Positions 1 to 64,000 of a stretch of DNA of 64,000 nucleotides are shown here, piece after piece. Numbering within the stretch: the first letter of the stretch is position 1; the number at the start of each line of letters is the position of its first letter. The stretch is taken from positions 25,286 to 89,285 of IMG/VR virus record IMGVR_UViG_3300015608_002982; one strand, written 5' to 3'. A program made the translations under genes and the position numbers. The notes under the pieces were generated by a model. The model made no database searches and was not told the origin of the DNA. It worked only from the letters and a program-made list of their open reading frames with translations. Origin of the DNA: a virus (lineage: Duplodnaviria > Caudoviricetes).

Positions 1-157
1 TTATAAGAATAATTTCTTTATTTTCTTTATAGTGATCTTTTGCATAAGACTTTCTACATTCTTTGCATTGATTTCTATACCCATCAATTGAATTATCTCT
101 CTTTGTAAAACAATTTATTTCTTTATTTTCTTTACAAGTTATACATATCTTATACAT
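1..157 (-). CDS. Partial ORF (runs off window start); N-terminal CxxC...CxxC zinc module typical of HNH/endonuclease VII-like homing endonucleases
   Basis: Manual translation MYKICITCKENKEINCFTKRDNSIDGYRNQCKEC; TAATATATA motif at 163-171 upstream; not in ORF track. Confidence 0.5.
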   Translation of the reverse strand, partial: MYKICITCKENKEINCFTKRDNSIDGYRNQCKECRKSYAKDHYKENKEIILI

Positions 158-162
158 ACAAC

Positions 163-171
163 TATATATTA
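163..171 (-). promoter_or_regulatory. TAATATATA phage (putative late) promoter motif
   Basis: Exact motif just upstream of ATG at 157. Confidence 0.55.
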
Positions 172-192
172 AATTTATTGCCTTTAATCATT

Positions 193-201
193 TAATATAT
201 A
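193..201 (+). promoter_or_regulatory. TAATATATA phage (putative late) promoter motif
   Basis: Exact motif abutting start of CTS-like ORF 201. Confidence 0.55.
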
Positions 202-824
202 TGATTATGAGAAACATCAAAAAATACGAAGACTTCCTAAATGAAGAAGTCAATTTAAAGAAAGCTTTAACAACTGGTGCTTTAGCTGCTGGTATGATGT
301 TGAGTAATCCAGTTTATTCACAGACAAAAACAAATACAACAAAAACAGAGGAAACTTCTAAAAAAGACAACCTATATTACATATCAACATCTTCTAAATC
401 AGGTCTTAATGGACCTTACAATAAAGATCCTGTTAAAAATATTAAATTCGCAGTTACACCTTATGTTGTTGATACATTAGGTTTGAGTTTGGTAGAGTTA
501 GAAAAAATTTATTTAAAAGCTCTTGAGACTGCCAAGATAAAACTATTATTATCTAGTAGTTTAAAAGATAAAAAAACATTTGATTATAAATCAAATGAAA
601 ATGGTATTATTGGTGGTATAGTTTCAATTGAAGAACTTCGTAGACAAGGTCCTGAATTTAGTAGTGATAAAGATTTATACATATCTTTTAGTTTTACTTG
701 TGATGGTAATGAATATGTTGTTGGTATAGAATGTTATCTCTCTGCTGCAAAAAGTGGAAATATCCCCTATAATGCTATAGGTGTTACAAAGGTATGTTGT
801 GGTCCTTGGGAGCCATTTGAATAA
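201..824 (+). CDS. Putative virion internal protein: CTS-like N-terminus followed by a cryptic signal peptide
   Basis: Starts MRNIKKYEDFLNEE then VNLKKALTTGALAAGMMLSNPVYS-Q. Confidence 0.6.
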   Translation: MIMRNIKKYEDFLNEEVNLKKALTTGALAAGMMLSNPVYSQTKTNTTKTEETSKKDNLYYISTSSKSGLNGPYNKDPVKNIKFAVTPYVVDTLGLSLVELEKIYLKALETAKIKLLLSSSLKDKKTFDYKSNENGIIGGIVSIEELRRQGPEFSSDKDLYISFSFTCDGNEYVVGIECYLSAAKSGNIPYNAIGVTKVCCGPWEPFE

Positions 825-1226
825 CTACCACCTCTTTTCTGTATCTTTTGGTGTGTGTCCTATTTTACTTACTACTAACTCATAATAAGCATCATTTACT
901 CCAAAATCAGATGAATAGACATAAAGATTAAACTCTTTTAGGTGTTCATTTACATCACGAATTAACTCAAATATTTTTGGCTCAACGTAATGTAAGACCG
1001 GTAAGTCACTTGGAAAATCTATATCTTTATGATTAAAAACCACAATAAAACATTTGTCATCTTTTTCTACTAATGATGATTGTAGAGAATCTTCAACATA
1101 ATATTCTAGCGAAGGAAACTCATCAGTTATGTGATAAAGTATTTCGGATAAGTCTTGGTGTGTAATACCAAAATCATTTTTTAATGAAAATCCTTCAGTT
1201 ATAAATTGTGAGTATTTCTTTATCAT
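825..1226 (-). CDS. Putative virion internal protein (CTS-like N-terminus)
   Basis: MIKKYSQFITE start; DLSEILYHITDE module shared with neighbouring paralogues. Confidence 0.6.
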   Translation of the reverse strand: MIKKYSQFITEGFSLKNDFGITHQDLSEILYHITDEFPSLEYYVEDSLQSSLVEKDDKCFIVVFNHKDIDFPSDLPVLHYVEPKIFELIRDVNEHLKEFNLYVYSSDFGVNDAYYELVVSKIGHTPKDTEKRW

Positions 1227-1336
1227 TAAAACATTTTAATTGATTGTATAAAAGCTACTTGTAGTCTTATCCAAGCTCTTTTTCTCCAAGGAAGTTCCTT
1301 GAACTCTTTTGTTAAAAAAATATCTTCTAATTCCGT
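1226..1336 (-). CDS. Possible 36-aa peptide with non-canonical ACG start
   Basis: Open frame (T)ELEDIFLTKEFKELPWRKRAWIRLQVAFIQSIKMF, TAATG-coupled to ORF 825..1226, AAATATATA at 1342-1350 upstream. Confidence 0.3.
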   Translation of the reverse strand, partial: TELEDIFLTKEFKELPWRKRAWIRLQVAFIQSIKMF

Positions 1337-1351
1337 AGTTCTATATATTTA

Positions 1352-1383
1352 TTTGTATATTTTACTTATTTACCTTATATTTG
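1352..1383 (+). promoter_or_regulatory. Bacteroidota housekeeping-sigma promoter (-33 TTTG / -7 TAnnTTTG)
   Basis: TTTG 1352-1355, 20-nt spacer, TATATTTG 1376-1383; ATG at 1403. Confidence 0.75.
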
Positions 1384-1402
1384 TATTCTAAATCACTACA
1401 AA

Positions 1403-1855
1403 ATGGAAGGTCGTAAACTTAAAAACTCAGATGCTCTCAAATTTATGTTTGCTGGTAAATCAATTTTTACTTTTCTGAATACTCAGTCTGGTAACCGATT
1501 TACTTTTAAGATTAAAGCCGCTAAAGATTCTAACCTTTTCTTTGTTAGTGTTCTTACACGACCTGATACATATACTTATATTGGAACTTGCATTGAAGGT
1601 AACTTCAAGCACGGTCGTAAATCCTCAATCTCAGAAGATGCTCAAAGTGTAAAAGTTTTTCAATATGTTTTAAGTAAACTAAAGGCTGGTAATTTAGCTG
1701 AGTTTATTGAGGTTTGGCACGAAGGTCATTGTGGTAAATGTGGTAAACGATTGACTGTACCTTCTTCTATTGAGAATGGTTTGGGACCAGAGTGTATTAA
1801 AACTCTTTCAAAGATGGAAAAAAGAGATAAATTTTTACAATTAATTTTGGGATAA
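1403..1855 (+). CDS. DUF6011-like zinc-finger protein with C-terminal RxxK/FLxxIL tag
   Basis: CGKCGKRLTVPSSIENGLGPEC motif; ends KRDKFLQLILG. Confidence 0.7.
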   Translation: MEGRKLKNSDALKFMFAGKSIFTFLNTQSGNRFTFKIKAAKDSNLFFVSVLTRPDTYTYIGTCIEGNFKHGRKSSISEDAQSVKVFQYVLSKLKAGNLAEFIEVWHEGHCGKCGKRLTVPSSIENGLGPECIKTLSKMEKRDKFLQLILG

Positions 1856-1856
1856 T

Positions 1857-2405
1857 ATGAGTGCTTTTATTAGTATATTAGTTTCTTTAACTCCTTTTAT
1901 TTTTATCATTTATTACTTTAGAATGATAAAAACAACAAAGTACATTTCTACCGACCTCCAAAGTGGTCAACGTTGTTATTCATGTAAACAAGATATTGAG
2001 ATTGATAGTGATGAACTTCTTGATATATTAGTACATAATAAAACTAACTATCGTCTGTGTAAATCTTGTCTTCGTGATGAAAAACTTGATAATCTAATTA
2101 ATAAAAACAAATCATCAAAGTTTCATAAACTAAAACTTTTACTTGTTAGTAAAGATTTTGATAAAATATCTAAAATCTTAATAGGGTCTATGGTCTTTTT
2201 ACTTTGTGTTGACTTATTATTAAAGATGTTATTTGATGTAAAGTGGTTTTCTTACTTCTATAACGCTTTTTTAGCTTGTTATTGGTCAATTATGATTTAT
2301 AGACATAAAGTTATTTCAATAAAAAACCCTCAGAATAATCTGAGGGTTTTAGGGCCGACCGGAATTAACACGGTTCAGTTTCCACCAACTTATTTTTCTA
2401 AATAA
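1857..2405 (+). CDS. Membrane protein with CxxC...CxxC zinc finger and internal RDEKLDNLI tag
   Basis: Hydrophobic N-terminus and two C-terminal hydrophobic segments; CYSC/CKSC; the last about 25 codons run through a terminator hairpin. Confidence 0.55.
   Translation: MSAFISILVSLTPFIFIIYYFRMIKTTKYISTDLQSGQRCYSCKQDIEIDSDELLDILVHNKTNYRLCKSCLRDEKLDNLINKNKSSKFHKLKLLLVSKDFDKISKILIGSMVFLLCVDLLLKMLFDVKWFSYFYNAFLACYWSIMIYRHKVISIKNPQNNLRVLGPTGINTVQFPPTYFSK
2323..2350. terminator. Bidirectional intrinsic terminator
   Basis: Perfect 12-bp stem AAAACCCTCAGA-ATAA-TCTGAGGGTTTT between convergent genes. Confidence 0.7.
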
Positions 2406-2608
2406 GTAAACTTATTCTTTTCAATGTAGTTTATTATACCACGGATGAAAAGCTCTTTAATTACAGACTCACAGGTATATGTTTTGTCGTAATAAAATTC
2501 TATGTTATTTCTAACATTTTCCATTCCAACTTTATATAAAACTTCCAAAGGAAAGTTTTTATTTTCCACATTTCTTTCTAAAAGAAGTTCTTTAACTATG
2601 TGTATCAT
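2390..2608 (-). CDS. Hypothetical protein
   Basis: 72-aa ORF in the recA-direction operon. Confidence 0.5.
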   Translation of the reverse strand: MIHIVKELLLERNVENKNFPLEVLYKVGMENVRNNIEFYYDKTYTCESVIKELFIRGIINYIEKNKFTYLEK

Positions 2609-2627
2609 TAGAATGGATTATTTTTTA

Positions 2628-2804
2628 TTACTTGCTTGCTTTACCTTCTTCTGTAGATGCTGCTCTATAAGGAGTAACTAATTTCTTAATTTCACCTAAA
2701 GCTTTACGAGCTCTAGCATCTGAAACTTTACTTGTAGCTGTGTGGTTTTTTTCAAACTCAGCCCAAAGTTGTTTTAATTGTTCAAAAATTTCATTCTTGT
2801 TCAT
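2628..2804 (-). CDS. Histone H1-like Hc1-family small basic protein (58 aa)
   Basis: Manual translation MNKNEIFEQLKQLWAEFEKNHTATSKVSDARARKALGEIKKLVTPYRAASTEEGKASK; K-x4-RxR-x7-K-x4-YRxxS spacing matches the Hc1 N-terminal domain; missing from ORF track. Confidence 0.65.
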   Translation of the reverse strand: MNKNEIFEQLKQLWAEFEKNHTATSKVSDARARKALGEIKKLVTPYRAASTEEGKASK

Positions 2805-2853
2805 TTTATTTACATTTTATTTTTATAACCTCTTAGTATTAAAGAGGTTTTAA

Positions 2854-4083
2854 TTATCCAAAAATATCATCAGCATCAGAGGCATCAGTGAATCCGTTTG
2901 AATCATCTTCATCACTTCCTATCATTTCATTAAACTGACTTTCTACTTTGTCCATTTCATCAATTGATTTGAAACGGAAGTAGTCATTAACAATTGGTGC
3001 CATTTTTTCTAAAACTTCTTGTGTAAAGATTTCAGAATTAAAAAGTTGTTTTGTGGTCACAGTTTTATCAAGGTGTGATACATACCATCTGTTTCCACCT
3101 GGTGTAAATTTCATCTCACCTGTTGATTTATCAACTTCCATTTTACCCTGAGCAATACCAATTTGTTCAAAAAATTCTGGACGACAAAAAGCATCTAAGC
3201 CAGTATAAGGATTTAGACCATTTAAAAAAGATATATCAAATCTAATTTTCTTAGGTTTAGCTAAACGATTCTTTTGAGTTTTGAAGAGAACAGATATACC
3301 TGACTGACCTAAGTCCATATCATCTTCTTCACCAGTTTTTAATTTAGATTTAGAAAGAAAACCTAAAACACTTGCGGAATAAACTAGACCCATCCCACCC
3401 TTGCTAATCTCTTTTGGATAGAGATCTTGTGTTAGATATGTATGATTGCAGCATACCATAGGAATATCTAAATAACCTAAATCAGAACTAATACTTCTGA
3501 AAAGAGCATTTAATTGTTTTGCTCTTGTCATATCTTGTTTAATATCCCCTTTTAGTAAGTCCGCCTTTTCTTTATTAGAAGACATCATACCAATTGAATC
3601 TAGTACAATTAAAATTTTTGGAATTTCATATCCACCCATTTTAGCCTCTTTTAACTCATCTAATAACTGAGTTAATGAGATATTGATATCTTCAACTTTG
3701 TTTGATCTTATTAATCTAAATTTATCAGTGCTATTATCAATACCCATTTTAGTGATACCCTCTAAATCAATAGAGTTTTCTGTATCAATGTAGATTACAG
3801 AGTATCCATCTTTTTGTGCCGACTTACAAATAGAGTAAGCGATAAATGATTTACCTGCCCCTGATTCACCTAATAGACCAAAAATACGACCTGCTAAAAT
3901 ACCACCACCAACTAATTTAGCAGATAAGGCAGCATCTAGTAAATAAACACCGGTAGAGATGTAACTCCTTTCTTTGATTTCTTTTTCAATTTGAATTGGA
4001 ACGGATTTAGCGATATTATCTAAAATTGTTCCTACTTTACTAAATTCAAACTTCTTTGTTTCTTTTCCTGTTGTTTTTGCCAT
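2854..4083 (-). CDS. recA: RecA/UvsX-like recombinase
   Basis: ISTGVYLLD, Walker A GESGAGKS, YIDTE, Walker B LIVLDSIG, MTRAK, NHTY, SGG-like KGGMG, KNR motifs. Confidence 0.93.
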   Translation of the reverse strand: MAKTTGKETKKFEFSKVGTILDNIAKSVPIQIEKEIKERSYISTGVYLLDAALSAKLVGGGILAGRIFGLLGESGAGKSFIAYSICKSAQKDGYSVIYIDTENSIDLEGITKMGIDNSTDKFRLIRSNKVEDINISLTQLLDELKEAKMGGYEIPKILIVLDSIGMMSSNKEKADLLKGDIKQDMTRAKQLNALFRSISSDLGYLDIPMVCCNHTYLTQDLYPKEISKGGMGLVYSASVLGFLSKSKLKTGEEDDMDLGQSGISVLFKTQKNRLAKPKKIRFDISFLNGLNPYTGLDAFCRPEFFEQIGIAQGKMEVDKSTGEMKFTPGGNRWYVSHLDKTVTTKQLFNSEIFTQEVLEKMAPIVNDYFRFKSIDEMDKVESQFNEMIGSDEDDSNGFTDASDADDIFG

Positions 4084-4107
4084 TTTAATAATTTTTATTT
4101 TATAATT

Positions 4108-4116
4108 TATATATTA
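4108..4116 (-). promoter_or_regulatory. TAATATATA phage promoter motif (recA)
   Basis: Exact motif about 25 nt upstream of recA ATG. Confidence 0.55.
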
Positions 4117-4187
4117 ATAATGAATTCTCCCCTTTTAACTTTTTTATAAATTTTCACCATATTTTTCTTAAAGGAGGAAATATAATT

Positions 4188-4196
4188 TAATATATA
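4188..4196 (+). promoter_or_regulatory. TAATATATA phage promoter motif
   Basis: 4 nt upstream of ATG 4201. Confidence 0.55.
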
Positions 4197-4200
4197 GTAT

Positions 4201-5271
4201 ATGACTAAATATGAATTTTTAGAAAAGGCGAGAGAAAAACATGGATATAAGTATCAATATCCTAATCTAAAAGATAAGATATTATCAACTGATGATATAG
4301 ATATAGTTTATAATGGCGTTTTGTATAAACAAAAGGTTGTTAAACATATCCTACTAGGTAGATGTCCTGAAAAAAACACACCTGCTAAAACAACTGAGCA
4401 GTTTATTAAGGAAGCAAAGCAAGTTTGGGGTGATAAATATGACTACTCGTTGACCGAGTATAAAGGTGCATTAAAAAAATTAAAAATTATATATGATGGT
4501 ATTATATTTGAACAGACTGCCTCAAGTCACCTTAAATATGCACCAGAGTTAAGAATGAATAAAGAATATTTTATAAAGCTTGCTAAGTATAAATGGGGTG
4601 ATAGGTATGATTACTCACTAGTTGAATATACGGATTGTAAATCAAAGGTAAAAATAGTTCTTAAAGAGACGAATGAATTATTTGAACAGACACCGTTTAA
4701 TCATTTACAATATTCACCAGAAAATATAAATAAAAGAAAATCAACAGAACAATTTATTAATGAATCAAACGCAGTTCATGATTTTAGGTATAACTATGAT
4801 AAATCTGACTATATTTCTAATCAAACAAAAGTTACAATAACTTGCCCGGTTCATGGTGACTTTACACAGAGACCTTTATCACATATACAAGGGAATGGAT
4901 GTCCAAATTGTAATGAATCTAAAGGAGAAAAAGAAATAGCTAAGTTTTTAGATAAATATAATATTTTCTACGAGAGACAAAAAAAATTTCATGATTGTCG
5001 TAATATATTTGAACTGCCTTTTGACTTTTACATACCAAGTGCTAGAACCTGTATAGAGTTTGATGGAAAACAACACTTTCAACCTATGAAGTTTTTTGGA
5101 GGATTAAAAGCATATGAATCTCTTAAAATAAATGATAAAATAAAAGAGAATTATTGTGAGGATAATTACATAAATCTTATAAGGATAAGATACGATCAGT
5201 TTGATGAAATTTACCAGATATTGTGGAATAATTTAAAGAACTTGATAGTTCTTAACAATAAAATCAACTAA
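4201..5271 (+). mobile_element. Free-standing homing-endonuclease-like gene: DUF723-like repeats plus C-terminal PD-(D/E)XK nuclease
   Basis: Four FIxxAKxxWGDKYDYS-type repeats, CPVHG...GCPNC, FDFYIP...IEFDGKQH; lone plus-strand gene in a minus-strand block. Confidence 0.75.
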
Positions 5272-5856
5272 TTCATCGCAGAATTTTTGTATATCTGCTT
5301 TCATATCATCTGTGATTTCAAATGATTCTTTCATGTATTGAGATAAAAACTTAACCTTATCAAAGTCTCTATCATCAAGAGCTTGGTCAATAAGTGCGTT
5401 TATTTCAGACTTAGACATATCTTCATAGTCTTTTTCTTTAGCTTGCTTCCATTCTTCACCTTCGGATTCTGCTGACTTTTTAATAGCTTCTAAAAATTCT
5501 ACAAAGAAATCAAGTGACTTATCAAGTCCTTCCTTAAATGATTTTTCAATAAATATTGATTTTGAGTTTTTTAATGATTTATCAAATTTTTCAAGAACTA
5601 AGTCTTTAAATTCTTCAGATAAATCAGGATTAGAATTTACAGATTGAACAAACATATTAAACAAAAGCTCAATTAAGCTATCAGCTCCTTCACTTAGGTT
5701 TTCAACATCACCAGTCATTCTTATATTTTTCTCCATAGAAAAAATAGGTTCTAACATAGCATAAAGTGATAATTTAAGATTTTCAAGCTTTCTCTTGAAA
5801 TCATCATCATCTTTAATACCTTCTAAAAATAGTTTATATGTTTTAATTCTTTTCAT
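5233..5856 (-). CDS. Putative virion internal protein (CTS-like N-terminus)
   Basis: MKRIKTYKLFLE start; acidic helical protein. Confidence 0.6.
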   Translation of the reverse strand: MKRIKTYKLFLEGIKDDDDFKRKLENLKLSLYAMLEPIFSMEKNIRMTGDVENLSEGADSLIELLFNMFVQSVNSNPDLSEEFKDLVLEKFDKSLKNSKSIFIEKSFKEGLDKSLDFFVEFLEAIKKSAESEGEEWKQAKEKDYEDMSKSEINALIDQALDDRDFDKVKFLSQYMKESFEITDDMKADIQKFCDELVDFIVKNYQVL

Positions 5857-5858
5857 AA

Positions 5859-6083
5859 TTATTCTTCTGGTTTTCCAGGTATTTCTAAATATTGGTCTAA
5901 AACTTCTTTAGTTTCAATATCTGATTCATCGTATTTTACTTCATCATCATATAAACTTACCTTCTTATCAGAAATAAGTTTTTGTAAAAGAGGTTCTTGA
6001 TTAAATAAACCAACTTCTTCATCACTAAGTTTTATAGTCTTTGTGTGTGATTCTTTAATGAAATCTGCGTACTTCTTTATCAT
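5859..6083 (-). CDS. Small putative virion internal protein (CTS-like N-terminus)
   Basis: MIKKYADFIKE start. Confidence 0.6.
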   Translation of the reverse strand: MIKKYADFIKESHTKTIKLSDEEVGLFNQEPLLQKLISDKKVSLYDDEVKYDESDIETKEVLDQYLEIPGKPEE

Positions 6084-6840
6084 AATCTGCTGTTGTTTGT
6101 GGTTTTATTTTATAATATAATATAACTGCCAATATTAAGATATTAGTAGCATAGTTTAATAATAATGGTAAATCTAATTTATCATACACATAAGCAAGTG
6201 CGAATATTTCACCAAATGCCCAAAGTAAAACAAATCCCCATGAAATACCATATGAGTGTTTGTCTTTGAATGATTGCCAAGCCTGTGGAAGACCACATAT
6301 AGCTAAACATATAGAACCTAACCAACCAAGTATTTCAAAAATTGACATACCTTTTGTTTGTTCTGATATACCGGCTGATGATAACTCAGATAAGTCTTTT
6401 TGTTCAATTTTATAATTATACTTAGATTCAACGTGACTAGATAGTCTATCAAATAATTCTTTATATTCTTCTTGACTACCTGATTCTAATTTACTTTGAA
6501 TCTCTTGTAATATATTACTTAACTCTACATCTTTTGGTGTAAGTTCTGTTTTTCTAATATCTGATAATTCAATTACTTGATTCTTTGCAACAACTACACC
6601 GTCTTTAGCCATTGGATTTGTTAGCTCAGTTTTTATGGGAACTTGTGCTTGTAAGTTTGGAGAACTTGCTAATAAAGAAGCACCAAGTGTCGCACCAAGT
6701 ATTCCTTTTTTCAAATCAAGTTCTTCTTTTACTTTAGTAACTTTTACTTTAGGATCTGGCATCCAACCAAAAGTCTTTTTAGAAGGTTTTGGATTAAAAT
6801 TGGACTTAATGAATTGATTATATGTTTTAATATTTTTCAT
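6055..6840 (-). CDS. CTS-like protein with internal signal peptide and C-terminal PQ-loop (SemiSWEET-like) membrane domain
   Basis: MKNIKTYNQFIK; LKKGILGATLGASLLASSPNLQA-Q; GWLGSICLAICGLPQAWQSFKDKHSYGISWGF with three TM helices. Confidence 0.7.
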   Translation of the reverse strand: MKNIKTYNQFIKSNFNPKPSKKTFGWMPDPKVKVTKVKEELDLKKGILGATLGASLLASSPNLQAQVPIKTELTNPMAKDGVVVAKNQVIELSDIRKTELTPKDVELSNILQEIQSKLESGSQEEYKELFDRLSSHVESKYNYKIEQKDLSELSSAGISEQTKGMSIFEILGWLGSICLAICGLPQAWQSFKDKHSYGISWGFVLLWAFGEIFALAYVYDKLDLPLLLNYATNILILAVILYYKIKPQTTADYDKEVRRFH

Positions 6841-6845
6841 TATGA

Positions 6846-6854
6846 TATATATTA
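6846..6854 (-). promoter_or_regulatory. TAATATATA phage promoter motif
   Basis: 5 nt upstream of ATG 6840, overlapping the previous stop codon. Confidence 0.55.
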
Positions 6855-7751
6855 ATTTGATTTAACAGTTTTTCCAAACCAATTTGAACTTGTTATAAAC
6901 ATCTCACAAAAAGATATTTTATAATCAATTGGATTCATCTCATCATCCATTATCCAACCTTTGTAAAATCTAATTTTATCCATTCTATTATTATGACTTT
7001 TTTCAGGTATGTATATCTCTACACTATATCCTTTATCTGTCATAAAATCTTGTATTCTTTCTAAAGTTTCTTTTATATCATATATATTGAATGGTGACCT
7101 ATAGCCTTTTCTAAAATCATCAATAGTTACTTTAATTTTAATTTCACCTCTTTTAAAAGAAGGTATTTCATCAGCTTTAGTTCTAAAACCAATATCATTT
7201 AGTTCTAAGCAAATATCTCTTATCTCTTGAACCTCTGGTTCTTCTTCAATTAATGATTCCTCAACCGGTTCATCTTCAATTAAATCAGCCGCCTTATTAA
7301 TATTAACTTTAATTCTTTCAATTCTTCTGGCTTCCTTGTCATTTTCATATACTGACTTAACTAACTCAGCTAATTGTTTAAGAATCTTTGGCTTTGCTTT
7401 ACAATTTTCCGGTTCACCTTCACATATAACATTTAAGCCATAAAACTCTTTATCACTATATCTTGCTAACTTTTTACTAATTAAAAGATCTTGAGATTGT
7501 TCATCAAATCCATTTCCTCTCAATGAAATAACAGACCATAATTTAATAGGTGTATCTTCAAAATCAACTATCCATTTATCAATTTCAAAGTTATTTCCCT
7601 CTCTATTTCCAGGATCATAAGTTATCTTATATGGTGAAATACCTTTAACCTTTTTTAGACGAGCAATATACTCTAAAGCAATCTCATCATCGGCTGATGG
7701 TTTGCTTTTGAAAAGGTCAAAAAATCCTTCATATGTTTTAAGACTTCTCAC
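6852..7751 (-). CDS. Putative virion internal protein, paralogue of 8236..9048
   Basis: GTG start MRSLKTYEGFFDLF; shares DDxIxL...RLxKVK..PYxI and RIERIxxxINxxADLI with 8236..9048. Confidence 0.6.
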   Translation of the reverse strand: MRSLKTYEGFFDLFKSKPSADDEIALEYIARLKKVKGISPYKITYDPGNREGNNFEIDKWIVDFEDTPIKLWSVISLRGNGFDEQSQDLLISKKLARYSDKEFYGLNVICEGEPENCKAKPKILKQLAELVKSVYENDKEARRIERIKVNINKAADLIEDEPVEESLIEEEPEVQEIRDICLELNDIGFRTKADEIPSFKRGEIKIKVTIDDFRKGYRSPFNIYDIKETLERIQDFMTDKGYSVEIYIPEKSHNNRMDKIRFYKGWIMDDEMNPIDYKISFCEMFITSSNWFGKTVKSN

Positions 7752-8239
7752 TATTTTGGTAGTTTTATTTTTATTGTAATATTTCTTTTTCTATTAGGTG
7801 AATCTGTTTTACTTATTGTTTTGCCAATCATTGTCATAAATTCTGACCACTCTTTATCACTGGAACTACCTTCATCAAACCCCCAACCAATAAAAAATGA
7901 CATCTTACAATTATAAATTTCTAATTTAGATTTACAATCTAATAATAGCTCATTTACTTCATTGTCCGATATTGAATTAGGTGAGTAAGTCATTTCAAAT
8001 GATATTGCTGATTTATTACCTGAGAAATTAAAGTCTCCAATTTTATGATTTGATACTTCTGATTTTCCCCAAATAACATCATCTGATGCAAAAATACCAC
8101 CTAGTATATTACCTTTCTCAATTCTTGACTCGTCAATAATATCATATAAACATTCAATAATATCGTTATATGTTACTTCAACTTTTTCCTTTTTTTTGAA
8201 AAGGTCAAAAAATCCTTCGTATGTTTTTAAGTTTTTCAT
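7751..8239 (-). CDS. Putative virion internal protein (CTS-like N-terminus)
   Basis: MKNLKTYEGFFDLF start, near-identical to neighbour. Confidence 0.6.
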   Translation of the reverse strand: MKNLKTYEGFFDLFKKKEKVEVTYNDIIECLYDIIDESRIEKGNILGGIFASDDVIWGKSEVSNHKIGDFNFSGNKSAISFEMTYSPNSISDNEVNELLLDCKSKLEIYNCKMSFFIGWGFDEGSSSDKEWSEFMTMIGKTISKTDSPNRKRNITIKIKLPK

Positions 8240-9048
8240 TTGAATTTATTAGGAAAGATGTGTCTCCATTCATGTCCTTGAGGAACATCAGATGTTTTTA
8301 CACCAAATATCTTTTTTTCTGGACAAGTATCTTTACCGTCCATTAAGAAGTTGTTATTACAAGCCCAAACTTCAACATTTCTTTGTAATAATTGACCAAC
8401 TGAAAAAGGAAATCTAATACCAGTTTCATTTTCAATATTAGTAATTCTACCATCCGGTGATTTAGTTACAACTATTTCCAATCTTGGGTTTCTTTTATTA
8501 GTGAATTTAACTTCTCTTTCGTGTAATCCTTCATCAATTAAGTCCGCTGATGGATTAATTTCAGTTTGTATTCTTTCAATTCTTTTTCTTTCTCTATCCT
8601 CATTATAGATTTTATCTACTAATTGAAATAATTTTTTACGATAAGATTCTTTGGATCTAATTCTCTCAGCTAATCCTGAGTTATTACCAATAAAAAATTT
8701 CCAAGGATTTTTACACTTTTCATAGCCAACCATTACTCCGTTTTGATTAACTAAAGTGTGTCTATCATTTGATATTACAATGTCAACATCATCAAATCTA
8801 ACTAAATATATTTTACTGAAATATTCAGTTTCTTCGTTATTTCTATGATCTGGTGTTGGATCGCCTACAAATTTACTCATCCAAGATGGTAGTTGGGCAG
8901 CGGTATTCATTATCTCATCTATCTGATAAGGATTTCTGTCTTTAACTTTTTCAAGACGGTGTATAATATCTAGTGTGATTTTATCATCACCGGTATCTTT
9001 CTTAAAATAATCTAAGAAACCTTCGTTATATTTCTTTAAGTGTTTCAT
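8236..9048 (-). CDS. Putative virion internal protein, paralogue of 6852..7751
   Basis: MKHLKKYNEGFLDYF start; shared N-terminal half. Confidence 0.6.
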   Translation of the reverse strand: MKHLKKYNEGFLDYFKKDTGDDKITLDIIHRLEKVKDRNPYQIDEIMNTAAQLPSWMSKFVGDPTPDHRNNEETEYFSKIYLVRFDDVDIVISNDRHTLVNQNGVMVGYEKCKNPWKFFIGNNSGLAERIRSKESYRKKLFQLVDKIYNEDRERKRIERIQTEINPSADLIDEGLHEREVKFTNKRNPRLEIVVTKSPDGRITNIENETGIRFPFSVGQLLQRNVEVWACNNNFLMDGKDTCPEKKIFGVKTSDVPQGHEWRHIFPNKFK

Positions 9049-9056
9049 TATACTAT

Positions 9057-9515
9057 TTATTTATTTTCAATTATCATGAAATCAAACTCGCCATTTTTAT
9101 GAGTTGATAATAAAAAGAAATAACCCATAGACTCAATTCTATATTGAACATCTTTAGTTATTTCAAAAAATTTATATAAATTATTATTTGGTACACCAAA
9201 TACTCTTTGATTATCACCTCTTTGTATATCGGTTGCAAAGTAACCATCTTTAAAAAATTCACTAAAAGAAACTTGAATTCCTTTATGAAGATTTGGTTGG
9301 CTTTCCCAATAGTTAGCCGGAATGTTGACAAATCCTTTAGTCAATTCATTACCAACTGGCATGAAATCTTGACCATCAAAAATCTTAAATGCTTTATATT
9401 TCAATGTATATTTAGCGTCACATTCTACATACTCAGATAAAATGTCGTGGAGTATTGATTCGTCAGAGAAAATATCTTCTTCGTTTGATTCATTGAATTT
9501 TTTTAAGTGTTTCAT
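9057..9515 (-). CDS. Putative virion internal protein (CTS-like N-terminus)
   Basis: MKHLKKFNE; start refined to ATG 9515. Confidence 0.6.
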   Translation of the reverse strand: MKHLKKFNESNEEDIFSDESILHDILSEYVECDAKYTLKYKAFKIFDGQDFMPVGNELTKGFVNIPANYWESQPNLHKGIQVSFSEFFKDGYFATDIQRGDNQRVFGVPNNNLYKFFEITKDVQYRIESMGYFFLLSTHKNGEFDFMIIENK

Positions 9516-9521
9516 TAACAC

Positions 9522-9530
9522 TATATATTA
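9522..9530 (-). promoter_or_regulatory. TAATATATA phage promoter motif heading the 9515->6852 cluster
   Basis: 6 nt upstream of ATG 9515. Confidence 0.55.
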
Positions 9531-9532
9531 AA

Positions 9533-9644
9533 TTAAAGACATGATAAATATCTTTCACCCCTATCACACAGTATAGTAATAACTCCACCTTCCTGATATT
9601 TTTAGAAGAGGTGTTTTACCGACTTCGGAAGATAATTTTTCCAT
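9533..9644 (-). pseudogene. Deletion scar of a cysteine synthase (CysK/CysM-like) gene
   Basis: MEKLSSEVGKTPLLKIS (compare IGNTPLV) joined out of frame to EGGVITILCDRGERYLSCL* (compare VVTILPDSGERYLS). Confidence 0.6.
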
Positions 9645-9660
9645 TAAAAAGAAATAATTT

Positions 9661-10707
9661 TTATGTTTTATATAATTTATAAAATGTTTTTTTTGATATT
9701 TTTAGCTTTTTTATTATGTCAGAGTTTTTAAATCCAACTCTTTGTAGCTTCAATATCTCATCTTTTACTATTATATATTTTTCTTGCCTTGTTAGTCTAT
9801 CTTCGTCTATGTTATCCCATTTTCTCTTCATAATAGGCAAATTTAATCTAAGGCATTCTTTTTTTATTTTCCTTAAAAGTATGTTATTTGATATTGTTAA
9901 AATTGAATATCCGTCATTTCCTATTCTAGAATATGTTTTTTCTTTATTAATCAAGAAATATTCATATAGAAAATTTTCAATAAATAATAAATTATTTAAC
10001 CATGATTTATGAAGATGTATTCTTATATTTGAATCCTCTCTTTTATACACTTTTGATATATTACCATCACCATCAATGATTCCAATTATCAGAGAGAATA
10101 TCAATTCTTTATTGAATGTGTATAAATTGAAGTTCGGAGGATTATATGTCTTTTTTGGTCTAATCTGAAATTTTTCACATATTTTAGGACAAATTTCTTT
10201 ATTTTGTATAGAAACTAAGCACATTTTATCATTGATTATTATTTTCGAACATTCAATATAATTTTTAAACTTTTCTAAATGGTTAATATCCTTAGTGGAT
10301 AATATTATTTTTATTCTTTCGCCGTTTAATATAGTACCATCTGCTAGTATAAATCCTATCCAATAAAAACTCTCTAATTCATCATTAATCAAAATAGACA
10401 TATCAGAATCTCTGAGAAAATCATAACTCCTACTTAAATTTAGGCTATTTGATTTTAACTTTATTGAATCCCAACTCCTGTTTGGTAATAGATTTACTAA
10501 ATCCTCTTTGATCATATTTTCGTAATTTTTTACAACTATATCTATTTCATCTTCTGTCCATTTTAGACAGCTTTTAATTTTATTTGGTAGTAACTTTTTT
10601 CTTTTTTTCCTTATTGAATTCCAATTTCTATTAATTAATATTCTCAATAAGTCTTCTTTACTTTCATAAGTCTTTAAAATCTCTATTTCATCTTCTGTCC
10701 ATTTCAT
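9661..10707 (-). mobile_element. Free-standing LAGLIDADG homing endonuclease with N-terminal Myb/SANT-like repeats and C-terminal HTH
   Basis: KWTEDEI repeats x2; YWIGFILADG and LIIGIIDGDG motifs; start refined to ATG 10707 (TTATATATA at 10728-10736). Confidence 0.8.
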
Positions 10708-10775
10708 ATAAAGTCTAATATTTATTGTATATATAAAATTTTGTCCTCTTCCTTTCATGTTAATCAAAAATATAC

Positions 10776-10783
10776 TATATTTG
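10776..10783 (+). promoter_or_regulatory. Bacteroidota -7 element TAnnTTTG
   Basis: TATATTTG 4 nt before ATG 10788; no clear -33 at canonical spacing. Confidence 0.5.
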
Positions 10784-10787
10784 TGTT

Positions 10788-11396
10788 ATGAAAAATATAT
10801 GGTTCACAAGTGATACTCACTATTCTCATTCCAACATAGCCGGTGAGTCTGTTTCTCGTTGGCAAAGAGGTTACAGAGATTTTAACTCTGTTCATGAAAT
10901 GAATATGGCACTTGTTAATGGTATTAATAAATATGTAAAGGAAGATGATATTCTTTATCATCTTGGTGATTGGAGTTTTGGCGGAGTTCATAATATATTT
11001 CAATTTAGGAACCTCATTATTTGTAAAAATGTACATTTAATTTTAGGTAACCATGATCAACATATTGTTGATAAAGAAATAAAATATCATGACACCTCAT
11101 TTAACCCAATTGAACTTTTTTCATCTGTTCAAGATGTTTTAACTTTGAATATAGGTAAGACAAGATTATTTCTTTCTCACTATTCACACCGAGTTTGGTT
11201 GGGTAGTCATAAAGGTGTTATACATCTTTATGGCCACTCACATGGTTCAATTCCTGATTATGGAAAGTCAATGGATGTTGGAGTTGATGTTGCTTTTAAG
11301 AAATTTGGTGAGTATCGTCCATTTAACATTGGTGATATTACTAACATAATGTCTAAAAGAGATATAGAGAAGATAGACCATCACGGGGATTTGTAA
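10788..11396 (+). CDS. Calcineurin-like metallophosphoesterase
   Basis: SDTHYSH, HLGDW, GNHD, HLYGHSH, DVGVD motifs. Confidence 0.9.
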   Translation: MKNIWFTSDTHYSHSNIAGESVSRWQRGYRDFNSVHEMNMALVNGINKYVKEDDILYHLGDWSFGGVHNIFQFRNLIICKNVHLILGNHDQHIVDKEIKYHDTSFNPIELFSSVQDVLTLNIGKTRLFLSHYSHRVWLGSHKGVIHLYGHSHGSIPDYGKSMDVGVDVAFKKFGEYRPFNIGDITNIMSKRDIEKIDHHGDL

Positions 11397-11563
11397 TGAA
11401 GTATTTACAAAATAGATTAGCAGTATTAAAAATAATGCTTAACTCACATTATGGTGAAGGTAAAATTATTAGTAATGTTTATGAGGAAACTTATAAAATA
11501 AAAAAGAAGATTTTTGTTATAAAAAGCCGAAGAGAAAAAATAAAAAGAATATTCAATGACTGA
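11396..11563 (+). CDS. 55-aa tagged protein containing a PolB motif-B-like peptide
   Basis: Manual translation MKYLQNRLAVLKIMLNSHYGEGK...SRREKIKRIFND; overlaps both neighbours; not in ORF track. Confidence 0.6.
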   Translation: MKYLQNRLAVLKIMLNSHYGEGKIISNVYEETYKIKKKIFVIKSRREKIKRIFND

Positions 11564-11879
11564 TAGATTTGAATTGGGTGATAGAGTGGTTTGTATTAAA
11601 GAATATGAAACACTTAAAGTTGGTTCACACTACCGAGTTAATGGTAGTGGTGATTTGAGTTGGAATGCTGCTACTGATAAAAAGGGTTATGGATTTATGA
11701 TTGAAGATCAAAATTACCTATATGTTTTAGGGGTAAAAGATAGTTGGAAGCTACCATATGAAAAACAGATTAAATATTACTATTTCACCGAAAAAGAAAT
11801 GGATGAATATTTTATTACAGAACAAGAAGATTATAAAGCTTATTTAAGAGACCAAAAAATAAAACAAGTATTATCATGA
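11556..11879 (+). CDS. Hypothetical SH3-like protein with C-terminal tag
   Basis: FELGDRVVCIK start; ends LRDQKIKQVLS. Confidence 0.6.
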   Translation: MTDRFELGDRVVCIKEYETLKVGSHYRVNGSGDLSWNAATDKKGYGFMIEDQNYLYVLGVKDSWKLPYEKQIKYYYFTEKEMDEYFITEQEDYKAYLRDQKIKQVLS

Positions 11880-12745
11880 GAGACGTGAAAGGATTTTTTA
11901 AGCTTATGGATATAAGTGTTCCTTCTTATGAACACTATGATTATTATGTAGAACAACTTTCAAAAACCGAAAAGTGGAAAAATATAAAAGAACTTATTAA
12001 GTTGTTTGAAGATGCTGAAGAAAAGTATGGCGATCTTTATGAATATAGGTTCAAAAAAGCCAATGAAATTATAGAGTATTTAAAAAATACAAGAGCTTAT
12101 AATGAGCTTATCTATGATAATTTAATTCCTGATTACCCTACAACTAAAAGCTTTGAGTATTCAGAGCATAAAAAGTATCTTTCTATTGATATTAGAAAAG
12201 CTAACTGGGTAGTCTTGAAAAAGTATGATCCTGAATTTGCACCAGAGTTAGGAAACTCATATGATGATTTTATTTCTAAATTTGATGTACCTGAAATATT
12301 CAACCATTCTAAACAGCTAAGGCAGTTTATTTTTGGTAATATCAATCCCAAAAGACAAGGCAAGGCTCAACGAGTTATTGTCCAAGATTTAATAGACCGA
12401 TATGCTCATTTGAACCTTGATATAGCATGTATTAAGAATGATGAAATTATTTATTCTTTTGATACACTTGACCAAATAACTGAAATACTAAATTCAGTTG
12501 ATACAGAAAAGTTTAAAACTAAACTTTTTACTGTTAAAAGAATAGAAGATTTCCGAATTAATACATACCTATCTGAATCAGGAGAAGTTCTATACAGTGA
12601 AATGGTTGGATGCAATGGCAACTTGTTTTTTCTTTACTTAAAGAAATACATACTAAACGAACCTTTAGATATTAGAGACTTGTATTTTAGAATGGATGGT
12701 AATCTTGCTATCTGGAGTGTAGAAGGATTAAAAGTTAGCTTATGA
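11876..12745 (+). CDS. Hypothetical protein, possibly polymerase-palm-like
   Basis: LSIDIRKAN, RQFIFG and KNDEII loosely echo polymerase motifs A/B/C; function unproven. Confidence 0.45.
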   Translation: MRDVKGFFKLMDISVPSYEHYDYYVEQLSKTEKWKNIKELIKLFEDAEEKYGDLYEYRFKKANEIIEYLKNTRAYNELIYDNLIPDYPTTKSFEYSEHKKYLSIDIRKANWVVLKKYDPEFAPELGNSYDDFISKFDVPEIFNHSKQLRQFIFGNINPKRQGKAQRVIVQDLIDRYAHLNLDIACIKNDEIIYSFDTLDQITEILNSVDTEKFKTKLFTVKRIEDFRINTYLSESGEVLYSEMVGCNGNLFFLYLKKYILNEPLDIRDLYFRMDGNLAIWSVEGLKVSL

Positions 12746-12996
12746 TTAGGATAAATATTTATTATAAAGGACAGCTTTCTGATGGATTTAATATACATAC
12801 TGGTAGCAAAATAAACACCATTGATGATGCAAGGTATGTTGTTATATCACATCTTGATAAATTCTATTCTGATGTTAAGTATAAACTAAATTTATTTAGA
12901 CCACATGATGGTCAATCAGAAATAAACTTATACTTTGAAGATGATTTGGGTTTATCAAGAGAACTTAAACTAAGACAAATATTAGAAAATGATTGA
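12742..12996 (+). CDS. Hypothetical protein with C-terminal tag
   Basis: Ends SRELKLRQILEND. Confidence 0.6.
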   Translation: MIRINIYYKGQLSDGFNIHTGSKINTIDDARYVVISHLDKFYSDVKYKLNLFRPHDGQSEINLYFEDDLGLSRELKLRQILEND

Positions 12997-13615
12997 TATT
13001 TTTGATAAAAAGCCTATTGATAAGACAAATGTAGTTTGTCACTCTGGTGGCGCACCAGGTGCTGATACTGTTTGGGAAACCGACGGTTCACTATTTAGTG
13101 TTTCTACCAGAGCTTATTCATATAAGACTCCAAAACATCAATCAGTCAACAAAGTTGAGATATCTGATGAAGACTATAAGGAAGGTATAGTTGAAGTCAA
13201 TAAGGCTAATAAATGGTTAAATAGATACGGGATTCATAAATATATGAATCTCTTAGCACGCAACTGGGCTCAAGTAAAATACTCAGAACAGATTTTTGCC
13301 ATTGGTACTATCATCAAACCTGGTGACAAAAACACAAAAGGTTACTACAATAAGGGAAAATATGAAATAGTTGATGGTGGTACTGGTTACGCTGTTATGA
13401 TGGGTATAAACAATAAACGTGATGTTTTTGTATTTGACCAAACTAAAGATAAGTGGTTTAGATGGTCATATTCAACAATGAGTTTTATTGAAATGAAAGA
13501 TATTCCTGAAATAACCACTCAGAATTTTGCTGGAATAGGAACCAGAGAAATTAAAGCTAATGGTGAAAAAGCCATTAGAGATGTATATGAAAAGACATTT
13601 AAAAATAAAATATAG
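12989..13615 (+). CDS. SLOG-superfamily (DprA/YspA-like) nucleotide-binding protein
   Basis: HSGGAPGAD, GGTGYAV, FAGIGTR motifs. Confidence 0.6.
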   Translation: MIDIFDKKPIDKTNVVCHSGGAPGADTVWETDGSLFSVSTRAYSYKTPKHQSVNKVEISDEDYKEGIVEVNKANKWLNRYGIHKYMNLLARNWAQVKYSEQIFAIGTIIKPGDKNTKGYYNKGKYEIVDGGTGYAVMMGINNKRDVFVFDQTKDKWFRWSYSTMSFIEMKDIPEITTQNFAGIGTREIKANGEKAIRDVYEKTFKNKI

Positions 13616-13617
13616 AA

Positions 13618-14085
13618 ATGAAAACAATCCTAACAAAAGAGGGTAAAGTGAAAATTCAAGAAGAGTTGAATTTTCTTCTAACAATAGAAAAGAATAGAGT
13701 TATAACTGAACTTGCGGATGCTCGCGAGGCTGGACAACTTGAAGAAAATACTCAGTACTTAGTAGCTAAAGACGAGTATGAAAAGTTACAATCAAAAATT
13801 GAGAAACTGCAATCTGTTTTATCAAATGCTACAATAGTTGACTCAAATGACTTAACAACTGATAAGGTAATGATTCTATCAAAAGTTAGAGTATTAAATA
13901 CTAACAATGGTAAAGAAATGACTTTTAGTATTGTTCCTGAAAATGAAATTGACTTAAAATCTTTTAAGATTTCACCAAATAGTCCGATTGGTTCTGGTCT
14001 AATGGGTAGAAAAGTTGATGAAGTTTGCCAAGTAAAAACACCAGCCGGTACATTTGAATTTAAAATTCTTGAAATATCATTATGA
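13618..14085 (+). CDS. greA: GreA-family transcription elongation factor (first catalytic Asp replaced by Gln)
   Basis: LTKEG...AREAGQLEENTQY coiled coil; ISPNSPIGSGLMGRKVDEV...TPAG..FKILEI. Confidence 0.9.
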   Translation: MKTILTKEGKVKIQEELNFLLTIEKNRVITELADAREAGQLEENTQYLVAKDEYEKLQSKIEKLQSVLSNATIVDSNDLTTDKVMILSKVRVLNTNNGKEMTFSIVPENEIDLKSFKISPNSPIGSGLMGRKVDEVCQVKTPAGTFEFKILEISL

Positions 14086-14489
14086 AAAAATTAATTAGTT
14101 TTGACTTTGATGGTACTTTAGTTGATGAGTTTGGAGGACACCCAATGAATAGTCAAAAAGATGAAATCCAATCACTTGCTAAAAAGTATATTAGTCAAGG
14201 TCATGAAGTTATAATCGTTACAAAAAGGTATGGTCCTGAAAATCCACACCTTGGTCTTAAAAACGAGCATGTAGAAGTATATGAATTAGCTAAGAAATTA
14301 GGAATACAAAGAGTCTATTTTACAAATAGAGAATGGAAGTTTGGATATCTAATGAACTTAGGAGTTAATATGCATTTTGAAAACTCTGATAGTGAGATTG
14401 ATTACATGAATAGAGCATTTGAAGAACAAAATTACAAGTGCTTAGTTGTTCCTGTAGAAGATCCATATTGGAGAGATTTAGTTTATTAA
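14082..14489 (+). CDS. HAD-superfamily hydrolase
   Basis: ISFDFDGTL motif I, IVTKR, HFEN. Confidence 0.7.
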   Translation: MKKLISFDFDGTLVDEFGGHPMNSQKDEIQSLAKKYISQGHEVIIVTKRYGPENPHLGLKNEHVEVYELAKKLGIQRVYFTNREWKFGYLMNLGVNMHFENSDSEIDYMNRAFEEQNYKCLVVPVEDPYWRDLVY

Positions 14490-14501
14490 AATAAGTTTAC
14501 T

Positions 14502-14897
14502 ATGATAAAGATGCCAGATAAGATTTATGTTGATAAATCACCAATACACGGCTGGGGTGTTTTTGCCAAGGAAAAAATACTAAAAGACGAAATAATTGAA
14601 GAGTGTCCTATTCTTACCTTACCAATTAAAAAAGATGAGAGTACTTCTCTTCTAATTGACTATAGGTTTAATTTTCCAACTGGTACACAAGATTGGACTG
14701 AACAAGTTATTCCTTTTGGTTATGGTTGTCTTTATAATCACTCAAATCAACCAAATGCTTATTGGTGTTCTATTGGTGTTAAGAGAACATTTATTTTTGT
14801 CGCTTTAAGAGATATAGAACCTGGTGAGGAAATATTTACCTATTACGGTGATGATAACTATTGGAATGATGGTAGAACACATACTGAAGTAAAATGA
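14502..14897 (+). CDS. SET-domain lysine methyltransferase
   Basis: IHGWGVFAKEKI, YNHSNQPNA, ALRDIEPGEEIFTYYG. Confidence 0.9.
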   Translation: MIKMPDKIYVDKSPIHGWGVFAKEKILKDEIIEECPILTLPIKKDESTSLLIDYRFNFPTGTQDWTEQVIPFGYGCLYNHSNQPNAYWCSIGVKRTFIFVALRDIEPGEEIFTYYGDDNYWNDGRTHTEVK

Positions 14898-15265
14898 CAA
14901 AAGAAGATTTTATAGAATTTATAAAAGAGTTAGGTTTTACTCAAACTTGGAGGTCAGAGGGTAATTCCTTTTCTATGGCAACTGATGTAGTTGGACTACC
15001 AAACTCAAACTATGCAGCTTTTGCTGACCAGTTAAATATAACTATAAGTGATGATCATGATTTGTTTCAATTATCACTTTCACAAATGAGTTCACACATG
15101 ATGGGTGGTAAAAACTTTGGTAAATTTAGTTTGAAGACATTTGGTGAAAAAAACGACTTTCAAATAGAGATATTTATGAGTTTTATTAAAGGCTCATTTA
15201 AAAAGGCACCTGATAGTATTATTCAGTTTATGAGAGATAGAAAAATCTCCGATATTTTAAAATAA
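14894..15265 (+). CDS. Hypothetical protein with C-terminal tag
   Basis: Ends MRDRKISDILK. Confidence 0.6.
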   Translation: MTKEDFIEFIKELGFTQTWRSEGNSFSMATDVVGLPNSNYAAFADQLNITISDDHDLFQLSLSQMSSHMMGGKNFGKFSLKTFGEKNDFQIEIFMSFIKGSFKKAPDSIIQFMRDRKISDILK

Positions 15266-15277
15266 TTTCATATATTT

Positions 15278-15661
15278 GTGACTATGAATGAAGGCGATGT
15301 AGTTATAGAAATGACACCGTTTATATTTGAAGATGGTAATACCTACTACTTTCAGATATTAAAGCGTAGTCACTCTAATGATTATCATGATATTTATGTA
15401 TATGAGAAGATTAGAGAAGAAAAAAGCTTTTTTGGTATAAAAAGAGTTAATGAGTATTTTAAACAGATTAATAAAAGTCCAGAATTGGTATCAGTTGATT
15501 TAAATACTGATAAAATTAAAAGAGATATCAAAAAAATATTGATAGCAACAAAAGCTTTTCACCAATTGAAAAATTGGGATGGTTTTGTTGGTGATATACC
15601 TAGTGATGTAAAAGTGGCTCTTAAACGAGAGAACTCTTTGAAAAACATTTTAGGTGAGTAA
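15278..15661 (+). CDS. Hypothetical protein with C-terminal tag
   Basis: Ends KRENSLKNILGE. Confidence 0.6.
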   Translation: MTMNEGDVVIEMTPFIFEDGNTYYFQILKRSHSNDYHDIYVYEKIREEKSFFGIKRVNEYFKQINKSPELVSVDLNTDKIKRDIKKILIATKAFHQLKNWDGFVGDIPSDVKVALKRENSLKNILGE

Positions 15662-15679
15662 TATATACATTATGATTAA
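15659..15679 (+). repeat. TAATATATACATTATGATTAA promoter-plus-start cassette (identical copies at 36519-36539 and 43644-43664)
   Basis: 21-nt exact identity at three loci, each spanning the motif and ATG of a CTS-like gene. Confidence 0.7.
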
Positions 15680-16157
15680 ATTTAGTGAAATGGTTAGTGA
15701 AAATGTAAGTGATAAATCTAATTTTAAGTTAGGATTAGATGTACATGGTGTTGTTGATGCTCTTCCTGAGTTCTTTGCTTTTTTAGCAGACTCATTTATT
15801 AAAAATGGAGGAGAAGTACATATTTTAACAGGTGGACATTGGAATGAAGAATTTGAGAATCAACTAAAGTCTTTAGGTATTAAATGGACTCATAAGTTCT
15901 CAGTCTATGATTACTTGATTGAAAAAGAAACCGGAATAGTTGGTGAAATAGAATTTCCAGATGGAACTATTCAAAAGAAGTTTGAAGATGGTGCTTGGGA
16001 TAAAGTAAAAGCAGAATATTGTAGACAGAATAATATATCACTTCATATTGATGATACTCTTATCTATAATGATTTCTTTACAACACCATTTGCTAGATTG
16101 TGGTCACACAATCAAAAACCTAAAGCATCTCATAAAGATGTTAGACATTTAGACTAA
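15672..16157 (+). CDS. HAD-like hydrolase with CTS-like N-terminus
   Basis: Start refined to MIKFSEMVSE; LGLDVHGVVD, HILTGG, HIDD motifs. Confidence 0.65.
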   Translation: MIKFSEMVSENVSDKSNFKLGLDVHGVVDALPEFFAFLADSFIKNGGEVHILTGGHWNEEFENQLKSLGIKWTHKFSVYDYLIEKETGIVGEIEFPDGTIQKKFEDGAWDKVKAEYCRQNNISLHIDDTLIYNDFFTTPFARLWSHNQKPKASHKDVRHLD

Positions 16158-16636
16158 TGATTAATAAGATTAATAAATTTTTTGAATTTAACCCTTACGA
16201 AAGCAAAATGAAACAATCAGCTGGTGTTATAATTATTTTAAATAATGAAAAAATATTAATTTGTCATCCATCAAATGCTAAGTGGATGGCATCATATTCA
16301 TTTCCAAAGGGCGGAATTGATGAAGGTGAAACTATTAAGCAAGCTGCTATAAGAGAGTTGTTTGAAGAAACATCAGTCCTTGTTGACGAATCTAAAATAT
16401 CAAAAGAGCCTTTAGTTCTTGATTACATGAACTACAAGAAAAAAGATTTAGTTTATAAAAGAATATACCTTTACACTATGTATATTAATGATGTTTCTGA
16501 AATTGGATTAGACTCTGAGGTAATTCCTAAAGAAAAACTGCAATTAGAAGAAATTGACTGGGCTGGTTTTGTAACTAAGGAAGAAGCTAGAGTTAGACTT
16601 TTTCATAAGAGTGTTCCTATACTTGATAAGATTTAA
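16157..16636 (+). CDS. NUDIX hydrolase with weak CTS-like N-terminus
   Basis: FPKGGIDEGETIKQAAIRELFEETS Nudix box; MINKINKFFE start. Confidence 0.85.
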   Translation: MINKINKFFEFNPYESKMKQSAGVIIILNNEKILICHPSNAKWMASYSFPKGGIDEGETIKQAAIRELFEETSVLVDESKISKEPLVLDYMNYKKKDLVYKRIYLYTMYINDVSEIGLDSEVIPKEKLQLEEIDWAGFVTKEEARVRLFHKSVPILDKI

Positions 16637-16681
16637 ACAAATCTTAGTTATTTTGGTATAACTAAAAAATAAAATTTAGTT

Positions 16682-17110
16682 ATGCCTTTGCCATATTTTA
16701 ATAATCCTAATAATGTTAATTTAAATTCTGCTATTAATTCTATTCCTTTTGCTATGAATTATCAGGTAGAAGAAAAAATTGAACTTGATTTAAATAATCC
16801 TATATTTGTAGCTTATGTAAATACAAATGGTCATAGTAGACAAGCCGCAGAAGAACATTTACATAGTGTGAAAAAAATGTTTAGTGTTTATAAGAATATA
16901 ACTGTTTGGGTTATAGCTTCTAATGAAACTAGAATTGAGTGCGTTTATGATGGTCAATGTAGAACTCGTGATATGGAAATAAGTGACCTAATAAAAGAAA
17001 TAAATACAAGGATAGATATAATGTCTAGATCAAACTCTTTTGACGATTTCAAAATTAACATTAGAGATTGGCGAATAAATGAACTTGTAAATGGCTCACA
17101 GGAAAAGTAA
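16682..17110 (+). CDS. Tagged protein containing a T4 portal (gp20)-like peptide
   Basis: VAYVNTNGHSRQAAEEHLHSV vs T4 gp20 [21 protein letters not shown]; near C-terminus IRDWRINELV. Confidence 0.55.
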   Translation: MPLPYFNNPNNVNLNSAINSIPFAMNYQVEEKIELDLNNPIFVAYVNTNGHSRQAAEEHLHSVKKMFSVYKNITVWVIASNETRIECVYDGQCRTRDMEISDLIKEINTRIDIMSRSNSFDDFKINIRDWRINELVNGSQEK

Positions 17111-17468
17111 AATAGAAATACTTGATAAAATAATAACAAAACAAGAAATTCAGGAAGGTCTTGAATATGGTTGTTGGTGGGATTATGATGATTGGGACTA
17201 TCATGATGATTATTGTGACTGTTATGCTTGTATGCCAATTGACTACGAATACTTACCTGATGAATTTCAACCTAAGTCAATTACACATATAAGCAAAAGA
17301 GGCATTAGAATAACTGAACACACATTTTCACCGGGGAAGCTTATAGATATGACTTCTATTTATTCTAAGGAAGTTTTAAGACAAAAAAGAATTAACCATA
17401 TTTTAGGCATAGAATTAATGGAAAATTCTCGTCCAACTTTAGCTGATATTTTGAATATTAAAAAATAA
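17091..17468 (+). CDS. Hypothetical protein with Asp/Trp/Tyr/Cys-rich segment and tag
   Basis: CWWDYDDWDYHDDYCDCYAC; LRQKRINHILG. Confidence 0.55.
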   Translation: MAHRKSKIEILDKIITKQEIQEGLEYGCWWDYDDWDYHDDYCDCYACMPIDYEYLPDEFQPKSITHISKRGIRITEHTFSPGKLIDMTSIYSKEVLRQKRINHILGIELMENSRPTLADILNIKK

Positions 17469-17480
17469 TTCGTATCTTTG
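17450..17480 (+). promoter_or_regulatory. Bacteroidota housekeeping-sigma promoter
   Basis: TTTG 17450-17453, 19-nt spacer, TATCTTTG 17473-17480. Confidence 0.75.
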
Positions 17481-17499
17481 TATAACAAACATAAAAGAT

Positions 17500-17640
17500 A
17501 TGGATACAACAACTGTAGTTTCGGATGTTCTTGATAAACAAGATTTAGATGTTAATTTGGTTGGTGATTTTCTTCAGATGGCTGAAGATTATAAGTATCA
17601 AGTCTTAATGGATGAACTCAACGCTGAGTTAAATTCTTAA
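17500..17640 (+). CDS. 46-aa acidic peptide
   Basis: MDTTTVVSDVLDKQDLDVNLVGDFLQMAEDYKYQVLMDELNAELNS, with its own host-type promoter; not in ORF track. Confidence 0.55.
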   Translation: MDTTTVVSDVLDKQDLDVNLVGDFLQMAEDYKYQVLMDELNAELNS

Positions 17641-18475
17641 AATTAGGATATTTATTATTCCACTTTTCTATATCTTTAATTAATTCTTCTATAGAAATTG
17701 AGTTTTTAGTACCTTTAGATGAATTTTTTGTCTGTTGTATCAATTGACAATTAGCTGGGTGTGATATTATACTTGGATCTATTTTATTTTCAAATCCATA
17801 TTTAACTGATACTTTGTGGTCCCTACTCACCCCAATTGGATTATCACCATTATTTTTTGCTTTATACCACCCAAAGGACTCTATTAGAGTAAAATCAAAT
17901 TCTTCTTTGAAGTCATTTAAATTGAAATTAAATGAACACATTTCTCTATAGTCTTGATAATTTTTATCTATATCTTTTGTTTTAATTTTTCTTTTTCCAG
18001 AAATTAAACTATATTGATAAGCTTCTTTTAGGCTTCTAAATTTTATCTTACCTTCTTTCTGAGCTTTTAATATTTTTTGAGGTGTAATTTTAAATTCATT
18101 AATAATATCTTTATATGTTTTACCCGAATCATATTCATCTTGTAATTTACTCCAATTTATTGTCTCACTTTCTTTGTGTTTATAATTTGTTGAGACTTTT
18201 ATATTTAATCTATTCATTTTCTTTCTTACAGAATCAATTGATCTATTTAGTTCCTTTGAAATTTCAATTATATTTAATTTATCTTTTGTCATACTTATTA
18301 ATTTAACTTCCTCATCTTTTGTCCAAAATAAATTTCTACCATTATACTTATTCATTCTTTTTAATTTTTTGTATATTGATAGTTCACTTTTATTTAACTT
18401 TATTGACATTTCTTTTAGAGAAATATTTGAGTCATAGAGTAAAACTAAATTATTAACTTCTTCTTCTTTCCACAT
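17618..18475 (-). mobile_element. Free-standing HNH-like endonuclease with N-terminal Myb/SANT-like repeats
   Basis: WKEEEV / WTKDEE repeats; SRDHKVS...HPANCQLI...NSSK; start refined to ATG 18475. Confidence 0.65.
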
Positions 18476-18480
18476 ATAAG

Positions 18481-18489
18481 TATATATTA
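18481..18489 (-). promoter_or_regulatory. TAATATATA phage promoter motif
   Basis: 5 nt upstream of ATG 18475. Confidence 0.55.
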
Positions 18490-18505
18490 AAAATATACTC
18501 CTACA

Positions 18506-18537
18506 TTTGACCATTAGGACATTTTTAACTATTTTTG
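18506..18537 (+). promoter_or_regulatory. Bacteroidota housekeeping-sigma promoter
   Basis: TTTG 18506-18509, 20-nt spacer, TATTTTTG 18530-18537. Confidence 0.65.
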
Positions 18538-18555
18538 TAAAAAATAAAAAATAAT

Positions 18556-19152
18556 ATGGCAAAGGTTCATACCAATTTTCTAACTACAGATGAACTAAAA
18601 TCTGAATTTCGTGATTATAAGTTGAAGGTTTTAAGTGGTGAGATTAAATTTACACCTTTAAATTATCCTTTAGATAGTGTTTATTTATCCTCTAAAAAGC
18701 ATAAAGATTTACTTTACTTTATTTCAGACACATTTCCTAACGATATTGTTAGTGGCTCATTAGCTTTAAGCTTGTTTGGTCTTTTGCATAGACAAACAAA
18801 TGATATTGATATTATCATTGATGATAGAAATCGTTATGATAAGTATGATAAAGATGGATATGCTGATGATGAATTCTCAACACCTAATAGATTAGGTTAT
18901 AGAGAGTTCAAGTATAAAAAAGGTATTTTTACTTCTGAAAAAGAATACATTGTTGATTTCTTTGAGAATGTTGGTGCCTCTTTTATCACAATTGATTTTG
19001 GTAGTAGGAAAATCAAAGTTCATAATCCTTTAGAAATTATGGATTATAAATTAAATATGGCTATCAACTCTAAAGTTATTAGATCTACTTCTCGAAAACA
19101 TAATGAAGATTTGACTCAAATTTTTGGTCAAGCTCCTTGGCAAGTTAAATAG
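18556..19152 (+). CDS. Pol-beta-superfamily nucleotidyltransferase
   Basis: VSGSLAL...RQTNDIDIII (GS...DxD) and later VDFF. Confidence 0.7.
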   Translation: MAKVHTNFLTTDELKSEFRDYKLKVLSGEIKFTPLNYPLDSVYLSSKKHKDLLYFISDTFPNDIVSGSLALSLFGLLHRQTNDIDIIIDDRNRYDKYDKDGYADDEFSTPNRLGYREFKYKKGIFTSEKEYIVDFFENVGASFITIDFGSRKIKVHNPLEIMDYKLNMAINSKVIRSTSRKHNEDLTQIFGQAPWQVK

Positions 19153-19159
19153 TTTTTCT

Positions 19160-19167
19160 TATCTTTG
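19160..19167 (+). promoter_or_regulatory. Bacteroidota -7 element TAnnTTTG
   Basis: TATCTTTG 4 nt before ATG 19172. Confidence 0.6.
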
Positions 19168-19171
19168 TGTT

Positions 19172-19807
19172 ATGGCAAAGTACCTCAACTATCGTTATAT
19201 TTTTCCTCCAAGACCTAAGAACGCAATTCCCGATACGGAATTAAACTTCTGGGATAATGGTTCGTTGATTGCTCAACCAAAACTTAATGGTTCAAATTGT
19301 GTTATCTTTACAAATGGTGTAAAGACAATTGTTATGAATCGTCATAATCAAAAACTTACTAATTTCAATATATCTGATAATGAAATCAAAGACATTTATC
19401 GTGGAAATGGTTGGATGATTTTGAATGGTGAGTATATGAATAAGTCTAAATCGGACGAAAACTCTCAAGTATTTAATCATAAGTTTGTAATCTTTGATAT
19501 TCTTGCCTTTGATGGTGAATATCTTGTTGGTAAAACATTTGAAGAAAGAATTAAACTACTTGATGAATTATATGGTCAAGTAGATTCTGAAAAAGAATAC
19601 CTTTTCAAAGTAACTGAAAATGTTTATCGTGTAAAATCTTATTTAGCAAATTTCAAAAATATTTTTGATAGACTAACTCCAATTGATATGATTGAGGGTT
19701 TAGTTATGAAACGTAAGAACGCACGTTTAGAATTGGGTACTTCTGAGAATAATAATACTAAAAGTCAGTTGAAATGTCGTAAGGCAACCAAAAACTACAA
19801 GTATTAA
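19172..19807 (+). CDS. ATP-dependent polynucleotide ligase, adenylation domain only
   Basis: Motif I QPKLNG, III LNGEY, IIIa FVIFDIL, IV EGLVMK; no OB-fold; start refined to ATG 19172. Confidence 0.8.
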   Translation: MAKYLNYRYIFPPRPKNAIPDTELNFWDNGSLIAQPKLNGSNCVIFTNGVKTIVMNRHNQKLTNFNISDNEIKDIYRGNGWMILNGEYMNKSKSDENSQVFNHKFVIFDILAFDGEYLVGKTFEERIKLLDELYGQVDSEKEYLFKVTENVYRVKSYLANFKNIFDRLTPIDMIEGLVMKRKNARLELGTSENNNTKSQLKCRKATKNYKY

Positions 19808-19809
19808 TT

Positions 19810-19818
19810 TAATATATA
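19810..19818 (+). promoter_or_regulatory. TAATATATA phage promoter motif
   Basis: 20 nt upstream of GTG 19839. Confidence 0.5.
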
Positions 19819-19838
19819 AGAAAAACAATTAAATTAAC

Positions 19839-20408
19839 GTGGATAAGTTCTCAAAATTAAAACCGAAATCAGAGTTTGAACAAGATAAAGAAAAAGTACT
19901 TTACCAAGACAATCATTTTCAAATAGTTCAGTTTGAGGACTGGTCAATTCTAAAAGAAAGAGACGCTGTTGTTTGTATTCCTTATTTGATTGAAACTAAT
20001 CAAGTAGTTTTAAGATATGAATATATTCCTACGTTTAAGTATGCTGATGGTCAAGAATATCATCTAACTTTAGTTTGTGGTGGTATTGAACAGGGTGAAA
20101 CCGTTGAGAAGGCTTTGAGAAGAGAGCTTGAAGAAGAAGCGGGTATTGTTTTAAGAGAAGACTTTCAATTTGAAGAAGTTTTAAAGCCACTTTTTATTAA
20201 TAAAGCATCGGCTAATAAATATTATCCTTATATCTTACCTCTTAATGAAAGAGACTATCACGAGGTAGTTGCTAAAGGTGACGGTTCTAAAGAAGAGCAA
20301 ATGTCTAAATCTGTTAAGGTTGATGCTAAATATATTAGCTCGTTAAATGCTTCCGATTTGATAACAGACTATATGTTGTTAAAGTTGAAAGAGTATTTGA
20401 ATGCTTAA
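19839..20408 (+). CDS. NUDIX hydrolase (ADP-ribose pyrophosphatase-like)
   Basis: GGIEQGETVEKALRRELEEEAG Nudix box. Confidence 0.85.
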   Translation: MDKFSKLKPKSEFEQDKEKVLYQDNHFQIVQFEDWSILKERDAVVCIPYLIETNQVVLRYEYIPTFKYADGQEYHLTLVCGGIEQGETVEKALRRELEEEAGIVLREDFQFEEVLKPLFINKASANKYYPYILPLNERDYHEVVAKGDGSKEEQMSKSVKVDAKYISSLNASDLITDYMLLKLKEYLNA

Positions 20409-21742
20409 TTTTTTAAGTATCTTTCTAAATCTCCTTTTATTTCTCTATTAAGTGCTTTTGAATCTACATCACCGTAGTCTGAGAAATTTGGATCCATTCT
20501 ATAAGTGAAGTATTGTTCTCCACACCATTGTTTGAATATATCAACTAAGCTATTACCTTTTAATCTTTCAGCATCTTCATTATCTATCCAATCATTGTTG
20601 TAAGGAATAGTATAAAATGTATCAATATCTTGATACTCTTTTCTTGTTTGAGTACCGTCAGCATTTTTTTGAGTGTAGTATTTAGTAACCTCTCTCTTTT
20701 CCTTTGTGAATGTAAATTCTTTTTCAACGATTTCATCAAATTCATCAAGAATTGATTGATAGTTTGCATCAACGTGAGCATTCATTTCCCAATCACCAAT
20801 AGTTTGTTTAACCTCTTGACAGATTTCAGAATCTTTACACATTGATTTTAAAGTTTCATAGAATCTCTCTTTTAGTAAAAACTCAATAGCTTCTTCTTCA
20901 GACATACCGGCTATGTTATCATTCTCAATTTGCTCTAAGCCACCCATTTCTTTAATCATAGCTTTAACTAATAATTGAGCATTCTCTTTATCTAATGTAT
21001 ATTGAAACATTGATACAGTATCTGGTTGATAGTCAGATCCGTAATAGTTATCATACATATTTTCTTCACCTTTTACTAAAATATCTTTATAACTGGAATC
21101 TCTTGATAACATAATATCAGACATATCTTCTATATCTAATTCGACATAAACTTTGTCTTCTTTTATAATAGCATCTGACCAATTGTAATATTCAACAAGA
21201 TCTTTTTCTTTGAATGTAACTGTTTCTTTACATTTAGCAAAAATAGCAATATAATCACCATTTGCTTCTAATAATTCAGGTTCTGATGAATTCCAATTAT
21301 CTGTATAGAAAAAACCACCTTTAATTTCTATTTCATCTACATCTCCAAGATTACCATCTTGGTCATGTATTGATATTTCTACATTAGCTTCTTCTTGTAT
21401 AATTGAACAAGCAAATTGAAATGTAGAAGTAACATCAGTGTCTTTAATCTTACGACCGTATGCTTTGTGAATAGATATCCAGTAGGCAGGTATAACCTCA
21501 TCACCTGATTTAACCTTTTCCGTAAAAACATCTTTTTCGGTTTCTACCCATTCACCATTCTTATAAGCACCTTTTTTAACTTTTTCTGAAAAGCCGAATT
21601 CTACTGAAACATAATATCCAGCATCTGTTATCTCTAACATATATTCTTCAATATCTTGTTCAGTGAGTTTCCATAACTTACCTTCCTCAATATCTTCTTT
21701 GAGTGATTCTTTAATAAAGTGGATATACCTTTTAAGTTTCAT
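20405..21742 (-). CDS. Putative virion internal protein (CTS-like N-terminus)
   Basis: MKLKRYIHFIKE; TTATATATA at 21748-21756; very acidic. Confidence 0.6.
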   Translation of the reverse strand: MKLKRYIHFIKESLKEDIEEGKLWKLTEQDIEEYMLEITDAGYYVSVEFGFSEKVKKGAYKNGEWVETEKDVFTEKVKSGDEVIPAYWISIHKAYGRKIKDTDVTSTFQFACSIIQEEANVEISIHDQDGNLGDVDEIEIKGGFFYTDNWNSSEPELLEANGDYIAIFAKCKETVTFKEKDLVEYYNWSDAIIKEDKVYVELDIEDMSDIMLSRDSSYKDILVKGEENMYDNYYGSDYQPDTVSMFQYTLDKENAQLLVKAMIKEMGGLEQIENDNIAGMSEEEAIEFLLKERFYETLKSMCKDSEICQEVKQTIGDWEMNAHVDANYQSILDEFDEIVEKEFTFTKEKREVTKYYTQKNADGTQTRKEYQDIDTFYTIPYNNDWIDNEDAERLKGNSLVDIFKQWCGEQYFTYRMDPNFSDYGDVDSKALNREIKGDLERYLKN

Positions 21743-21754
21743 TAGTGTATATAT

Positions 21755-21783
21755 AAAAAAAGAGAGACCATTTTAGTCTCTCT
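21755..21783 (-). terminator. Intrinsic terminator downstream of the SHOCT gene
   Basis: AGAGAGAC/GTCTCTCT 8-bp stem followed by a T-run on the minus strand. Confidence 0.65.
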
Positions 21784-21806
21784 TCTTAGCTGTTCGTTTA
21801 TTTGTT

Positions 21807-22766
21807 TTAGATTTTAGATAGTAGTTCTGCTTTCTTTTCTGAGAACTCTTCATCTGTTAAGATACCAGCTGAATGTAAGTCTGCTAATTTTTTAATTAGT
21901 TCGATTACATCTTCTGCTTCTTTCTTAAACTTAATTTCACCAGTTTTTTTATTGAATACTTCTTTTACTTCTGCTGGTTTTCTACTTTCTGGTAAGATTT
22001 GAATAATAGTAGAAGCAATATAATGTTTCTCAAAATCCATATCTACTTCAGTAAATTTTTGTTTTGATACTTCACCTTTTTCAACTCTACCTGTTTCAAT
22101 CGAATTGATAGGTGTCATATTACTTGAAAGTGATCCACCAATGTTTAGATTTGATAAATCAACACTACTACTGTAACTACAATTTACAGCATTATTACTT
22201 GAGTAATAAGCATTTGTAGTTGTTGTTCCACCGATTAATCCAGAACCATTTGTAGTTACACAATTACCACCAATTGTAGGTGATGATGTACCAAACCAAA
22301 CACTTGGTCTATAGTAAGGATAAACAGGGTAAGTTGGGTAATAAACAGGATACCACTTTTCAACAATTACTCTATCGAATTTAGACTTCCAGTTATCTAA
22401 AGTGATAACATCTTCTTTATAAAAGAAAACTTCTAAAAGACCATTGTTCTGAGTAGCATCTAATGATTCGCCAGAGTTTTCAATTTCGTAAGTTGAAAAT
22501 TTGAATTTTTTTCTATCATCAATAAAGCAGTCTAAATAAACCCTTTGTCCTGGTTTTACTACTAATCCTGTTTTTGAGATTGATTGACCGTTTAATTTAA
22601 TATCAGCGAGAACTGAAACGGTTAGTGGGTTGAATAATTCGATTTCGAATTCGTCTCCATCATTTAAGAAGACTTTCCCATTTTTAATTGATTTTCTCCC
22701 TCTGTCGTTAGGAGATACAATCCAAGCATTTGGCTTGGAATTGCTACTTGCAATTTGTTTTGCCAT
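21807..22766 (-). CDS. Hypothetical protein with C-terminal SHOCT domain
   Basis: Ends LIKKLADLHSAGILTDEEFSEKKAELLSKI; N-terminal beta-rich domain; low-complexity P/Y/S/T linker. Confidence 0.7.
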   Translation of the reverse strand: MAKQIASSNSKPNAWIVSPNDRGRKSIKNGKVFLNDGDEFEIELFNPLTVSVLADIKLNGQSISKTGLVVKPGQRVYLDCFIDDRKKFKFSTYEIENSGESLDATQNNGLLEVFFYKEDVITLDNWKSKFDRVIVEKWYPVYYPTYPVYPYYRPSVWFGTSSPTIGGNCVTTNGSGLIGGTTTTNAYYSSNNAVNCSYSSSVDLSNLNIGGSLSSNMTPINSIETGRVEKGEVSKQKFTEVDMDFEKHYIASTIIQILPESRKPAEVKEVFNKKTGEIKFKKEAEDVIELIKKLADLHSAGILTDEEFSEKKAELLSKI

Positions 22767-22862
22767 AGTTATTCTTTTTTATTTTATCCTATATCTTTGA
22801 TTCATTTCTAAATCTCAATGGCATCCTATTGATACCCGACATAAGTGTAGCGAACAGCTAAA

Positions 22863-22880
22863 TTATATATTGAAAAGTTT
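22863..22880 (-). repeat. 18-bp direct repeat AAACTTTTCAATATATAA (second copy 23423-23440); promoter variant
   Basis: Identical sequence upstream of two consecutive minus-strand genes. Confidence 0.6.
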
Positions 22881-23419
22881 TACGCCTGTTTTAAATTTGT
22901 TCCACAGTTTGGACAGAATTTAAATCCTTTGTTTTCGGTTCCACAGTTAAAACAGAATTTGAAATTGTTATTGACTACAATATTTTTCTCAACTACTTCT
23001 GTTTTTTTCATGTGTATTATATTTTTATTTAAGTATATTTTATTGGCTCTTCCTAATATGTCAATTACTGGGTTTCTATGAACTTCAAATGTCCAAGGAC
23101 TTCTAATCCATCTTGTAAATACTTTGGTCTTTTTTTCCATCTCGTCTTTATCGTCTGCTTGAATTATAGAAACGATTTCCTTGATATTTTTACTTTCTAA
23201 TAATCCATCTTTTTCGGTTAGAACTTCAAACACTTTACCCATTGTTTGATATATTTCTTTGGCATTTGGTTTATTACTATCAGACATCAATATTAGGTCT
23301 AAGAACCAGATATTTGAATCTTCTGCCGTTTCAGTCATTAATATCTTATAAGCCACTCCTGATTCAGATCTGAGTGTTATTTGATTCCATTCTAATTCTC
23401 TTTCTATTGAATATGACAT
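22880..23419 (-). CDS. Hypothetical protein with C-terminal double zinc ribbon
   Basis: FCFNCG...FCPNCG. Confidence 0.7.
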   Translation of the reverse strand: MSYSIERELEWNQITLRSESGVAYKILMTETAEDSNIWFLDLILMSDSNKPNAKEIYQTMGKVFEVLTEKDGLLESKNIKEIVSIIQADDKDEMEKKTKVFTRWIRSPWTFEVHRNPVIDILGRANKIYLNKNIIHMKKTEVVEKNIVVNNNFKFCFNCGTENKGFKFCPNCGTNLKQA

Positions 23420-23437
23420 AATTTATATATTGAAAAG

Positions 23438-23469
23438 TTTGTTTTTTGTTAAAAAATGTCTTATATTTG
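23438..23469 (+). promoter_or_regulatory. Bacteroidota housekeeping-sigma promoter
   Basis: TTTG 23438-23441, 20-nt spacer, TATATTTG 23462-23469. Confidence 0.75.
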
Positions 23470-23494
23470 TGTATTATAAATAAATTATACCAAA

Positions 23495-24700
23495 GTGGAT
23501 AGACAAGAAAACCTTATTTTAGAAACCTTTTTACGATTAACAAGTCGTACATATCCTTATGGTACTGAGGATGATTTGGTGCAGTCTATGATTGAGCAAG
23601 GTGTTTTTCCATCTGATTTGCAGAAGGATGAACATGGAAACTATTTTTATAAAATTGGAAACTCAAGAACTATATTCGCCTCTCACTTAGATACTGTTAG
23701 CAAAGAATCAACGGAAGTTATACATACCTTTGAAGATTATATTATTGGTACAGATGGAAAGACTACATTAGGCGCAGATGATAAAGCCGGTGTTACTGTA
23801 CTTCTTCATTTAATGAAACATAATGTTCCAGGTCTTTATTATTTTTTCATTGGTGAAGAGGTTGGATGTATTGGTTCTGGCTTAGCATCTTCTAAGTCTA
23901 TTTCTCAATTCAAAGGAAAATATGACAGGATTATTTCTTTTGACCGCAGAGGTACAGACTCTGTTATTACTTACCAATCATCAACAAGATGTTGTTCAGA
24001 TGAATTTGCTGATTCTTTGGCAAAACAATTGAATATTTCTGGAATGTCTTACAAAAAAGACGACGGTGGTGTTTATACAGACTCTGCTGAATTTACTGAT
24101 ATTATTCCTGAATGTACTAACATTTCTGTTGGTTATTATAAAGAACACACTGTAAATGAAATTCAAGATATTAAACATCTTGAGTTATTGTCAAATGCTT
24201 GTCTTTTAGTTGATTGGGAAAATCTTCCAACTAAGAGAGATATGACTAAAAAAGAATACAAGGCTTACAAATCTTGGGGTAGCTCATACGGTAACTATGG
24301 AAACTACGGTGGTTCATACACTGGTAGAAACTGGAGAAGTAGAGACTATGGATATCATGACGATTGGTATGACCAGTCAACTGTTTCAAATTTCAAAACT
24401 AATGATGGTTTAGAAGATTGGGAAGTTGAATACAGTAAGTATAAAAAATCTCGTAGAAGTAACAAGAAAAAGGGTAGAGAGTTTTTTGATGCTGGAGGTG
24501 GTAATTTAGTTCCGTTCAAGAACTCTAGTAAAGTTACTATTAATCATGATAGAAACTATTATGATAGTCTTATTGATAAAATTGTTAAAGAAGATTTAAC
24601 AAGAGAAGAATTAGAGATTATAAAAGACCAGTATCTTGATATGAGTACAGAAAGTGATAGAGCTTTCTATCAGTACCTATTGGGAAATATTATCGACTAA
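23495..24700 (+). CDS. M20/M28-family metallopeptidase with low-complexity C-terminal tail
   Basis: SHLDTV, LGADDKAG, GEEVG, SFDRRG, YTDSAEF, SVGYYKEH. Confidence 0.85.
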   Translation: MDRQENLILETFLRLTSRTYPYGTEDDLVQSMIEQGVFPSDLQKDEHGNYFYKIGNSRTIFASHLDTVSKESTEVIHTFEDYIIGTDGKTTLGADDKAGVTVLLHLMKHNVPGLYYFFIGEEVGCIGSGLASSKSISQFKGKYDRIISFDRRGTDSVITYQSSTRCCSDEFADSLAKQLNISGMSYKKDDGGVYTDSAEFTDIIPECTNISVGYYKEHTVNEIQDIKHLELLSNACLLVDWENLPTKRDMTKKEYKAYKSWGSSYGNYGNYGGSYTGRNWRSRDYGYHDDWYDQSTVSNFKTNDGLEDWEVEYSKYKKSRRSNKKKGREFFDAGGGNLVPFKNSSKVTINHDRNYYDSLIDKIVKEDLTREELEIIKDQYLDMSTESDRAFYQYLLGNIID

Positions 24701-25922
24701 AATCAATAATATCTGAGGATTTTATGATTTCATCAGGAGCATTAAAAATTTTAGAATTTGGTACATTATGACTAACTTTGTAACTCCTTCCAATCTTATC
24801 TATTATTACAACTTCACATATCATATCATTATACCAATATTCTATAAGAACTCTATCTCCTATTTTATAAAACTCGTTTCTCTCAATTAAATATTTTAAC
24901 TTTTCATTTTCATTTTTCTCTTCTATGACTTTCATATGTGAAGTAAATTCTTTTAATAAGCCCAAATAGTGTAATTTATTATAAATATTTTTTTGTTCTT
25001 TAATAAACTTTGAATAATCATTATACTTTAGACAGATATTTTTGATTTTATCAATATCAAATAGATTTTTAAAAACATTTTCTTTTTTTATTTTAAATTT
25101 GTCTATATCTTCTTTTGTAATTTTTGTATTTAAGTAAAAATTCATATCATCAAGGCTTTGTTTAATTTGATTTTTTATATTAATAATATATGATTCGAAT
25201 CCCCTTCTTGTTAAATTTGTTTCTCTTATTGTTATTAATTTTATATTTTTAGCTTTACAAATATTATCCTTTATAGATGATATATCATGATAGTATGAAC
25301 CATCATACTCAATTCCCATATTATAATTTTTAAAATAAATATCAATTTCATATGGTCTAATTGCTTCTCTGTCATTATAATTAAAGTCTCTATTGAATAT
25401 TTTAACAATTTCTGATAATATCAACTGGGGTGTGCTATAAGATATATTCATCATATGTTTGCTAACATCCTTGATTTTACCATTTTTATATAACCAAGCA
25501 TATAGATTGGGATCAGCTAATCTTAATTCCGATTTTGTTATATACTTTAAACATTCCTTTTCAATATATTCTTTATTATATTTTCTATCTCTTTTAATAT
25601 CTAACCTACCAAACATAGATACAATCGAATCTATACTTCTATTTAGTGATACTGAAAGTTCTTTATTATCTAAAGTATTTATATTATCTACTAAAAAGTT
25701 AATATCATCTTTAGTCCATGTTTTTTCTTTCCATCTTTTATTAATTACTCTATCTTTATTTATTTGACTGATATAATCACTATTTTTTTTAAGATTTAAT
25801 TTCAATGACTTAGAATTAATTGATAATAGGCTTTTATTCAAATAATTAGATATTTCTTTATTTGACATCTTACTGTGGTTTTTTATTAAAAAATCAACTT
25901 CTTCTTTTGTCCATTTATTCAT
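24690..25922 (-). mobile_element. Free-standing PD-(D/E)XK endonuclease with Myb/SANT-like repeats and an extra C-terminal SH3-like module
   Basis: KWTKEEV / TWTKDDI repeats; YEIDIY...GIEYDGSYYH; tail YKIGDRVLIEYWYN. Confidence 0.7.
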
Positions 25923-25937
25923 TTTTTCTTATATTTG
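25906..25937 (+). promoter_or_regulatory. Bacteroidota housekeeping-sigma promoter
   Basis: TTTG 25906-25909, 20-nt spacer, TATATTTG 25930-25937. Confidence 0.7.
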
Positions 25938-25948
25938 TATTTATATAC

Positions 25949-25957
25949 TATATATTA
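25949..25957 (-). promoter_or_regulatory. TAATATATA phage promoter motif
   Basis: About 26 nt upstream of ATG 25922, overlapping the divergent host-type promoter region. Confidence 0.5.
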
Positions 25958-25961
25958 AAAT

Positions 25962-26909
25962 ATGTCAATGCTTATTTTCAATGATGATATGATTAACTTT
26001 TTGAACTTTGCTCAAAAAGAATCAATTATTGCAGCACTTCTACTTCAAGGCAATGAGTCACATCTTTTAGATGAAGGTAACTATATTAAGATAGAGCCAA
26101 CCGAAGTTGATGTTATATCTTTTTTACCTAAATCCAAGTATGATAAAGTAGAAAATCCCTGGGAGAATGGTCGTGTTAAAATTAAAATAGGAAGATTTGT
26201 TAAAAAGTTTTTAACTGAGTTTTCAGTTAAAAATTTCAGTGTAGATGATAAACTAATTGAGAAGTTTGTAAATATCTATAAGTCTTACTTTTCAAGAGAC
26301 ACATCTAAACTAAAAATTGTTGAGGGTGATGATATTCTAAAATACTACTTAGAGTATAACTATCATACTTCTAATGGTAATAGAAATGGTTCACTTTGGA
26401 ACTCTTGTATGAGACAGAGTGAGAGAAATAAGTTTATGAGACTTTATTCAGAAAATCCTGATAAAGTTAAAATGCTTGTTTTCTTTTCAGATGAAGGTAA
26501 AGTTAGAGCAAGAGCACTACTTTGGTATGGTGTCAAGGATCACAAAAATCCTGATGCTGAGTATAAGTTTATGGATAGAATTTATTTCTACTATGATCAT
26601 GATGTTAACTTTTTTAAGGATTGGGCTAAAGAAAATGGTTACTTAACTAAGATGGAACAAAGTGCAAAAAGTCAAATTTACTTTATTGAGAATGGAGTTG
26701 TTGTCGCTAAGAACCTTTATGTAATTTTAGATAAGGTTGATTTTTCTTACTACCCTTATTTAGATACTTTTAAGTTTTTTAACTATAATAGATCAAGATT
26801 TTCTAATTCTGACTCTTACAACTTTGACTATATTTTGGTTCAAAGTAATGGAATGACAGAAAGAGAACCTGAGCCAGAACCAGAAGAGTTCTATGATGAA
26901 GAAGATTAA
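25962..26909 (+). CDS. Conserved phage protein (SCM / ARALLW / MDRIY family, possibly PcfJ/GNAT-like); paralogue of 50837..52348
   Basis: NSCMR, LYSENPDKV, ARALLW, FMDRIY, YPYLDT motifs shared with 50837..52348. Confidence 0.55.
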   Translation: MSMLIFNDDMINFLNFAQKESIIAALLLQGNESHLLDEGNYIKIEPTEVDVISFLPKSKYDKVENPWENGRVKIKIGRFVKKFLTEFSVKNFSVDDKLIEKFVNIYKSYFSRDTSKLKIVEGDDILKYYLEYNYHTSNGNRNGSLWNSCMRQSERNKFMRLYSENPDKVKMLVFFSDEGKVRARALLWYGVKDHKNPDAEYKFMDRIYFYYDHDVNFFKDWAKENGYLTKMEQSAKSQIYFIENGVVVAKNLYVILDKVDFSYYPYLDTFKFFNYNRSRFSNSDSYNFDYILVQSNGMTEREPEPEPEEFYDEED

Positions 26910-26912
26910 ATA

Positions 26913-26940
26913 AAAAAACCCACTTAATTGTGGGTTTTTT
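26913..26940. terminator. Bidirectional intrinsic terminator
   Basis: AAAAAACCCAC-TTAATT-GTGGGTTTTTT between convergent genes. Confidence 0.8.
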
Positions 26941-26942
26941 AT

Positions 26943-29876
26943 TTATAAGTCTTTTTGTTCAGATCTATATTTATCGTATCTATTTGCTATTTCAACTAAG
27001 AATTTATTTCTAACTATATCTTCGTTTGTAAATTCATGCATATATAAATCATTCATTCCGTCTACCATCTTTATAAAGTCATTATATCCTGAGTCTCTTC
27101 TTTTAACATCATATTGTGATGTATCTCCCATCATTACTGCTTTTGAATCCTTACCTAAACGAGTTACCCATAACATAAGTTGTTTAATTGAAGCATTTTG
27201 GCAGTTATGAACCAATATATTTTCAACAAAATAATTGTGATTACCATCAACCTCTATGTTATATACATAATCTGGTTCAGAATCTTCAATATTTACAATC
27301 TCGGTTGTTGATAAATTTTTGTTATATGATATTCTATATAAACTATTATCAAAATTATTAGTATCACTATTCAATTTATAAGACATTGATGGGTGTATAT
27401 ATTTTGATATAATATCAAACATTTTTAAAGAGTTAATTCTATTTAAACATAGTATTACACCTTTTGATGTTTTATAAATACTACTATCTAAACTGAATTT
27501 ATTTTTCAATATTTTAGATAATACATTGACTTCCTCGTAACTCATGGAATTGGTTGAGAATGTTACAGACCCACTTGATTTTGAAATAGATCCATCATCC
27601 ATATACCATATAGCTAAAGTTCTTTCTGTGAACCATCTACTTATCTCACTACTTATGAACTTCTTAGACCCATTATACATAGAGTTATAAAACTCATTTG
27701 ATATATTTATAGATTTTGTTTGAAATCCACACTGCTCTTCACCTGTATATCCAGACTTTAAAGAATTTCTATATGATGATATTTCACCAAAAATATTTTT
27801 TTTGAAATTCATATAGTCATATTGTTTAATAGAATGATTTGTTAGTATTCTATATGACTTTTTAACTTGCTTATTTTGTAGTAATGATGAATCACCCAGA
27901 CACATTCCTAAAATTATATCATATGAGTCATTTGTAATAATTGTGGAATCATTTGTGTTATAGCCTTTATACCTACATATACTATCACCTATGTTTAAGT
28001 TGTCAACTTCAATCCATTTAATTTCTCCATCTTTAAATATCGCAAATGGATGATTTTTTGTTGTCTTTATAGGTTTTATTCTATCCTTTGTATATATTTT
28101 AGTGATATTTTTTATACCATTTTCAAAAACTCCAGTTACTTTTCTATTTTCTAAAATTTTCATATCTTCATTCCAACTAGAAACATACACATCTTTACCT
28201 AATTTAAACATATTAACGATATCTTTTATTCTAAGATAATTAAAAGATCCTCTAGTTCCATGTTTTGTAACAACCCTTGTGTCACCCGTGAAACACTCAT
28301 CTAACAACATTATGCAATTGTCATAAGTTGATCCTCTCATGTAAGCTAAAGGTTCAAAACAAATTTCTTCAGTAGCAAACAAAAAGTCAATTGTTGGTTT
28401 TCCCAAAATTTTACAAAATGTTGTGTAATATGATTGTTTGTATGGATCTATTTTTTCTGCAATGTTACCAGGAAGTGCTCCTAAGTTTTCACCACTTTCC
28501 TGAATTGGCTTAGTGATAATGATTTTTTCTATTTTTTTATCAGCTAATAATGCTAGAGCTGTGTAACAGGTTGTATATGTATTGTGTGTTACAATATAAT
28601 CATTTGTCAAATAGAGATGAGATGGATTATCCACACTAATACACTGAGCTTTCTTTTTACCAATTAGTTTAGCAGATACTATATATCTAGTTGGTTTATA
28701 TTTTGACTTTGGTTTTACTAATTTAAATTTTCTATTTAATGAAAATGGATTTATTTCCGAATTCATTTTTATAGTTATTTTATATGACGTTTTTCCATAT
28801 ATTTTTTCACCAGATTTAATATAGTAACTATCTGATGGAGTGTGATCTGTTGCAACTCCACCTAGTGATTGAACCAACTCTTTAACATCATTGATTAATC
28901 TTTTGGATGTTGATGAGAAGCTTACAAAGGTACCATCTTTAGATACAGATCCGTCCGAATCCATCAGTCCTCTTAATATAGATATTCTATTTTCTATAGA
29001 ATTGAATTTATAACAATCCGGGATAAATTTTTCTTGTGAGAGTTTATTCCAAAGTCCTATTTTAGTTAAATATTGTTTAATTTTGTTTTCTCTTACTTCG
29101 GGTTCTTTTACCAATGAGTAGTCATAACAACCTCTATAAATTACAGAAATTTCTTCATCAATTAAATTTTCAATACGTTCTACTATCTCTAAATCAGATG
29201 TCGTGAAATTAACACTTCCTCTAAAACATCCATCTCCAATTAGGAATCCCATAATATATGGATCTATGTCTACTTTTATTTCGTTAAATTGAACAGGCTT
29301 TGTAATAGGAATTGTGTGGTTTATCCTACCTCTTTTAGTATAGAGTGTTTCTATAATTTCCGAAGTTGATTTAACACTTCCTTCCTTTTCATCTTTATGT
29401 CTACTTCTTTTACCATTTATGGTTTTAGTCCATTTCCTATTATTTCTATCACTTTCGGTTTGAGTAAACCATAAATGGTCACCACAGCACTCTACTTTAG
29501 AACTATCAGAAAAAGTTAGCTCCCAAATATCTTTTTCACCTTGTGGATAAACTCCCGTGACAATTGTTGGTAAGCCATCAACAGAGATAACTCTATCACC
29601 TATTTGTATTTCACCCATCTTAACCCAACCATTTGGTGTTAAAATTGGTGAATCTAATGGTTGGGCTTTGCTTGTCCCGGCTGGCCCATGAACTACTGAC
29701 AAAATATTGTTTCTTATTCCTTTGTATAAGAGTTGTTGTTTATCAGATAAATGTACATTTGATTTTTGAAATTCCTCTTTAGTTAAAGAGTTCTTTTTTC
29801 TAAGATTCTTTTTGTATTCAAATTCTTGAATTCCGTCCTGAATCTGACCGTTAAGTTCGCTTTTGTACTTGCTCAT
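26943..29876 (-). CDS. phoH: PhoH-family ATPase interrupted by two inteins (spliced product about 251 aa)
   Basis: GPAGTSK|T, ITKP..ESGENLGALPG, EPLAYMRG, LLDE|CQN, LWVTRLG, GDTSQYD. Confidence 0.93.
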   Translation of the reverse strand: MSKYKSELNGQIQDGIQEFEYKKNLRKKNSLTKEEFQKSNVHLSDKQQLLYKGIRNNILSVVHGPAGTSKAQPLDSPILTPNGWVKMGEIQIGDRVISVDGLPTIVTGVYPQGEKDIWELTFSDSSKVECCGDHLWFTQTESDRNNRKWTKTINGKRSRHKDEKEGSVKSTSEIIETLYTKRGRINHTIPITKPVQFNEIKVDIDPYIMGFLIGDGCFRGSVNFTTSDLEIVERIENLIDEEISVIYRGCYDYSLVKEPEVRENKIKQYLTKIGLWNKLSQEKFIPDCYKFNSIENRISILRGLMDSDGSVSKDGTFVSFSSTSKRLINDVKELVQSLGGVATDHTPSDSYYIKSGEKIYGKTSYKITIKMNSEINPFSLNRKFKLVKPKSKYKPTRYIVSAKLIGKKKAQCISVDNPSHLYLTNDYIVTHNTYTTCYTALALLADKKIEKIIITKPIQESGENLGALPGNIAEKIDPYKQSYYTTFCKILGKPTIDFLFATEEICFEPLAYMRGSTYDNCIMLLDECFTGDTRVVTKHGTRGSFNYLRIKDIVNMFKLGKDVYVSSWNEDMKILENRKVTGVFENGIKNITKIYTKDRIKPIKTTKNHPFAIFKDGEIKWIEVDNLNIGDSICRYKGYNTNDSTIITNDSYDIILGMCLGDSSLLQNKQVKKSYRILTNHSIKQYDYMNFKKNIFGEISSYRNSLKSGYTGEEQCGFQTKSINISNEFYNSMYNGSKKFISSEISRWFTERTLAIWYMDDGSISKSSGSVTFSTNSMSYEEVNVLSKILKNKFSLDSSIYKTSKGVILCLNRINSLKMFDIISKYIHPSMSYKLNSDTNNFDNSLYRISYNKNLSTTEIVNIEDSEPDYVYNIEVDGNHNYFVENILVHNCQNASIKQLMLWVTRLGKDSKAVMMGDTSQYDVKRRDSGYNDFIKMVDGMNDLYMHEFTNEDIVRNKFLVEIANRYDKYRSEQKDL
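27204..28295 (-). mobile_element. Class 1 intein with LAGLIDADG endonuclease at Walker B of PhoH (364 aa)
   Basis: CFTGDT start, TTKNHPF block B, ILGMCLGDS and IWYMDDGS, ends VHN followed by C. Confidence 0.92.
28581..29666 (-). mobile_element. Class 3 intein with LAGLIDADG endonuclease in the P-loop of PhoH (362 aa)
   Basis: Ala1 (AQPLDS), DHLW, AQCISV, VTHN followed by T (WCT triplet); MGFLIGDG and LRGLMDSDG. Confidence 0.9.
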
Positions 29877-29948
29877 TAAAAATGATTTTTCTTTTATATA
29901 TTGATATCTTTTATACTCCTTTTTCTAATTATAAGAGCTACCATATTT

Positions 29949-29957
29949 TAATATATA
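29949..29957 (+). promoter_or_regulatory. TAATATATA motif heading the plus-strand structural block
   Basis: 22 nt upstream of ATG 29980. Confidence 0.55.
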
Positions 29958-29979
29958 AGTCAAATAGTATTCTACTCGG

Positions 29980-30198
29980 ATGAAAAAAAACGAAGATGAC
30001 TTAATTTATGATTTGATTTTTTCTGATAAAGAAAATTTTAAAATCGATATTTCTGACTACTTATCGGATATATACAAGTACGAAGAATTCATTGAGAAGA
30101 TTAAAAAAATATTAAAAAAATCAAAAGTTAAAATAATCATTAGTGACACACTAATGATTAGTAAAACTGTGATTTGGGAACTAAAAGTTAAAAAATAA
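29980..30198 (+). CDS. Hypothetical protein
   Basis: 72-aa ORF directly upstream of the 2100-aa gene. Confidence 0.55.
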   Translation: MKKNEDDLIYDLIFSDKENFKIDISDYLSDIYKYEEFIEKIKKILKKSKVKIIISDTLMISKTVIWELKVKK

Positions 30199-30200
30199 TT

Positions 30201-33200
30201 ATGTGGATATATAATAGCGATTATAAGAAGTGGTTTGCCAAAGATGACTCAATTTCCAAAAATGACTTTGATTATCTAAAACAAGAACTAAAATCAACTA
30301 GACTTTACTCAAGAGTATTGAGTGGTGCTACTTATTTGCCGGTAAATGACTTAAATAACTTATATGATATATTAGTTGATTATCAACAAAGAGATTGGTA
30401 TGTAAGTGCTGATCCTACAAATGGTTCTTTATATAGTGCTACTTCTATACCACCGCAACATGCAAGTCCAATAGATAAAAACTCTTCAAATAACTATTAT
30501 ACAAAATATTTATCTGAATATGGTTTGACACTTAAAAATCTATTCACACCTTATCGACTTATTAAAGATTCTTCAAAGAATTATTATGATGTTGATGTTG
30601 CTACAACTGAGACCTTAGACCTTACCAATATACCTAAGTCTATAGATGGAGTTAATCTTATAGAAGGTCATAGAGTTTTAGTTAAGGATCAAGTTTCTAC
30701 AACTGTTTTGTTAGCAACTGCTGATCCAACTACTTATTTTACAGGTAACTATATAATCACACAGGACTTAGGTGCTACAATAGAATATCAGTACTATAAC
30801 GAAGAAAATGGTATTTACAAATTTACAAATGGTAGCTTAGTTAGAGAGAAAGACCTTGATGATTATAGTAAGTGTGTAAGATATAGTGTTCTTGTAAAGT
30901 TAGGCTTATCTAATGCAAATAAACAATATCATTTATCAAGACTATTAGATGGTTACTACCCATCAACTTCTCTTACACAGCCTATTGAGTTTAAGGAAAA
31001 ACATAATTGGATATTAAGAAATAGAGTTGATTATAATAACCTATTTGAGATTAATTATTATGATGTTCTAAAACATGGAACACAATCTTATAACTTTGAA
31101 GGAATGACTTATAGTATTCCAGAACGAACAATAGCTATTGGTGAGTTTGGAGTTATATTAAATACACAAGAAGGTAAATCAAATATTATAAAAAACAAAT
31201 ATAAGGTAAATCTTAGAGGTATTACTCAAACTTCTAAATACTATTGGATTTGTGGAGATGAAAATACACTTTTAAAAGTTAGAAAACATGACTTTTTTAT
31301 TGATAGAATTATCGTTGAGAATATACCAACTACTCTTCCTAATATAATTAAGTCTAATCTTTCATCTGTTTCATTTTTTGATGATTTGAATGGTGCTGTT
31401 GTTGGTGAGTTAAATACAATTCTTTATACAAAAAATGGTGGTCTAAATTGGAATCGTATAGAAGTTTCTGATTTTACCGGTTATAACTATAATAAAGTTT
31501 TATATTCAACAAACTCTAGCTTTTTTGTTGCCGGTAATACTGGTGTTTTAATAGAGTTTGTTAATACTTTAGCTGGTTGGGTTGCTTATAAAAGAAGAGT
31601 TTCAAAAATTGAGGATTCAGTTGATGAGTATTTGTTAGTTGAAAATATTAATGATTTATATAAAACAACTTTAACATCTTGGTCAATATCTTATAATTAT
31701 TATACGCAATCAATACCGACTAATAAAGAGCTTTTGTTCTTAGTAACAAATAATAATAACATTATTGCTTATGATATCAACAATTCTTTTTCACAAGTAG
31801 GAACAGACTTTATTTATTTTGATTTTGGCAAAAATTATGGAGATGTTAGAAACATTACACAGAAAGCTGGTACAAATAAATTTTATTTTACCGGAACTGA
31901 TCCTATAAGTGGAAATGATGGTATTTTCTCTTTTGATATTTCAACTTTTAACCTACTAGGTACTGGTAGTTCTTATTCAAATACTACCGTTGCGAATACT
32001 ACCGCTGTTTATGAATATTCATCATATCTTAATAAAATATTTGATTATAACGGCAATCAAATGTTGGCTTGTGGTAATAATTCTATTTTAGGAATTTCTA
32101 CATATCCTACATTAAGTTTCAGTACATTAGATTCTACATTTAATAACAAGTTAAAATCTAAGATGCTATTTGTTGATTATGATATTGCATCTAAATTAAA
32201 CTTCTTTACAGACCAAGGAGAGTATAGATTGCCAACATCTCTTACATTTAGTACTTCATTAACTGCATCGGGTAGTAAATTAGAGTTTTTACCAATTCAA
32301 CACGGAATAACATCTACGAATAATGGTACTTATTCAGAAACTAACTGGATTACATATATGACAGATAGTATGAAAACATTTGAGTACTACAGTAATGCTC
32401 CTTTAGATGAATCAACTAAGGTTTTAATCTCAACTACTTTCTCATATACTAGTCAAATAACATCAATTACATATAGTAATGTGAATATTACTGCATCTGC
32501 TTCGCAAATTAGCTATTTAGCACCAATGATAACATATGCAACCGCTAGCAGATATGATGGTCAGTTTTTACCTGCCATAACAGCACCTCCATCAAGTTCT
32601 TATAATATATACCTATATGATTACTTAATGGTTTATAAAGTACCTACAAGTTATCTTGTTTCAAAGGGAGATGTTTTACTATTTAAGAGTCCGATGGTCG
32701 ATACTCATCTAACTGTAAATAAAATAGTTGATATTGGTTCTTGGAGATATATTTATTTATATACTGAGTTTAATCAAAATATTATTACCGATTTAACAAA
32801 GACATCTGGTGTTATTACTGTAACTAACTTGAATAAGTACTCTAATATGGGTCAATTAAAGTATAGATTTAATAATCATCCAATCTCTGATGGTTATAAA
32901 ATAGAATATGTTGATACATATGGAAATGTTACTTCAGCAACAACTAGTGTTTTTCAAATAACACCTAGATTTAACTATGAGACTGCCTACTATAATTTAC
33001 AATATAGAGGATTAGTAAGTGCGGCATCTCAAAATATTAATTATAATAATACTTATTATTTTAATGGTGGTGCGACTGCTACAGTAGCTACTTCTTTGAA
33101 TTATTTTGGTGGTGGTCATACTCAAAATAACTATCCTGCTTGGTCAGGTCAGTTATTAAATATGATTAATCTACCAATTCCTGGTGAGCAAGTTATTGTA

Positions 33201-36200
33201 AAACTCAACAACATAGCTCAAATATTTACATTCACTGCAGGTCCTTCAAGTGGATTAAATGTTAATATAGACACAGATCCTTTTAATGGAATACCAAATA
33301 CACTTAATAATTTATTAAATGCTATTACAACCAATCCAACATTAGCTCCGTTTTTATACATTCCACTTTGTCAGGTTGGCTCTTTACCACCTTCATTAAA
33401 TTGGCTCGAATTATGGACTAATCCAATCTTTGGTTCTCTTCCAAATAGTAATCCGGCTTGGCAAATAGTAACCAATCCTGCTTATCCAGCATCTATAACT
33501 TGGCAGTTTGCTGGTCCATCTATTCAATTTACTGGTGGTATAACTGATCCAATACCTACTACATCAGCAACTGTTAGTGCTACAATGTCTTCTTTGCCAT
33601 TAAATAATGACACTTGCTTAGTTTATGTCGGTTCTACGCCATATACATTTACTTTTAAAAACTCGCCTATTTTATCAACAGATGTTCAAATTACAGGTAG
33701 TATTAATTCTACATTGATAGACCTTAAAAACAAGATACTTGCATTGACTGGTCTAAATGCTAAGGTTAGTTCAGCTACAGTTGTTGGTAATCAAATACAA
33801 CTTTCTGCTTTTTCTACTTTTGGCTCTACACCTAACACTAATTGGTATATAAGATTTAATTTAACAACATCTTTAGGCTCTTTCTCATATGTTAATGCAA
33901 CTATGTCAATAGTACCAAGTAATGGTGATACATGTGTTGTTACAGTTAATTCTACACCATATACATTTACATTTGTAAGTCCTGGTCCTGCTGTTGGTTC
34001 ATATCAAGTTCAAGTAGGTGGTACAATAAACACAACATTAACTAATTTAAGAACAAAGATAAACTCATCTCCTGTATTGTCTTTCTTATCCGGTTCATCT
34101 GTTAATGGTAATCAGATTGGATTGACTGCTACACCAATTGGACCTACACCAAATAACAATTGGAATATTAATTTTTCACTAAATACTGGATCGTATTTTA
34201 CTTCATCTATATATGATGCTAAATACACAGATTCATTTTTGAAATTTGGATATTCACCTACTTATAATCTAATGGATTATTTAACAGGTATAAATGATCC
34301 AAATGATGTTAATCCTAAGTTCTACGCAACTAAAGAGTATTTAGCAATGCCAATTTATAATGGATTGCCTTTAGGTAGCTTATCAACATCAACAGTTTAT
34401 ATTGATTATAACGGTATGACATATTCTGGTGGTAGTTATAGCTTGCCGGTAAATAAGATTTTATTTGGCTCAGACTTTAAATTAGAATGGGAAAGTATAT
34501 TCTTAAATACATTTGTTGATGTAAAGATACATGGTATCTCTCAAACATATACTACTGAGAAAATGCTAGTTACTGATAAGTATTATGATTCAATAAATGA
34601 TACTTATATTGTTGAATTTCATAAGAGATTTAACTTGCCTTTAGGTATTAATATTTTACAATCAGGTTGTACTTTAGATATTATCTCAAGAAGACATTTA
34701 TATCAGATAAGTGAAGATCTACAAGAATTGAATAATATTCAAAGAACAAAAGGCAAAGTTAATAAAGTTCATCCAGATTCAAGTAGGGTAAATTACTCAT
34801 ATGAATCTTATGAAAATGAGTTAAATTATAAGATACCTACAGATTCTTATGCTAAAATTCTTTTATCGGACTCAGATACAATTCAACAATTATCAGCTGT
34901 TATTTATATTGACTATAAGAATGAACTTGCTATGAATATAACAAGGCTAGTAAAAGAGTATAATGTGCCTATAGTTAATACTATAGATTACAGCGGTAAG
35001 CTTTATATTTCATGCGCACAAAATCATGATTTAATAACTGGAGATGGTGTTGTACTTGATTTTATAGGCGGTACAGGATCTTCTCAAGAATTAAATCCAC
35101 AATACTCTGGTTATCATGTTATTACTAAAATAAATAACACAGACTTTGTAACAGATATTAACTATGGAGTTGCACCTACTGTTGGTTTAGATAGTGGTTA
35201 TGTTAGATATACTAAACAAGATCCTTTCTTAAATTATCAACCAGTTGATTTAATTGACTTGGGAATTGATGGTAAGGGTAAAATAGCTATAGAGTTATCA
35301 GTAGATAATGTAAAACTTTCTGAAGGTATTTATAGCCTTGTTGATGTAGATTTTGAGAAATATAGATTTAGATTAATAGATGGTCTAAACATAGAAACAG
35401 TCAATCTTCAATACTCTTGGTTACTTGAGGCGGAGTTGTCAGATGCTTTAATTGGATTTAATGGTCAGTTAATTTGGTACAAAGGAACTTGGGTATATGG
35501 TAGATGGTTTGGTGGTGTTTGGCAGTCGGGTGTCTGGATGGCAGGTGATTGGTATGGTGGTGTTTGGAATTCAAATATAGAATCAATTTGGTATTCAGGT
35601 AGATGGTTTGATGGTACTTGGAACGGTGGTGTTTGGAATAATGGTAGATGGTATGGAGGTACTTGGAATAACGGTATGTGGCACAGAGGTACTTGGAATG
35701 ATGGCACTTGGAACGAAGGTTCTTTTGAAGGAGGTATCTGGGTTTTAGGAACTTGGAATAAAGGTGTATTTAGTTGTAAAAACGAACCAGCTTACTGGTT
35801 AGATGGTAAGTGGTATGGTGGTGATTTTGAGAATGGTATGTGGTACAACGGTTACTGGGAACAAAAAAATAAACTTGCAAGATTTGGTACTAAGTCTTTC
35901 AATAGTAGAACAGCCAACTGGCAAGCAGGTATCTGGGTTAGTGGATCATTCTATTCTTATATAAATACAAATGATCAAGGAATACTTGATGTTTCTGATG
36001 TACATAAATATTCTATTTGGAAAACTGGACAATGGTTATCAGGTGAGTGGTATGGTGGTATTGCTTACAATATGGATTTCAAAACAGGTACTTGGTATGG
36101 TGGTATATTAGAAGAAATAGAGGTTATTGGAATAGACGCGGTTAATAACACATTTATACTTAATGGTATATTCAAATTCAATATAGGTGATAAAATATAC

Positions 36201-36503
36201 ATCATAGATAATGAACTAAATAATTCTAACTCGGTTTATGGTAGTAACTTATCACCAGGTGAGTATGTTGTTCTTTATCAAAAAGAAGACTCCCTAAACA
36301 AAAGAACTATACTATATGTAGATACTAAATTATCTACACTTGGTTCATCTGTAACTCCTGCGGTTGATACTGGTTTAAGAGTTGTTTCTAGATTTAGAAA
36401 TCTAAACTGGAAGTCTGGTATATGGACAAATGGTATCTATGATTCTGGTCTTTGGGAAGGTGGTATTTGGTATAATGGTGTATTTAGTGGTACTTGGACA
36501 TAA
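30201..36503 (+). CDS. Giant probable virion structural protein (tail/baseplate/fibre-like)
   Basis: IDGVNLIEGHRVLVKDQ...NGIY tail-protein motif, propeller-like YTKNGGLNW segment, three about 100-aa internal repeats, C-terminal WxxGx repeats. Confidence 0.6.
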   Translation: MWIYNSDYKKWFAKDDSISKNDFDYLKQELKSTRLYSRVLSGATYLPVNDLNNLYDILVDYQQRDWYVSADPTNGSLYSATSIPPQHASPIDKNSSNNYYTKYLSEYGLTLKNLFTPYRLIKDSSKNYYDVDVATTETLDLTNIPKSIDGVNLIEGHRVLVKDQVSTTVLLATADPTTYFTGNYIITQDLGATIEYQYYNEENGIYKFTNGSLVREKDLDDYSKCVRYSVLVKLGLSNANKQYHLSRLLDGYYPSTSLTQPIEFKEKHNWILRNRVDYNNLFEINYYDVLKHGTQSYNFEGMTYSIPERTIAIGEFGVILNTQEGKSNIIKNKYKVNLRGITQTSKYYWICGDENTLLKVRKHDFFIDRIIVENIPTTLPNIIKSNLSSVSFFDDLNGAVVGELNTILYTKNGGLNWNRIEVSDFTGYNYNKVLYSTNSSFFVAGNTGVLIEFVNTLAGWVAYKRRVSKIEDSVDEYLLVENINDLYKTTLTSWSISYNYYTQSIPTNKELLFLVTNNNNIIAYDINNSFSQVGTDFIYFDFGKNYGDVRNITQKAGTNKFYFTGTDPISGNDGIFSFDISTFNLLGTGSSYSNTTVANTTAVYEYSSYLNKIFDYNGNQMLACGNNSILGISTYPTLSFSTLDSTFNNKLKSKMLFVDYDIASKLNFFTDQGEYRLPTSLTFSTSLTASGSKLEFLPIQHGITSTNNGTYSETNWITYMTDSMKTFEYYSNAPLDESTKVLISTTFSYTSQITSITYSNVNITASASQISYLAPMITYATASRYDGQFLPAITAPPSSSYNIYLYDYLMVYKVPTSYLVSKGDVLLFKSPMVDTHLTVNKIVDIGSWRYIYLYTEFNQNIITDLTKTSGVITVTNLNKYSNMGQLKYRFNNHPISDGYKIEYVDTYGNVTSATTSVFQITPRFNYETAYYNLQYRGLVSAASQNINYNNTYYFNGGATATVATSLNYFGGGHTQNNYPAWSGQLLNMINLPIPGEQVIVKLNNIAQIFTFTAGPSSGLNVNIDTDPFNGIPNTLNNLLNAITTNPTLAPFLYIPLCQVGSLPPSLNWLELWTNPIFGSLPNSNPAWQIVTNPAYPASITWQFAGPSIQFTGGITDPIPTTSATVSATMSSLPLNNDTCLVYVGSTPYTFTFKNSPILSTDVQITGSINSTLIDLKNKILALTGLNAKVSSATVVGNQIQLSAFSTFGSTPNTNWYIRFNLTTSLGSFSYVNATMSIVPSNGDTCVVTVNSTPYTFTFVSPGPAVGSYQVQVGGTINTTLTNLRTKINSSPVLSFLSGSSVNGNQIGLTATPIGPTPNNNWNINFSLNTGSYFTSSIYDAKYTDSFLKFGYSPTYNLMDYLTGINDPNDVNPKFYATKEYLAMPIYNGLPLGSLSTSTVYIDYNGMTYSGGSYSLPVNKILFGSDFKLEWESIFLNTFVDVKIHGISQTYTTEKMLVTDKYYDSINDTYIVEFHKRFNLPLGINILQSGCTLDIISRRHLYQISEDLQELNNIQRTKGKVNKVHPDSSRVNYSYESYENELNYKIPTDSYAKILLSDSDTIQQLSAVIYIDYKNELAMNITRLVKEYNVPIVNTIDYSGKLYISCAQNHDLITGDGVVLDFIGGTGSSQELNPQYSGYHVITKINNTDFVTDINYGVAPTVGLDSGYVRYTKQDPFLNYQPVDLIDLGIDGKGKIAIELSVDNVKLSEGIYSLVDVDFEKYRFRLIDGLNIETVNLQYSWLLEAELSDALIGFNGQLIWYKGTWVYGRWFGGVWQSGVWMAGDWYGGVWNSNIESIWYSGRWFDGTWNGGVWNNGRWYGGTWNNGMWHRGTWNDGTWNEGSFEGGIWVLGTWNKGVFSCKNEPAYWLDGKWYGGDFENGMWYNGYWEQKNKLARFGTKSFNSRTANWQAGIWVSGSFYSYINTNDQGILDVSDVHKYSIWKTGQWLSGEWYGGIAYNMDFKTGTWYGGILEEIEVIGIDAVNNTFILNGIFKFNIGDKIYIIDNELNNSNSVYGSNLSPGEYVVLYQKEDSLNKRTILYVDTKLSTLGSSVTPAVDTGLRVVSRFRNLNWKSGIWTNGIYDSGLWEGGIWYNGVFSGTWT
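33159..34180 (+). repeat. Three imperfect about 100-aa domain repeats within the 2100-aa protein
   Basis: DTCxVxVxSTPYTFTF...TLxxLxxKI...GNQIxLxA...TPNxNW in copies 2 and 3; looser copy 1. Confidence 0.65.
35465..36500 (+). repeat. [WF]-x-x-G-x pentapeptide repeats (15-nt period)
   Basis: e.g. WFDGTWNGGVWNNGRWYGGTWNNGMWHRGTWNDGTWNEGSF; repeated GGTACTTGGAA. Confidence 0.8.
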
Positions 36504-36531
36504 ATTTAAAATTTAATTTAATATATACATT

Positions 36532-36897
36532 ATGATTAAGAAATATCTTCAATTTATAAAAGAAGCTGATGAGCCTGTAAAAGATAATAATAAATATACA
36601 GAGCTTAAAGAAGAAATCAAATCAATGATTGAAAAAACTATCGAGAAGAGTGGTGGTGAGTATAAATCATTTGTAGATAAGTTTATTAAGTCACCTGATG
36701 ATGTTAAGATAGAGGGTCTTATAAATGATTCAGATATATATGACTTCTATCTTAAATTTAGAAATGATATAGATGAATTGCTTAATGATATTAAGTACTT
36801 TGATGAAGTTCCAAGCGAGTCTAATACTTTTGGACTATATGACTATATCATAAATGGCACAGAGAAAGCAATTATAGAGGCTGTTAAACTTTTATAA
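36532..36897 (+). CDS. Putative virion internal protein (CTS-like N-terminus)
   Basis: MIKKYLQFIKE; TAATATATA at 36519-36527. Confidence 0.6.
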   Translation: MIKKYLQFIKEADEPVKDNNKYTELKEEIKSMIEKTIEKSGGEYKSFVDKFIKSPDDVKIEGLINDSDIYDFYLKFRNDIDELLNDIKYFDEVPSESNTFGLYDYIINGTEKAIIEAVKLL

Positions 36898-37333
36898 TTC
36901 TTCTTTTTTCTGACCTAATAAATGTAATACCCTTAAATTTTAATAATTTATCTGATATGTCAAAGTGATGTAGTGTATTTATAACTACGATAAGTTGAAA
37001 TTTATTATATTCTTTTTCTAATTCTAAAAGCTCTAATAGGAAATTAAATAAGTTTTTTTTATCATACTTTAAAAAGTTTATAGGGTCTATGACAACATAA
37101 GATAGATTATTATTAAGTAACCCACCATGATTTAATATCTCATATTCTAAATCATCTAGGTGAGTGCTTTTATTTGGAAAGGCAGTAACTTGAATATTTT
37201 TGTTTTTTAATTCAATACTTTTTATTCTCTTATCAAAATCAAGTGCAAAGTATAAAGTTTTTTTAGACTTATCAATTAGATTAAAAACCTTACTTGATTT
37301 ACCCGAATTTCTTTCACCATGAATTACTATCAT
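36884..37333 (-). CDS. Small RecA-fold-like P-loop protein
   Basis: IHGERNSGKS Walker A-like; YVVIDPINFL Walker B-like. Confidence 0.5.
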   Translation of the reverse strand: MIVIHGERNSGKSSKVFNLIDKSKKTLYFALDFDKRIKSIELKNKNIQVTAFPNKSTHLDDLEYEILNHGGLLNNNLSYVVIDPINFLKYDKKNLFNFLLELLELEKEYNKFQLIVVINTLHHFDISDKLLKFKGITFIRSEKRRIIKV

Positions 37334-37773
37334 TTTGATATTTTGTTTAGTATAAAGCTATATGTATCTATGTGTAGATAAAAATGATTAACTACCAAGT
37401 ACAAATATAACGATATCTTTACTAAAAGAAAAAGAAATAATGATATTTTGTAAAATATTGTCCATTTAATCGGCTTTAATATCCAGTTTAATATAAATGA
37501 TAATGATAAAAGAAAGCCAAAAATATACCAATTGTGTGTAAATAATCCAATAAATACCCAAAATAGTTCAAATAGTGATAGTATGTGATAAGCTTCAATT
37601 ATAGAATATTCCTTCTTAGTTCTAAACTCTCTTCTATTGGGTTTTTTACCTATTACTTTTTCATACTTTTCTTTCCATTCTTTTATTGAATAGATTTTAC
37701 CAAATCTTACAGTACTTGATAATGTTGATAGTAGTACTAAAATTCCTATTGCGTAATATATAGTTGCTAACAT
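37330..37773 (-). CDS. Multi-pass membrane protein
   Basis: About four hydrophobic segments. Confidence 0.55.
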   Translation of the reverse strand: MLATIYYAIGILVLLSTLSSTVRFGKIYSIKEWKEKYEKVIGKKPNRREFRTKKEYSIIEAYHILSLFELFWVFIGLFTHNWYIFGFLLSLSFILNWILKPIKWTIFYKISLFLFLLVKISLYLYLVVNHFYLHIDTYSFILNKISK

Positions 37774-37794
37774 ATGTTTTATATCTATTAAAAA

Positions 37795-37824
37795 TCTGTT
37801 TGTTTCTTTTTTAAAACAAACAGA
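37795..37824. other. Inverted repeat between divergent genes
   Basis: TCTGTTTGTTT / AAACAAACAGA 11-bp arms. Confidence 0.4.
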
Positions 37825-37870
37825 AGATGTAAATAATTATATATAGATAATAAAATTAATTGACAATTAA

Positions 37871-40585
37871 ATGGCATCTACACCTCTTTATAAATTTTTA
37901 AAGTCAAACGGAACATCATTCTATGCTTTTCCAGGTGCGGCTGAAGATATATCAGCAGCTTATCAGAATTCAAACTACAAGATGTATTTTTCAAAATTTG
38001 TCTTGTTAAATTTCCCTAAGCAAAATTTGACATCGGGTACAATGTCAAACCCTATTGTTTTTGACTTTGATGGTTCATTTCAAAAATCAGTTAATGCGAC
38101 ACCTCCAGGTACTTTTAATGAGTCTATAATAGAATCTCTAAGAAACTATGTAGCTAATCATGAAGTTGTAATGAGAGAAAGTAGATTAAACAATACTAAG
38201 TATTATTATGATACTAATGCTTTAGAAACACCTACTGAGAAAATATTCTTTAAATGGGCTAAAAAGTTGAATCTTATTGACTTTGAACCTGCTATTCCAG
38301 ATGATGAGTATTTCAGTAATCTTAAAGAGTTCGAAAGAGGAAATATAAATGATGATGCTTATTTTCCAGAATATTTATGGAAGGAAAGAGAAGTTATTTC
38401 TTGGGATGCTATTTCTTTTTATCAAAGTGGTGTTTCTGGATATGGCACTAACTTAGAAGTTGAGTTTGCTGGTACTACAAATTTTAAAGTAGGTGATAAA
38501 GTAAGAATATTTAATGTTAGTAACTCTGCAATTTATTCTGATCCAGGTTTAGCTGGTTCAAATACTGTAGATGGTATTCAGACTGATGTTCTTTATATAA
38601 CACCAGCTGGTGCTACACAAGGTCAAAAAATAGTATTTGATATAAATACTACAATTTCTCAACAGTTTGAAACTACTGGTCAAATAGAATTGGTTTATAA
38701 CAGATTTGTTCAATATATTGGTGAGATTACAGGTATATCAAATGTACAAGAAGCAAATAGAAACTATACTGAAGTACATGCTCATATTCCTGATCATACC
38801 GGTGCTACACCCGATGTTTTATTTAGAACTATGGTTGATGTTAATTATAAACCAAACTTAACATTTCCAATATTACCAAGTCAATATCAACCTGAAATTT
38901 TAGGTGCTGAGTTATTCAGTTCTCCAATTGTTAGCTCTCCTCAAAATTATCCGGGTTCTTATTTTGCACAATTTGACACTCCTGACTTTACATACGAAAC
39001 ATCTACTGGTGATTCAGTTAGAAGAAGTGGTGATTACTATGGAGTTGGTGGTGATATTAATAATCCAATAATTAATAGTGATACTTTAGATGGTATAGGC
39101 TTAGATTTCAATACAAGTCACTATGTTAAAATGAATATTTTTAATAAGGTATTAACTAATTTTGATCAATTTAATGCTTTAGAGGTTAATAACCAACCAC
39201 CTTCTGATTTTGAGTTTAATGCTATTTTGTGGTATTATACTGTTCAGAAAGTTGATTTAACTGGTGCAGTTACCACTAAGACAAATCTTTATGGTATTTC
39301 ATTTTTAGATAACCCAGATAACAACCCTATAGAAACTGAAATGGGTCTTAGATTCCCAGTTTATCATAAATTAGTTTCAAATGGATTACAAGATGGTACA
39401 TCTTATGCTTATAGTTTGAATTTAAATTTTAATATTATAAATGATAATCCACAACAAGCTTATAATCCAGAAGCGATAAATTCATTATTTAGTATGAATT
39501 TATTTAATCAAGCAATGAGTAGATTATCTGCAACTAATGACAGTTTCTTAAATTTAATTAATGAACAAGGTGTATTGAAAGATCAAGTTGATGCCTTAAA
39601 ACAATTATTATACACACAAACAGATATCTCAACTATAAATGCCAAGATTTCAAATCTTGAAAATTTATTAAGGCTATATTCAACAAACCAAATAGTTAGT
39701 TCTAACAGTATAGACGCTGTAACTAATCCAGGTACTCCAGTAACTATTTCTTTATATAACAAAGAAACATCATATAGTGTTATTAGTAACATCAAAACAA
39801 CTGACTTATATTCATCAACTGGTATAATTCCATTGAACTACTCAGTACCTACTAATAAAAACTTCTTACTAAACATTGTAAATAATGATGAGGTTAATTT
39901 AACACTTTCTAATAATGACAAATTGACTATAGTTTTAAGTAATGATTTAGATTACAAGCAAAGTGTTGATATTTTAATAACAGGTACGCCACAGGCTTCT
40001 CAGAATAAAAAGTTAGATATCTACATTGATACTACTATTCCTTCTACGACTACTACATCATTAACAACAACTCAAGCTTTGTTAATTGGTGATATTGATT
40101 TACCTATTTTCTATAATAATGTTAGTTCATTGGTAAATTCAGCTTATTTATGGTCTGACTTTAAGTTTGATATTGATTTTAATCAAACTATACAATATAC
40201 ATTAGGTAATGTACTTGAAGTTCCTTTAAGTGGTAATCAATTAATTATTAATAATTCTATTAAAGTAGGAGATACATTAATGTTGAATAATTTATTTGTA
40301 GGAACATCTTCTGTATTTAATTTCTCAGGTCAATATAAAGTAGATTCATTAGTTGGTTCAACTAGTTCTTATATTAGATTGAATCTTGAGAGTAATCCAG
40401 ACTTTATTGCATATGGATCATCTGCCTCACTACCACTTTATATACATGGTACAAATTCTACAATGCTTTCAAACAAGCCTTACTTTAGTTTGAATAAAGG
40501 AAAGAAAATTAAAATTACAAGAATTAATTCTGGTGATGTATCGATTTCTGAAAAATATCAAATAGAAGTTCAAGATATAAAATAA
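37871..40585 (+). CDS. Large probable virion structural protein
   Basis: 904 aa, beta-rich, N/T/S-rich, FKVGDKVRI-type modules, short coiled coil; TTATATATA at 37837-37845. Confidence 0.5.
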   Translation: MASTPLYKFLKSNGTSFYAFPGAAEDISAAYQNSNYKMYFSKFVLLNFPKQNLTSGTMSNPIVFDFDGSFQKSVNATPPGTFNESIIESLRNYVANHEVVMRESRLNNTKYYYDTNALETPTEKIFFKWAKKLNLIDFEPAIPDDEYFSNLKEFERGNINDDAYFPEYLWKEREVISWDAISFYQSGVSGYGTNLEVEFAGTTNFKVGDKVRIFNVSNSAIYSDPGLAGSNTVDGIQTDVLYITPAGATQGQKIVFDINTTISQQFETTGQIELVYNRFVQYIGEITGISNVQEANRNYTEVHAHIPDHTGATPDVLFRTMVDVNYKPNLTFPILPSQYQPEILGAELFSSPIVSSPQNYPGSYFAQFDTPDFTYETSTGDSVRRSGDYYGVGGDINNPIINSDTLDGIGLDFNTSHYVKMNIFNKVLTNFDQFNALEVNNQPPSDFEFNAILWYYTVQKVDLTGAVTTKTNLYGISFLDNPDNNPIETEMGLRFPVYHKLVSNGLQDGTSYAYSLNLNFNIINDNPQQAYNPEAINSLFSMNLFNQAMSRLSATNDSFLNLINEQGVLKDQVDALKQLLYTQTDISTINAKISNLENLLRLYSTNQIVSSNSIDAVTNPGTPVTISLYNKETSYSVISNIKTTDLYSSTGIIPLNYSVPTNKNFLLNIVNNDEVNLTLSNNDKLTIVLSNDLDYKQSVDILITGTPQASQNKKLDIYIDTTIPSTTTTSLTTTQALLIGDIDLPIFYNNVSSLVNSAYLWSDFKFDIDFNQTIQYTLGNVLEVPLSGNQLIINNSIKVGDTLMLNNLFVGTSSVFNFSGQYKVDSLVGSTSSYIRLNLESNPDFIAYGSSASLPLYIHGTNSTMLSNKPYFSLNKGKKIKITRINSGDVSISEKYQIEVQDIK

Positions 40586-40600
40586 AGTGTCTTTAGATTT

Positions 40601-40609
40601 TAATATATA
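40601..40609 (+). promoter_or_regulatory. TAATATATA phage promoter motif
   Basis: 21 nt upstream of ATG 40631. Confidence 0.55.
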
Positions 40610-40630
40610 AGTTAAAATAAAAAGATACAT

Positions 40631-41776
40631 ATGTCGGTTGGATGTTCAGCTAATTTATTTGGAGCAAAAAGTCAATTTATAAAAACCAACGGAGGTGATT
40701 TCGTAGCTGTAGATGGTTCAGGTGTTAGAGAAAGACTTATATTGTCTGATTTAAGAATCCCTTATAAACAAATTTTAAAAAGTAGAGTTATACTTAAAAC
40801 TGGTCAAGCAAACTACTTGCTTAATCATTTAGGATTAGGAGATAATGCTACCTTTCTTTGTATAAAAGCTGTATATGATCCTAAGTCTGTTATTGAAGCT
40901 GATAATTATATTAATTGGAGTTATTATGATGACTTGACTAGAATCAATCACTTTGCTGACATGATGGTACTTACTGGTAATTCAACTAATAGAATTCCTC
41001 AACTTTATTTAACAAATCCAAGTACTAAGTATCCAGTTTATTTAGATGTTATGGTTGCTGTTATAGATGATTCTTATTCAATATTCACTGATGTGTTAAA
41101 TCAGTCAGGAACATCTTTTGTTGGTTTAGAATATACAGATATACATAGTCATGTTGTTGGCTCATCTATCGTTATAAATGATAAAAGTTCACCAGTTAAA
41201 CCTTTGATTTATATTAATCTAAGTGATGTTAATTCTATTCAAATAAGTGGTAAAATATTAATATTAGATGATTCAAGTAGAGGATCTTTATTTCTACAAT
41301 TTTTAACAGAAAATGATGCTTATCAAGCACATTCTCTAATAAACTATGTACTTGAAAATCCTAATGTTGATATTGATTCATTATCACCGGTTAGTGATAA
41401 CTTAGACCCTATTCTTTATTTTTATCAAACTGCTGGTGTTGGTGGTGATTATATATCACTTGATGGAGCTACATATGGAGTTCCTTATGACACAAGTGAA
41501 GGATTAACATTCTCTACTAGTATATCATTATCAACATATGGTACTGCTAGTGGTTATATAGACAAGTCTCAATTAATTTACTTATTAGTTGATTACATAC
41601 AAGATAATAGAGATGGTTATATGTATATGATGCCTTCAAATTTAATTATTTCAGGTACAGCAGGTACAGTCGATAGAATTTTAACTACAGGTACTTATTC
41701 ATTAACATTTGACTTTTCTGATATAGCACATAACTATTTAGATGGAGTTAATTTGAACTTAACTATAACTAACTAA
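40631..41776 (+). CDS. Probable virion structural protein
   Basis: 381 aa beta-rich ORF in the structural block. Confidence 0.45.
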   Translation: MSVGCSANLFGAKSQFIKTNGGDFVAVDGSGVRERLILSDLRIPYKQILKSRVILKTGQANYLLNHLGLGDNATFLCIKAVYDPKSVIEADNYINWSYYDDLTRINHFADMMVLTGNSTNRIPQLYLTNPSTKYPVYLDVMVAVIDDSYSIFTDVLNQSGTSFVGLEYTDIHSHVVGSSIVINDKSSPVKPLIYINLSDVNSIQISGKILILDDSSRGSLFLQFLTENDAYQAHSLINYVLENPNVDIDSLSPVSDNLDPILYFYQTAGVGGDYISLDGATYGVPYDTSEGLTFSTSISLSTYGTASGYIDKSQLIYLLVDYIQDNRDGYMYMMPSNLIISGTAGTVDRILTTGTYSLTFDFSDIAHNYLDGVNLNLTITN

Positions 41777-41796
41777 AAAATATACAAAATGAGATA

Positions 41797-42825
41797 ATGA
41801 GTTTTACTTATAATAAATTTTTAAGACCTCTAACAATATCAGATACTAATATTCAGATATTAGATGATAGTGGTGTTATAGTTTATACTATTAACCCATT
41901 TGCGGTATCATCACCTATAATATCAAATAATTTACTTAAAGTAAACTTTAAGAATGGTAAAATAATAACAATAAATTTTTCATCAACTAATGAGGCAAAG
42001 TTGGCGTTAAGTAGAATACAAGCTCAAATTGATGAACTTTTAGGTAGAACTCCTTTAATTATTGATAAACAAATAAAGAATTACATTGATAGTGTTGTAG
42101 GTAGTAATAATGAACTTTCTGAAATTTTAACAAATGGAAGAGATGTTGATTCTATTGGTGATATAAATGATGTTGATTCAAATAGCTCTATTAATTTGAA
42201 TTCCAGAGTTTTATACAACTCAAATGGTTCAGAGATTTTAGGATGGTCAGCTAGTTCAGATCAAGGTCTAGTATACTTAAATGATTATTCTGCTAACTTT
42301 GTTACACAATCTTTAGTTGATAAAAACTATGTAGATTCTGGAACAAATTCTATCTGGACATATATTTATGATAATGAAAAAACATTTGTAAGTGGGTTAG
42401 AAACAAATGGAAATACTATTAGTTTAGGTGGTACAGTTTCTAATAACTTAATATTAAATGGTTCTGGATATGACATGATGTTTACAGAATTTGATAATAT
42501 GGTTTTTACAAGTTCTGTTTATGATGTTGTTTCCGATTTTATTAGTTTAGATTCTACTGATTCTATTCAAATATTGGCTCAGGCAGATTTAGGATTTGAT
42601 GCCGGTGGTCAACTATCTATATCTGCTAGCAGTAGTTCTATTTCTATTAATGATGGTAAAGGTTTAGTTTATCAATCAGATTATTCTTCTGGATTTGTTA
42701 ATAGATCTTTATGGTATGTTCAAAACGAAGGAACAATATCTTATAGAAGAATGGATGGTGAATCAAAAACTCTTAAAATTCACTGGGGTGCTAAAGTATT
42801 CTATGGTAATGAGTTATATGACTAA
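41797..42825 (+). CDS. Probable tail-fibre-like protein
   Basis: GLVYxxDYSxxFVxxSL(VDKNYVD) repeated twice; S/N/D-rich. Confidence 0.45.
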   Translation: MSFTYNKFLRPLTISDTNIQILDDSGVIVYTINPFAVSSPIISNNLLKVNFKNGKIITINFSSTNEAKLALSRIQAQIDELLGRTPLIIDKQIKNYIDSVVGSNNELSEILTNGRDVDSIGDINDVDSNSSINLNSRVLYNSNGSEILGWSASSDQGLVYLNDYSANFVTQSLVDKNYVDSGTNSIWTYIYDNEKTFVSGLETNGNTISLGGTVSNNLILNGSGYDMMFTEFDNMVFTSSVYDVVSDFISLDSTDSIQILAQADLGFDAGGQLSISASSSSISINDGKGLVYQSDYSSGFVNRSLWYVQNEGTISYRRMDGESKTLKIHWGAKVFYGNELYD

Positions 42826-42846
42826 AAATAAAAATAAATTAAAAAT

Positions 42847-43641
42847 ATGGCAAGAGTAAGAAGAATAGTAGTTAGTCAGGTTGAAGGTGACTATTCAAAT
42901 GATTCAGATAAAAGACCTAATGGTGAAATTGCACTCTATGATGATAATAATGGTGGATTTGACTTAGTTATTCACGATGGTGTTAATGGCACATCCGATA
43001 ATAAAATTCTTGGTAAAGGAAAATTTTATGGACATGGTGCTGATAGTGGCGATGGGAATGGATATAATACTATAAAATTGATACCGGATACTAATCTATT
43101 TGGTAATGATCAATACATTATTGTAGATCCTACAGTACCTGGTCATATTCATTTAAGAGCCGGTGGTCAGATTGATAATTCCAATGCTTATTTATATTTA
43201 GGTGGTGAAAAGTATCATGTAAGGATTGATGATAATAGTTCTGTTACTATGACTGCAGAATCTGGTATAGAAAATCCAAATCCTGGTGATTTACTGCGTA
43301 CTAACTTTTCTGTAATGAGTGGTCAAGTAAGTATATCATACATTGAAAAAGATGCTTTTGGTGGAGAAGATGTTAGATTTCAATGGGACTTTCATCCGGA
43401 TTCGGGGTTAATTCAATTACCTTTTAATGGTGGTGGTATACAATTTGGTGATGAAACTGTACAAAATACAGCTTGGACAGGTGGTAGAGTTGTTGTATCA
43501 CCTACTAGTAGTGTTGGTATTAGTGGTGACTTACAAGGTGACTTAGCATTTAGTTCAGATTATATCTACTATTGTACACAAAACTATGATAGTTCTACAA
43601 ATATCTGGAAAAGAATTGCTTGGAGCAACGATACTTGGTAA
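42847..43641 (+). CDS. Probable tail-fibre-associated protein
   Basis: C-terminal PTSSVGISGDLQGDLAFSSDYIYYC...WKRIAW module typical of phage fibre proteins. Confidence 0.5.
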   Translation: MARVRRIVVSQVEGDYSNDSDKRPNGEIALYDDNNGGFDLVIHDGVNGTSDNKILGKGKFYGHGADSGDGNGYNTIKLIPDTNLFGNDQYIIVDPTVPGHIHLRAGGQIDNSNAYLYLGGEKYHVRIDDNSSVTMTAESGIENPNPGDLLRTNFSVMSGQVSISYIEKDAFGGEDVRFQWDFHPDSGLIQLPFNGGGIQFGDETVQNTAWTGGRVVVSPTSSVGISGDLQGDLAFSSDYIYYCTQNYDSSTNIWKRIAWSNDTW

Positions 43642-43656
43642 TTTAATATATACATT

Positions 43657-44622
43657 ATGATTAAAAGATATTTAGATTTTATAAAAGAAGATTTTAATGA
43701 TTTCCATACACTTGGTGAATGGATTGAATCATTAATAGATGATGAATACATTAGAAATATTGTAGCTCGTTATACTAAAGATTCTGATGCTTCTGTTGAT
43801 TTATCAAATGCTATAAATATCTTAGATGATAAAACTAAACAAGAGATAAAATCTCAAGTGGATCACTACTTAGAAAATGGTATAGAAGAAAAAGAACCTC
43901 AGTTTTTAGTTTCAACTGATATTGAATCTTTAACTGAGTCTTTATCTGATGAAATAACAATTGCAGGTAAAGGAATATTTACATCATTTTTAAAATCACT
44001 AACAGGTTTAGGTCAAAAAGAAGGACAACCTAACTGGGATAAATGTCCAGAAGAGTTTTTATTCTACTACTATTATCCTAATATTCAGTCTGAGGTTTTA
44101 AAGCAAATATTTTCAAGATTTAAATCATTATCAAGATATATCGATTTGATAGATTATCAAAAGAATGAAGTTGACTTGTATTTTGGTGTTAGATGTGATG
44201 GTGAATTTGAATATGGTTTACATTATGAGAATAATCAACCAATTGGTAGATTTAAATTATCACAATCCACTATTAAATGGATATGCCAGTTAGATTCTAA
44301 ATCTGCATCTTCTTTGAAAAAAGAATTGGTTAATTTAACATATGCTGATATTTTAACACTTGGTAGAATTAAATCGGAAATGTCTACTTTTCAACCAGGA
44401 TATTATGAAAAGAAATTATCACCAACTGTAAAAGATAAAGTAATATCATTTGGATATTATGGAATCGGTAGATGGGATAATGGTAAATTAGACGAAGGTG
44501 AGTTTCAAAATATTAAAAATAACTTTACTACTTGGTTACTTTCAAAAAGATGGGGTAATAAAGTATTAATCAGTGTTAAACCAATGTCTTTTTGGGTTTA
44601 CTTACATATAAAATTAAAATAA
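43657..44622 (+). CDS. Putative virion internal protein (CTS-like N-terminus)
   Basis: MIKRYLDFIKE; TAATATATA at 43644-43652. Confidence 0.6.
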   Translation: MIKRYLDFIKEDFNDFHTLGEWIESLIDDEYIRNIVARYTKDSDASVDLSNAINILDDKTKQEIKSQVDHYLENGIEEKEPQFLVSTDIESLTESLSDEITIAGKGIFTSFLKSLTGLGQKEGQPNWDKCPEEFLFYYYYPNIQSEVLKQIFSRFKSLSRYIDLIDYQKNEVDLYFGVRCDGEFEYGLHYENNQPIGRFKLSQSTIKWICQLDSKSASSLKKELVNLTYADILTLGRIKSEMSTFQPGYYEKKLSPTVKDKVISFGYYGIGRWDNGKLDEGEFQNIKNNFTTWLLSKRWGNKVLISVKPMSFWVYLHIKLK

Positions 44623-44625
44623 GAT

Positions 44626-44937
44626 ATGAAATACTTAAAGAAATTTAACGAAAATCAAGAACAACAAGATCCTGTATTTGCTTTAACTAAAATTAAAGAA
44701 GAATACTCTGATAATAAAGTTAAAGAAATGTTAGAAAAAGAGATTAAACAGTGGATTCCAGATGAGAACGATCCAGACTTTTATTCTACTTCAGGAAATG
44801 GCGAAGCTGAGGATGTGATTATTAATCAACTTATTGGTTGGTTTGAAAAAAAGTATTATTCTTTGTCTGATGAAAACTTTGAAGAGGTTAAAAGTTTAAT
44901 TCTTAAAGACTATGAGTTCTTAAACTTTAACTACTAA
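44626..44937 (+). CDS. Putative virion internal protein (CTS-like N-terminus)
   Basis: MKYLKKFNE start. Confidence 0.6.
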   Translation: MKYLKKFNENQEQQDPVFALTKIKEEYSDNKVKEMLEKEIKQWIPDENDPDFYSTSGNGEAEDVIINQLIGWFEKKYYSLSDENFEEVKSLILKDYEFLNFNY

Positions 44938-44948
44938 ACTAAAAACAG

Positions 44949-44978
44949 AAACTTTTCTATAACAAGAAAAGTTTTTTT
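44949..44978 (+). terminator. Probable intrinsic terminator
   Basis: AAACTTTTCT-ATAACA-AGAAAAGTTT followed by TTTT; weak AT-rich stem. Confidence 0.45.
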
Positions 44979-44982
44979 GTTT

Positions 44983-45423
44983 ATGGAAAAACCAAGTAAA
45001 GAAGATATAATGAAAAAGTGGGCACCTATTTTAGGTTCTATGGGTATGACCGGCTCACAATTAGATAACTTATCACAGTTAGCCGAAAATCAATCAAATG
45101 AAATATTAAAAGAAAATACACAAGCATCTGAGTTTCCAAGTATATTACCAATTGCTATGCGAGTAGCCGCTAAAACAATATCAAATGACTTAATATTTGC
45201 TTCACAAGAAGAAATTGATGAAGTTAAAAAGAAAGTCCAGTCTGAAAATCGTGATGGTAAAATTGAAGCTATTATCGAAGGTGGTGAGTTTGTTGAAAAG
45301 AAGTTAGAAGATGATGAAGAGTATAAAGAACTGATGAAGAAAGGTGTTACACCAATGTCTGGGCCATCTGGTACATTATTTTATTTAGATTATAAATATG
45401 GAAAAGACGAAGACAATATTTAA
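44983..45423 (+). CDS. Truncated T4 gp23 (major capsid)-like protein with inserted RDGKIEAII tag
   Basis: KEDIMKKWAPIL, LAENQ, ILPIAMRVAAKTISNDL, GVTPMSGPSGTLFYLDYKYGKD align to gp23 N-terminal motifs; start refined to ATG 44983. Confidence 0.75.
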   Translation: MEKPSKEDIMKKWAPILGSMGMTGSQLDNLSQLAENQSNEILKENTQASEFPSILPIAMRVAAKTISNDLIFASQEEIDEVKKKVQSENRDGKIEAIIEGGEFVEKKLEDDEEYKELMKKGVTPMSGPSGTLFYLDYKYGKDEDNI

Positions 45424-45589
45424 GAGTCCTGGTGTTTATGTAACCGAAAAAGACATAAATGTTATGATTATTCATAAAAGATATCAAAGAAGAATTAAGA
45501 TAGGTAAGATATTTGATATTGAAGTTTCTAATAAGGTAATTATAACATCTACACCAAAAGGCACATCAAACTTTCCACAAATCTGGTGA
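45398..45589 (+). CDS. 63-aa chimeric peptide: tail-sheath-like N-terminus + tag + terminase motif III-like C-terminus
   Basis: FKSPGVYVTEKD; QRRIKIGKIF; KVIITSTPKGTSNFPQIW. Confidence 0.6.
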   Translation: MEKTKTIFKSPGVYVTEKDINVMIIHKRYQRRIKIGKIFDIEVSNKVIITSTPKGTSNFPQIW

Positions 45590-45605
45590 TGAAAACATGT
45601 TAGGG

Positions 45606-45614
45606 TAATATATA
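45606..45614 (+). promoter_or_regulatory. TAATATATA phage promoter motif
   Basis: 5 nt upstream of ATG 45620. Confidence 0.55.
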
Positions 45615-45619
45615 CTCTA

Positions 45620-45955
45620 ATGACAAATGTTTATTTAATATGTGCAGAATTTGAAGGTAGAAGACTGTATAAGATAGGTTACACAAGACGTGATGTCTCT
45701 AAAAGAGTTAAAGAGTTAAAGACTGGAAATGGTTCTGACTTATACATTATAAACTTTTTTAAGTCTAAATGGGGAACTAAAATTGAGGCACAATTACATA
45801 GAACATTTAAAAATAAAAAAATAAATGGTGAGTGGTTTGATTTAACCGATGAAGATGTAAAGTCTTTTATGGAAAAATGTAAATTAACACACGATATGTT
45901 AGAGTTAATAACTACTAACAACACTTACTATTTAGAAACTGGTAAACTATATTAA
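45620..45955 (+). CDS. T5orf172/MUG113-type GIY-YIG-superfamily protein
   Basis: YKIGYT...KRVKELKTGN, IEAQLHRTF, INGEWFDL. Confidence 0.8.
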   Translation: MTNVYLICAEFEGRRLYKIGYTRRDVSKRVKELKTGNGSDLYIINFFKSKWGTKIEAQLHRTFKNKKINGEWFDLTDEDVKSFMEKCKLTHDMLELITTNNTYYLETGKLY

Positions 45956-45991
45956 TAAATAAAATATAAATAAAAAATAAAACTTTCAAAT

Positions 45992-46264
45992 ATGAGCTCA
46001 ATGAAAGAAATGGCAATCAGAGATTACATCTCAAAAATCGATTTCAAACACGATGATTGGAAAGTATCAACTATAAAAGAAGATATGAGAAGATTCTTAG
46101 GTGAAGAACCAGGATTAGATATCATCTATAAGAAAGATGTTATGGTAAATGAATTTACTGGTGAGTCTAAAGAATTTTTAGATATTGATAAAATACAAAT
46201 AATCTTTACTGATACTGACGATAAGTTTAAAAAGTTAGAATTTATCTTAGGTGAAAATATCTAA
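45992..46264 (+). CDS. Hypothetical protein
   Basis: 90-aa ORF in operon. Confidence 0.6.
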   Translation: MSSMKEMAIRDYISKIDFKHDDWKVSTIKEDMRRFLGEEPGLDIIYKKDVMVNEFTGESKEFLDIDKIQIIFTDTDDKFKKLEFILGENI

Positions 46265-46267
46265 TAT

Positions 46268-46633
46268 ATGAACGAAGAATCTAAAATAATAACCGCTGAT
46301 ATTGTAGATTACTTAGGTAAGTATGAGAATGGTGTTCTTGTACTATTATCTATTGGCTACAAAGATACATTTACAGAAGGAACAATATACTATTCTGATG
46401 AAATGTTAGCATTAACTGTAGATGAATCTATAGAACAGGATCTTGGAACACCTATTGAATTATGGGATGGCTACCGAGATTTACTTATTTCTATACTTAA
46501 AAAAGTAGTACCTTATAACGAAATAATCAATAGATTAGATGAGATCGACTTTGCTGATTACTTTAAAGATAAAGATGAGGATACTCAGGTTGGTGAAGAT
46601 ATAGATAATAGTGATATTAAACAACCTGAGTAA
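46268..46633 (+). CDS. Hypothetical acidic protein
   Basis: 121-aa ORF in operon. Confidence 0.6.
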   Translation: MNEESKIITADIVDYLGKYENGVLVLLSIGYKDTFTEGTIYYSDEMLALTVDESIEQDLGTPIELWDGYRDLLISILKKVVPYNEIINRLDEIDFADYFKDKDEDTQVGEDIDNSDIKQPE

Positions 46634-46742
46634 GCGCACTCCTTACATTCTATTTTTTCTAATATACACATTTTTTGCAAATTTTCATAACAAATTAAAA
46701 TATTTTAACTATAACTATATATTAAAAAATAACAAACATGTA

Positions 46743-47027
46743 ATGATAATAAGTGAGATATGTATAAGAGGCTTTAAATCTTTTGGTAATAATGAGTCCG
46801 TTCTGAAATTAAATACTGAAAAAGGAGAATTGATTCTTCTTGTGGGAAATAACGGAGCCGGAAAATCACTCATTCCTACTACTGAGATTGAGGTTGAAAT
46901 TAATTTAGAAAATCTAAAATTAAAGGATTTTAATAATTTTTTGGAAATAATGGGGAGGGAAAGGATATATATTGAATATATAAAAGAAAATAACTATTCA
47001 CTATATGAGCAATATATTAATCAATGA
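46743..47027 (+). CDS. sbcC: gp46/SbcC N-extein (41 aa, to Walker A Lys) fused to split-intein N-fragment (46866..47027)
   Basis: MIISEICIRGFKSFGN...LVGNNGAGK then intein block A-like SLIPTTEIEV; start refined to ATG 46743. Confidence 0.8.
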   Translation: MIISEICIRGFKSFGNNESVLKLNTEKGELILLVGNNGAGKSLIPTTEIEVEINLENLKLKDFNNFLEIMGRERIYIEYIKENNYSLYEQYINQ

Positions 47028-48546
47028 AAAACAACTAGAAGATTATCTTTCAGATTTTCATCCAGTTAAAAAAAATGAAATTTTAGAAAAATTCAAAGAT
47101 TTTAATTTTAATTGTGGTAAATTTTCTTTTAGAGATAAAATGAAGAGAATTATATCAATGCCTAAATTTGGCAAAAGGACAATTAATTACTGGGTAAGTA
47201 GGGGATGGTCAGAGGAAGAAGCTTTATTAAAAAGAGTACCTGATAACAGAGATCCTGAAACATCACCAATGAATAAATTTTTTTGGATAAAAAGAGGACT
47301 TACAGAAGAAGAAGCTTTATTAAAATTAAAATCACAAAGAAAATCTAATAAGGAATATTGGACGAAAAGGGGATTTTCAGAAACCGAAGCATTGCAAAAA
47401 TCAGTTGAATTTCAAAAAGACTCTAATTCAGCATTTATTAATAGAATTAACTCAGATATGGATTACCGAGAATTGATAAATTCTAAAAGGAATAATAATA
47501 AAAAATATTGGATCAATCTTGGGTTTTCAGAAGAAGAGTCGATAAAAAAAGTATCGGAGAGACAATCGACATTTTCTTTAAAAAAGTGTTTGGATAAATA
47601 TGGTGATATAGAAGGTCATAAAATTTGGCAAAATAGACAGAAAAGATGGCAAAAATCTCTCTTGCTTAGTTTATATAATGGTAAAGACAATAAGGATTCA
47701 AAGACTATAGAGTTCTTCAAAGGAAAATATAAAGAAAATTGGATAGACCATTACTTTAATAAGATATCATTTAAAGAAAAAGATAAAATATTGTTTTTAA
47801 CATCATTTTATAATTATAAAGATTTAATAGACTCATTAATTGCCGATAAATTGAAATTAGTAGAAATATCATCAATTATTCGGTATAAAATTATACAAGA
47901 GATATATTCTTGTACAATAGATGATATGTTTGAATATTTACATAATAATTATGAAAAATATTCAAAAACACCTGAATATTATCATAAAAATTTCCCCGAT
48001 TGGATAGAAAGATTTATAAATGACAATTCTTTTAAAAATAAAAATGAAATAAAAAAATTATTAAACTTCAAGGATTATAAAGAAATGATTATCTACATGA
48101 TTGATAATTATAAAATTACTGATATAAATATTTATCTACAAAGTAAATTGATATCATATTTTTATAATACAAATCATAAGGAAATGTTCAACTTTTTAGT
48201 AAATAGTGACCCAACAATAAAATCAAAATATGGACATATTAGATATTTTAATGGACACATTTGTCGAAGTGATTCGGAATTTTTATTGGCAAAGTTTTTA
48301 CTTAATAATGATATAAAATATGAATATGAGAAGAGATATAAAAATACATTAAAAAGATGTGATTTCTATCTTATAGATTTTGATCTTTATATTGAATATA
48401 CAGGAATGAAGAAAAATGAAATTTGTAATAAGAAGTATAAAGAGAAACAGAAATTTTGTCTAGAAAATAATATCAATTGTATATTTTCTAACAATATTCA
48501 AGAAATAAAAAATAAAATATTAAATGAAATTAAAATTAACAATTGA
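47005..48546 (+). mobile_element. Free-standing homing-endonuclease-like gene separating the split intein halves
   Basis: Four YWxxRGxSEEEA repeats, two about 70-aa helical repeats, C-terminal RSDSE...RCDFYL...YIEY PD-(D/E)XK domain; GAATATATA at 46974-46982. Confidence 0.75.
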
Positions 48547-50521
48547 ACAATTGAACAAACTTCAAGAATCAATTAAATTAATCGATAATTATGAAATAAA
48601 TGTTTCAACTGAAAATGGATTTAAAAAAATCAAAGCTGTTGGTGTAACAAGTAGAAACTCAGAAAAAATAAGAATTAAAACAAAGGATTTTGAATTGGTA
48701 GGGTCTCCATTTCATAGAGTAAAATATCAAAATAATTGGTTATATCTAAAAGATATTAAAATAGGAGATAAAGTAAATACAAAAAATGGAATACAAGAAA
48801 TTTTAGATATTAGTTTTGATAATAATAAAGAAGACTTATGGGATATAGAAGTTGATGGACATGAATATTATTCAAATGGAATCTTAAGCCACAACTCTTC
48901 TCTACTAGACTCATTTGATTACACACTTTACGGTAAAGTAAGAGGTCGTAAAAAAAGATGGGCTACTTTATCAACACTACCAAATAGAATTAATGGCGAA
49001 CTTCTTAATAGAATCAAATTTGTTTCTAATAGTACAGAGGTTGAAATAAAAAGAGGTATCTCACCAAGCGTACTTGAGTTGTGGGAGAATGGAGTTCTTA
49101 ATGAAAGAGCTGGTAAAGCCAATGTAGATGAAAAGATTGAGAATTACATTGGAATGGATATTGAGACATTCAAATCATTTATTTCAATGTCTATTAATGA
49201 TTTCAAAAATTTTATTTCATTATCAAACGAAGAAAAACAACTTCTTCTTGATAAGTTATTTAATCTTGAAGTCATCAACATTCTCAACAGTATCTTGAAA
49301 GATATTGCTAAAAATAATAAAGTAAGAGCAGCTTCATTTGATGCTGAAATTAGAACTTTAGATGATTCAATTGCCTCTATTAAAAGGTCAATTGAAAAAG
49401 CACTTGAAAGAGAAAGACAAGAAGCACAATTAGCACTTGAAAGAGAAAAAGAAGATATACAAGCTGAGATTGATAGAATTACAAATGAAATGAATTCTAG
49501 AAAAGATGAGTATAAAGCTCTAAAAGAAAAGATTGATAAAATCAAAGAAAAAGATGCTGAACTCGTTGATGAGATGGATAAGGAAAAAAGACAGTTAATT
49601 AACTGTCAAAATGATATCAGAAATGTTCAAAAAGAATTAGACTTGTATGATTCTGGAAAATGTCCGACCTGTAAAACAGATTTCAACTCTGAACACTTTT
49701 CTAATTTAAGAACTACTTTAGAAGAAAAGAAATTAGGATTTGAAAATATCAAACTTGAAATTGAAGCAAACATTACTAAAGTGAAAGAAAGACAAACTAA
49801 GTTAAAATCACTTTCTGAATCAACAACAACTGCATTTAATGATTTAAGTTATTTATTAAAGACTCACAAGTCTGAAATTGACAAACTAAATCAAAAGAAA
49901 GCATCACAGACCGTTACTGTTAATACAACTCCTTCTGTTAATATTCAAGAGTTTCAAAATACAATTGAAGAGCTTGAAGAAAAGAAAATAGTATCAACTG
50001 ATAATATAAGTGTTTGTAAAGAAAAAGAACTTTACTACAAAGAGTTAAATCGTATCTTTGGTGAAGATGGTGTTAAGAAGTCTATTATTGCTGGTATTAT
50101 TAAGCCAATAAACCATTTTATTTCTGAAAATGTTAAAAAGATGGGACTTCCATTTGAAGTTAAATTAGATGAGACTTTTACAGCTGAGATTAAACAATTA
50201 GGTTCATCAATTGAACATGACTCACTTTCTACCGGTGAGACTAAAAAAGTAAATATTAGTATTTTAATTGCTTATCTAAAGCTAATTAGAACTAAACGAC
50301 ATATCAATATTTTGTTCTTAGATGAGGTTTTTTCATCAATTGATATCGAGGGTATAGATTCTATTTTGGCACTCTTAAAATCGTTTGCAAACGATTATAA
50401 CATCAATATCTTTGTTGTACATCATGCTATTTTGAATCAAGAAATGTTTGATAGAATATTAAAGATTAATAAAGAGGTTTTCTCTTCAATAGAAGAAGTA
50501 AATTTGGATTATGCAAGTTGA
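48524..50521 (+). CDS. sbcC: Split-intein C-fragment (48524..48895, 124 aa) fused to gp46/SbcC/Rad50-like C-extein
   Basis: LTIEQL, VSTENGFKKI, SPFH, WDIEVDGHEYYSNGILSHN|SSLLD; zinc hook CPTC, LSTGE signature, LFLDEVF, VVHH. Confidence 0.9.
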   Translation: MKLKLTIEQLNKLQESIKLIDNYEINVSTENGFKKIKAVGVTSRNSEKIRIKTKDFELVGSPFHRVKYQNNWLYLKDIKIGDKVNTKNGIQEILDISFDNNKEDLWDIEVDGHEYYSNGILSHNSSLLDSFDYTLYGKVRGRKKRWATLSTLPNRINGELLNRIKFVSNSTEVEIKRGISPSVLELWENGVLNERAGKANVDEKIENYIGMDIETFKSFISMSINDFKNFISLSNEEKQLLLDKLFNLEVINILNSILKDIAKNNKVRAASFDAEIRTLDDSIASIKRSIEKALERERQEAQLALEREKEDIQAEIDRITNEMNSRKDEYKALKEKIDKIKEKDAELVDEMDKEKRQLINCQNDIRNVQKELDLYDSGKCPTCKTDFNSEHFSNLRTTLEEKKLGFENIKLEIEANITKVKERQTKLKSLSESTTTAFNDLSYLLKTHKSEIDKLNQKKASQTVTVNTTPSVNIQEFQNTIEELEEKKIVSTDNISVCKEKELYYKELNRIFGEDGVKKSIIAGIIKPINHFISENVKKMGLPFEVKLDETFTAEIKQLGSSIEHDSLSTGETKKVNISILIAYLKLIRTKRHINILFLDEVFSSIDIEGIDSILALLKSFANDYNINIFVVHHAILNQEMFDRILKINKEVFSSIEEVNLDYAS

Positions 50522-50801
50522 GGTTTTAATAATTGAGTATTTAAATATAAAACTTGAAAAGGTTAAATTTATTAAGAATCAAAACTTTCAATTTGCTGCC
50601 GAAGTTCGAGATAAAGAAAGAGTAAAATCAAAAGAAATATGCGATATTATTAACCCAGGTGGTGAGTTTGTTAATTACAATACTTATGATAAAATAATAG
50701 ATGATTATTGTAAGCAGGTTTATAACTGTAGTACTTATGATTATTCAACATGTGTTAAAGCAATTATGAGAGCTAAAAAACTAAATGATTTAGGTATATA
50801 A
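50511..50801 (+). CDS. Tagged small protein with UVR (UvrB/C, ClpC-type)-like motif
   Basis: KVKFIKNQNFQFAAEVRDKE; ends MRAKKLNDLGI. Confidence 0.55.
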   Translation: MQVEVLIIEYLNIKLEKVKFIKNQNFQFAAEVRDKERVKSKEICDIINPGGEFVNYNTYDKIIDDYCKQVYNCSTYDYSTCVKAIMRAKKLNDLGI

Positions 50802-50804
50802 AGA

Positions 50805-50831
50805 AAAAAGTCAGATTAAATCTGACTTTTT
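50805..50831. terminator. Bidirectional intrinsic terminator
   Basis: AAAAAGTCAGA-TTAAA-TCTGACTTTTT between convergent genes. Confidence 0.8.
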
Positions 50832-50836
50832 ATATT

Positions 50837-52348
50837 TTAATTACAATCGTAACAACTTACTTCACCTCGTCCATCACAGTTAGAACATTCTTCTCTACCT
50901 GAACCACCGCAATCTGAACACTCAGATTTTCCGGTTCCACTACATTCAGGACAATCTACTTCATTACCATCGTCATCAGTAGTTTTACCGGAACCATCAC
51001 ATTCACCACAATCAACTTCACCATCACCATCACAGTTATTACAATCGTGACTTCCTCTACCATAACAATCATCACATTCTACAGTTCCTCTACCACCACA
51101 AGTTTCACAATCACCAACATCATATCCACCACCTGTGTCTTCTAAGGTAATAGCACCACCTCTGTTTTCATTTGATAAAATACCAGTACCTTCTTTATAA
51201 TATTTAAGAGTATCTAAGTAAGGATAATGTCTGTAATTTTTCTGATCTAAATTTACTGTTAAATCTAAATCAACTATTGTACCATCTGGTGCAATACATC
51301 TACCGATATCTGAGCTACTATTGTGATATTTTGCATACCAACCATTTTCTTTAGCAAATTCTCTAAATAAGTTTACATCAGAGTCATTAATAGTATAAAT
51401 TCTATCCATGAACTTTTTACCATCGTTTAGAGTCCATAAAAGTGATCTACCTACAATTTTACTATCATCATCCTGAGATTTGAAAATAACTAAACTAACT
51501 TGATTTGGATTAGCTGTATAAATTTCTAACCAAGATTCATCGGCACCTGCCATACAAGAAGAGCCTAAAGTACCTCTTCTTTCATAGTAGTTTTTACTAC
51601 CATACCAGTAATGTATATCATCACCACTTACTACATTAAAATAAGAAAATTTATCATTTAACTTATCTATAGTTGCCTTGAATAAATTTACAAATGCTTC
51701 AAAGTCTTTATCTAAAATGTCTGTAACACCGGCTGATCTTAATAATGCTCTTGCTCCTCTACCAACTTTAATATCTTGTCTATTTTTAGACCAAACTTCT
51801 CTCATTAAAGCAGATACTGTATCAATAAGCCTTAATTTATCTTGGTTATAAACACCTTGTCCTAATTCAACTTCTTGATTATCTGTGCCAGTACCACCAG
51901 TCCATTTAATCCAGAAATATGTTTTACCTGAAGTTTCAGATGTTACCTTAGCTACAACTGTTCCAATATCTCTTGAGTTTGGCTTATAAGGTTCTGATCC
52001 TTCTTCATATGTATATCCTAATTTATCAAATATTCCTTTATTAGTATCTTTGTGTTTTAACCAACCACCACCAGAACCAGTGAACCTATAAAGTTCTTTT
52101 GTTTGACCTAATATTTCTTGAGCTTTTCTATCAGGAATAAAGTTTAACGAGTCATTTTTATCAGATGTCACATCAAAATAATTTGATTGTACAGGTAAGT
52201 CTTTATTTTCAATTTCTAATAATTTTTTAGCTACAGGGCTATCTATTTTAGACAAGGCTCTTCTTAATTTATCAGAGTAAATAACATTAGATTCTAGTAG
52301 TAAGAAATCTAAAGATTCATTTATGAAATCGGAATATTTTTTAATCAT
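50837..52348 (-). CDS. CTS-like SCM/GRSLLW/MDRIY-family protein with C-terminal DnaJ-type zinc repeats
   Basis: MIKKYSDFINE; SSCM, GRSLLW, FMDRIY, YPYLDT; seven CxxCxGxG plus terminal CxxC. Confidence 0.65.
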   Translation of the reverse strand: MIKKYSDFINESLDFLLLESNVIYSDKLRRALSKIDSPVAKKLLEIENKDLPVQSNYFDVTSDKNDSLNFIPDRKAQEILGQTKELYRFTGSGGGWLKHKDTNKGIFDKLGYTYEEGSEPYKPNSRDIGTVVAKVTSETSGKTYFWIKWTGGTGTDNQEVELGQGVYNQDKLRLIDTVSALMREVWSKNRQDIKVGRGARALLRSAGVTDILDKDFEAFVNLFKATIDKLNDKFSYFNVVSGDDIHYWYGSKNYYERRGTLGSSCMAGADESWLEIYTANPNQVSLVIFKSQDDDSKIVGRSLLWTLNDGKKFMDRIYTINDSDVNLFREFAKENGWYAKYHNSSSDIGRCIAPDGTIVDLDLTVNLDQKNYRHYPYLDTLKYYKEGTGILSNENRGGAITLEDTGGGYDVGDCETCGGRGTVECDDCYGRGSHDCNNCDGDGEVDCGECDGSGKTTDDDGNEVDCPECSGTGKSECSDCGGSGREECSNCDGRGEVSCYDCN

Positions 52349-52378
52349 TTCAACTATATTATATTTTACAGATATAAG

Positions 52379-52395
52379 TATATATTAAATATATA
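52379..52395. promoter_or_regulatory. Overlapping divergent TAATATATA (-) and AAATATATA (+) motifs
   Basis: Between 50837..52348 and rpsU. Confidence 0.45.
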
Positions 52396-52418
52396 AAGTA
52401 CAAAAAAAATTTATTTAT

Positions 52419-52607
52419 ATGCTATTAGTAAAAGTAGAAGGAACAACAATTGAAAAAGCTCTTAAAACACTTAAAAGAAAGTGGGATAGAACAAAAGCTA
52501 TGAGAGAGTTGAGAGAAAGAAAAGAGTTTGTTAAGAAGTCGGTTAAAAGAAGAGCCGAGATTAACAAGGCTAAGTATGTTCAAGAGAAATACGGTAATAA
52601 TGATTAA
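52419..52607 (+). CDS. rpsU: Ribosomal protein bS21
   Basis: IEKALKTLKRK...LRERKEFVKKSVKRR. Confidence 0.88.
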   Translation: MLLVKVEGTTIEKALKTLKRKWDRTKAMRELRERKEFVKKSVKRRAEINKAKYVQEKYGNND

Positions 52608-52896
52608 AAAATTACTTAGTTTATTTCCTAATCAAAATAACAAAACTTATGATCTAGGAAAACTACAGAAAGTTGGCTTCATAAAAACTTTAGAAGATTT
52701 ATCTGCTTGTCCTAATTGTAAAAGTAAAAATATTGCTTGGAAGTTTTATATTCCAACTGATGGATCTAAGCCAACTCTAGACCACGAATCTGTTTGTAAA
52801 GACTGTGGTTATAAGGATAAAAAAGGTGAGTTTGAAAAAACAAATAAAGCTATTTTAAGAAATAAAAAAATTAATCAAATATTAGATGAGTTTTAA
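52600..52896 (+). CDS. Zinc-ribbon protein with C-terminal tag
   Basis: CPNC...CKDC; ends LRNKKINQILDEF; start refined to ATG 52600. Confidence 0.65.
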   Translation: MIKKLLSLFPNQNNKTYDLGKLQKVGFIKTLEDLSACPNCKSKNIAWKFYIPTDGSKPTLDHESVCKDCGYKDKKGEFEKTNKAILRNKKINQILDEF

Positions 52897-53101
52897 TAAA
52901 AGATATATTAGTAAAGATAGTTTATTATCAGCCGCTTCTAATGGCTTAGATTATTTAATTGGATATGTAACTAAACCAGATGCTCTTATTATAGAGTGTG
53001 ATGGTATATCTCATCAAGTTTGTGATATCGTCGGTTTAACTAAAAACAAACAAGAGATGAAAAAGAAATTAAAAGAAATTGGCTTCTATGAATTTGAATA
53101 A
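52886..53101 (+). CDS. Hypothetical protein
   Basis: 71-aa ORF overlapping both neighbours. Confidence 0.55.
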   Translation: MSFNKRYISKDSLLSAASNGLDYLIGYVTKPDALIIECDGISHQVCDIVGLTKNKQEMKKKLKEIGFYEFE

Positions 53102-53807
53102 AAACTATTATGGTGTCTTGGGTGTTAAAAATACAGACGATGAGAAAACTATAAAAAAAGCTTACTATAAACTATCTTTTACACATCACCCTGATAAAGG
53201 TGGTGATGCGATAGTTTTCGCTGAAATGACAGAAGCATATAATGTTCTATGTAGTGAGGAGAGAAAAGATTACGACTTAAAAAGTAAATTTGGTAGCAAT
53301 TATAATGAATATTTTGAACTTTTTAATATTGATATTGACTTTGATTTTAACAAAGAAAAATCAAATCTTGAAAAGTTTAAAAAGTTTGAATTAAATGATA
53401 TTTGTATAAATATTAGTGATGATTTTGATGGATCTTTGGAATATGAAAGATGGGTTAAATGTAAATCTTGTGATGGTACAGGTAAGGACTTATCAGCTAA
53501 AATAGTTATCAAAGATAATGATGGTAATATTTTAAAAACATTTGATGCTGATGATGGTTGTGATTTTTGCGAAGGTACTGGTAAAGACTACAAAGGAGAT
53601 GCTTGTAACTTCTGCCAGGGTAAAGGTAAAGTTGGACTAACGCCTTGTAAAAAATGCAATGGTGAAAAAAGAATTTTAGGTAAGCAAAAGCTTTCTGGTA
53701 TTAAATTAACCGGTGATGAGACAAAAATTGAATCAATGGGTAATTGCTCAAAAGATGTAGTTGGCCAAGTAGGTCACTTAATATTAAAAAGAACTAAACT
53801 TGATTAA
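53079..53807 (+). CDS. dnaJ: DnaJ-family co-chaperone (J domain plus zinc finger, short C-terminus)
   Basis: YYGVLGV...IKKAY...HHPDKGG; CxxCxGxG repeats. Confidence 0.9.
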   Translation: MASMNLNKNYYGVLGVKNTDDEKTIKKAYYKLSFTHHPDKGGDAIVFAEMTEAYNVLCSEERKDYDLKSKFGSNYNEYFELFNIDIDFDFNKEKSNLEKFKKFELNDICINISDDFDGSLEYERWVKCKSCDGTGKDLSAKIVIKDNDGNILKTFDADDGCDFCEGTGKDYKGDACNFCQGKGKVGLTPCKKCNGEKRILGKQKLSGIKLTGDETKIESMGNCSKDVVGQVGHLILKRTKLD

Positions 53808-53809
53808 CA

Positions 53810-56800
53810 TTAGCCTGCATCAAAAGCAACTGCACTAGCTTGAGCTTGTTGATCAAGATTTGGATTGTAATATATACCTCCACTAGCAACAGTGTTTGAT
53901 ATTCCCACTCCAACTCCACTAATGGCTACATTTGAATTTTGAGTCTGAATACTATCTAATCCTATTGATATATTATCCACAAATACAAAAGCTGAGTTAG
54001 TATAATCTATAAATGGTGACAAACCTTGATACGGAACAGCAATTCCTTTGTTAATATTATCCGGTGTAAAGTATAAGAAGAATGGAATCATATCAACCTC
54101 ATAGAAGTGAAGATTATCTATTACATAATCAACTGTTTTATCACTTGTTGCGTAAGAACTATACCCATAAAAATGCATTCCTAAATTTCTCTTATTATAG
54201 AAATACTCTACCTTCTTCTTATACTTAGTAGTAAATGGATTTACATTTTGATTTATAGGTAAGTAAGAAGCAATTGTATTTATTGAGTATGTTAAACCAC
54301 TAATAACAGTATTTCTTTTTATAATATTTAGATTATTAAAATGTATAGGTGGTACATAATATGCGTCAATAACTATATTTCCTTTATACTTGTATAAGTA
54401 AGGATAGTGCCAGTTTCCAAAGCTCGAATCATAGTTTGCTATATTAGTAGAATATGTAACTAAATCATACTCTATTTTAGTATATCTAAGTTTTTGAACT
54501 TCTTCATATGTTTTATTTACTATATCAACATCTGTTAATGGTGTAACATCTAATATACCACCACTTCTAAATGCTTGTATTTTTAACTCTTCGCCGGTTC
54601 CTCCACCATCTGGTTGAACTCTTGAGAATGTTAATGAATAAGCACCTGCTTTTGAATAAGTCCAGCCATATTTTAAGAAGCTACTTTCTGGTACAAGACT
54701 GCTATCACTATATGTACCACCAAAGTCTTCTTCAAAATTACCAGCATCTCCTATAAAGTCAGCAAATACTTTGTATTTAGTTCCTAGTCTATAACTTCTT
54801 ATAGTTGTTGAGAAACTATCTCTAAATGTTGATGTACTATCTAAAATATCCTTTGTTATATAACCATATAAATTGTTTTCAGAATATGACTTTCTTGATA
54901 GTCTATTTAACATAGATTGTGGTTTTCCAATATTTGTCGCATAATCTGCGTCATAAACTAAATCCATCCAAGAATTATATACAAATACAGCATTAGATTC
55001 CATAGATGTTGCCGATGTTACTTTTGATATGTTATTAGATTTAAAATTAACTTTTTGTAATAAACCTTTTGACACATCTAAGAATACACTTCCTCCTTCA
55101 TTAGTTGTATCATATCCCCACTCAGCATCAATTACAACTAAGTAGTCATTAACAACAGCGGTTACATAGTGATCCCCATTATATTGAGGGTTTATTGTAG
55201 CATCATCTTTTTCGATTGTTACTAAATCTCCTACTACCAGTCCATGTGGTGAAGAGAATGTTAAACCTACATTACCTGATTGGAAAATTGTATCTACAAA
55301 TTTAGGAACAGAATATAATTCCGAATAGAAGTGACCACCATCAAATATACCATCTATCCAATGGGAATTATACATTTCTGTTATCAACGGATAACCTTTG
55401 AATAACCCGTAGTTCCATATACCGGTGAAGTATCCGTTAAGGAAGCCACCAGATAACCAAACATTTTTAGTAACATATATTCTATGATGTTCAGAATCTT
55501 TTTCGATTCTTCTTAATGGGAAATTATTATCAAACTCAACTATTATACTATCTGTTGTTTTGCTAGTAATTGTATAGTAACCCTTTAGTAATTTTCTATC
55601 TTCATTTATATCAATTGCTACTATATTACTTATAGCTACATTGTCACCAATATTGAATTTAGCAACTGAAGAAGTTGGACCAGTTACTTGTAATCTCCAT
55701 CTATTTCCTCTATTATAATTAAAATATCTAAAGATATTATGAAACTCATACATATTTTCATCAACTCTCCATCCACTGTTCCAAACACCATTTTCCCATA
55801 TTCCGGCTTTAAATTTACCATTTCCTATTTTTGAATATATTTGACTTAATCCAGGATTAACAAGTGATGCTGTCGCATTTATAGTATTGCCATATCCTAC
55901 TATTGCAGAATATGTAGCACCAGTCAATCCTTGATAAGGAACAGAATAAGTAGAATAGTTATTCATTACATATTGTCTGTTATTACCAGAGTGGTAACTG
56001 CCATCCACTTTAAGATTCTTAATATAAATTGATGAGTATGTTGCAGTTGATGAAGAAACACCAGCAAAACCACCGACAAGCATTAAATATCTATTTCCGC
56101 TTACTCCAAAAAAGTTTGTTGATATAAAATTATCATATGATGAGTATGTACCTGACATACTTTGAGTTATTGTTGCTAGTAATATACTACCAGATGGTGG
56201 ATTATAAACTGTGTCTGACCAATATGCCGGCGAAAGTATAGGTGCGGCCGGTGATAAATATATTCTAAGTGGAAAACCACCGTTGTTTTGATAAGCAAAT
56301 GAAAAATTAAAATTTGAAAAAGGTATAAATTTATATAAAGCATTATTTAATCTATAACCAACATCCGGTGCTTTACTATTTACTGAACCACCTACTGGAA
56401 AATATCCTCTAGATTGAGCCTCTGCTAATGTTGATGGTGTACTTGCTATATAATCGTACCAAAAGTATGTATCTTGACCTTTATCATATACCCAACCTAA
56501 TGAATTACTAGTTGATGGCTTAAATCTATTTACACCATCTTGATAATATGAAAAACCTAATAGACTAAAGTCTAATTCATCTATCTCAGCTGACAGTATT
56601 CCAGGGTTAAGAGAATCAGCACTACTAAAAGTACCATTTGCTCTATATCTTGATCTAACAGTAGATGATATAGTTGATGGTGGTGTTGAGTAATTGTAAA
56701 ACGATTGAGTTGTTGTAGATAAGACTGAACTAGATGGTGTTGCACCTGGAATACCAGGTACCGATCCGTTATAATTCATAAAGTCATCCCAAACACCTGG

Positions 56801-57022
56801 TGAGACTGAGAATGACGCGGCTGTTCTTACACCAATTGTATTTGTTACAAATTGATATGTCTTATTAGTAGAGTAAGTGTATGAGTAAGTTCCGGTAAGT
56901 TTCAATTCCCTTACATTTGCAATAGCATCAGCTTGTCCAGGTCCATTAGGACTACTTGCAATATTTATTTGCATTCTACCAGGAGCTGGTGTTGGTTTAT
57001 ACACCCAATAGTCATAACCCAT
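53810..57022 (-). CDS. Large probable virion structural protein
   Basis: 1070 aa; WxxG/FxxG repeats, PHGLVVGDLVTI module; TTATATATA at 57042-57050. Confidence 0.55.
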   Translation of the reverse strand: MGYDYWVYKPTPAPGRMQINIASSPNGPGQADAIANVRELKLTGTYSYTYSTNKTYQFVTNTIGVRTAASFSVSPGVWDDFMNYNGSVPGIPGATPSSSVLSTTTQSFYNYSTPPSTISSTVRSRYRANGTFSSADSLNPGILSAEIDELDFSLLGFSYYQDGVNRFKPSTSNSLGWVYDKGQDTYFWYDYIASTPSTLAEAQSRGYFPVGGSVNSKAPDVGYRLNNALYKFIPFSNFNFSFAYQNNGGFPLRIYLSPAAPILSPAYWSDTVYNPPSGSILLATITQSMSGTYSSYDNFISTNFFGVSGNRYLMLVGGFAGVSSSTATYSSIYIKNLKVDGSYHSGNNRQYVMNNYSTYSVPYQGLTGATYSAIVGYGNTINATASLVNPGLSQIYSKIGNGKFKAGIWENGVWNSGWRVDENMYEFHNIFRYFNYNRGNRWRLQVTGPTSSVAKFNIGDNVAISNIVAIDINEDRKLLKGYYTITSKTTDSIIVEFDNNFPLRRIEKDSEHHRIYVTKNVWLSGGFLNGYFTGIWNYGLFKGYPLITEMYNSHWIDGIFDGGHFYSELYSVPKFVDTIFQSGNVGLTFSSPHGLVVGDLVTIEKDDATINPQYNGDHYVTAVVNDYLVVIDAEWGYDTTNEGGSVFLDVSKGLLQKVNFKSNNISKVTSATSMESNAVFVYNSWMDLVYDADYATNIGKPQSMLNRLSRKSYSENNLYGYITKDILDSTSTFRDSFSTTIRSYRLGTKYKVFADFIGDAGNFEEDFGGTYSDSSLVPESSFLKYGWTYSKAGAYSLTFSRVQPDGGGTGEELKIQAFRSGGILDVTPLTDVDIVNKTYEEVQKLRYTKIEYDLVTYSTNIANYDSSFGNWHYPYLYKYKGNIVIDAYYVPPIHFNNLNIIKRNTVISGLTYSINTIASYLPINQNVNPFTTKYKKKVEYFYNKRNLGMHFYGYSSYATSDKTVDYVIDNLHFYEVDMIPFFLYFTPDNINKGIAVPYQGLSPFIDYTNSAFVFVDNISIGLDSIQTQNSNVAISGVGVGISNTVASGGIYYNPNLDQQAQASAVAFDAG

Positions 57023-57065
57023 TAAATTTATCTATTTTTATTATATATAAAATTCATATATTTTC

Positions 57066-60000
57066 TTATAAATATGTTTCAGACTGCCATCCAGTAGAGC
57101 TAACAGTTGCTGCAATAGTAGATTGTACTAAAACCTCATCTGCGGTATCTTTGAATATATTCCAAATATGACAAGATGATGTTCCACTCCAAGATGCTCC
57201 TCTATAAAGTATATTTAATGTATAATCATCTGAAACTTTACCATTAAATTCAAAAGATGAACCATACCAGTTACCATTTCTCCATAATCCATTTTCCCAG
57301 AAAACATTGAATGCATTCATATAAGATGCTATACCATTTTCCCATATCATACCAGTTGCTGTTCCTATTATAAAGTTACCATTTCTCCAATGTGAGATAT
57401 AGAAATCACTTTGTATTAAATCACCATTTTCCCAATAACAAGTACTATCATTAAAGTTAAATGATGGATATAATTTGTATATTTCAAGTGATCCAAATGA
57501 TACTGTGCCGCCTAAGTTGTTTGTATCAACATATAAAGATACACTACCACCATTTGTCTTGCCAGTAAATGTATTTAAGCCAATTGTTAATGGTGATGAA
57601 GCATTGAAATATGAGTATGTACCAACATTAACTTTTAAATTGATATTCGATGAGTGTGTTATTATATCTAAGTTAAATTTGTAGTAACCAGATGGTAATT
57701 TAGTAACTGTGTTGTATAAGTATAAACCAGATGCTGAAACGCCACCAACATATCGAGCAGTAGATGAAAAAATACCAAATGTTGCTCCTGTTGTAGAAGC
57801 TGTTGCCCAACCTGAACTTGTGCCGGGAATTATGTTAAAATCTGAATTATATAAAAATTGTTCATTTCCTATAATTTGAGGTCCTGCATTAACTTGACTT
57901 CTCTCAACATAAGGATTGAAAGAACTGCCTATAAATTTACCTCTTTCAAATGCACCATCTAACCAAACAGAGCTATTCATTTCACCACTTGGGTGGCTAA
58001 ATGTACCATTAATCCAAAGAGCATTTTTAAATACGGCTTTTCTTTTCTCTACATTTAATTTTTCTAAAATATTTGCCTTAATAGGTTTTGTATAAAACTT
58101 TTGGTCTTTTATAAATTTATCCTTAGTATTTGTTACTAAACCATTTCTCCATTTACCCCAATATGAGTTTGTAAATGAATCAACAAATGATTGAGCGTTT
58201 GCTGAAGTAAGACCAGAAACTGGATTTCCTCCACTTCCTTGGAATTCACCATATAGGAATACCCCATTATTCCAAACTCTACCCTTGAATATACCACCAT
58301 TAAAGTCACCATTGTACCAAGTTGAGTTTGATAAGCCGTTTGCATTACCAAAATCACCACCGTTAAATGTACCGCTTTCCCATCCATAGTATGATGAGTT
58401 TATGTTTTCGCTTTGTGTCCATCCATAAGATGATAGGAATTTACCACCATTGAACGTTCCTGATTTCCATTTAGCATTAGTTATAAATTGACCACCATTG
58501 AACGTGCCATTATACCAAGTTGCTGTGTTAATTGCAGTTTGTGAGGTATTAGAACCAAATATTCCATTTTTAAATATACCATCTAACCAATATACATTCT
58601 GACTATACGTTCCATTTAAGCTTGTATCACTAGCATATATAGCAGCATTCTCAACAGTAGCATAACTAACAGTACCATTGTAAAATATAGTATCAGTAGA
58701 TGATAAATTATTACTTCCTATGACACCATATTTGAATAAACCATCATACCATTTTGAGTAGTAGAATATACCGTTATAAAAATTACCTAATTCCCAGTCA
58801 CTCTTTAAGAATTCACCATTATAGAAATTACCTTTTTGCCAAGAGTTTCTATTATTTGGCAAAGGATATCCTTTTCTGTAATAAGAGTTTATATTTTCTG
58901 AGTAATAATTAGGAGACGAAACACTTGCTGTACCATTAAAAGTTCTTGAATTATAGAATGTACCACTACTAAAGTTACCATCTACCCATCTTGTATCTAT
59001 TACAGTACCATTACTAAATGTGCCGCCATTCCATACAGAGTCTTTAATAATTCCTGAGTTCCAAATATCAGAGCCATTTATAAAGAATGAGTTCAAGTAA
59101 GTGGCATTTGATAATATATTTCCATTATTTGCAAATAAGGCATCAGATACTAATAAACCTCTTATCTTTTCAAGATTTGTTAAATCTTTATCTGAATAAT
59201 CATAGTCTATATTTTGTAATAAAGATGATGATATATAGGACCTTCTGAAGAAACCAGACTTAATATTTGATTTAGTTATCTTTAGTTTTTTAATATGACC
59301 GTATCTATTTTCTGTATTTTTTGTATAGAAATAACCATTAGATGCGGATAAACTTATTATTTTACTATAAGTTCCAATTTCCTGAAGTTTTATAACAGAG
59401 TTTGAATTAGATATTACTTTATAGGCATCAGGTATTCTTGATGTCGTAAGACCATATGTATAATCAACAGAATCAAGGAAAACAACACTACCAACTTCAA
59501 TTGGTTTTGACTCAAGATATATTGGATTATAAGAATATGTTGCAGTTAGGTTTAAGTTTGAATCAATTGATATATTATAGGAACCACCAGTAGCACCTGG
59601 TATAGTCATATTATTGTCATTATTTGACTCAATATGTGATCCACTATTCCAATCACAGTTTTCCATCAAACCACTATCAAAGTCAGAATCAACAACATAA
59701 GCCTTTGATGTATCAATTATAGAATTATTCAAATATGTAAAGGTTGATGTGTTATAGTCAAAGTCTATATTATCATTTGTTAGATTTGAATTAATGTCAA
59801 ATCTACTAACCCAAATATCAATTGAATAGTATTTATTGTTAGGATTTAAAGAAGTTATATCTGTATATCTTCTTGTTCCAAGTGGTGGAAATGTACCAAC
59901 TACACTGTTAAACTTATATAAGTTCTCTGATGGTGTTGATAAAAACACTGAATACTCATACCCTCTCTTAGACCAGTATGATGTAGGTGTTGTTCCGACA

Positions 60001-61763
60001 ACATCATCAATATATTCTGTCCAAGATCCAATTTTAAATTTCTTATCAAAGAAGTTTATCACATCTTTTGATAGATTGTTTATTTTAAGTCCTTTAATAT
60101 AAAATGTATCACCTGCTCTTAGTCTTTCATATCCACTTTTATCTATATAAAATTTGAATACTTTTTGGTCTATGCTATTTGTAGAGCTAAATGTATAACC
60201 TGGACTAGTTGTTTCCGATGCGGTTAATTCATCATAAGCATATATTTTAATAATATTATCACTATTATAATTTGAGTTTTTTAATACTGAATTATTAAAA
60301 TATGAGTTTATAGATTTTACACTTTCAAACTTAGAGTTATTTGATTTTGTATTTTTTAACTCAGAGTTTTTAAGATATGAAATATTAAATTCACAATCAT
60401 TAAAATACGAGTTGTTAATTTTATTAACAAATAACGAGTCATAGTTAAGTAACTCATTTTCAACAACTGAAAAGGTTGAATATGATTGAGTTCCAAATGA
60501 TGTTCTATAAAACGACCCATTTTGAATCTCAGATTGTTCAATTTTTGAATTCCATATAAAGTTATATCCTCTACCCGCATTATTAGGTGAATTTACCTTT
60601 TGGTATGGTAATCCATATTCATCAAAGCCTGAAAAATAACTTTGAGATGCAGTATATAAAGAATTTATTTTACCTTTTTTCCAAACCGTATTTAATAATG
60701 TACCAACATTCCAAGTTGATAAATCACCATGCCACTTTATTCTTTTCTTATAATGACCGTATAAACCAGAATTCCATTCTCCTCTGAAGTTACCTCCTCT
60801 AAAATTATTTTTAGTTAAATAAGGTGCAAAATAAGCATCATCAACAACCCATTCTGATTGCGTTGGGCCTACATACCATTTATACACATATCCTTCTTTA
60901 AATTCTTTACCATTATAAATAAAGTCAGCATTCATTATCTTAATTCTATTTACATTTGAATAAGTTGCAGATAGTGAATATGAGTAGCTACCACTATTAA
61001 TAAGTGGTGTTGTTATATTAGTCCATGATGCGGTTGAGCTTCTAACAAAAAAACCTGGAGTTCCTGATATACCATTATTTAAACCCCAGTTTTGTATTGT
61101 ATTATAGTTAGAATCAATATATGCTATATTATTTTGATAGTAGCTGAATTTGTACTCAAATTTAGAACCTCTTGTTGTTATAGCTCTATTGGCGTTTAGG
61201 AACTCAGATTTATCTCTTATATAATATACTTTGATAAAATCATCGTCTTTTGATGTTATGTATGGTTTAACACCAGTGTAATCTATATCTAAAACAACTT
61301 TACAGTTTTCTATAGATAATATTTTATATCCATCTTTACCCTTTTTATACTTATCTTTTTGTATAAGAGTGTCACTATCATAGTTACCATTAATTATAAA
61401 AACTCTATCACCTACTTTTAAATCAGAATTAACTTCTGTATAGAATAGTGTTTTTATGGAACCTTTTATTTCATAAGGCTCGACCCAATTTAATAATTTT
61501 GAGCTAAACGTTTTATTTGAGTTTGAAATTAAACCAGCTAATGGATTATAACCCACAAGTTTTATATTAGCACCTAATCCCAATAACTCAGCTTTAGTAA
61601 CTAATAATGGCTTTGTTGTTATCTTATCATTTACTTCTTTAATACTAGCATTTGTCAATGTTGGTACATTACTAACCGGCTCAAGATATTGAGGTGTTAC
61701 AGGTTCTAACGAAACATCAAATATTTTTTTTCTAATATTTGAATCTATAGAGTAAGTAGCCAT
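57066..61763 (-). CDS. Giant probable virion structural protein with extensive [WF]xxGx repeats
   Basis: 1565 aa; LKVGDRVFI modules; many WxNGxFxxG units. Confidence 0.55.
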   Translation of the reverse strand: MATYSIDSNIRKKIFDVSLEPVTPQYLEPVSNVPTLTNASIKEVNDKITTKPLLVTKAELLGLGANIKLVGYNPLAGLISNSNKTFSSKLLNWVEPYEIKGSIKTLFYTEVNSDLKVGDRVFIINGNYDSDTLIQKDKYKKGKDGYKILSIENCKVVLDIDYTGVKPYITSKDDDFIKVYYIRDKSEFLNANRAITTRGSKFEYKFSYYQNNIAYIDSNYNTIQNWGLNNGISGTPGFFVRSSTASWTNITTPLINSGSYSYSLSATYSNVNRIKIMNADFIYNGKEFKEGYVYKWYVGPTQSEWVVDDAYFAPYLTKNNFRGGNFRGEWNSGLYGHYKKRIKWHGDLSTWNVGTLLNTVWKKGKINSLYTASQSYFSGFDEYGLPYQKVNSPNNAGRGYNFIWNSKIEQSEIQNGSFYRTSFGTQSYSTFSVVENELLNYDSLFVNKINNSYFNDCEFNISYLKNSELKNTKSNNSKFESVKSINSYFNNSVLKNSNYNSDNIIKIYAYDELTASETTSPGYTFSSTNSIDQKVFKFYIDKSGYERLRAGDTFYIKGLKINNLSKDVINFFDKKFKIGSWTEYIDDVVGTTPTSYWSKRGYEYSVFLSTPSENLYKFNSVVGTFPPLGTRRYTDITSLNPNNKYYSIDIWVSRFDINSNLTNDNIDFDYNTSTFTYLNNSIIDTSKAYVVDSDFDSGLMENCDWNSGSHIESNNDNNMTIPGATGGSYNISIDSNLNLTATYSYNPIYLESKPIEVGSVVFLDSVDYTYGLTTSRIPDAYKVISNSNSVIKLQEIGTYSKIISLSASNGYFYTKNTENRYGHIKKLKITKSNIKSGFFRRSYISSSLLQNIDYDYSDKDLTNLEKIRGLLVSDALFANNGNILSNATYLNSFFINGSDIWNSGIIKDSVWNGGTFSNGTVIDTRWVDGNFSSGTFYNSRTFNGTASVSSPNYYSENINSYYRKGYPLPNNRNSWQKGNFYNGEFLKSDWELGNFYNGIFYYSKWYDGLFKYGVIGSNNLSSTDTIFYNGTVSYATVENAAIYASDTSLNGTYSQNVYWLDGIFKNGIFGSNTSQTAINTATWYNGTFNGGQFITNAKWKSGTFNGGKFLSSYGWTQSENINSSYYGWESGTFNGGDFGNANGLSNSTWYNGDFNGGIFKGRVWNNGVFLYGEFQGSGGNPVSGLTSANAQSFVDSFTNSYWGKWRNGLVTNTKDKFIKDQKFYTKPIKANILEKLNVEKRKAVFKNALWINGTFSHPSGEMNSSVWLDGAFERGKFIGSSFNPYVERSQVNAGPQIIGNEQFLYNSDFNIIPGTSSGWATASTTGATFGIFSSTARYVGGVSASGLYLYNTVTKLPSGYYKFNLDIITHSSNINLKVNVGTYSYFNASSPLTIGLNTFTGKTNGGSVSLYVDTNNLGGTVSFGSLEIYKLYPSFNFNDSTCYWENGDLIQSDFYISHWRNGNFIIGTATGMIWENGIASYMNAFNVFWENGLWRNGNWYGSSFEFNGKVSDDYTLNILYRGASWSGTSSCHIWNIFKDTADEVLVQSTIAATVSSTGWQSETYL

Positions 61764-61787
61764 CTAATTTAATAAAACAATTTTATG

Positions 61788-61796
61788 TATATATTA
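61788..61796 (-). promoter_or_regulatory. TAATATATA phage promoter motif
   Basis: 24 nt upstream of ATG 61763. Confidence 0.55.
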
Positions 61797-61811
61797 TTTA
61801 TTAAGACTTTC

Positions 61812-61842
61812 TTTGATATTAAACTTTGTTTAATTAACTTTG
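61812..61842 (+). promoter_or_regulatory. Bacteroidota housekeeping-sigma promoter
   Basis: TTTG 61812-61815, 19-nt spacer, TAACTTTG 61835-61842. Confidence 0.75.
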
Positions 61843-61851
61843 TAAAATATT

Positions 61852-62565
61852 ATGGATAAAAAGAAAATATTGATTTTTACTGGAGCAGGTGTTTCAGCTG
61901 AAAGTGGAGTTGCTACTTTTAGAACTGGAGATGATGGACTTTGGTTTAATCACAAAGTAGAAGATGTTGCCACACCTGGCGGCTGGAGTAGAGATAAAGA
62001 AAAAGTTCTTAATTTCTACAATATGAGACGTGCTCAATTGAAAGACGTAGAGCCAAATTTAGCACATAAAATAATTGCTGAGTTAGAAAAAGATTATGAT
62101 GTTACAGTTGTTACACAGAATGTAGATAATCTACATGAAAGAGCCGGTTCGACTAATGTAATTCACCTACACGGTGAGCTAACAAAAGTTCGTTCTACAT
62201 TAGACCCATCGTTAGTTTATGATTGGACAGAAGATTGTAATCTTGGTGATAAGTGTGAAAGAGGTTCTCAATTAAGACCACACATTGTTTGGTTTGGTGA
62301 AAACTTAGAACAAAAAAATACTGATTTAGCAGCAGAGGCGGCAAAAGAGTGTGATGTTTGTATTATTGTTGGTACTTCAATGCAGGTTGCACCAGCAAAC
62401 TCAATTCCTTTCTTAACGAAAGAAACAGCTATTATCTATTGTGTAGATCCATCAGACATTGATTTTTATATGCCTGAGTATAGAAGAGCATTTTTTTATC
62501 ACTATAAAGAGCAAGCATCAACAGGTATGGAAAAAGTTAGAAACGATATAAAAGAATACTTATAA
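61852..62565 (+). CDS. cobB: Sir2/CobB NAD-dependent protein deacylase
   Basis: GAGVSAESGVATFR, FYNMRR (YxxR), TQNVDNLHERAG, HG, LRPHIVWFGE, VGTS. Confidence 0.93.
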   Translation: MDKKKILIFTGAGVSAESGVATFRTGDDGLWFNHKVEDVATPGGWSRDKEKVLNFYNMRRAQLKDVEPNLAHKIIAELEKDYDVTVVTQNVDNLHERAGSTNVIHLHGELTKVRSTLDPSLVYDWTEDCNLGDKCERGSQLRPHIVWFGENLEQKNTDLAAEAAKECDVCIIVGTSMQVAPANSIPFLTKETAIIYCVDPSDIDFYMPEYRRAFFYHYKEQASTGMEKVRNDIKEYL

Positions 62566-62567
62566 TT

Positions 62568-62834
62568 ATGAATGATAAATATTTAAAAGGCTTACTAAAA
62601 GACTACTACAATATTGGCGGAGGCAAAAAATATGGAGATTATTTAGTTTATGGTTTAGATAAAGATGATTCAGACTTATCAGACTACTCCGACTATTCTG
62701 ATTTATATACTCAAATAGTTAAATACTATAATGTAAAGACTGAAGAAGAATCAGAAGAACAAAAGGCTATAAGACTGGCTAAAGAAAAAGCCGAAAAAAG
62801 AAATAATAAAATTGATCAAATTTTAGGTGAATAG
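62568..62834 (+). CDS. Hypothetical protein with C-terminal tag
   Basis: Ends KRNNKIDQILGE. Confidence 0.6.
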   Translation: MNDKYLKGLLKDYYNIGGGKKYGDYLVYGLDKDDSDLSDYSDYSDLYTQIVKYYNVKTEEESEEQKAIRLAKEKAEKRNNKIDQILGE

Positions 62835-63399
62835 TATATCACAAATATCAATTGCAAATTGGGTTACGGCTTTTTTAATAGTCGTGCCTTTATTTGCTTT
62901 TTTTATTTCAATTCCGAGTTTTATATCTATGTATAAACTTGGTTTCAAGGTTTATATAGAACAATTGGTACTTTTGAGAACAATGTTAAGAAAACTATCA
63001 ACTGGTTATAAGGTAACTGTAAATCAATCCTATGCATATAGTGGTGTTGGTTATAATGGCCCACCAACAATAACACAAGTTGAGACTAATCATTTCTTTC
63101 CAATCGTTATTAATAAAGACAATTTATTAGTTCTTAATAAAAAAGAAGGACCTTTTAATACTTTACATATTCAATATTGTAAGCATATAAATGATAATTG
63201 GGAAAATAATATAGTGCAAATAAAAACCAGTAGTTGTTTATTTACTCAAATTCTAAATGATAGATTTCAAAAGAAAGTTGATAATCTTATGAAAGAATCT
63301 GTTCAACTTGACGATGTTGAAAATCTAAATGAACTATTAAATAGTCAAATAAAATCTATTACAAGAGAAGATAAACTTAATGCTATATTAAATGATTAA
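62827..63399 (+). CDS. N-terminally anchored membrane protein with C-terminal tag
   Basis: Hydrophobic N-terminus; ends TREDKLNAILND. Confidence 0.6.
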   Translation: MNSISQISIANWVTAFLIVVPLFAFFISIPSFISMYKLGFKVYIEQLVLLRTMLRKLSTGYKVTVNQSYAYSGVGYNGPPTITQVETNHFFPIVINKDNLLVLNKKEGPFNTLHIQYCKHINDNWENNIVQIKTSSCLFTQILNDRFQKKVDNLMKESVQLDDVENLNELLNSQIKSITREDKLNAILND

Positions 63400-63565
63400 A
63401 AGAGATATTATCATAGTAGATTATTTTAGTAAAATAACAACAACTGAAATTTCTGATGCTGATAGAGAATCACTGAATAAGTTAAATATTCGTGTTAAGA
63501 ATATGCGTAAGTATAGAGGTCGTATTGAAAGACGAAAAGAAAAAATCAAAAATATTTATGGATAA
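63392..63565 (+). CDS. 57-aa protein with C-terminal tag
   Basis: Manual translation MIKRDIIIVDYFSK...ERRKEKIKNIYG; overlaps both neighbours; not in ORF track. Confidence 0.6.
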   Translation: MIKRDIIIVDYFSKITTTEISDADRESLNKLNIRVKNMRKYRGRIERRKEKIKNIYG

Positions 63566-63752
63566 CAGAGACGTTATTGATATTTTTAACCAATTAATAA
63601 ACGGTAATAAAAACTTTATACTTGGTAAAGCCAGACAAACAGGAAAATCATATTCATCCTCAAAGGCTCTTAAAGATTGGCGCCTTATATTTGATAAATA
63701 TAGTCGTGCTCAAGATAGAAAAGAAACCATAAAAAGACTTTTTAATATATAA
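63558..63752 (+). CDS. 64-aa tagged protein containing a terminase Walker A-like peptide
   Basis: NKNFILGKARQTGKS; ends DRKETIKRLFNI; start refined to ATG 63558. Confidence 0.6.
   Translation: MDNRDVIDIFNQLINGNKNFILGKARQTGKSYSSSKALKDWRLIFDKYSRAQDRKETIKRLFNI
63743..63751 (+). promoter_or_regulatory. TAATATATA phage promoter motif
   Basis: 19 nt upstream of ATG 63771. Confidence 0.5.
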
Positions 63753-63770
63753 GAAAACATATTTATTTTT

Positions 63771-64000
63771 ATGAATTTACAAGAATTATTAAATAAGTGG
63801 AACATTAAATGTGATGTTAATACTTTACTTGCTATGTGGAATGAATCACATAGAGCTTATCACACTCTAACACACTTGAATGATTTGATTGATCAAATCA
63901 ATGAGAACAAATCAAAATATTCAGAAAAAGAATATGAAAAATTAATCATTGCTTCACTTTTTCATGATTGTGTTTATGACCCTATGAAGACTGATAATGA
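63771..64000 (+). CDS. HD-domain phosphohydrolase (partial, runs off window end)
   Basis: HRAYHTLTHL...ASLFHDCVYDP..TDN; not in ORF track. Confidence 0.75.
   Translation, partial: MNLQELLNKWNIKCDVNTLLAMWNESHRAYHTLTHLNDLIDQINENKSKYSEKEYEKLIIASLFHDCVYDPMKTDN

Follow-up and report, generated by a model that had tools for sequence, protein, structure and literature searches.

A short N-terminal tag resembling the T4 capsid targeting sequence is shared by otherwise unrelated proteins of a Mahaphage-type huge phage

The stretch of DNA analyzed here (the window) spans 64,000 nucleotides of an 89-kb viral contig and represents part of the genome of a Mahaphage-type huge phage, from a lineage that infects Bacteroidetes. 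Two relatives serve for comparison: G002, a 143-kb contig that is syntenic with the 89-kb contig at 75-90% nucleotide identity, and LR756502, a 642-kb genome. CheckV-type completeness values are 45% for this contig and 25% for G002. A preliminary description of the window listed about 16 genes whose products share a similar N-terminus. All 16 coordinates coincide with ORF boundaries, and 14 of the 16 ORFs carry a clear tag, either M-x(0-3)-[IL]-K-[KRT]-[YF]-x-x-F-[ILV]-x-E or a shorter form, but the tag is weak in the ORF at 15672 and doubtful in that at 16157. The tag is about 10 residues long and occupies the extreme N-terminus of the predicted protein; for minus-strand genes, the coordinate given earlier is the low end, and the N-terminus lies at the high end. 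The features are as follows.

207-824, plus strand: tagged ORF, MRNIKKYEDFLNEE followed by an Ala/Gly-rich hydrophobic stretch; its N-terminal 53 aa match LR756502 MRNIKSYKDFANEE
825-1226, minus strand: tagged ORF, MIKKYSQFITE, 133 aa; orthologue at 83% identity in G002
5233-5856, minus strand: tagged ORF, MKRIKTYKLFLEG, 207 aa
5859-6083, minus strand: tagged ORF, MIKKYADFIKE, 74 aa; LR756502 orthologue at 46% identity, with the tag kept as MIKKWNQFINES
6055-6840, minus strand: tagged ORF, MKNIKTYNQFIKS (Ser replaces Glu), with a C-terminal 3-TM PQ-loop domain
6852-7751, minus strand: tagged ORF with a GTG start, RSLKTYEGFFDLF; paralogue of 8236-9048
7751-8239, minus strand: tagged ORF, MKNLKTYEGFFDLF
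8236-9048, minus strand: tagged ORF, MKHLKKYNEGFLDYF
9057-9515, minus strand: short-form tag, MKHLKKFNES; the [YF]-N-E form is common
15672-16157, plus strand: weak member, MIKFSEMVSE (M replaces F); TAATATATA ends 4 nt upstream
16157-16636, plus strand: doubtful member, a NUDIX protein starting MINKINKFFEF; its N-terminal 20 aa precede the NUDIX fold
20405-21742, minus strand: tagged ORF, MKLKRYIHFIKE, 445 aa, conserved family
36519-36527, plus strand: TAATATATA promoter-like motif, ending 4 nt from the ATG
36532-36897, plus strand: tagged ORF, MIKKYLQFIKE, 121 aa
43657-44622, plus strand: tagged ORF, MIKRYLDFIKE, 321 aa, highly conserved
44626-44937, plus strand: short-form tag, MKYLKKFNEN, 103 aa
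50837-52348, minus strand: tagged ORF, MIKKYSDFINE, 503 aa; LR756502 orthologue at 45% identity, tag kept
193-201 (plus), 6846-6854 (minus), 9522-9530 (minus), 15659-15667 (plus), 43644-43652 (plus), 52379-52387 (minus): further copies of TAATATATA beside listed genes

The first gene likely starts at ATG 207 (MRNIKKY...) rather than at the alternative ATG 201. The weak member at 15672 has an LR756502 counterpart with a similar start (MIKFSNMINE), and two NUDIX proteins also occur in the loosely tagged set of that genome. The 321-aa protein has 574 homologues, and the tag is kept in 120 of the 120 homologues listed. Its AlphaFold model (pLDDT 80) places the tag in a short, low-confidence helix (residues 2 to 9) ahead of the folded body; a Foldseek search with this model returned no PDB match, and an ESM Atlas search with the 503-aa protein returned viral hypothetical clusters only.

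Across the six frames of the 89-kb contig, a strict regular expression for the tag ([ILMV]K[KRT][YF]..F[ILFV].[ED]) has 10 matches, 7 of them inside the window, and all 10 lie 0 to 3 residues past an ATG that opens an ORF. When short forms are included and ORFs are inspected by eye, 22 of the 108 ORFs in the contig are tagged, about one gene in five. In LR756502, about 130 ORFs (14% of genes) are tagged; the core of the tag falls within the first 10 aa in 151 of 949 ORFs, compared with 18 to 26 in internal control windows, and 29 of 32 hits to a position-specific scoring matrix are N-terminal. The tagged set, already called unusually large, thus exceeds its first estimate. The exact string MIKKYxxFIxE opens about 70 true ORFs in IMG/VR but occurs only once or twice in 596 Gb of cellular genomes, where the tag is essentially lacking.

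The motif TAATATATA is present in 22 copies in the window, against 6.5 expected. Its reported position close upstream of tagged genes is borne out for six listed genes (207, 6840, 9515, 15672, 36532 and 43657), in which 4 to 6 nt separate its end from the ATG; the distance to the start at 52348 is 30 nt, and a one-base variant, TTATATATA, lies upstream of the start at 21742. But the motif is not specific to the tag, since copies also precede untagged genes such as those at 40631 and 61763 and the minus-strand gene for UvsX (4108). It is a promoter-like motif of general occurrence in this phage; its assignment as a late promoter was rejected because UvsX is also preceded by it.

The residues of the tag that vary least are those that matter most in T4. 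Both T4 ipII and ipIII begin MKTYQEFIAE, as the preliminary description had stated and as the T4 sequence confirms. According to PMC9026906, targeting depends on residues 4 and 7 of this capsid targeting sequence and processing on residues 8 and 10, gp21 cleaves after L/I-x-E, and Asp at position 10 blocks processing. The most conserved columns of the tag (Y/F in 56 of 59, F in 54 of 59, I/L/V in 45 of 59, and E in 45 of 59) are the equivalents of T4 Y4 and F7, which act in targeting, and of I8 and E10, which act in processing. When the last position was left free, 29 of 41 tags had Glu there and none had Asp, against a genome-wide Glu:Asp ratio of 0.92; this strict choice points toward a glutamyl-specific cut rather than a generic helix. 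Conservation drops past the Glu, a pattern that is partly circular because hits were picked by a matrix spanning columns -3 to +7. Variation within the tag is conservative at the amino acid level (I/L/V, Y/F/W, and K/R), synonymous codons at tag residues are used as in the genome at large, and orthologues at 31-46% identity retain the tag; selection on the tag acts at the amino acid level. The motif, searched in its DNA form against T4 as a positive control, has 5 sites there, of which 3 lie at ORF codons 2 to 10; 2 of those 3 are ipII and ipIII. Outside the tag, the tagged proteins have no sequence similarity to ipII or ipIII.

A T4-type head module was sought in the 89-kb contig and is absent there; it is present in relatives only. 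LR756502 encodes a gp20 portal (Portal_T4, 1e-58), a gp23 capsid protein (Gp23, 4.5e-28), and, located between the two, a gp21-like protease. The protease aligns with T4 gp21 (GEFDHP/VSSRAAG versus GELNHP/VSSRGLG in T4, motifs that we take to carry the catalytic His and Ser) and matches 752 phage records, many of which carry the annotation prohead protease; its score against Pfam S77 (22.7 bits) is under the cutoff of 27 bits. G002 encodes a protease-scaffold ORF, and in both G002 and LR756502 tagged genes adjoin the head module on both sides. An attempt to place the cleavage site of the capsid protein by alignment with T4 gp23 was abandoned, as the alignment is too weak and sets T4 LTE|A opposite LPG|A. 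The first 150 residues of the capsid protein contain a single [IL]-x-E, a conserved I-N-E near residue 43 that is no more than a suggestive candidate site. A search for a cultured relative found none.

In 6 of the 7 Mahaphage-type genomes examined, the protease is fused to a scaffold that contains 10 to 13 tandem 14-residue repeats (NIxYSEY[IL]AExLDK), and the seventh, LR756500, has degenerate copies of the repeat. Within these repeats, Y-x-x-Y-[IL]-A-E is the same residue pattern as the tag, so that the tag looks like one repeat unit grafted onto unrelated proteins. T4 gp22 is also rich in [IL]AE sites. Lak-A1, which encodes a related protease, has no YxxY[IL]AE repeats and has tag counts near the control level, a contrast that amounts to one phylogenetically confounded data point.

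Nearly all tagged proteins are ORFans, and the set spans 66 to 650 aa. With the tag left out of the comparison, 20 of the 22 in the contig have no similarity to any other; the paralogy observed among neighbors involves 6852-7751 with 8236-9048, and two others share a 48-aa stretch. Searches of Pfam and PHROGs with the tagged proteins of the window returned little beyond PQ-loop and NUDIX domains and two weak PHROG matches, both of unknown function, and among 143 loosely tagged ORFs of LR756502, Pfam domains are present in a minority only. Two candidates from that genome, PARG and RNase H, proved to be chance matches of the loose regular expression; the tag of its second lysozyme is true, such that LR756502 has one untagged lysozyme and one that is tagged and bears a 110-aa N-terminal extension. 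The predicted mature proteins of the contig have pI values of 4.3 to 7.8, and in LR756502 the median pI is 5.1 for tagged and 5.9 for untagged proteins (P = 2e-5); this acidic cargo differs from the T4 internal proteins, which are small, highly basic, and DNA associated. After the tag, 20 of the 22 proteins have no hydrophobic stretch of the kind expected of a Sec or lipoprotein signal peptide. The two membrane-type oddities, the protein with the C-terminal PQ-loop domain and another with a signal-peptide-like stretch, are awkward as head cargo.

Together, the four key residues, the head module of relatives, the scaffold repeats, the preference for Glu over Asp, and the recovery of ipII and ipIII uphold, by computation, the earlier comparison of this N-terminus with the T4 capsid targeting sequence. 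We think it more probable than not that the tag is a targeting sequence of the T4 kind, trimmed by a gp21-type protease from cargo that is packed with the DNA. The tag would form a short amphipathic helix that probably attaches the nascent protein, through its aromatic residues (Y/F at position 0 and F at +3), to the prohead scaffolding core; the gp21-type prohead protease would then probably cleave at the [ILV]-x-E end of the tag, and the body of the protein would stay in the head, packed with DNA. On this reading, dozens to more than 100 different proteins probably enter the head of such phages together with the genome. From these patterns we infer that the tagged proteins bind the core, are cut after the Glu, stay in the head, and are ejected into the host, along with any effector role that they may have. 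More tentatively, Mahaphage-type phages may load at least 100 proteins (about 14% of their genes) by means of a grafted scaffold unit, Y-x-x-aromatic-[IL]-x-E. The packaged and ejected proteome might then be readable from sequence, and the arrays of acidic ORFans might constitute a fast-evolving first-strike arsenal against host defenses.

The tag could instead be a sorting signal for another phage-specific destination or partner (a chaperone, a membrane site, a replication compartment, or timed degradation), with its likeness to T4 reflecting convergence on a generic amphipathic N-terminal helix. The PQ-loop and signal-peptide-like members would suit such a signal, as would the acidity of the cargo and the sheer number of tagged genes in LR756502, which is more typical of general sorting. 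We nevertheless regard it as unlikely, given the strict preference for Glu, the repetition of the motif 10 to 13 times in a protease-linked scaffold, and its retrieval of ipII and ipIII in T4; moreover, no candidate for an alternative receptor was identified. That the tagged proteins form one diverged paralogous family, of which the N-terminus is merely the best-conserved part, is very improbable: real paralogues and the shared 48-aa stretch do occur, but they are confined to a few members of a set in which 20 of 22 proteins lack mutual similarity, lengths vary 66 to 650 aa, and the few known domains (PQ-loop and, in LR756502, lysozyme) are unrelated.

Expression, rather than the peptide, might also account for the tag, if a promoter-plus-start cassette (TAATATATA, 4 to 5 nt, and ATG AAA ...) were copied before new genes or favored in the translation of near-leaderless mRNAs. 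Of the LR756502 genes in which the motif ends 0 to 9 nt before the ATG, 41% are tagged, versus 9% of those without it; tagged genes form arrays (49 adjacent pairs, where 19.6 are expected), and C is enriched at the third base of codon 3, a nucleotide-level bias. But about half of the tagged genes in that genome have no adjacent motif, and 53 of these 66 abut a codirectional upstream gene, indicating that those are not leaderless. The conservative amino acid variation with background codon use, and the persistence of the tag in diverged orthologues and in all listed homologues of the 321-aa protein, likewise argue against a by-product of gene birth or expression in which the peptide itself has little role, and we consider this quite improbable.

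The tag shares with the targeting sequence of IPII and IPIII its extreme N-terminal position, the spacing of an aromatic residue, Phe at +3, Ile/Leu at +4, and Glu at +6, the [IL]-x-E end, and its presence on unrelated carriers, in a lineage with a gp20/gp21/gp23 head module. It differs in usually having 1 to 3 extra leading residues ([IL]-K-[KRT], often MK[HY][LI]K), in the existence of shorter variants (Y-K-I-F-E and [YF]-N-E), and in the fusion of the protease to a repeat scaffold that bears the tag motif. T-even phages have hypervariable internal-protein loci that are likewise arrays of unrelated small ORFs with a conserved start and, in many cases, a promoter-like motif that is also conserved, but here tens to more than 100 genes are spread over the whole genome of a distant, Bacteroidetes-infecting lineage. 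That a capsid targeting sequence enables T4-like phages to load varied proteins has been put forward before (PMC3012670 and PMC9026906), and none of the papers in the library searched connects such sequences with huge phages.

The large phages phiKZ, 201phi2-1, and SPN3US also have a diverged gp21-type protease. According to published descriptions, among them PMC9026906, their heads are built of some 50 proteins or more and contain a large mass of ejection proteins, and their gp21-related proteases cut after S/A-x-E, whereas the motif predicted here is [ILV]-x-E. Their propeptides are not described in the text consulted as a uniform N-terminal tag of the kind present here, and comparison of the tagged cargo with their head and ejection proteins found no sequence relation.

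Should the tag work as it does in T4, the packaged, and probably ejected, proteins of uncultivable phages could be listed from sequence only, hundreds of unknown small proteins would be flagged as acting at the onset of infection, and the T4 head-loading mechanism would be old and greatly scaled up in the largest known phages. The likeness between tag and repeat points to a simple rule for loading, in which cargo mimics a unit of the scaffold; such a rule might be reused for protein delivery. Two further observations sit uneasily with a T4-type reading: the tag is on some 14-20% of genes, far above the handful (three or four) in T4, and the short forms (MKHLKKFNES and ...YKIFES) do not follow the T4 pattern and might act differently.

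All 16 coordinates at which the preliminary description placed proteins with a shared N-terminus of about ten residues (the tag) are ORF ends, and 14 of these proteins carry a clear tag, the ORFs at 15672 and 16157 being weak members. The motif also holds across the contig: in all six frames, the strict pattern [ILMV]K[KRT][YF]..F[ILFV].[ED] matches 10 times, each 0 to 3 residues past an ATG opening an ORF of 63 to 571 codons. When all 108 ORFs of the contig are read, the tag or its shorter form (MKHLKKFNE, MKKFSDF...) is present on 22.

The window covers bases 25286-89285 of a viral contig of 89,285 bp (28% GC), and the nearest public DNA relatives of this contig are 634- to 642-kb genomes labeled "uncultured phage" (LR756502, LR745206, and LR756504); Bacteroidetes are the predicted hosts of the Mahaphage clade (PMC7162821). 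The IMG/VR contig G002 (143 kb) is syntenic at 75 to 90% nucleotide identity and extends about 106 kb further on one side. An SbcC/gp46-like gene shows up as two ORFs (window 47005-48546 and 48524-50521), and across this gene (47005-50521) DNA similarity to Mahaphage genomes is confined to the second half.

A PSSM made from the 14 best tags found 32 sites in LR756502 at a score of at least 12, 29 of them N-terminal. A looser core ([ILV][KR].[YFW] within the first ten residues) occurs in 151 of 949 LR756502 ORFs, as opposed to 18 to 26 in control windows placed inside those ORFs, an excess of about 130 tagged genes (14%). The tagged genes cluster, in arrays reaching ten genes, and their commonest form is MK[HY][LI]Kx[YF]. 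In IMG/VR, the exact pattern MIKKYxxFIxE matched 74 times; about 70 of the matches are true ORF starts, on AT-rich contigs as long as 483 kb and often with the promoter-like motif TAATATATA 3 to 5 nt 5'. In bacterial and archaeal genomes (596 Gb), the same pattern matched 26 times, with one or two apparent real starts; 13 matches fall on a single motif inside a conserved cellular protein, and the remainder are mostly non-ORF, which marks the tag as a phage feature and not a host sorting signal. The cellular motif (MIKKYPTFIEETALLED..., about 110 to 140 residues into the protein in 13 bacterial genomes, including loci L138, L140, and L145-L147) has no relation to the phage tag and demonstrates that the position of tag matches must be checked. 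In the window, TEQFIKEAK and TEQFINES within 4201-5271 (+) also score with the PSSM; they lie inside a repeated module, in stretches followed by ...W/HG/D... as in endonuclease-linked repeats, and are a false-positive class for tag scans.

T4 ipII and ipIII do start with MKTYQEFIAE, as the preliminary description held, and its statements that this ten-residue signal suffices for head entry and is cut by gp21 after [IL]-x-E agree with the review PMC9026906: head incorporation requires only the first ten residues, residues 4 and 7 are the main targeting positions and 8 and 10 the processing positions, gp21 cleaves after L/I-x-E, and Asp at position 10 stops processing. Conservation within the tag is highest in four columns (Y, F, I, and E), which correspond to these targeting and processing residues. 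When the Glu position was left free, the search gave 41 tags, with Glu in 29 and Asp in none, even though the genome as a whole has slightly more Asp than Glu, a pattern predicted by a Glu-specific cut but not by a generic acidic helix. A positive control on T4, run with the motif in DNA form, found five sites; three occupy codons 2 to 10 of an ORF, namely ipII, ipIII, and gp61.1, which is small and hypothetical. The last (NC_000866 18966-19130, minus strand; locus L130) encodes 54 aa with the CTS-like start MKTFKEFIKE.

The portal, protease, and capsid head module is absent from the 89-kb contig and is seen in relatives. In LR756502, the head genes follow the T4 order: portal (Portal_T4, 1e-58), a 699-codon ORF, and the Gp23 capsid gene (4.5e-28).

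LR756502 225272-227371 (5272-7371 of locus L014): protease-scaffold ORF, 699 codons; also in loci L112-L115, L134, and L136

Residues 1 to 200 of this ORF match Peptidase_S77 weakly (22.7 bits; cutoff, 27) and align with T4 gp21 at GEFDHP/GELNHP and VSSRAAG/VSSRGLG (LR756502/T4), presumably the sites of the catalytic His and Ser; this part matched 752 phage records, and prohead protease is the annotation of many of them. The remainder is scaffold-like, with eleven tandem 14-residue repeats (NIxYSEY[IL]AExLDK). Every repeat has a T4-type [IL]-A-E site, and its Y-x-x-Y-[IL]-A-E shares the residue pattern of the tag, Y-x-x-F-[IL]-x-E; in T4, [IL]AE sites are abundant in the scaffold gp22, and the targeting signal has IAE at its end. 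The ORF is 80 to 85% identical in four relatives (G001-G004, including the syntenic G002), with 10 or 11 repeats each, and there are 11 repeats in LR756504 and 13 in LR756501. Six Mahaphage-type genomes conserve the repeats (10 to 13 copies), which are degenerate in LR756500. Tagged genes flank the head module on both sides in LR756502 and in G002, and a conserved tagged 157-aa protein is encoded directly 5' of the portal gene.

Two tag forms, each with a control, were counted in five huge-phage genomes.

Occurrences of two tag forms (control in parentheses)
Genome; MK[HYN]hKx[YF] starts; K.[YF]..Fh.E
LR756502; 64 (1); 18 (14)
LR756504; 36 (3); 23 (14)
LR756500; 16 (1); 15 (7)
LR756501; 5 (2); 36 (4)
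Lak-A1; 4 (0); 6 (6)

Lak-A1, with K.[YF]..Fh.E at control level and just 4 MK[HYN]hKx[YF] sites, has the lowest counts; its protease is related, but the Y..Y[IL]AE repeats are replaced by an acidic low-complexity region. The Lak-A1 result fits a link between tag and scaffold, but it is one contrast only, and phylogeny confounds it.

Judged from sequence, the best explanation, and one we consider reasonably probable, is that the tag works as a capsid targeting and cleavage signal of the T4 type, deployed at far larger scale. Against packaging, we count the acidity of the cargo (acidity is greater in tagged proteins than in the others, whereas T4 internal proteins are basic), a tagged PQ-loop membrane protein and a tagged protein with a signal-peptide-like stretch, the very large number of tagged genes, and the absence of the head module from the contig itself. 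Some other sorting role is a less likely reading.

That the tag is an expression or cassette by-product is more doubtful still. The link that the preliminary description drew between tag and TAATATATA stands only in part: the motif (22 copies in the window versus 6.5 expected) ends 4 to 6 nt ahead of the ATG in six listed genes, but copies also stand ahead of UvsX and of large genes that lack the tag.

Window 193-201, 4188-4196, 36519-36527, 40601-40609, and 18 more: TAATATATA copies

About half of the tagged LR756502 genes have no adjoining motif, and most of those lie within operons, so the tag is not a by-product of leaderless starts. Selection on the tag acts at the peptide level, to go by its sequence: synonymous codon use at conserved residues matches that elsewhere in the genome, substitutions are conservative (I/L/V, Y/F/W, and K/R), LR756502 orthologues at just 31 to 46% overall identity retain the tag, and it is kept in 120 of 120 homologues of the 321-aa protein (window 43657-44622, +) among the matches listed. 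Descent from a single paralogous family is very improbable, since beyond the tag similarity is confined to two pairs among the 22 proteins.

Domain searches assigned almost none of the tagged proteins to known families. In a predicted model of the 321-aa protein, which is strongly conserved (pLDDT of the model, 80), the tag forms a short low-confidence helix apart from the folded body, whose fold had no match in PDB. The products of window 201-824 and 6055-6840 have an Ala/Gly-rich hydrophobic stretch 15 to 45 residues past the tag, ending ...SNP...Q, which resembles a signal peptide but with an unusually long N-region; the latter also has a C-terminal 3-TM PQ-loop (SemiSWEET-like) domain. LR756502 encodes a tagged lysozyme (489926-490687, minus strand; 253 aa, MRYIKTFNED...) with a 110-residue N-terminal extension and an untagged one of ordinary size (153839-154300, minus strand; 153 aa).

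Directly 3' of two tagged genes, the small ORF at window 44977-45423 (+) has an N-terminus (...KKWAPILGSMGMTG...) resembling the N-terminal propeptide of the clade's major capsid protein (...KKWGPVLENMGVTG...) and matches the Gp23 Pfam weakly (14.6 bits). Over 211 copies in LR756502, the distance from TAATATATA to the next start codon is bimodal, at 0 to 9 nt or 15 to 30 nt; copies at the shorter distance would yield leaderless or nearly leaderless mRNA, and the portal gene has its copy 22 nt upstream of the start.

Follow-up and report, generated by a model that had tools for sequence, protein, structure and literature searches.

A conserved N-terminal tag of 40 residues, in which a T4-like leader runs into a predicted secretion signal, recurs on late genes for otherwise unrelated proteins in huge phages whose host is Bacteroidota. 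We analysed the tag on two genes of the window (the whole 64,000-nucleotide stretch of phage DNA), and its pattern is far more widespread than these two ORFs, which were the ones that the initial annotation had described. Our preferred explanation, to which we give an even chance, is that the tag is a bipartite presequence made of a T4-like late leader and a Sec signal, and that the tagged proteins are exported directly in the producing cell, late.

The first gene, ORF 207, lies at the left end of the window and is predicted from homologue starts and the ORF call to encode a tagged secreted protein of 205 amino acids (207..824, + strand). It corresponds to the ORF 201 described previously, re-started at the ATG at 207. 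This is almost certainly the true start, because the ATG at 201 falls within a late-promoter-like motif of the TAATATATA type (193..201, + strand, 5 nt 5' of ATG 207) and homologues begin at the second Met; in P0001 and P0002 the first Met is the one encoded at 207. The leader N-domain spans residues 1-19 (207..263, + strand), and its end reads Leu-Asn-Glu-Glu followed by V-N-L-K-K. Residues 20-38 (264..320, + strand) form the signal-peptide core and c-region, an Ala/Gly-rich core without charge and then N-P-V-Y-S, with a predicted signal peptidase I cut after Ser38. Gln39 (321-323, + strand) is the predicted +1 residue, from which the mature cargo extends (321..821, + strand). The hydrophobic stretch that had been claimed between Glu-Glu and Gln is thus present in this ORF. 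Searches of Pfam, PHROGs and NCBIfam for the function of the cargo gave no match, and the Atlas none usable; four of its residues, all Cys, are kept in the sole cargo homologue, and the product is probably a soluble, disulphide-bonded periplasmic protein. AlphaFold2 rendered the leader and core of ORF 207 as a single straight helix (residues 7-32, pLDDT 82-95) and modelled the cargo part at low confidence. Residues 1-39 are 82% identical to those of P0123, with no relatedness past Gln. Since the homology of the two cargo families ends exactly past this residue, we place a module boundary there.

The second gene, ORF 6055 (6055..6840, - strand), encodes a tagged membrane protein of 261 amino acids with a C-terminal SemiSWEET/PQ-loop domain recognized by Pfam, and has a late-promoter-like motif (6846..6854, - strand) 5 nt 5' of its ATG at 6840. 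Its leader N-domain, residues 1-13 (6802..6840, - strand), ends in Ile-Lys-Ser and lacks the usual terminal Glu. There follows a conserved basic insert of 27 residues (residues 14-40; 6721..6801, - strand), at whose end Val-Lys-Glu-Glu appears, 27 residues on from the end of the leader; the family also includes a 232-aa form without this insert. The signal-peptide-like stretch that comes after Lys-Glu-Glu, also as described earlier, covers residues 41-65 (6646..6720, - strand) and consists of L-D-L-K-K, an Ala/Gly/Ser-rich core and P-N-L-Q-A, with Gly49, Ser55 and Pro61 invariant. Gln66 (6643..6645, - strand) is the predicted +1 residue. We found 357 homologues and read the N-termini of the 120 listed; in these the leader, the core and a small-x-small site followed by Gln are all kept while position -2 varies, and the +1 residue is nearly always Gln, with a few His or Glu.

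Near the C-terminus of ORF 6055, a three-helix SemiSWEET-like domain occupies residues 172-246 (6103..6327, - strand). It overlaps a PQ-loop match at residues 168-218 (6187-6339, - strand; PF04193, E 9.1e-12, 45 bits, above the cut-off of 22) and a match to positions 1-75 of the 76 in NF037968 (E 8.8e-8), whose 32 bits are below the cut-off of 80. A basic loop and the tail of this domain lie inside, so its N-terminus must be periplasmic, which is the topology described for SemiSWEET proteins, with the N-terminus outside the cytoplasm (PMC4260346). This topology requires the segment ahead of the domain to act as an export signal. The AlphaFold2 model of ORF 6055 (pLDDT 44.6) was too poor for judging helix packing. 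ORF 6055 sits among eight consecutive leader-bearing genes (5233..9521, - strand), and a search for virion-protein annotation among leader-bearing neighbours found none.

To define the spread of the tag, residues 1-40 of ORF 207 were used as a phmmer query against 1.84 billion representatives (E <= 1e-3). The tag matched 63 protein clusters, every match beginning at residue 1, and the cargo behind it falls into 17 or more unrelated groups. Of the clusters, 58 show a site for signal peptidase I and the other 5 a lipobox-Cys; the lipobox type, which neither ORF 207 nor ORF 6055 has, also occurs at 10 of 25 DNA loci with the same leader. Among the 58 signal peptidase I clusters, position -3 is Ala, Ser or Val in 52, position -1 is Ser, Ala or Gly in 53, position -2 is variable, and Gln stands at +1 in 47, as is the rule (the Q-rule) for exported proteins of Bacteroidota (PMC5837995). 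In both ORFs and across the 63 clusters, a basic n-region of Lys-Lys or Arg-Lys precedes an uncharged core of 13-15 residues, and a Pro at -5, the helix breaker of the c-region, is nearly invariant in module bearers. Phe10, Glu13 and Glu14 are invariant in the 50 aligned module bearers. A Tat signal is rejected, as the pair is Lys-Lys, Arg-Lys or Lys-Arg and never Arg-Arg in the 63 clusters. The hydrophobic half can be regarded as a genuine, weakly hydrophobic Sec-type signal peptide, a reading solidly grounded in these sequence patterns, and the earlier assignment of this stretch to Sec agrees with the small residues at -3 and -1 and with Gln at +1.

When the module was sought in other collections, IMG/VR yielded one locus, deposited phages a partial match in LR756502 only, and 185,579 species representatives of cellular genomes none. 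None of the 50 module bearers matched Pfam families of the ESPR, YSIRK or KxYKxGKxW type of signal motif. Pfam found nothing on ORF 201 and the PQ-loop alone on ORF 6055, and no NCBIfam signal-motif family was found on the two ORFs and six other proteins.

Within the module, constraint is strongest on the leader half, where pN/pS is 0.19 compared with 0.70 for the core. In the leader comparison pS was 0.90 (saturated) and pN 0.17, and codon choice at conserved leader positions matches the genome average. Low pN/pS together with average codon use indicates that selection acts on the leader peptide, and these values led us to reject an RNA-level or translation-enhancer role. The same kind of leader is present on about 9% of the genes of the clade, some 85 per genome, including many proteins without an export signal. 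Given this distribution and the strength of the constraint, the function of the leader is probably not specific to export. Compared at the level of motifs only, it resembles the T4 sequence MKTYQEFIAE as an N-terminal tag common to unrelated proteins, and the P3 residue at its end varies to Thr, Cys and Asn among module bearers. The relatives LR745206 and LR756502 encode a head maturation protease of T4 type (phrog_207, E 4e-30; PF03420 below cut-off), fused to a scaffold in which [IL]-A-E occurs in each of about ten repeats; no prohead protease was found on the 89-kb contig, which is part of the genome only. The leader motif is like the scaffold repeat, yet the leader profile misses the scaffold at E <= 10, and we discarded the idea that one is a copy of the other. 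On the basis of these sequence features it is plausible that the leader is a capsid-targeting sequence.

The initial annotation had further proposed that the leader masks a signal that is later unmasked. The Sec signal, the host's Q-rule and the late genes of its interpretation are supported, but this part is not: AlphaFold2 predicts a continuous helix from leader to core, and signal peptides do not require a free N-terminus. A leader folded back over the core is rejected, as the model is one straight helix with no hairpin.

Tagged genes are late genes. The late promoter motif precedes 19 of 32 of them versus 1 of 31 classical signal-peptide genes of relatives, some of which have host-type promoters, and in LR745206 the genes for the major head protein, the portal and the protease have the same motif on their 5' side. 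This supplies the late expression that the proposed two-step model demanded. With only 4-6 nt between motif and ATG, the transcripts probably lack a 5' leader. The signal cores of the two sets differ as well, mean hydropathy being 1.57 in tagged proteins versus 2.69 in classical signal peptides, and the Ala plus Gly content 54% versus 7%. Two classes of exported protein are apparent, a classical class untied to the late promoter and another that bears the bipartite tag behind it.

The cargo, as read from its sequence, is of periplasmic type. TonB_C and Hint domains occur on module bearers, along with a weak match to Por_Secre_tail, a type IX secretion tail, and a search for muralytic domains in the tagged proteins found none. 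The proteins with a leader have a median pI of 5.1 and are thus acidic, unlike the basic internal proteins of T4; charge was uninformative on whether they might be internal proteins bound to DNA. Two tagged genes of LR756502, at 95990 and 544849, encode a glycine-zipper helix followed by acidic residues, without a small-x-small site.

The hydrophobic half is very probably read by the host Sec system, and signal peptidase I then cuts it so that Gln is exposed, as in other exported proteins of Bacteroidota; in sister genes the lipoprotein peptidase would do the cutting. The cargo would therefore end up in the periplasm, a membrane or the cell surface. Under direct export, this would take place in the producing cell, and the leader would extend the signal peptide at its N-terminus, under selection, and be discarded along with it. 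If ORF 6055 is inserted, its leader would be cytoplasmic and would be followed by a periplasmic domain of about 100 residues and the three-helix SemiSWEET-like domain; the protein may serve late in lysis or in transport. Direct export is favoured by the number of clusters and cargo groups with peptidase I or lipobox sites, by the TonB_C and Hint cargo with its weak Por_Secre_tail match, by the topology of ORF 6055, which demands a periplasmic N-terminus before the SemiSWEET-like domain, by the module boundary after Gln, and by the single predicted helix of leader and core. It also has a precedent in YSIRK/GS and GspB, which are long signal peptides that begin with a conserved motif (PMC3297441). 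Against it, the role of the leader in exported proteins is left unexplained, as are its stronger constraint than the core and its presence on non-exported proteins, and direct export predicts neither the late-promoter bias nor the Ala/Gly-rich cores.

Two-step addressing is an alternative that we consider rather unlikely, in which the leader loads the protein into the prohead, the head protease cuts after Glu or Glu-Glu, and Sec export takes place in the next host. The cut would leave a canonical signal peptide of 24-25 residues at the new N-terminus; the protein, ejected into the next host and probably unfolded, would be exported post-translationally by SecA/SecYEG and then cut before Gln or lipidated. 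The likeness of the leader to MKTYQEFIAE, with its hydrophobic-x-Glu end (10.1101/2021.01.19.427310), the fusion of the relatives' protease to an [IL]-A-E scaffold and the strong peptide-level selection on the leader of tagged exported proteins are consistent with such a route. So are the late promoter shared by tagged and head genes and not by classical signal-peptide genes, and the weak Ala/Gly-rich cores, which would evade co-translational capture. In SPN3US, the prohead protease cuts the ejection protein gp47, and a predicted transmembrane helix is the first element of the mature protein (PMC5694885). However, there is no known case of an injected protein that is later exported by Sec, the leaders of ORF 6055 and its 232-aa relatives are without the usual hydrophobic-x-Glu end, the leader profile does not detect the scaffold repeats, and some 85 leader genes per genome would be a very large cargo set. 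The three strongly hydrophobic helices of ORF 6055 should enter the membrane during synthesis, and this cargo argues against packaging of the ORF 6055 protein, as a multi-pass protein fits a capsid poorly. In its most far-reaching form, to which we give the same rather low probability, precursors of periplasmic proteins and lipoproteins would be packed by way of the leader, trimmed by the head protease to bare signal-peptide precursors and installed in the envelope of the next host ahead of all phage gene expression, by that host's Sec system, signal peptidase and lipoprotein pathway and possibly its type IX system, as a pre-made set of envelope effectors.

Alternatively, the stretch in ORF 6055 may be an uncut first membrane helix, as may those of the two LR756502 glycine-zipper proteins, whose lack of a small-x-small site favours this. 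The leader would then stay on the cytoplasmic side of the inner membrane and bind the prohead core or another partner, for example in a membrane-tethered assembly that lasts until the protease cut. In keeping with this, ORF 6055 is highly conserved over the 45 residues, insert included, that would be cytoplasmic, and in T4 the prohead is built at the membrane and freed after proteolysis (PMC5694885). We nonetheless judge it quite improbable, since small-x-small and Gln are kept across the ORF 6055 family while -2 varies, and in most module bearers a peptidase I or lipobox site is clearly recognizable. Scarcely credible is the view that the leader, its peptide having no role, matters only for the RNA or for recombination of leaderless late transcripts, or that an internal start makes the signal N-terminal. 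The short distance from promoter motif to ATG would suit either, and a TTG at Leu43 of ORF 6055 could begin a classical signal peptide. Counter to this, the codon use and the pS and pN values given above speak against an RNA-level feature, the junction codons of ORF 207 (GTC, AAT, TTA) include no start codon, and most module bearers have Ile at that position. We rejected an internal start as a general feature, there being none in ORF 207 and only the TTG in ORF 6055.

Among known systems, the T4 capsid targeting sequence is carried by the internal proteins IPI-III and Alt and removed by the prohead protease gp21 (10.1101/2021.01.19.427310; PMC5694885). The phage tag shares with it the short N-terminal placement on unrelated proteins, the pattern basic-Tyr-x-acidic-Phe-[ILV]-x-Glu, late expression and, in relatives, a head module of T4 type whose protease looks specific for Glu. 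Unlike the T4 sequence, it is joined directly to a Sec or lipoprotein signal, and some 85 genes in each genome have a leader. In YSIRK/GS signals, the 90-residue accessory-Sec signal of GspB and the autotransporter ESPR, a conserved motif likewise precedes a canonical signal peptide, and such motifs alter routing or kinetics, not cargo (PMC3297441). In contrast to these, the module is phage-encoded, found in Bacteroidota, and its N-terminal motif also occurs on proteins without a signal peptide. The signal core of GspB is glycine-rich. Signal-arrest-release (SAR) domains, found in phage endolysins and in the T4 antiholin RI, are Gly/Ala-rich weak helices that can reside in the membrane or leave it, and the tag is like them in placing Gly/Ala-rich, weakly hydrophobic helices at the N-termini of late phage proteins. 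Unlike the tag, SAR domains are uncut, have no conserved leader before them and serve lysis enzymes. In the Salmonella giant phage SPN3US, the prohead protease removes the propeptide of gp47, a head or ejection protein, after Glu, and the predicted helix that then comes first is proposed to act on the membrane of the next host (PMC5694885). Its propeptide, however, has 79-111 residues and belongs to a single protein rather than a portable module, and gp47 has no signal peptidase site, lipobox or Gln rule. The C-terminal 75 residues of ORF 6055 align along the entire SemiSWEET model and, as in SemiSWEET proteins, a basic loop links helix 1 to helix 2 (PMC4260346); unlike those proteins, ORF 6055 has the bipartite presequence and a periplasmic domain of about 100 residues ahead of this unit.

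As an export tag for use in Bacteroidota, the module is compact and portable, and its halves are separable for testing. It also constitutes a natural test of T4-like leaders: either such a leader does not address proteins to the capsid, or working secretion signals can be present on capsid cargo. In the latter case, phages would deliver ready-made envelope proteins, and this would be a new route of host take-over.

Some proteins of this phage and its relatives begin with a 40-residue presequence that, on firm grounds of sequence pattern, appears bipartite: a T4-like leader is followed by a putative Sec signal, which would be cut by host peptidases and direct the cargo to the envelope. The initial annotation had described such presequences in two window ORFs, and both are present in the DNA and translations. 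In the first, the sequence is as described, but the start is most likely at 207 and not at 201, because the ATG at 201 lies inside a promoter-like motif (193-201) and homologues start at the second Met. In ORF 207 (207-824, plus strand), residues 1-19 form the leader, residues 20-38 an uncharged core rich in Ala and Gly followed by N-P-V-Y-S, and Gln39 is the predicted +1 residue. ORF 6055 (6055-6840, minus strand) has a leader at residues 1-13, then a basic, conserved insert ending in Lys-Glu-Glu, a signal-like stretch at residues 41-65, and Gln66. Its C-terminus has a PQ-loop match above the Pfam cut-off and aligns over the whole length of the SemiSWEET model, with a score below the NCBIfam cut-off. 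In SemiSWEETs the N-terminus is periplasmic, and a basic cytoplasmic loop joins helices 1 and 2 (PMC4260346). ORF 6055 has a basic loop in that place and a basic tail, so that about 100 residues before the domain would cross the membrane, a crossing that would require the hydrophobic stretch to act as an export signal. On the minus strand at 5233-9521, eight genes in a row start with the leader, and the first 29 nt of ORF 5859-6083 are also the last 29 nt of ORF 6055.

Searching 1.84 billion representative proteins with residues 1-40 of ORF 207 (phmmer, E <= 1e-3) matched 63 clusters of proteins 35-479 residues long, in every case at the N-terminus. Across an alignment of 50 of the 63, Phe10, Glu13 and Glu14 are invariant and Met1, Lys5, Tyr7, Asn12, Asn16, Lys19 and Pro35 nearly so; beyond the module the 50 proteins do not align, and the cargo parts of module bearers form 17 BLAST groups. 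Residues 1-39 of ORF 207 and P0123 share 82% identity, and from residue 40 the two are unrelated, so that the module ends where cleavage is predicted, with the Gln included. Judged by these alignments, the presequence is a portable module and the two ORFs are not a coincidence. The homologue of ORF 6055 in the related phage LR756502 bears the ORF 207-type module, and in the widespread 232-aa form of the family the core directly follows the leader. Across the genomes of 185,579 bacterial and archaeal species, a scan for the module pattern found no copy; among contigs from viruses and metagenomes it found 25 loci. Two short metagenome contigs (L076, L084) each have two different tagged genes, that is, genes carrying the module, with one peptidase I site and one lipobox or with two lipoboxes; tagged genes therefore occur as pairs or small arrays. 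Further tagged genes of LR756502 encode one peptidase I site before Gln, one lipobox-like site and two glycine-zipper helices without a cleavage site. The latter two (95990-96634, L045:990-1634; 544849-545472, L068:12849-13472) are related proteins in which the helix follows the leader and resembles signal-arrest-release domains in composition; a search for a family match to their cargo found none.

By motif score, the leader occurs in 17 of 101 genes here and in 84 of 892 and 87 of 930 genes of the two relatives, LR745206 and LR756502, as counted on longest-ORF calls made in this analysis. Most leader-bearing proteins have no hydrophobic segment. Codon choice at conserved leader positions matches the genome average, and among 20 distinct module DNAs pN/pS is 0.19 in the leader half (pN 0.17; pS 0.90, saturated) and 0.70 in the core. 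The leader therefore acts at the level of the peptide, and no other part of the module is as constrained. It is similar to MKTYQEFIAE, the capsid targeting sequence of T4 (10.1101/2021.01.19.427310). No head module was found on the 89-kb contig; in the relatives there are genes for a late sigma factor, portal, major head protein and head maturation protease. In both, a single protein combines the protease with a scaffold (LR745206 198546-200669, L015:8546-10669; LR756502 225272-227368) in which an 11-residue repeat occurs about ten times, every copy including [IL]-A-E. Roughly the first 265 residues of the 707-aa protein make up the protease domain. Within each scaffold-like repeat lies Tyr-x-Glu-Tyr-[IL]-Ala-Glu, giving many consecutive candidate self-cleavage sites, and the repeats would fit a protease that cuts after hydrophobic-x-Glu. 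The leader profile did not detect the repeats, so the likeness between the two is at motif level only.

The window is the final 64 kb of the contig, with a G+C content of 28%. Its RecA/UvsX-like protein shares 72-76% identity with the counterparts in LR745206 and LR756502, two uncultured phages (635 and 642 kb), and has a more distant relationship to the Lak phages of Prevotella. We take the host to be a member of the Bacteroidota because classical secreted proteins of the two relatives (those with ordinary signal peptides) have Gln at +1, some of their genes have a Bacteroidota-type TAnnTTTG promoter box, and one tagged cargo weakly matches a type IX secretion tail. The Q-rule applies in Bacteroidota (PMC5837995). 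A 977-aa PhoH-like ATPase (26943-29876, minus strand), its translation read by eye only, is apparently interrupted by two inserts that resemble inteins and include parts similar to homing endonucleases.

A peptidase I type site is found in 58 of the 63 clusters, with Ala, Ser or Val at -3 in 52, Ser, Ala or Gly at -1 in 53, a variable -2, and Gln at +1 in 47; the remaining five, like 10 of the 25 DNA loci, have a lipobox and Cys. That one leader should serve two host cleavage systems is difficult to account for if the segment stays outside the Sec pathway. These site patterns (58 plus 5 clusters), together with cargo domains compatible with the envelope (TonB_C, Hint and the weak type IX tail match), bear out the Sec-type signal predicted behind the leader. 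Tagged cores, which share descent and are not independent samples, have a mean hydropathy of 1.57 versus 2.69 in classical ones and an Ala+Gly content of 54% versus 7%.

We read the TAATATATA-type motif as the putative late promoter of the clade because it precedes the genes for the portal, protease and major head protein. In the window it occurs at 193-201 and 6846-6854 and upstream of many other genes (for example 36532, 43657, 20405, 40631 and 57066). At no more than 45 nt from the start, it precedes 5 of 7 tagged genes in the three genomes and 14 of 25 further loci, or 19 of 32 (binomial P = 3e-6 against a 21% background); the corresponding counts are 53 of 95 for leader genes, 382 of 1,790 for other genes and 1 of 31 for classical genes. 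It lies 4-6 nt upstream of the start of tagged and leader genes, which suggests leaderless late mRNAs, and 18-38 nt from that of head and fibre genes. The host-type box precedes 8 of 31 classical, 6 of 95 leader and 0 of 7 tagged genes. Classical genes (for example LR745206 298054; LR756502 54211 and 581827) encode Leu/Ile/Phe-rich signals and often stand behind TAnnTTTG and hardly ever behind the late motif; the host polymerase probably transcribes them early. Timing, as predicted from these motifs, would divide the exported proteins into two classes, tagged and classical.

Which cell exports the cargo can be read in several ways. We prefer direct export, at roughly an even chance: tagged proteins would leave the producing cell itself. 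We know of no injected protein that is exported afterwards, which favours this reading. So do the AlphaFold2 model of ORF 207, in which leader and core form a single continuous helix and not a masking hairpin, and the ORF 6055-type proteins, whose three strongly hydrophobic helices should insert during synthesis. Signal peptides, moreover, tolerate long conserved N-terminal extensions (PMC3297441).

The initial annotation had proposed that the proteins are packed in the capsid, trimmed after Glu-Glu and exported by Sec in the next host. Unlike direct export, such two-step addressing predicts strong selection on the leader of exported proteins, strict late expression together with head genes, and weak cores of tagged proteins. 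It has a partial precedent in SPN3US gp47, an ejection protein that the prohead protease cuts to a form beginning with a predicted membrane helix (PMC5694885); we consider it possible but rather doubtful. That the helix stays uncut in ORF 6055 and in relatives without a cleavage site, displaying the leader on the cytoplasmic membrane face, strikes us as improbable.

The biggest tagged cargo groups, P0126/P0129 (13 clusters) and P0147/P0168 (16 clusters), have either the C-terminal domain of TonB or a Hint domain at the C-terminus. TonB-dependent outer-membrane receptors are common phage receptors in Bacteroidota, and a secreted TonB_C domain could disturb them.

Follow-up and report, generated by a model that had tools for sequence, protein, structure and literature searches.

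The 64,000-nucleotide stretch of DNA from a giant Bacteroidota phage analysed here (the window; positions 25,286 to 89,285 of the caudoviricete record IMGVR_UViG_3300015608_002982) encodes a set of small proteins, all on the plus strand, that end in variants of one short peptide. This tag comprises about 13 residues with the consensus K-[SQ]-x-hydrophobic-R-[DEN]-x-K-[IL]-[NKD]-x-[IL]-[L, or G-I] (positions are counted from the Arg), and is followed by 0 to 7 residues, usually 1 or 2, before the stop. The first carrier is a 150-aa DUF6011 zinc-finger protein (gene 1403-1855; tag RDKFLQLILG, 1823..1852), upstream of which lies a TATATTTG box (1376..1383) of host type, i.e. a Bacteroidota -7 box. 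Another TATATTTG box (10776..10783) heads the array 10788-17468 with six C-terminally tagged genes: 11396-11563 (55 aa; RREKIKRIFND, 11528..11560), 11556-11879 (107 aa; RDQKIKQVLS, 11847..11876), 12742-12996 (84 aa; RELKLRQILEND, 12958..12993), 14894-15265 (123 aa; RDRKISDILK, 15233..15262), 15278/15284-15661 (RENSLKNILGE, 15626..15658) and 16682-17110 (142 aa; RDWRINELV and six further residues, 17063..17107). The array also includes gene 17091-17468, in which the tag RQKRINHIL (17379..17405) precedes a 20-residue extension. A TAACTTTG box (61835..61842) heads the array 61852-63752, whose last four genes are all tagged: 62568-62834 (88 aa; RNNKIDQILGE, 62799..62831), 62827-63399 (190 aa with an N-terminal membrane anchor; REDKLNAILND, 63364..63396), 63392-63565 (57 aa; RKEKIKNIYG, 63533..63562) and 63558-63752 (64 aa; the weaker RKETIKRLFNI, 63717..63749). 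Two more C-terminal tags belong to a 96-aa protein with the ...LGI variant RAKKLNDLGI (gene 50511-50801; 50769..50798) and to a zinc-ribbon protein (gene 52528/52600-52896; RNKKINQILDEF, 52858..52893).

All 17 peptides listed in the original prediction were located at the genes named there, and its claim of a C-terminal location holds for 13 of them, which end 1-6 residues before the stop. The other four are internal. Two had been recognized as such: RDEKLDNLI (2073..2099) in a 182-aa protein (gene 1857-2405), which fits the strict motif 101 residues from the C-terminus, and the putative copy RDGKIEAII (45250..45276; gene 44977/44983-45423), likewise a strict match, with 48 residues after it. 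Two had not been marked as internal, namely the extended copy of gene 17091 and RRIKIGKIF (45488..45514; gene 45398-45589), which is followed by 24 residues; the latter is a weak match that may be due to chance, because only the loose motif fits.

Chance does not account for the tag. Of the 106 genes in the 89-kb contig, 14 possess the loose motif R-[DEN]-x-K-[IL]-x-x-[IL]-[L/F] or its ...LGI variant no more than 7 residues from the C-terminus, compared to 0.59 +/- 0.77 (maximum 4) in 500 residue shuffles. The 634-kb genome LR745206.1 contains 134 such genes among 960 (5.7 +/- 2.2 in shuffles), and G007, a close relative of 476 kb, 118 among 656 (4.4 +/- 2.2). Under the strict motif the contrast in LR745206.1 increases to 78 C-terminal copies against 0.1 +/- 0.3 after shuffling. 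The comparison with shuffled proteomes that had been proposed for this genome and its relatives therefore places the C-terminal motif far above background. The 78 copies represent 83% of the 94 strict matches, the remaining 16 (about 17%) being internal or N-terminal, and the broad anchor R-[DEN]-x-K-[IL]..[IL]L retrieves 173 of the 960 genes. Overall, about one protein in seven is tagged (13-18% of the proteome across the phage and its relatives). Between motif end and stop lie 0 to 7 residues (15, 44, 27, 12, 10, 9, 11 and 6 cases, respectively), among which K, D, N, E and G predominate in the sequence logo; the last residues are polar. The logo also reveals that acidic and amide residues are conserved at position 2, where Asp and Asn prevail over Glu, and that I/L/V and L/I/F/G occupy positions 8 and 9, with neither aromatics there nor Gln. 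The ...LGI variant R[DEN]xK[IL]xx[IL]GI accounts for 16 C-terminal copies in LR745206.

Judged by their sequences, the carriers are more than 100 small, mutually unrelated and fast-evolving orphans. After removal of the tag, 130 carriers fall into 129 BLAST clusters (E <= 1e-3), Pfam provides no match for about 127 of 133, and none of the 133 contains a polymerase, ligase, nuclease or helicase domain in Pfam. Zinc-finger (1403, 52528) and membrane-anchored (62827) proteins occur among them, in agreement with the mixture of soluble, zinc-finger and membrane proteins originally described. Homologues of the DUF6011 family in Caulobacter and Sinorhizobium (alphaproteobacterial) phages stop before the tag, which evidently was added, as a modular gain, to an older domain family that is untagged in other phages. 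In the anchored carriers the tag is predicted on the cytoplasmic side, because Lys/Arg follow directly after the anchor. AlphaFold models of the 1403 and 14894 proteins differ in architecture, and a PDB search with both returned no match. The suggestion that the tag is usually the last helix is borne out by the 1403 model, in which it forms a detached helix (143-149) after a hinge, at a low pLDDT of about 50, and only in part by the 14894 model: here the tag region is modelled confidently (pLDDT 81-92), with helix over only part of its length, so that it may pack on its own domain.

Selection evidently acts on the peptide and not on the DNA. Synonymous codons at the tag match the usage of the genome, and 22% of the carriers have no co-directional downstream gene, a convergent gene being next. 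Among copies that match at all other motif positions, 50 have Arg at position 1 and none has Lys, although Lys is 2.4 times more common in the proteome. Key positions are fixed in two families of 120 orthologues each, while positions 6 and 7 vary: the residues R, D, F, L, I and L of the tag are invariant in the family of gene 1403, and R, D, K4, I5, I8 and L9 in that of gene 14894, in which position 6 is free. An orthologue in G007 exists for 13 of the 14 carriers in the 89-kb contig, i.e. for 12 of the 13 C-terminal ones of the window and for a minus-strand carrier just upstream of it that ends in ..LREKQISQILN, and the tag is retained in all 13. Examples are genes 11396 and 16682 (the latter keeps its tag in LR745206 as well) and 50511, whose orthologues in LR745206 and G007 end in ..REIKLKQLGIK and ..RHIKLKDLGI, respectively; the tags at 12742, 15278, 52528/52600, 62568, 63392 and 63558 are also covered by this comparison. 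The LR745206 orthologue of gene 11556 ends in ..LRDRKINSIIND, and an orthologue of 62827 with 39% identity retains both anchor and tag.

Tags in IMG/VR are nearly confined to contigs with genes in common with the clade, and the sub-clades use different dialects in which Arg1 and hydrophobic residues at positions 5, 8 and 9 are preserved, an observation that is new here. LR756504 possesses E-[YH]-R-K-x-[IK]-I-x-[DE]-L-[LI]-stop in 112 of 946 genes and LR756501 K-N-x-K-R-T-x-L-[IM]-D-x-M-L-N in about 17-21 of 1036, while LR756500 is tag-free (4 of 697 genes, the chance level). Such dialects point to a reader that would differ between lineages.

The distribution of promoter boxes suggests, with timing deduced from these sequence boxes, that the tagged genes belong to an early class transcribed by the host polymerase. 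TAnnTTTG heads all three tagged arrays of the window, which agrees with the predicted position of carriers downstream of host-type promoters; 29% of the small genes behind this box are tagged, in contrast to 5.6% behind AATATATA. The AATATATA box heads genes with a separate, T4-like N-terminal capsid tag of the MIKKYxxFIxE type, a set with the opposite promoter bias. The two sets do not overlap, and, as had been claimed, no carrier of the C-terminal tag bears the N-terminal CTS-like one.

We consider it fairly probable that the tag is a portable docking or address label which tethers early-class proteins to one common reader. Such a label, usually helical and working at the protein level, would have been added to the ends of more than 100 small, unrelated, cytoplasm-facing proteins of the early class, and a single partner might read it via a face formed by Arg1, Lys4 and the hydrophobic positions 5, 8 and 9. 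A docking or address motif without a named family is what had been suggested originally, and this general reading fits all tests, with the single hub a putative one; the literature searched contains no description of the tag. As to the reader, we can offer a tentative guess at the phage's own protein-handling machinery: candidates are an N-domain-less ClpC-like unfoldase and ClpP paralogues, possibly together with the phage DnaK/DnaJ. With such a reader, the phage could treat or remove its early proteins collectively. The ClpC-like protein of the relatives has no N-domain and possesses the ClpP-docking VGF loop, and the clade encodes 2-3 ClpP paralogues. The six tag-bearing complete or near-complete genomes encode a ClpC-like protein and DnaK as well as ClpP paralogues (the last checked in LR745206 and LR756502), whereas tag-free LR756500 yields no match to ClpC-like proteins or DnaK. 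However, this co-occurrence rests on a single tag-free genome and is confounded by phylogeny, because 62 genes share the same pattern. In LR756501 the ClpB/ClpC-like protein is of a different form, with an N-domain and without the VGF loop. The phage DnaK is canonical with a highly conserved substrate-binding domain, and therefore does not explain the dialects. DnaK also disfavours acidic residues, which are present in the tag.

One form of the docking reading is that the tag is a degradation tag or protease tether for timed removal, read by an AAA+ machine (the phage ClpC-like/ClpP, or ClpXP, Lon or FtsH of the host). Early proteins would then be cleared together once the reader appears. We regard this as rather unlikely: the predominantly C-terminal position, the early-class bias of the carriers, the VGF-loop unfoldase without N-domain accompanied by ClpP, and the lack of this unfoldase in tag-free LR756500 do speak in its favour, the last being a co-occurrence that amounts to one negative genome. 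Known peptides of this kind include the XB tail of SspB, which binds the ClpX N-domain, the ssrA tag and the MuA C-terminus. They resemble our tag in that a short C-terminal peptide after a variable body leads to one proteolytic machine, for which the clade has a putative reader of its own in the Hsp100 unfoldase and ClpP. There is no resemblance in sequence, however, and the tag occurs on 13-18% of the proteome, at varying distances from the end and in some cases internally. Degrons of the ssrA type have a fixed free end with non-polar last residues, whereas up to 7 mostly polar residues follow the tag. Tethers of the SspB type place the binding peptide on a flexible linker; the 1403 model shows a hinge and detached helix at low confidence, the 14894 model a confident tag region. 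A more far-reaching version, which we consider quite unlikely, makes the tag the handle of a sorting system that is built by the phage and evolves together with each lineage. One phage-encoded reader (e.g. the N-domain-less ClpC-like/ClpP) would grip more than 100 early effectors, either for a scheduled erasure of the early proteome or in order to degrade host proteins brought in by the effectors acting as adaptors, and each huge-phage lineage would have invented its own dialect. Poxvirus ankyrin proteins, whose C-terminal PRANC/F-box-like motif plugs variable target-binding bodies into the SCF ubiquitin ligase, provide a model of 'many effectors, one machine', but by analogy only: that system is eukaryotic, its ankyrin repeats are homologous, and the motif, at about 40 residues, folds as a domain.

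Alternatively, the helices could bind each other, as self- or hetero-oligomerisation devices that raise avidity or gather the carriers without a separate reader. Arg1, Asp/Glu2 and Lys4 of the amphipathic helix could pair between chains, and whole-genome switches of dialect are also expected if tags must match each other. Nevertheless, at 9-13 residues the helix is short for a stable bundle, self-association alone would not impose one sequence on over 100 unrelated proteins except where they are meant to mix, and the strict discrimination of Arg against Lys suggests a shaped pocket. We judge oligomerisation improbable.

A signal for packaging, by which carriers would be loaded into the head and injected, has very little probability. 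The T4 CTS is a parallel: on IPI-III and Alt, one short peptide addresses diverse small internal proteins (PMC3012670). Both the CTS and our tag are short conserved peptides on diverse, fast-evolving small phage proteins with one destination. The CTS, however, is N-terminal, located on late virion proteins and removed by the prohead protease, which cleaves at an L/I-x-E site, while the tag differs in sequence, is C-terminal and of the early class as far as the boxes indicate. Cargo peptides of microcompartments and encapsulins offer another likeness, being terminal amphipathic helices of 10-20 residues on unrelated cargo behind a poorly conserved linker. The tag shares this terminal amphipathic helix on a linker (1403 model). 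Yet such cargo consists of a few enzymes directed into a shell, in contrast to more than 100 orphans, some of them membrane-anchored. Two observations speak against a capsid or late compartment: behind AATATATA, the late-type box of the CTS-tagged genes, carriers show a 3.5-5 times depletion, and the phage already has that separate CTS-like tag.

Similarly low is the probability of a PIP-box-like helix that binds the clamp, or of a generic MinD-type helix that targets the membrane. Copies such as RREKIKRIF are similar to the basic amphipathic helix by which MinD reaches the membrane, but helices of the MinD/FtsA type have interchangeable positive charges, and Lys in place of the Arg at position 1 is never seen, contrary to what plain electrostatic binding would allow. 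PIP-boxes and related clamp-binding peptides (PMC6881253) share with the tag the hydrophobic spacing i, i+3, i+4 (positions 5, 8 and 9), flanking basic residues and a preference for the terminal position. The tag lacks both the Gln and the aromatic pair of Q-x-x-[ILM]-x-x-[FY]-[FY] and is found on no replication or repair protein among the 133 carriers; the acidic residue conserved at position 2 is also contrary to this reading. A nucleic-acid signal, a composition artefact or a remnant of one paralogous family is practically refuted: Lys, Ile, Asn and Leu are indeed common in a genome of 28% G+C and many carriers overlap the start of the next gene, but shuffled proteomes contain 20-700 times fewer matches, and codon usage, gene orientation and the lack of similarity outside the tag likewise speak against these readings.

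Most genes of huge phages are small orphans without functional clue, and one label on 13-18% of them defines a class, whose members would be early, cytoplasmic and handled by one partner. A single tag peptide used as a handle could reveal a central hub of infection, and the dialects provide a test of specificity made by nature. Should a protease or a compartment prove to be the reader, the tag would represent the first signal described for sorting or timing early proteins of a bacterial virus at proteome scale. It could also be reusable as a portable label in Bacteroidota.

The extended copy of gene 17091 has a counterpart in LR745206, where a 126-aa protein (record start 269176) carries the tag RERKIDQIL followed by 22 residues; by equal size and arrangement, the two are probably orthologues.

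All 17 peptides listed in the original prediction were recovered in the window: 13 of them stop 1-6 residues short of the stop codon and four are internal, and the same contig holds one more carrier just outside the window, on its upstream side. Over the 89-kb contig, the loose form of the motif stands at the C-terminus of 14 of 106 genes, against 0.59 +/- 0.77 expected from 500 shuffles. When the 634-kb relative LR745206.1 was taken in whole (960 ORFs), the loose motif was found within 7 residues of the end in 134 ORFs (5.7 +/- 2.2 in shuffles) and the strict motif was C-terminal in 78 (0.1 in shuffles); these 78 belong to a total of 94 strict copies in its proteome. Distances of 0, 1, 2, 3, 4, 5, 6 and 7 residues between motif and stop occur there in 15, 44, 27, 12, 10, 9, 11 and 6 cases, respectively. 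The tag is likewise present on 118 of 656 genes in G007, a 476-kb IMG/VR genome, and on 39 of 232 genes in G008, a fragment of 155 kb from this clade. The comparison with shuffled proteomes proposed earlier thus gave an enrichment far above the shuffles in the 89-kb contig, LR745206 and G007, and the residue shuffles of these three rule out an artefact of composition: the tag is a real, strong and lineage-wide feature.

A sequence logo widens the motif to K(-4)-[SQ](-3)-x-hydrophobic(-1)-R1-[DEN]2-x-K4-[IL]5-[NKD]6-x-[IL]8-L9, numbered from the tag arginine. Because a variant ending in ...[IL]-G-I has 16 C-terminal copies in LR745206, the RAKKLNDLGI of the window is a true member. Some tags are followed by at least 20 residues or lie near the N-terminus of longer ORFs (17091-17468 and 1857-2405 in the window, with further examples in LR745206); their arrangement resembles an in-frame fusion between a tagged small gene and the next gene downstream.

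Carriers could in principle share the ending because they are paralogues, but with the tag stripped off 130 of them fall into 129 BLAST clusters, which rules out a paralogue family. The ending could also be a DNA or RNA signal, or the initiation region of the downstream gene. Both are ruled out by codon usage, as the Arg, Lys, Ile and Leu codons within the tag occur in genome-like proportions, and by the neighbours of the carriers: for 22% of the carriers the next gene is convergent, so that the tag cannot serve as an initiation region for a downstream gene. The amino acids, on the other hand, are strictly kept. With the rest of the motif held fixed, position 1 is Arg in 50 cases and Lys in none, though Lys is 2.4 times commoner. 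Two orthologue families, with 120 members each and identities of 64-98%, show no change at the key residues; variation occurs at positions 6 and 7 and in the last residue. Syntenic G007 orthologues (47-83% identity) exist for 13 of the 14 contig carriers and the tag is kept in all 13; for gene 11556 no G007 orthologue was reported in this comparison. As judged from the sequences, the tag is a signal at the level of the peptide.

About 127 of 133 carriers belong to no Pfam family. A single ClpP "carrier" proved to be a false positive, having neither Lys4 nor Asp, Glu or Asn at position 2; its ending resembles the usual ClpP C-terminus (..YGxIDxIL). The product of gene 1403 is a member of the DUF6011 zinc-finger family. 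Its alignment with homologues from phages of Caulobacter, Rhizobium and Sinorhizobium covers residues 1-131 only, and these homologues terminate just past the zinc finger; the huge-phage orthologues carry 12-17 extra residues with the tag within them. Such alignments mark the tag as an add-on to an older domain. Membrane proteins bear it as well: in six or seven of the LR745206 carriers Lys/Arg comes after a lone N-terminal membrane anchor, and the protein encoded at 62827 and its orthologue have an anchor of the same type. As Lys/Arg directly follows the anchor, the tag of these carriers is predicted to be cytoplasmic. The attachment to zinc-finger and membrane proteins alike is therefore confirmed by 1403 and 62827. 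The claim that the tag is usually the last helix fared less evenly. The AlphaFold model of 1403 (mean pLDDT 82) is confident over its core (residues 1-133), drops below pLDDT 50 at a hinge and then has a helix at 143-149 of low confidence; in that of 14894 (mean pLDDT 86), of an alpha/beta architecture unlike 1403, the tag region is confident and helical only in part. A Foldseek search with both models found no significant match among solved structures.

The genes in front of which certain promoter boxes stand differ in their share of tags. In LR745206, 33 of 113 small genes (29%) are tagged in transcription units with TAnnTTTG, a -7 box of the Bacteroidota type, at their head, against 10 of 178 (5.6%) in units headed by AATATATA/TAATATAT, the commonest upstream box of the phage, and 84 of 428 small genes in units with other heads. 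A TAnnTTTG box also stands at the head of each of the three tagged arrays of the window (1403; 10788-17468; 61852-63752), in agreement with the suggestion that carriers lie downstream of host-type promoters. About 20 other, larger proteins bear a different tag at the N-terminus, similar to the capsid targeting sequence (CTS) of T4 (for example MIKKYxxFIxE and MKxLKTYEGFFD), and 44% of these have an AATATATA box immediately 5'. In the window, genes with such an N-terminal tag start at 201, 825, 5233, 5859, 6055, 6852, 7751, 8236, 9057, 20405, 36532, 43657, 44626 and 50837, several on the minus strand, and the AATATATA box usually precedes them. No genuine N-tagged protein bears the C-terminal tag too, as had been predicted. 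The box bias and this lack of overlap imply that the C-terminal tag marks a non-late class, probably the early one, with the timing read from the boxes only; it is not a capsid-loading signal. The CTS-like protein at 50837-52348 (-), of 503 aa, has repeated CxxCxGxG-like cysteine motifs at its end and no Pfam match at E <= 0.001.

The source contig is a single viral contig of 89,285 bp with 28% G+C, of which the window takes up bases 25286-89285, and its closest relatives, ranked by identity of a gp46-like protein, are uncultured huge phages: G007 (476 kb, 89%), LR756502.1 (642 kb, 75%), LR745206.1 (634 kb, 73.5%) and G006 (508 kb, 63%), with LR756504.1 (636 kb, 43%), LR756500.1 (462 kb, 29%) and LR756501.1 (735 kb, 28%) more distant. 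Those of more than 634 kb are members of the 'Mahaphage' clade, with Bacteroidetes as predicted hosts (PMC7162821). CheckV completeness is unreliable for this clade, because G008 (155,228 bp) is rated 83% complete yet shares synteny with LR745206 over no more than a part of that genome (about 93-125 kb plus scattered genes); the 45% given for the contig of the window is probably unreliable likewise.

A scan of IMG/VR with a degenerate DNA pattern yielded 80 loci, and in-frame C-terminal tags were almost confined to AT-rich contigs sharing genes with the clade, among them 24-34-kb fragments rated 7-11% complete; unrelated contigs had none save one or two isolated single matches. A tblastn search with a 22-residue tag found no match in GenBank phages, and the literature searched holds no description of it. 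De novo pattern counts at protein ends, made per genome, revealed lineage-specific dialects: R-[DEN]-x-K-[IL]-[NKD]-x-[IL]-[L/G] in LR745206 (173 of 960 with a broad anchor), E-[YH]-R-K-x-[IK]-I-x-[DE]-L-[LI], mostly abutting the stop, in LR756504 (112 of 946), and K-N-x-K-R-T-x-L-[IM]-D-x-M-L-N in LR756501 (about 17-21 of 1036). LR756500 has no tag (4 of 697, the chance level). All dialects retain Lys(-4), Arg1 and the hydrophobic residues at 5, 8 and 9, while positions 2, 4 and 6 vary jointly over dozens of unrelated genes, as expected if the surface of a single reader, a common binding partner, differs by lineage. In the tag-free LR756500.1, about a dozen proteins (loci L206-L225 and L255-L258) share another ending, ..N-A-D-D-F-G-[FL]-[FLI]-(D-N)-stop; they may be paralogues or bearers of a different tag.

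The tag is best read as a docking label, portable between effector-like proteins of the early class, which may serve timed proteolysis, chaperoning, localisation or assembly. In the genomes that bear it there is a gene for a ClpC-like Hsp100, built of two AAA modules and carrying a UVR-type middle motif as well as a VGF ClpP-docking loop but lacking the N-terminal Clp_N domain, together with genes for canonical DnaK, DnaJ-like proteins including a second DnaJ, and 2-3 ClpP paralogues (in LR745206 and LR756502). The window itself encodes a DnaJ-like protein at 53079-53807 (+), of 242 aa, with a J-domain (E 3.7e-15), a DnaJ zinc-finger centre and a short C-terminus. With the set encoded by its relatives, this gives the phage proteostasis machinery of its own. 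Neither the ClpC-like protein nor DnaK has a match in the tag-free LR756500. This co-occurrence with the tag involves one negative genome and is common to 62 genes, those present in three tag-bearing genomes and absent from LR756500, too many for such a subtractive phyletic profile to name the reader; the Hsp100 of LR756501 has a different form. DnaK is unlikely as a specific reader, its substrate-binding domain being canonical and too conserved to account for the dialects, and a J-protein does not discriminate, as the tag-free relative has one too. A MoxR/vWA reader is rejected, with no MoxR ATPase found and vWA matches sub-threshold only.

Throughout the window, start codons are preceded at a distance of about 10-14 or 25-35 nt by a phage-specific box, TAATATATA(A), for example upstream of 26943-29876 (-), 40631, 43657, 47005 and 57066-61763 (-). 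Of the 424 transcription units in LR745206, 117 have this box, a candidate promoter of the middle or late class, at their head. The gene at 26943-29876 (-) encodes a 977-aa protein with P-loop regions resembling terminase, PhoH and primase, and its LAGLIDADG homing-endonuclease segment (residues ~647-838) looks like an intein-type insertion.

Follow-up and report, generated by a model that had tools for sequence, protein, structure and literature searches.

Conserved, tagged micro-proteins of a megaphage carry segments of viral core proteins

Results

A megaphage encodes a dispersed, non-random family of intact mini-proteins that combine a short helical tag with signature segments of viral core proteins. 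The apparent parents are the major capsid protein, the large terminase (Walker A, Walker B and motif III), the sheath (N-terminus), PolB (motifs A and B) and the portal. We observed homology to the parents, fixed genomic sites, purifying selection on motif and tag, and coexistence with full-length parents in near-complete relatives. We tentatively propose that each address-tagged micro-protein is an old copy of one conserved core-protein segment, and a candidate stand-in for that segment. We regard this as possible rather than probable. The window, the 64,000 nt stretch of DNA analysed here, derives from an 89-kb megaphage fragment. Relatives have genomes of 385–642 kb.

An initial annotation of the window had described five such ORFs. 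All are present with intact reading frames. The tag and four of the five motif assignments were borne out; the remaining assignment, to portal, gained little support. As had been claimed, the mini-proteins are too short for parental function. They span 55–146 aa, compared with 564–714 aa for the parents, and retain a single motif or segment. No mini-gene encodes a complete terminase ATPase-nuclease (phrog_2), PolB (PF00136) or portal (PF07230) domain; single motifs are all that align. As to translational coupling, the coordinates show that four of the five mini-genes share 1–26 nt with a neighbouring ORF. The genes at 16682 and 44983 each start ~45 nt past the upstream stop codon.

Full-length parents of the mini-genes are absent from the window's own 89-kb contig, and a search of it for portal gave nothing at E 0.1 or better. 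Genomes G001 (476 kb, 97% complete), G002, W01 and W02 have one full-length gene each for capsid, terminase and portal, alongside 5–7 capsid pieces. Capsid pieces match capsid protein with E 1e-5 to 1e-12, and one of 67 aa finds the major head protein of 1643 phage records. Canonical T4-like capsid proteins, rather than the phage's own, are the better-scoring match for six of eight capsid pieces. Such similarity fits mimicry of a generic pattern. Interference aimed at rival T4-like phages would fit just as well, as would remnants of an older capsid gene. Between W01 and W02 the parents are nearly identical but the pieces differ greatly. In a marine relative, a single array of tagged mini-ORFs contains scaffold, capsid and portal pieces. 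The same relative encodes a 265-aa fusion of a capsid C-terminal piece, the tag, a portal piece and a capsid N-terminal piece.

The tag is a helix, R[DEN]xK[IL]xx[IL][LF]. Counting ORFs of at least 40 aa in the window's contig and the two complete relatives W01 and W02, it lies at most 10 residues from the C-terminus of ~12% (~260 of 2053). With a position matrix, 316 ORFs from these three sources score at least 12, compared with 9 in reversed sequences. The tag is far more frequent than expected by chance. Its codons vary (AGA/CGA/AGG, ATA/ATC/ATT and TTT/TTA/CTG). Hence, it is conserved as protein and not as a DNA element. The position is fixed, 1–2 residues before the C-terminus, and in the marine lineage the consensus is shifted. 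Nearly all tagged ORFs have no known domain. Ordinary examples in the window include a 107-aa protein (11556–11879, + strand) and the products of 12742–12996, 14894–15265, 15284–15661, 52576–52896, 62568–62834 and 62929–63399. Their matrix scores are 13–26, with the tag 1–3 residues from the C-terminus.

A separate N-terminal motif occurs on ~11% of proteins. The two labels are mutually exclusive, being found together 7 times when ~37 are expected (p 1e-10). The tag thus appears to behave like an address label. Present on about one-eighth of the proteome and exclusive with an N-terminal label, it implies protein sorting within infected cells at a scale undescribed for tailed phages. Short C-terminal targeting peptides are known elsewhere; examples are the membrane helices of MinD and FtsA and the MuA-type degrons read by ClpX. 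Like these, the tag comprises ~10 basic, amphipathic residues at the extreme C-terminus of unrelated proteins. Unlike these, its Arg is invariant and its Lys nearly invariant, so that it resembles a specific ligand. The phages also carry genes for ClpP and a ClpC-like ATPase.

Core-protein pieces have a basic version of the tag, [RK][RK]xK-I-x-[KRN]-[IL]-F. This subclass is strongly enriched in such pieces, which account for at least 8 of ~12 members in G001. For several mini-ORFs with the basic tag no parent could be identified, and mimicry of a segment may therefore not be what defines the family. Within the window, the tag is no more than 10 residues from the C-terminus in the products of 11396, 63392 and, by the first regular expression, 63558. 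It is internal in those of 44983 and 45398, and marginal in that of 16682 (matrix score 11.2).

The longest mini-gene (44983–45423, + strand) encodes a 146-aa copy of the major capsid N-terminus. This identity, proposed in the initial annotation, is upheld by matches to the PHROG major head protein (phrog_138, E 2e-5) and by BLAST to the full-length capsid proteins of relatives (2e-7 to 2e-12). In W01 the alignment covers capsid residues 8–107 (2e-7). The start is propeptide-like, as in the phage's own capsid protein, and the protein aligns collinearly with T4-type capsid proteins over their first quarter. Unlike T4 gp23, it ends before the HK97 fold, has an insert of ~45 aa holding an internal, nearly invariant tag helix, and belongs to a large short-protein family of its own. 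T4 also has gp24, a full-length paralogue of gp23. Against the Gp23 profile (PF07068) the score was 14.7 bits, for a cut-off of 24.4, and profile positions 26–48 alone were aligned; a full HK97 fold was not found. AlphaFold2 predicts helices and coil overall (pTM 0.38). The tag helix, residues 75–99, is modelled with pLDDT >90, while capsid-like stretches are predicted to be unstructured alone. There are 564 near-length cluster relatives, and the family forms 233 clusters at 50% identity, almost all of 46–236 aa. Gene order is preserved in W01, W02 and five IMG/VR relatives, and dN/dS is 0.1–0.5.

Overlapping the capsid copy is a gene for a 63-aa chimera (45398–45589, + strand). This consists of a segment like the sheath N-terminus, the basic tag, and a segment like terminase motif III. 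The best hhalign match of the last is TerL 234–249 (P 1.6e-4), in agreement with the earlier assignment. The sheath assignment is partly sustained: the BLAST match is weak (E 0.17, residues 8–23 on sheath 8–23), but P-G, E and D never vary among five relatives. Four of the five keep all three segments invariant, with dN/dS of 0.3–0.9 (median ~0.4). Directly 3' of the chimera is a MUG113/T5orf172 (GIY-YIG-like nuclease) gene (45620–45955, + strand; PF13455, E 6e-21), whose neighbouring gene order is the same in relatives.

The remaining mini-genes were also analysed. The first (11396–11563, + strand) encodes 55 aa: a helix like PolB motif B, a loop, and another helix with the basic tag at its end. 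As the initial annotation had it, hhalign to the C-terminal part of PolB falls on motif B (P 0.0022). The residues K..[IL]N[SA].YG are invariant in 12 orthologues, which share a site behind a metallophosphatase gene; some lineages lack the gene. The dN/dS ratio is 0.37 and AlphaFold2 predicts a helical hairpin (pLDDT 91.5). At 63558–63752 (+ strand), 64 aa comprise a terminase Walker A segment and the basic tag. Here too the assignment stands (phrog_2, E 0.0017; hhalign on TerL 97–126, P 0.005). In three relatives neither R-Q-T-G nor the tag varies (dN/dS 0.46), and the gene was found, identical, in an independent wastewater sample from 2019. Overlapping it is a 57-aa ORF (63392–63565, + strand) missing from the initial annotation, with a strand resembling terminase Walker B and the basic tag. 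The top hhalign match is TerL 202–215 (Walker B, P 0.078); the ORF is conserved in three relatives with dN/dS of 0.45. The putative portal copy (16682–17110, + strand) is a conserved 142-aa protein with five orthologues and dN/dS of 0.20. Its weak portal-like segment aligned by hhalign to portal 283–301 (P 0.013), the same segment that clear portal pieces in relatives also use, but Pfam, PHROG and BLAST gave no match. Across five independent cases, the top hhalign match falls on the named motif. Support for any single short motif is modest (P 0.002–0.08), and chance could account for the portal and Walker B assignments.

Every mini-gene occurs, intact, at its same genomic site in 3–12 relatives at 50–90% identity. 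The dN/dS ratios are 0.2–0.5, compared with 0.05–0.3 for neighbouring genes, and are below 1 in every family. Selection is purifying and focused on motif and tag. Briefly, invariant columns correspond to the parents' motif residues and the tag, and the remainder of each peptide diverges freely. Ratios of 0.4–0.5 are relaxed. We also compared codons at 193 residues identical between fragment and parent. Identical codons were found at 96 positions, with 91.6 expected. Hence, the copies are old and maintained at the protein level, and are not fresh debris. There was no excess codon identity of the kind left by recent copying or gene conversion.

Discussion

The pieces are probably unable to fold or catalyse as their parents do. 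By analogy with eukaryotic microProteins and 'genetic suppressor elements', each may instead stand in for one segment. The pieces would then compete for any binder or reader of the parent segment, and the tag would dock them on a putative receptor common to all tagged proteins. As most of the capsid pieces are canonical-like, the likeliest targets would handle generic T4-like core proteins. Candidates are co-infecting T4-like phages, with dominant-negative exclusion as the outcome, or host sensors, with the pieces as decoys. Within the stand-in reading we would roughly assign the largest share, less than half, to interference with rival phages. Host-sensor decoys and regulation of the phage's own assembly would take equal, smaller shares. 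Isolated Walker A, Walker B, motif III and PolB motif peptides have no obvious surface with which to compete, unlike the capsid and sheath arms, and this counts against the stand-in reading. A more ambitious form of the idea is somewhat unlikely. Here, a sorted 'library' of T4-type core peptide copies (capsid, portal, terminase, sheath and polymerase) on a common docking helix would provide multi-target interference. It would disrupt both assembly and enzymes in T4-like rivals sharing the cell, with the diverged proteins of the megaphage itself left unharmed, or would blind the host receptors for these patterns. If the micro-proteins do act as stand-ins, they would be the first natural phage case of microProtein or suppressor-element logic, and would point to a new layer of phage–phage or phage–host conflict. 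The micro-proteins would also flag segments of capsid, terminase, sheath and polymerase as 'readable' by some partner.

Other explanations must be weighed against these. We consider it unlikely that the pieces are exapted scraps, in which the clade steadily generates small tagged proteins, and old duplicated or replaced parts of late and replication genes became raw material for ones with functions unrelated to the parents. The breadth of tagging, nearly always on ORFs of no known domain, is consistent with this, as are the parentless basic-tag mini-ORFs and the relaxed dN/dS. Pieces are also shuffled, fused and variably present between lineages, and similarity to canonical T4-like proteins could reflect descent from an older, replaced gene set. 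However, mere filler would not be expected to keep precisely the parents' signature residues invariant, and the basic-tag subclass is enriched for core-protein pieces. Simple debris, the alternative raised in the initial annotation, supposes that duplication, or the traffic of homing endonucleases or inteins, left behind non-functional pseudogene fragments that happen to be still open. The genome is rich in mobile elements; PhoH contains two inteins, an SbcC-like gene has a split intein-like insertion, the GIY-YIG-like gene lies by the chimera, and structural variants occur near 45.8–46.8 kb. Even so, most mini-genes are not beside a nuclease gene. The ORFs are neither neutral nor strain-private, remaining intact at shared sites in relatives down to ~40% identity and having hundreds of cluster relatives. 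Synonymous codons are randomised with respect to the parent while amino-acid similarity is kept. Debris is thus largely refuted and we consider it highly improbable.

Two further explanations give the pieces a more specific role. As immune decoys, the role suggested in the initial annotation, tagged pieces would bind Avs/STAND, CapRel-like or Lit-like receptors, so that genuine capsid, portal, terminase, polymerase or sheath proteins trigger them less or not at all. The conserved residues are indeed those invariant in the parent families, and the pieces are closer to canonical proteins than to the phage's own. The 146-aa capsid copy presumably also spans the Gol-peptide region of T4 gp23, a linear trigger of the Lit protease. 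Furthermore, the parents overlap the 'core phage proteome' that Avs families reportedly sense, whose members include the capsid protein, portal, terminase and DNA polymerases (preprint 10.64898/2026.01.04.697583). However, Avs sensors reportedly read whole conserved folds via extended interfaces (10.64898/2026.01.04.697583), and a piece of 15–35 aa offers no such surface. Sensors should be switched on, not blocked, by a trigger peptide in free form, and decoys are less needed if the phage's own proteins have drifted from the canonical pattern. We consider this role improbable. Assembly cofactors for the phage's own virion are improbable to much the same degree. In this case, capsid, scaffold, portal and sheath pieces would chaperone, scaffold or cap an exceptionally large particle, recruited to the assembly site by the tag. 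The head module is the source of most pieces, and the capsid copy is very widespread, shares its propeptide-like start with the phage's own capsid protein and is modelled with capsid-like stretches that look unfolded alone. Cofactors leave the pieces of terminase ATPase and PolB motifs unexplained, as they do the closer match of six of eight capsid pieces to a foreign-type capsid than to the required partner. Nor do they account for the divergence of pieces between W01 and W02, or the mutual exclusion of tag and N-terminal motif.

A literature search gave us no described case of a phage encoding peptides copied, as a set, from its own core proteins. The design, tagged copies of core motifs kept under selection, appears undescribed for phages. 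One close parallel is microProteins (Id, LITTLE ZIPPER and miP1a/b), which are small, related to part of a larger protein whose function they cannot perform, and engage that protein or its partners (PMC6003976, PMC4807768). The mini-proteins likewise show homology to a portion of a larger protein that the genome also encodes (the parents being found in G001, G002, W01 and W02) and lack the parts needed for the parent's job. However, microProteins retain an interaction domain in full, and it is transcription factors that they regulate. The mini-proteins contain 15–130 aa segments of virion, packaging and replication proteins, share one address helix, and are present as an entire set in a bacterial virus. 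Genetic suppressor elements, a method reportedly first shown with phage lambda fragments, are gene fragments selected in the laboratory; the mini-genes are natural, old and conserved, and share a tag. Among phage anti-defence proteins, Ocr mimics DNA, and Tad and Acb sponge signalling nucleotides. Decoys of the kind considered above would, like these, be small phage proteins predicted to neutralise host sensing by imitation, but the pieces resemble the phage's own core proteins and not DNA or a nucleotide sink.

Small genes of the window resemble signature segments of core phage proteins

The window (bases 25286–89285 of an 89-kb IMG/VR fragment; G+C 28.7%) contains small ORFs, or mini-genes, that each copy one segment of a core phage protein, the parent. 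We name them by their start in the window. Two uncultured megaphages, LR756502.1 (W01, 642 kb) and LR745206.1 (W02, 635 kb), are the closest named relatives of the window. Closer relatives in IMG/VR are G001 (476 kb, estimated to be 97% complete) and G002 (385 kb, 95%). Wastewater metagenomes from two studies contain near-identical DNA and, by comparison with contigs, positions 62521–64000 of the window are identical in one independent sample. For a related marine megaphage, no host could be assigned (PMC9723777).

Mini-gene 44983 (146 aa) copies the first quarter of a T4-type capsid protein. This bears out an assignment to the gp23 N-terminus made in the initial annotation; the PHROG major head protein is matched with E 2e-5 and the relatives' 571-aa capsid protein by BLAST with 2e-7 and 2e-12. 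An insert in 44983 has an N-R..K-I core that is nearly invariant across 59 family members. Terminase Walker A, proposed for 63558 (64 aa), was likewise recovered (phrog_2, E 0.0017; large terminase, TerL, residues 97–126, P 0.005). So was motif B of DNA polymerase PolB for 11396 (55 aa), which aligns to that motif in the PolB C-part (P 0.0022). The chimera 45398 (63 aa) had been read as a tail sheath N-terminus plus terminase motif III. Its motif III-like end held, TerL residues 234–249 being the best match of the family profile (P 1.6e-4); its start, ahead of the tag described below, is sheath-N-terminus-like. For 16682 (142 aa), said to derive from the portal, standard searches return nothing and hhalign gives a weak match to portal residues 283–301 (P 0.013). 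The same stretch occurs in clear portal pieces of relatives (W01, E 1e-13; P0001). To these we add 63392 (57 aa), whose best TerL match is Walker B (P 0.078). The P-values of such short motifs are each modest, yet five independent families each match best at a named signature segment of the parent expected for them. Apparent terminase matches in a 977-aa minus-strand ORF and at 303 kb of W01 proved to be PhoH P-loops.

The mini-genes are conserved and old

Every mini-gene keeps its genomic site in relatives. The chimera is present in 4 of 5, 16682 in five and the Walker A/B pair (63558/63392) in three, while the PolB-B gene 11396 occupies 12 loci and is missing from some sister lineages. Values of dN/dS were 0.37 for PolB-B, 0.46 for Walker A, 0.45 for Walker B, 0.20 for 16682, ~0.4 for the chimera and 0.1–0.5 for the capsid N-terminal copy; neighbouring enzymes gave 0.05–0.3. 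Invariant columns coincide with the tag and the parent's signature residues. The capsid copy has 564 near-length relatives in 90% clusters and 233 in 50% clusters. Nearly all are 46–236 aa, and no full-length capsid protein occurs in its best 150 matches. The simpler alternative in the initial annotation, recycled gene debris, is at odds with the retained sites, the dN/dS of 0.1–0.5 and the invariant signature columns, and neutral debris is largely excluded.

Across 193 identical residues of fragment and parent, the codon is the same in 96 cases, where 91.6 would be expected. Hence, the copies are old and their likeness is held at the protein level. Chance-level codon identity, together with nucleotide identity of 43–69%, rules out recent copies or gene-conversion partners, and equally decoy sites or repair templates for homing endonucleases. 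A general link to homing endonucleases was also rejected; a nuclease gene adjoins the 45.4-kb cluster only.

Two observations concern the capsid copy and chimera (window 44983–45589). For the window and relatives' sequences L081, L082 and L085, dS of the pair is 0.25–0.7 versus 0.6–2.8 in the next two genes. In relatives, the lysine-rich tail of the capsid copy overlaps the chimera start by ~70 nt in a different reading frame. These features may reflect recoding or some additional constraint.

A C-terminal helix is shared by many small proteins

The tag is a helix, R[DEN]xK[IL]xx[IL][LF], near the C-terminus; its basic form is [RK][RK]xK-I-x-[KRN]-[IL]-F. We derived a position matrix from C-terminal matches; at a score of at least 12 it finds 316 ORFs in the window's contig, W01 and W02, compared with 9 when sequences are reversed. 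ORFs of 40 aa or more number 2053, and ~260 of them have the tag within 10 residues of the end; in about half of these it ends one residue ahead of the stop. G001 has 80 tagged ORFs among 648. Tagged proteins are small, with a median of 105 aa, and hardly any has a known domain; when ten larger ones were searched with Pfam, riboflavin kinase was the only domain recognised.

Codons vary freely within the tag, so selection acts on it as a peptide. An overlapping downstream gene is only mildly associated with the tag, and an opposite-strand gene comes next after 17% of tagged ORFs. The codon variation and these opposite-strand neighbours exclude a nucleotide signal, be it a promoter or translational coupling. 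A different, N-terminal start of the M-K..K.[YF]..F type is present on ~11% of ORFs in W01, W02, G001 and the window's contig. The two are mutually exclusive (both in 7, ~37 expected; Fisher p 1e-10), a pattern that suggests two distinct labels for protein sorting. In a marine relative the tag consensus becomes R-[DEN]-[EK]-I-I-[DE]-x-L-L in every tagged ORF of an array. We read the tag as a putative address label or docking peptide that a single common receptor would recognise. The tag was noticed to resemble the INRE helix of T4-type capsid proteins as well as helix N of the PolB fingers; neither likeness has statistical support and neither is claimed.

These megaphages encode ClpP (1–3 copies) and a ClpC-like double AAA+ ATPase. 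McsB, the arginine kinase of the phospho-arginine degron route, was looked for in these phages and none was found. Given this gene set, the tag may act as a degron or adaptor. Small tagged proteins include the UVR-type middle-domain motif of the ClpC-like ATPase, and ClpP genes have tagged genes as neighbours. The loci for the Clp genes and these proteins are W01 58622–59143, 112104–112634, 364599–365000 and 440544–442667, and G001 440856–441380.

AlphaFold2 predicts 11396 to be a confident two-helix hairpin (pLDDT 91.5), for which Foldseek against the PDB returned generic helical hairpins only (E >2). The model of 44983 combines helices with unstructured capsid-like stretches (pLDDT 70.8, pTM 0.38 overall); its most confident part is the tag helix (pLDDT >90). 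The models are consistent with segments that would become ordered only on a partner.

Pieces are modules that recur across the clade

W01, W02, G001 and G002 each encode full-length capsid, terminase and portal proteins from single genes. Beside these, each carries 5–7 small capsid pieces that cover different parts of the Gp23 profile. PolB motif A pieces, a scaffold-repeat piece and portal pieces are also present, and nearly all of the relatives' pieces bear the basic tag. At least 8 of the ~12 basic-tag mini-ORFs of G001 contain a recognisable core-protein piece. The Pfam profile finds capsid pieces that BLAST of G001 small ORFs on its long proteins missed. Ten further basic-tag mini-ORFs gave no parent in PHROG scans. 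Examples of further mini-ORFs with this tag lie at 317295–317474 (−), 434514–434657 (−) and 108566–108831 (+) of G001, and at bases 11681–11934 of the window's contig, outside the window. One such ORF is reminiscent of a tail-fibre repeat; the rest have no identified parent.

On a TARA marine contig (L121), nine small ORFs follow one another in an array (4615–7301), and seven of them end in that lineage's tag variant. A metallophosphatase gene borders the array on one side and an HD-domain gene on the other; genes of these two types also flank 11396 and the 63392/63558 pair of the window. Some of its ORFs carry scaffold-repeat, capsid and portal pieces, and in one of 265 aa a capsid-C piece, the tag, a portal piece and a capsid-N piece are fused. 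The pieces are modular: they are shuffled and fused, gained and lost. A second shared module, D-Y-D-Y-E-L-L-D-V-F-P, is N-terminal in two ORFs of the array.

Most capsid pieces resemble canonical proteins rather than the phage's own

We compared capsid pieces with the megaphage's own capsid protein and with canonical T4-like references from a Kyanoviridae phage and Aeromonas phage Aeh1. Six of eight scored closer to the canonical proteins (in one example, 46.6 bits versus 22), and one piece of 67 aa hits the major head protein of 1643 phage records. There are smaller hints in the same direction. The mini-genes keep N-S-x-Y-G (N-G-S-Y-G in the resident PolB) and S-P-G-V (R-P-G-I in the resident sheath); they also keep a terminal W, like canonical gp17. 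The pieces evolve fast, in contrast to resident capsid proteins, which share 69–84% identity across 20 sampled contigs and are nearly identical between W01 and W02. At least 228 contigs in IMG/VR contain a capsid protein of this type.

Our data support functional, protein-level mimicry of single segments joined to a shared putative address helix. Conceptually, eukaryotic microProteins (PMC6003976, PMC4807768) and genetic suppressor elements (PMC3877138) come closest; literature searches for such a phage system found no published description. The tagged pieces may, as first proposed, act as immune decoys, a prediction weakened by a report that Avs sensors read whole folds (10.64898/2026.01.04.697583). 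Predicted interference with rival T4-like phages accounts at least as well for the likeness to canonical rather than own proteins. The main sceptical alternative to mimicry is that the pieces are exapted scraps whose function is unrelated to their parents.

Other loci

A PhoH-like ATPase (977 aa; window 26943–29876, minus strand; Pfam) is interrupted by two intein/LAGLIDADG homing-endonuclease modules. An SbcC/gp46-like gene (46743–48546, plus strand) is split at its P-loop, while its W01 and W02 counterparts are uninterrupted. One wetland contig joins 47696 straight to 48367; this would be an allele ~670 bp shorter, possibly intein-free. A contig of an independent wastewater sample skips 933 bp (45844–46776), comprising the end of the MUG113 gene and two small genes, a structural variant beside this nuclease-like gene. 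In the fingers domain, PolB is broken into two genes that lie more than 130 kb from each other (W01 253958–255391 and 120483–121907; W02 130568–131992). Tag-like charged helices stand at the end of its N-part and the beginning of its C-part.
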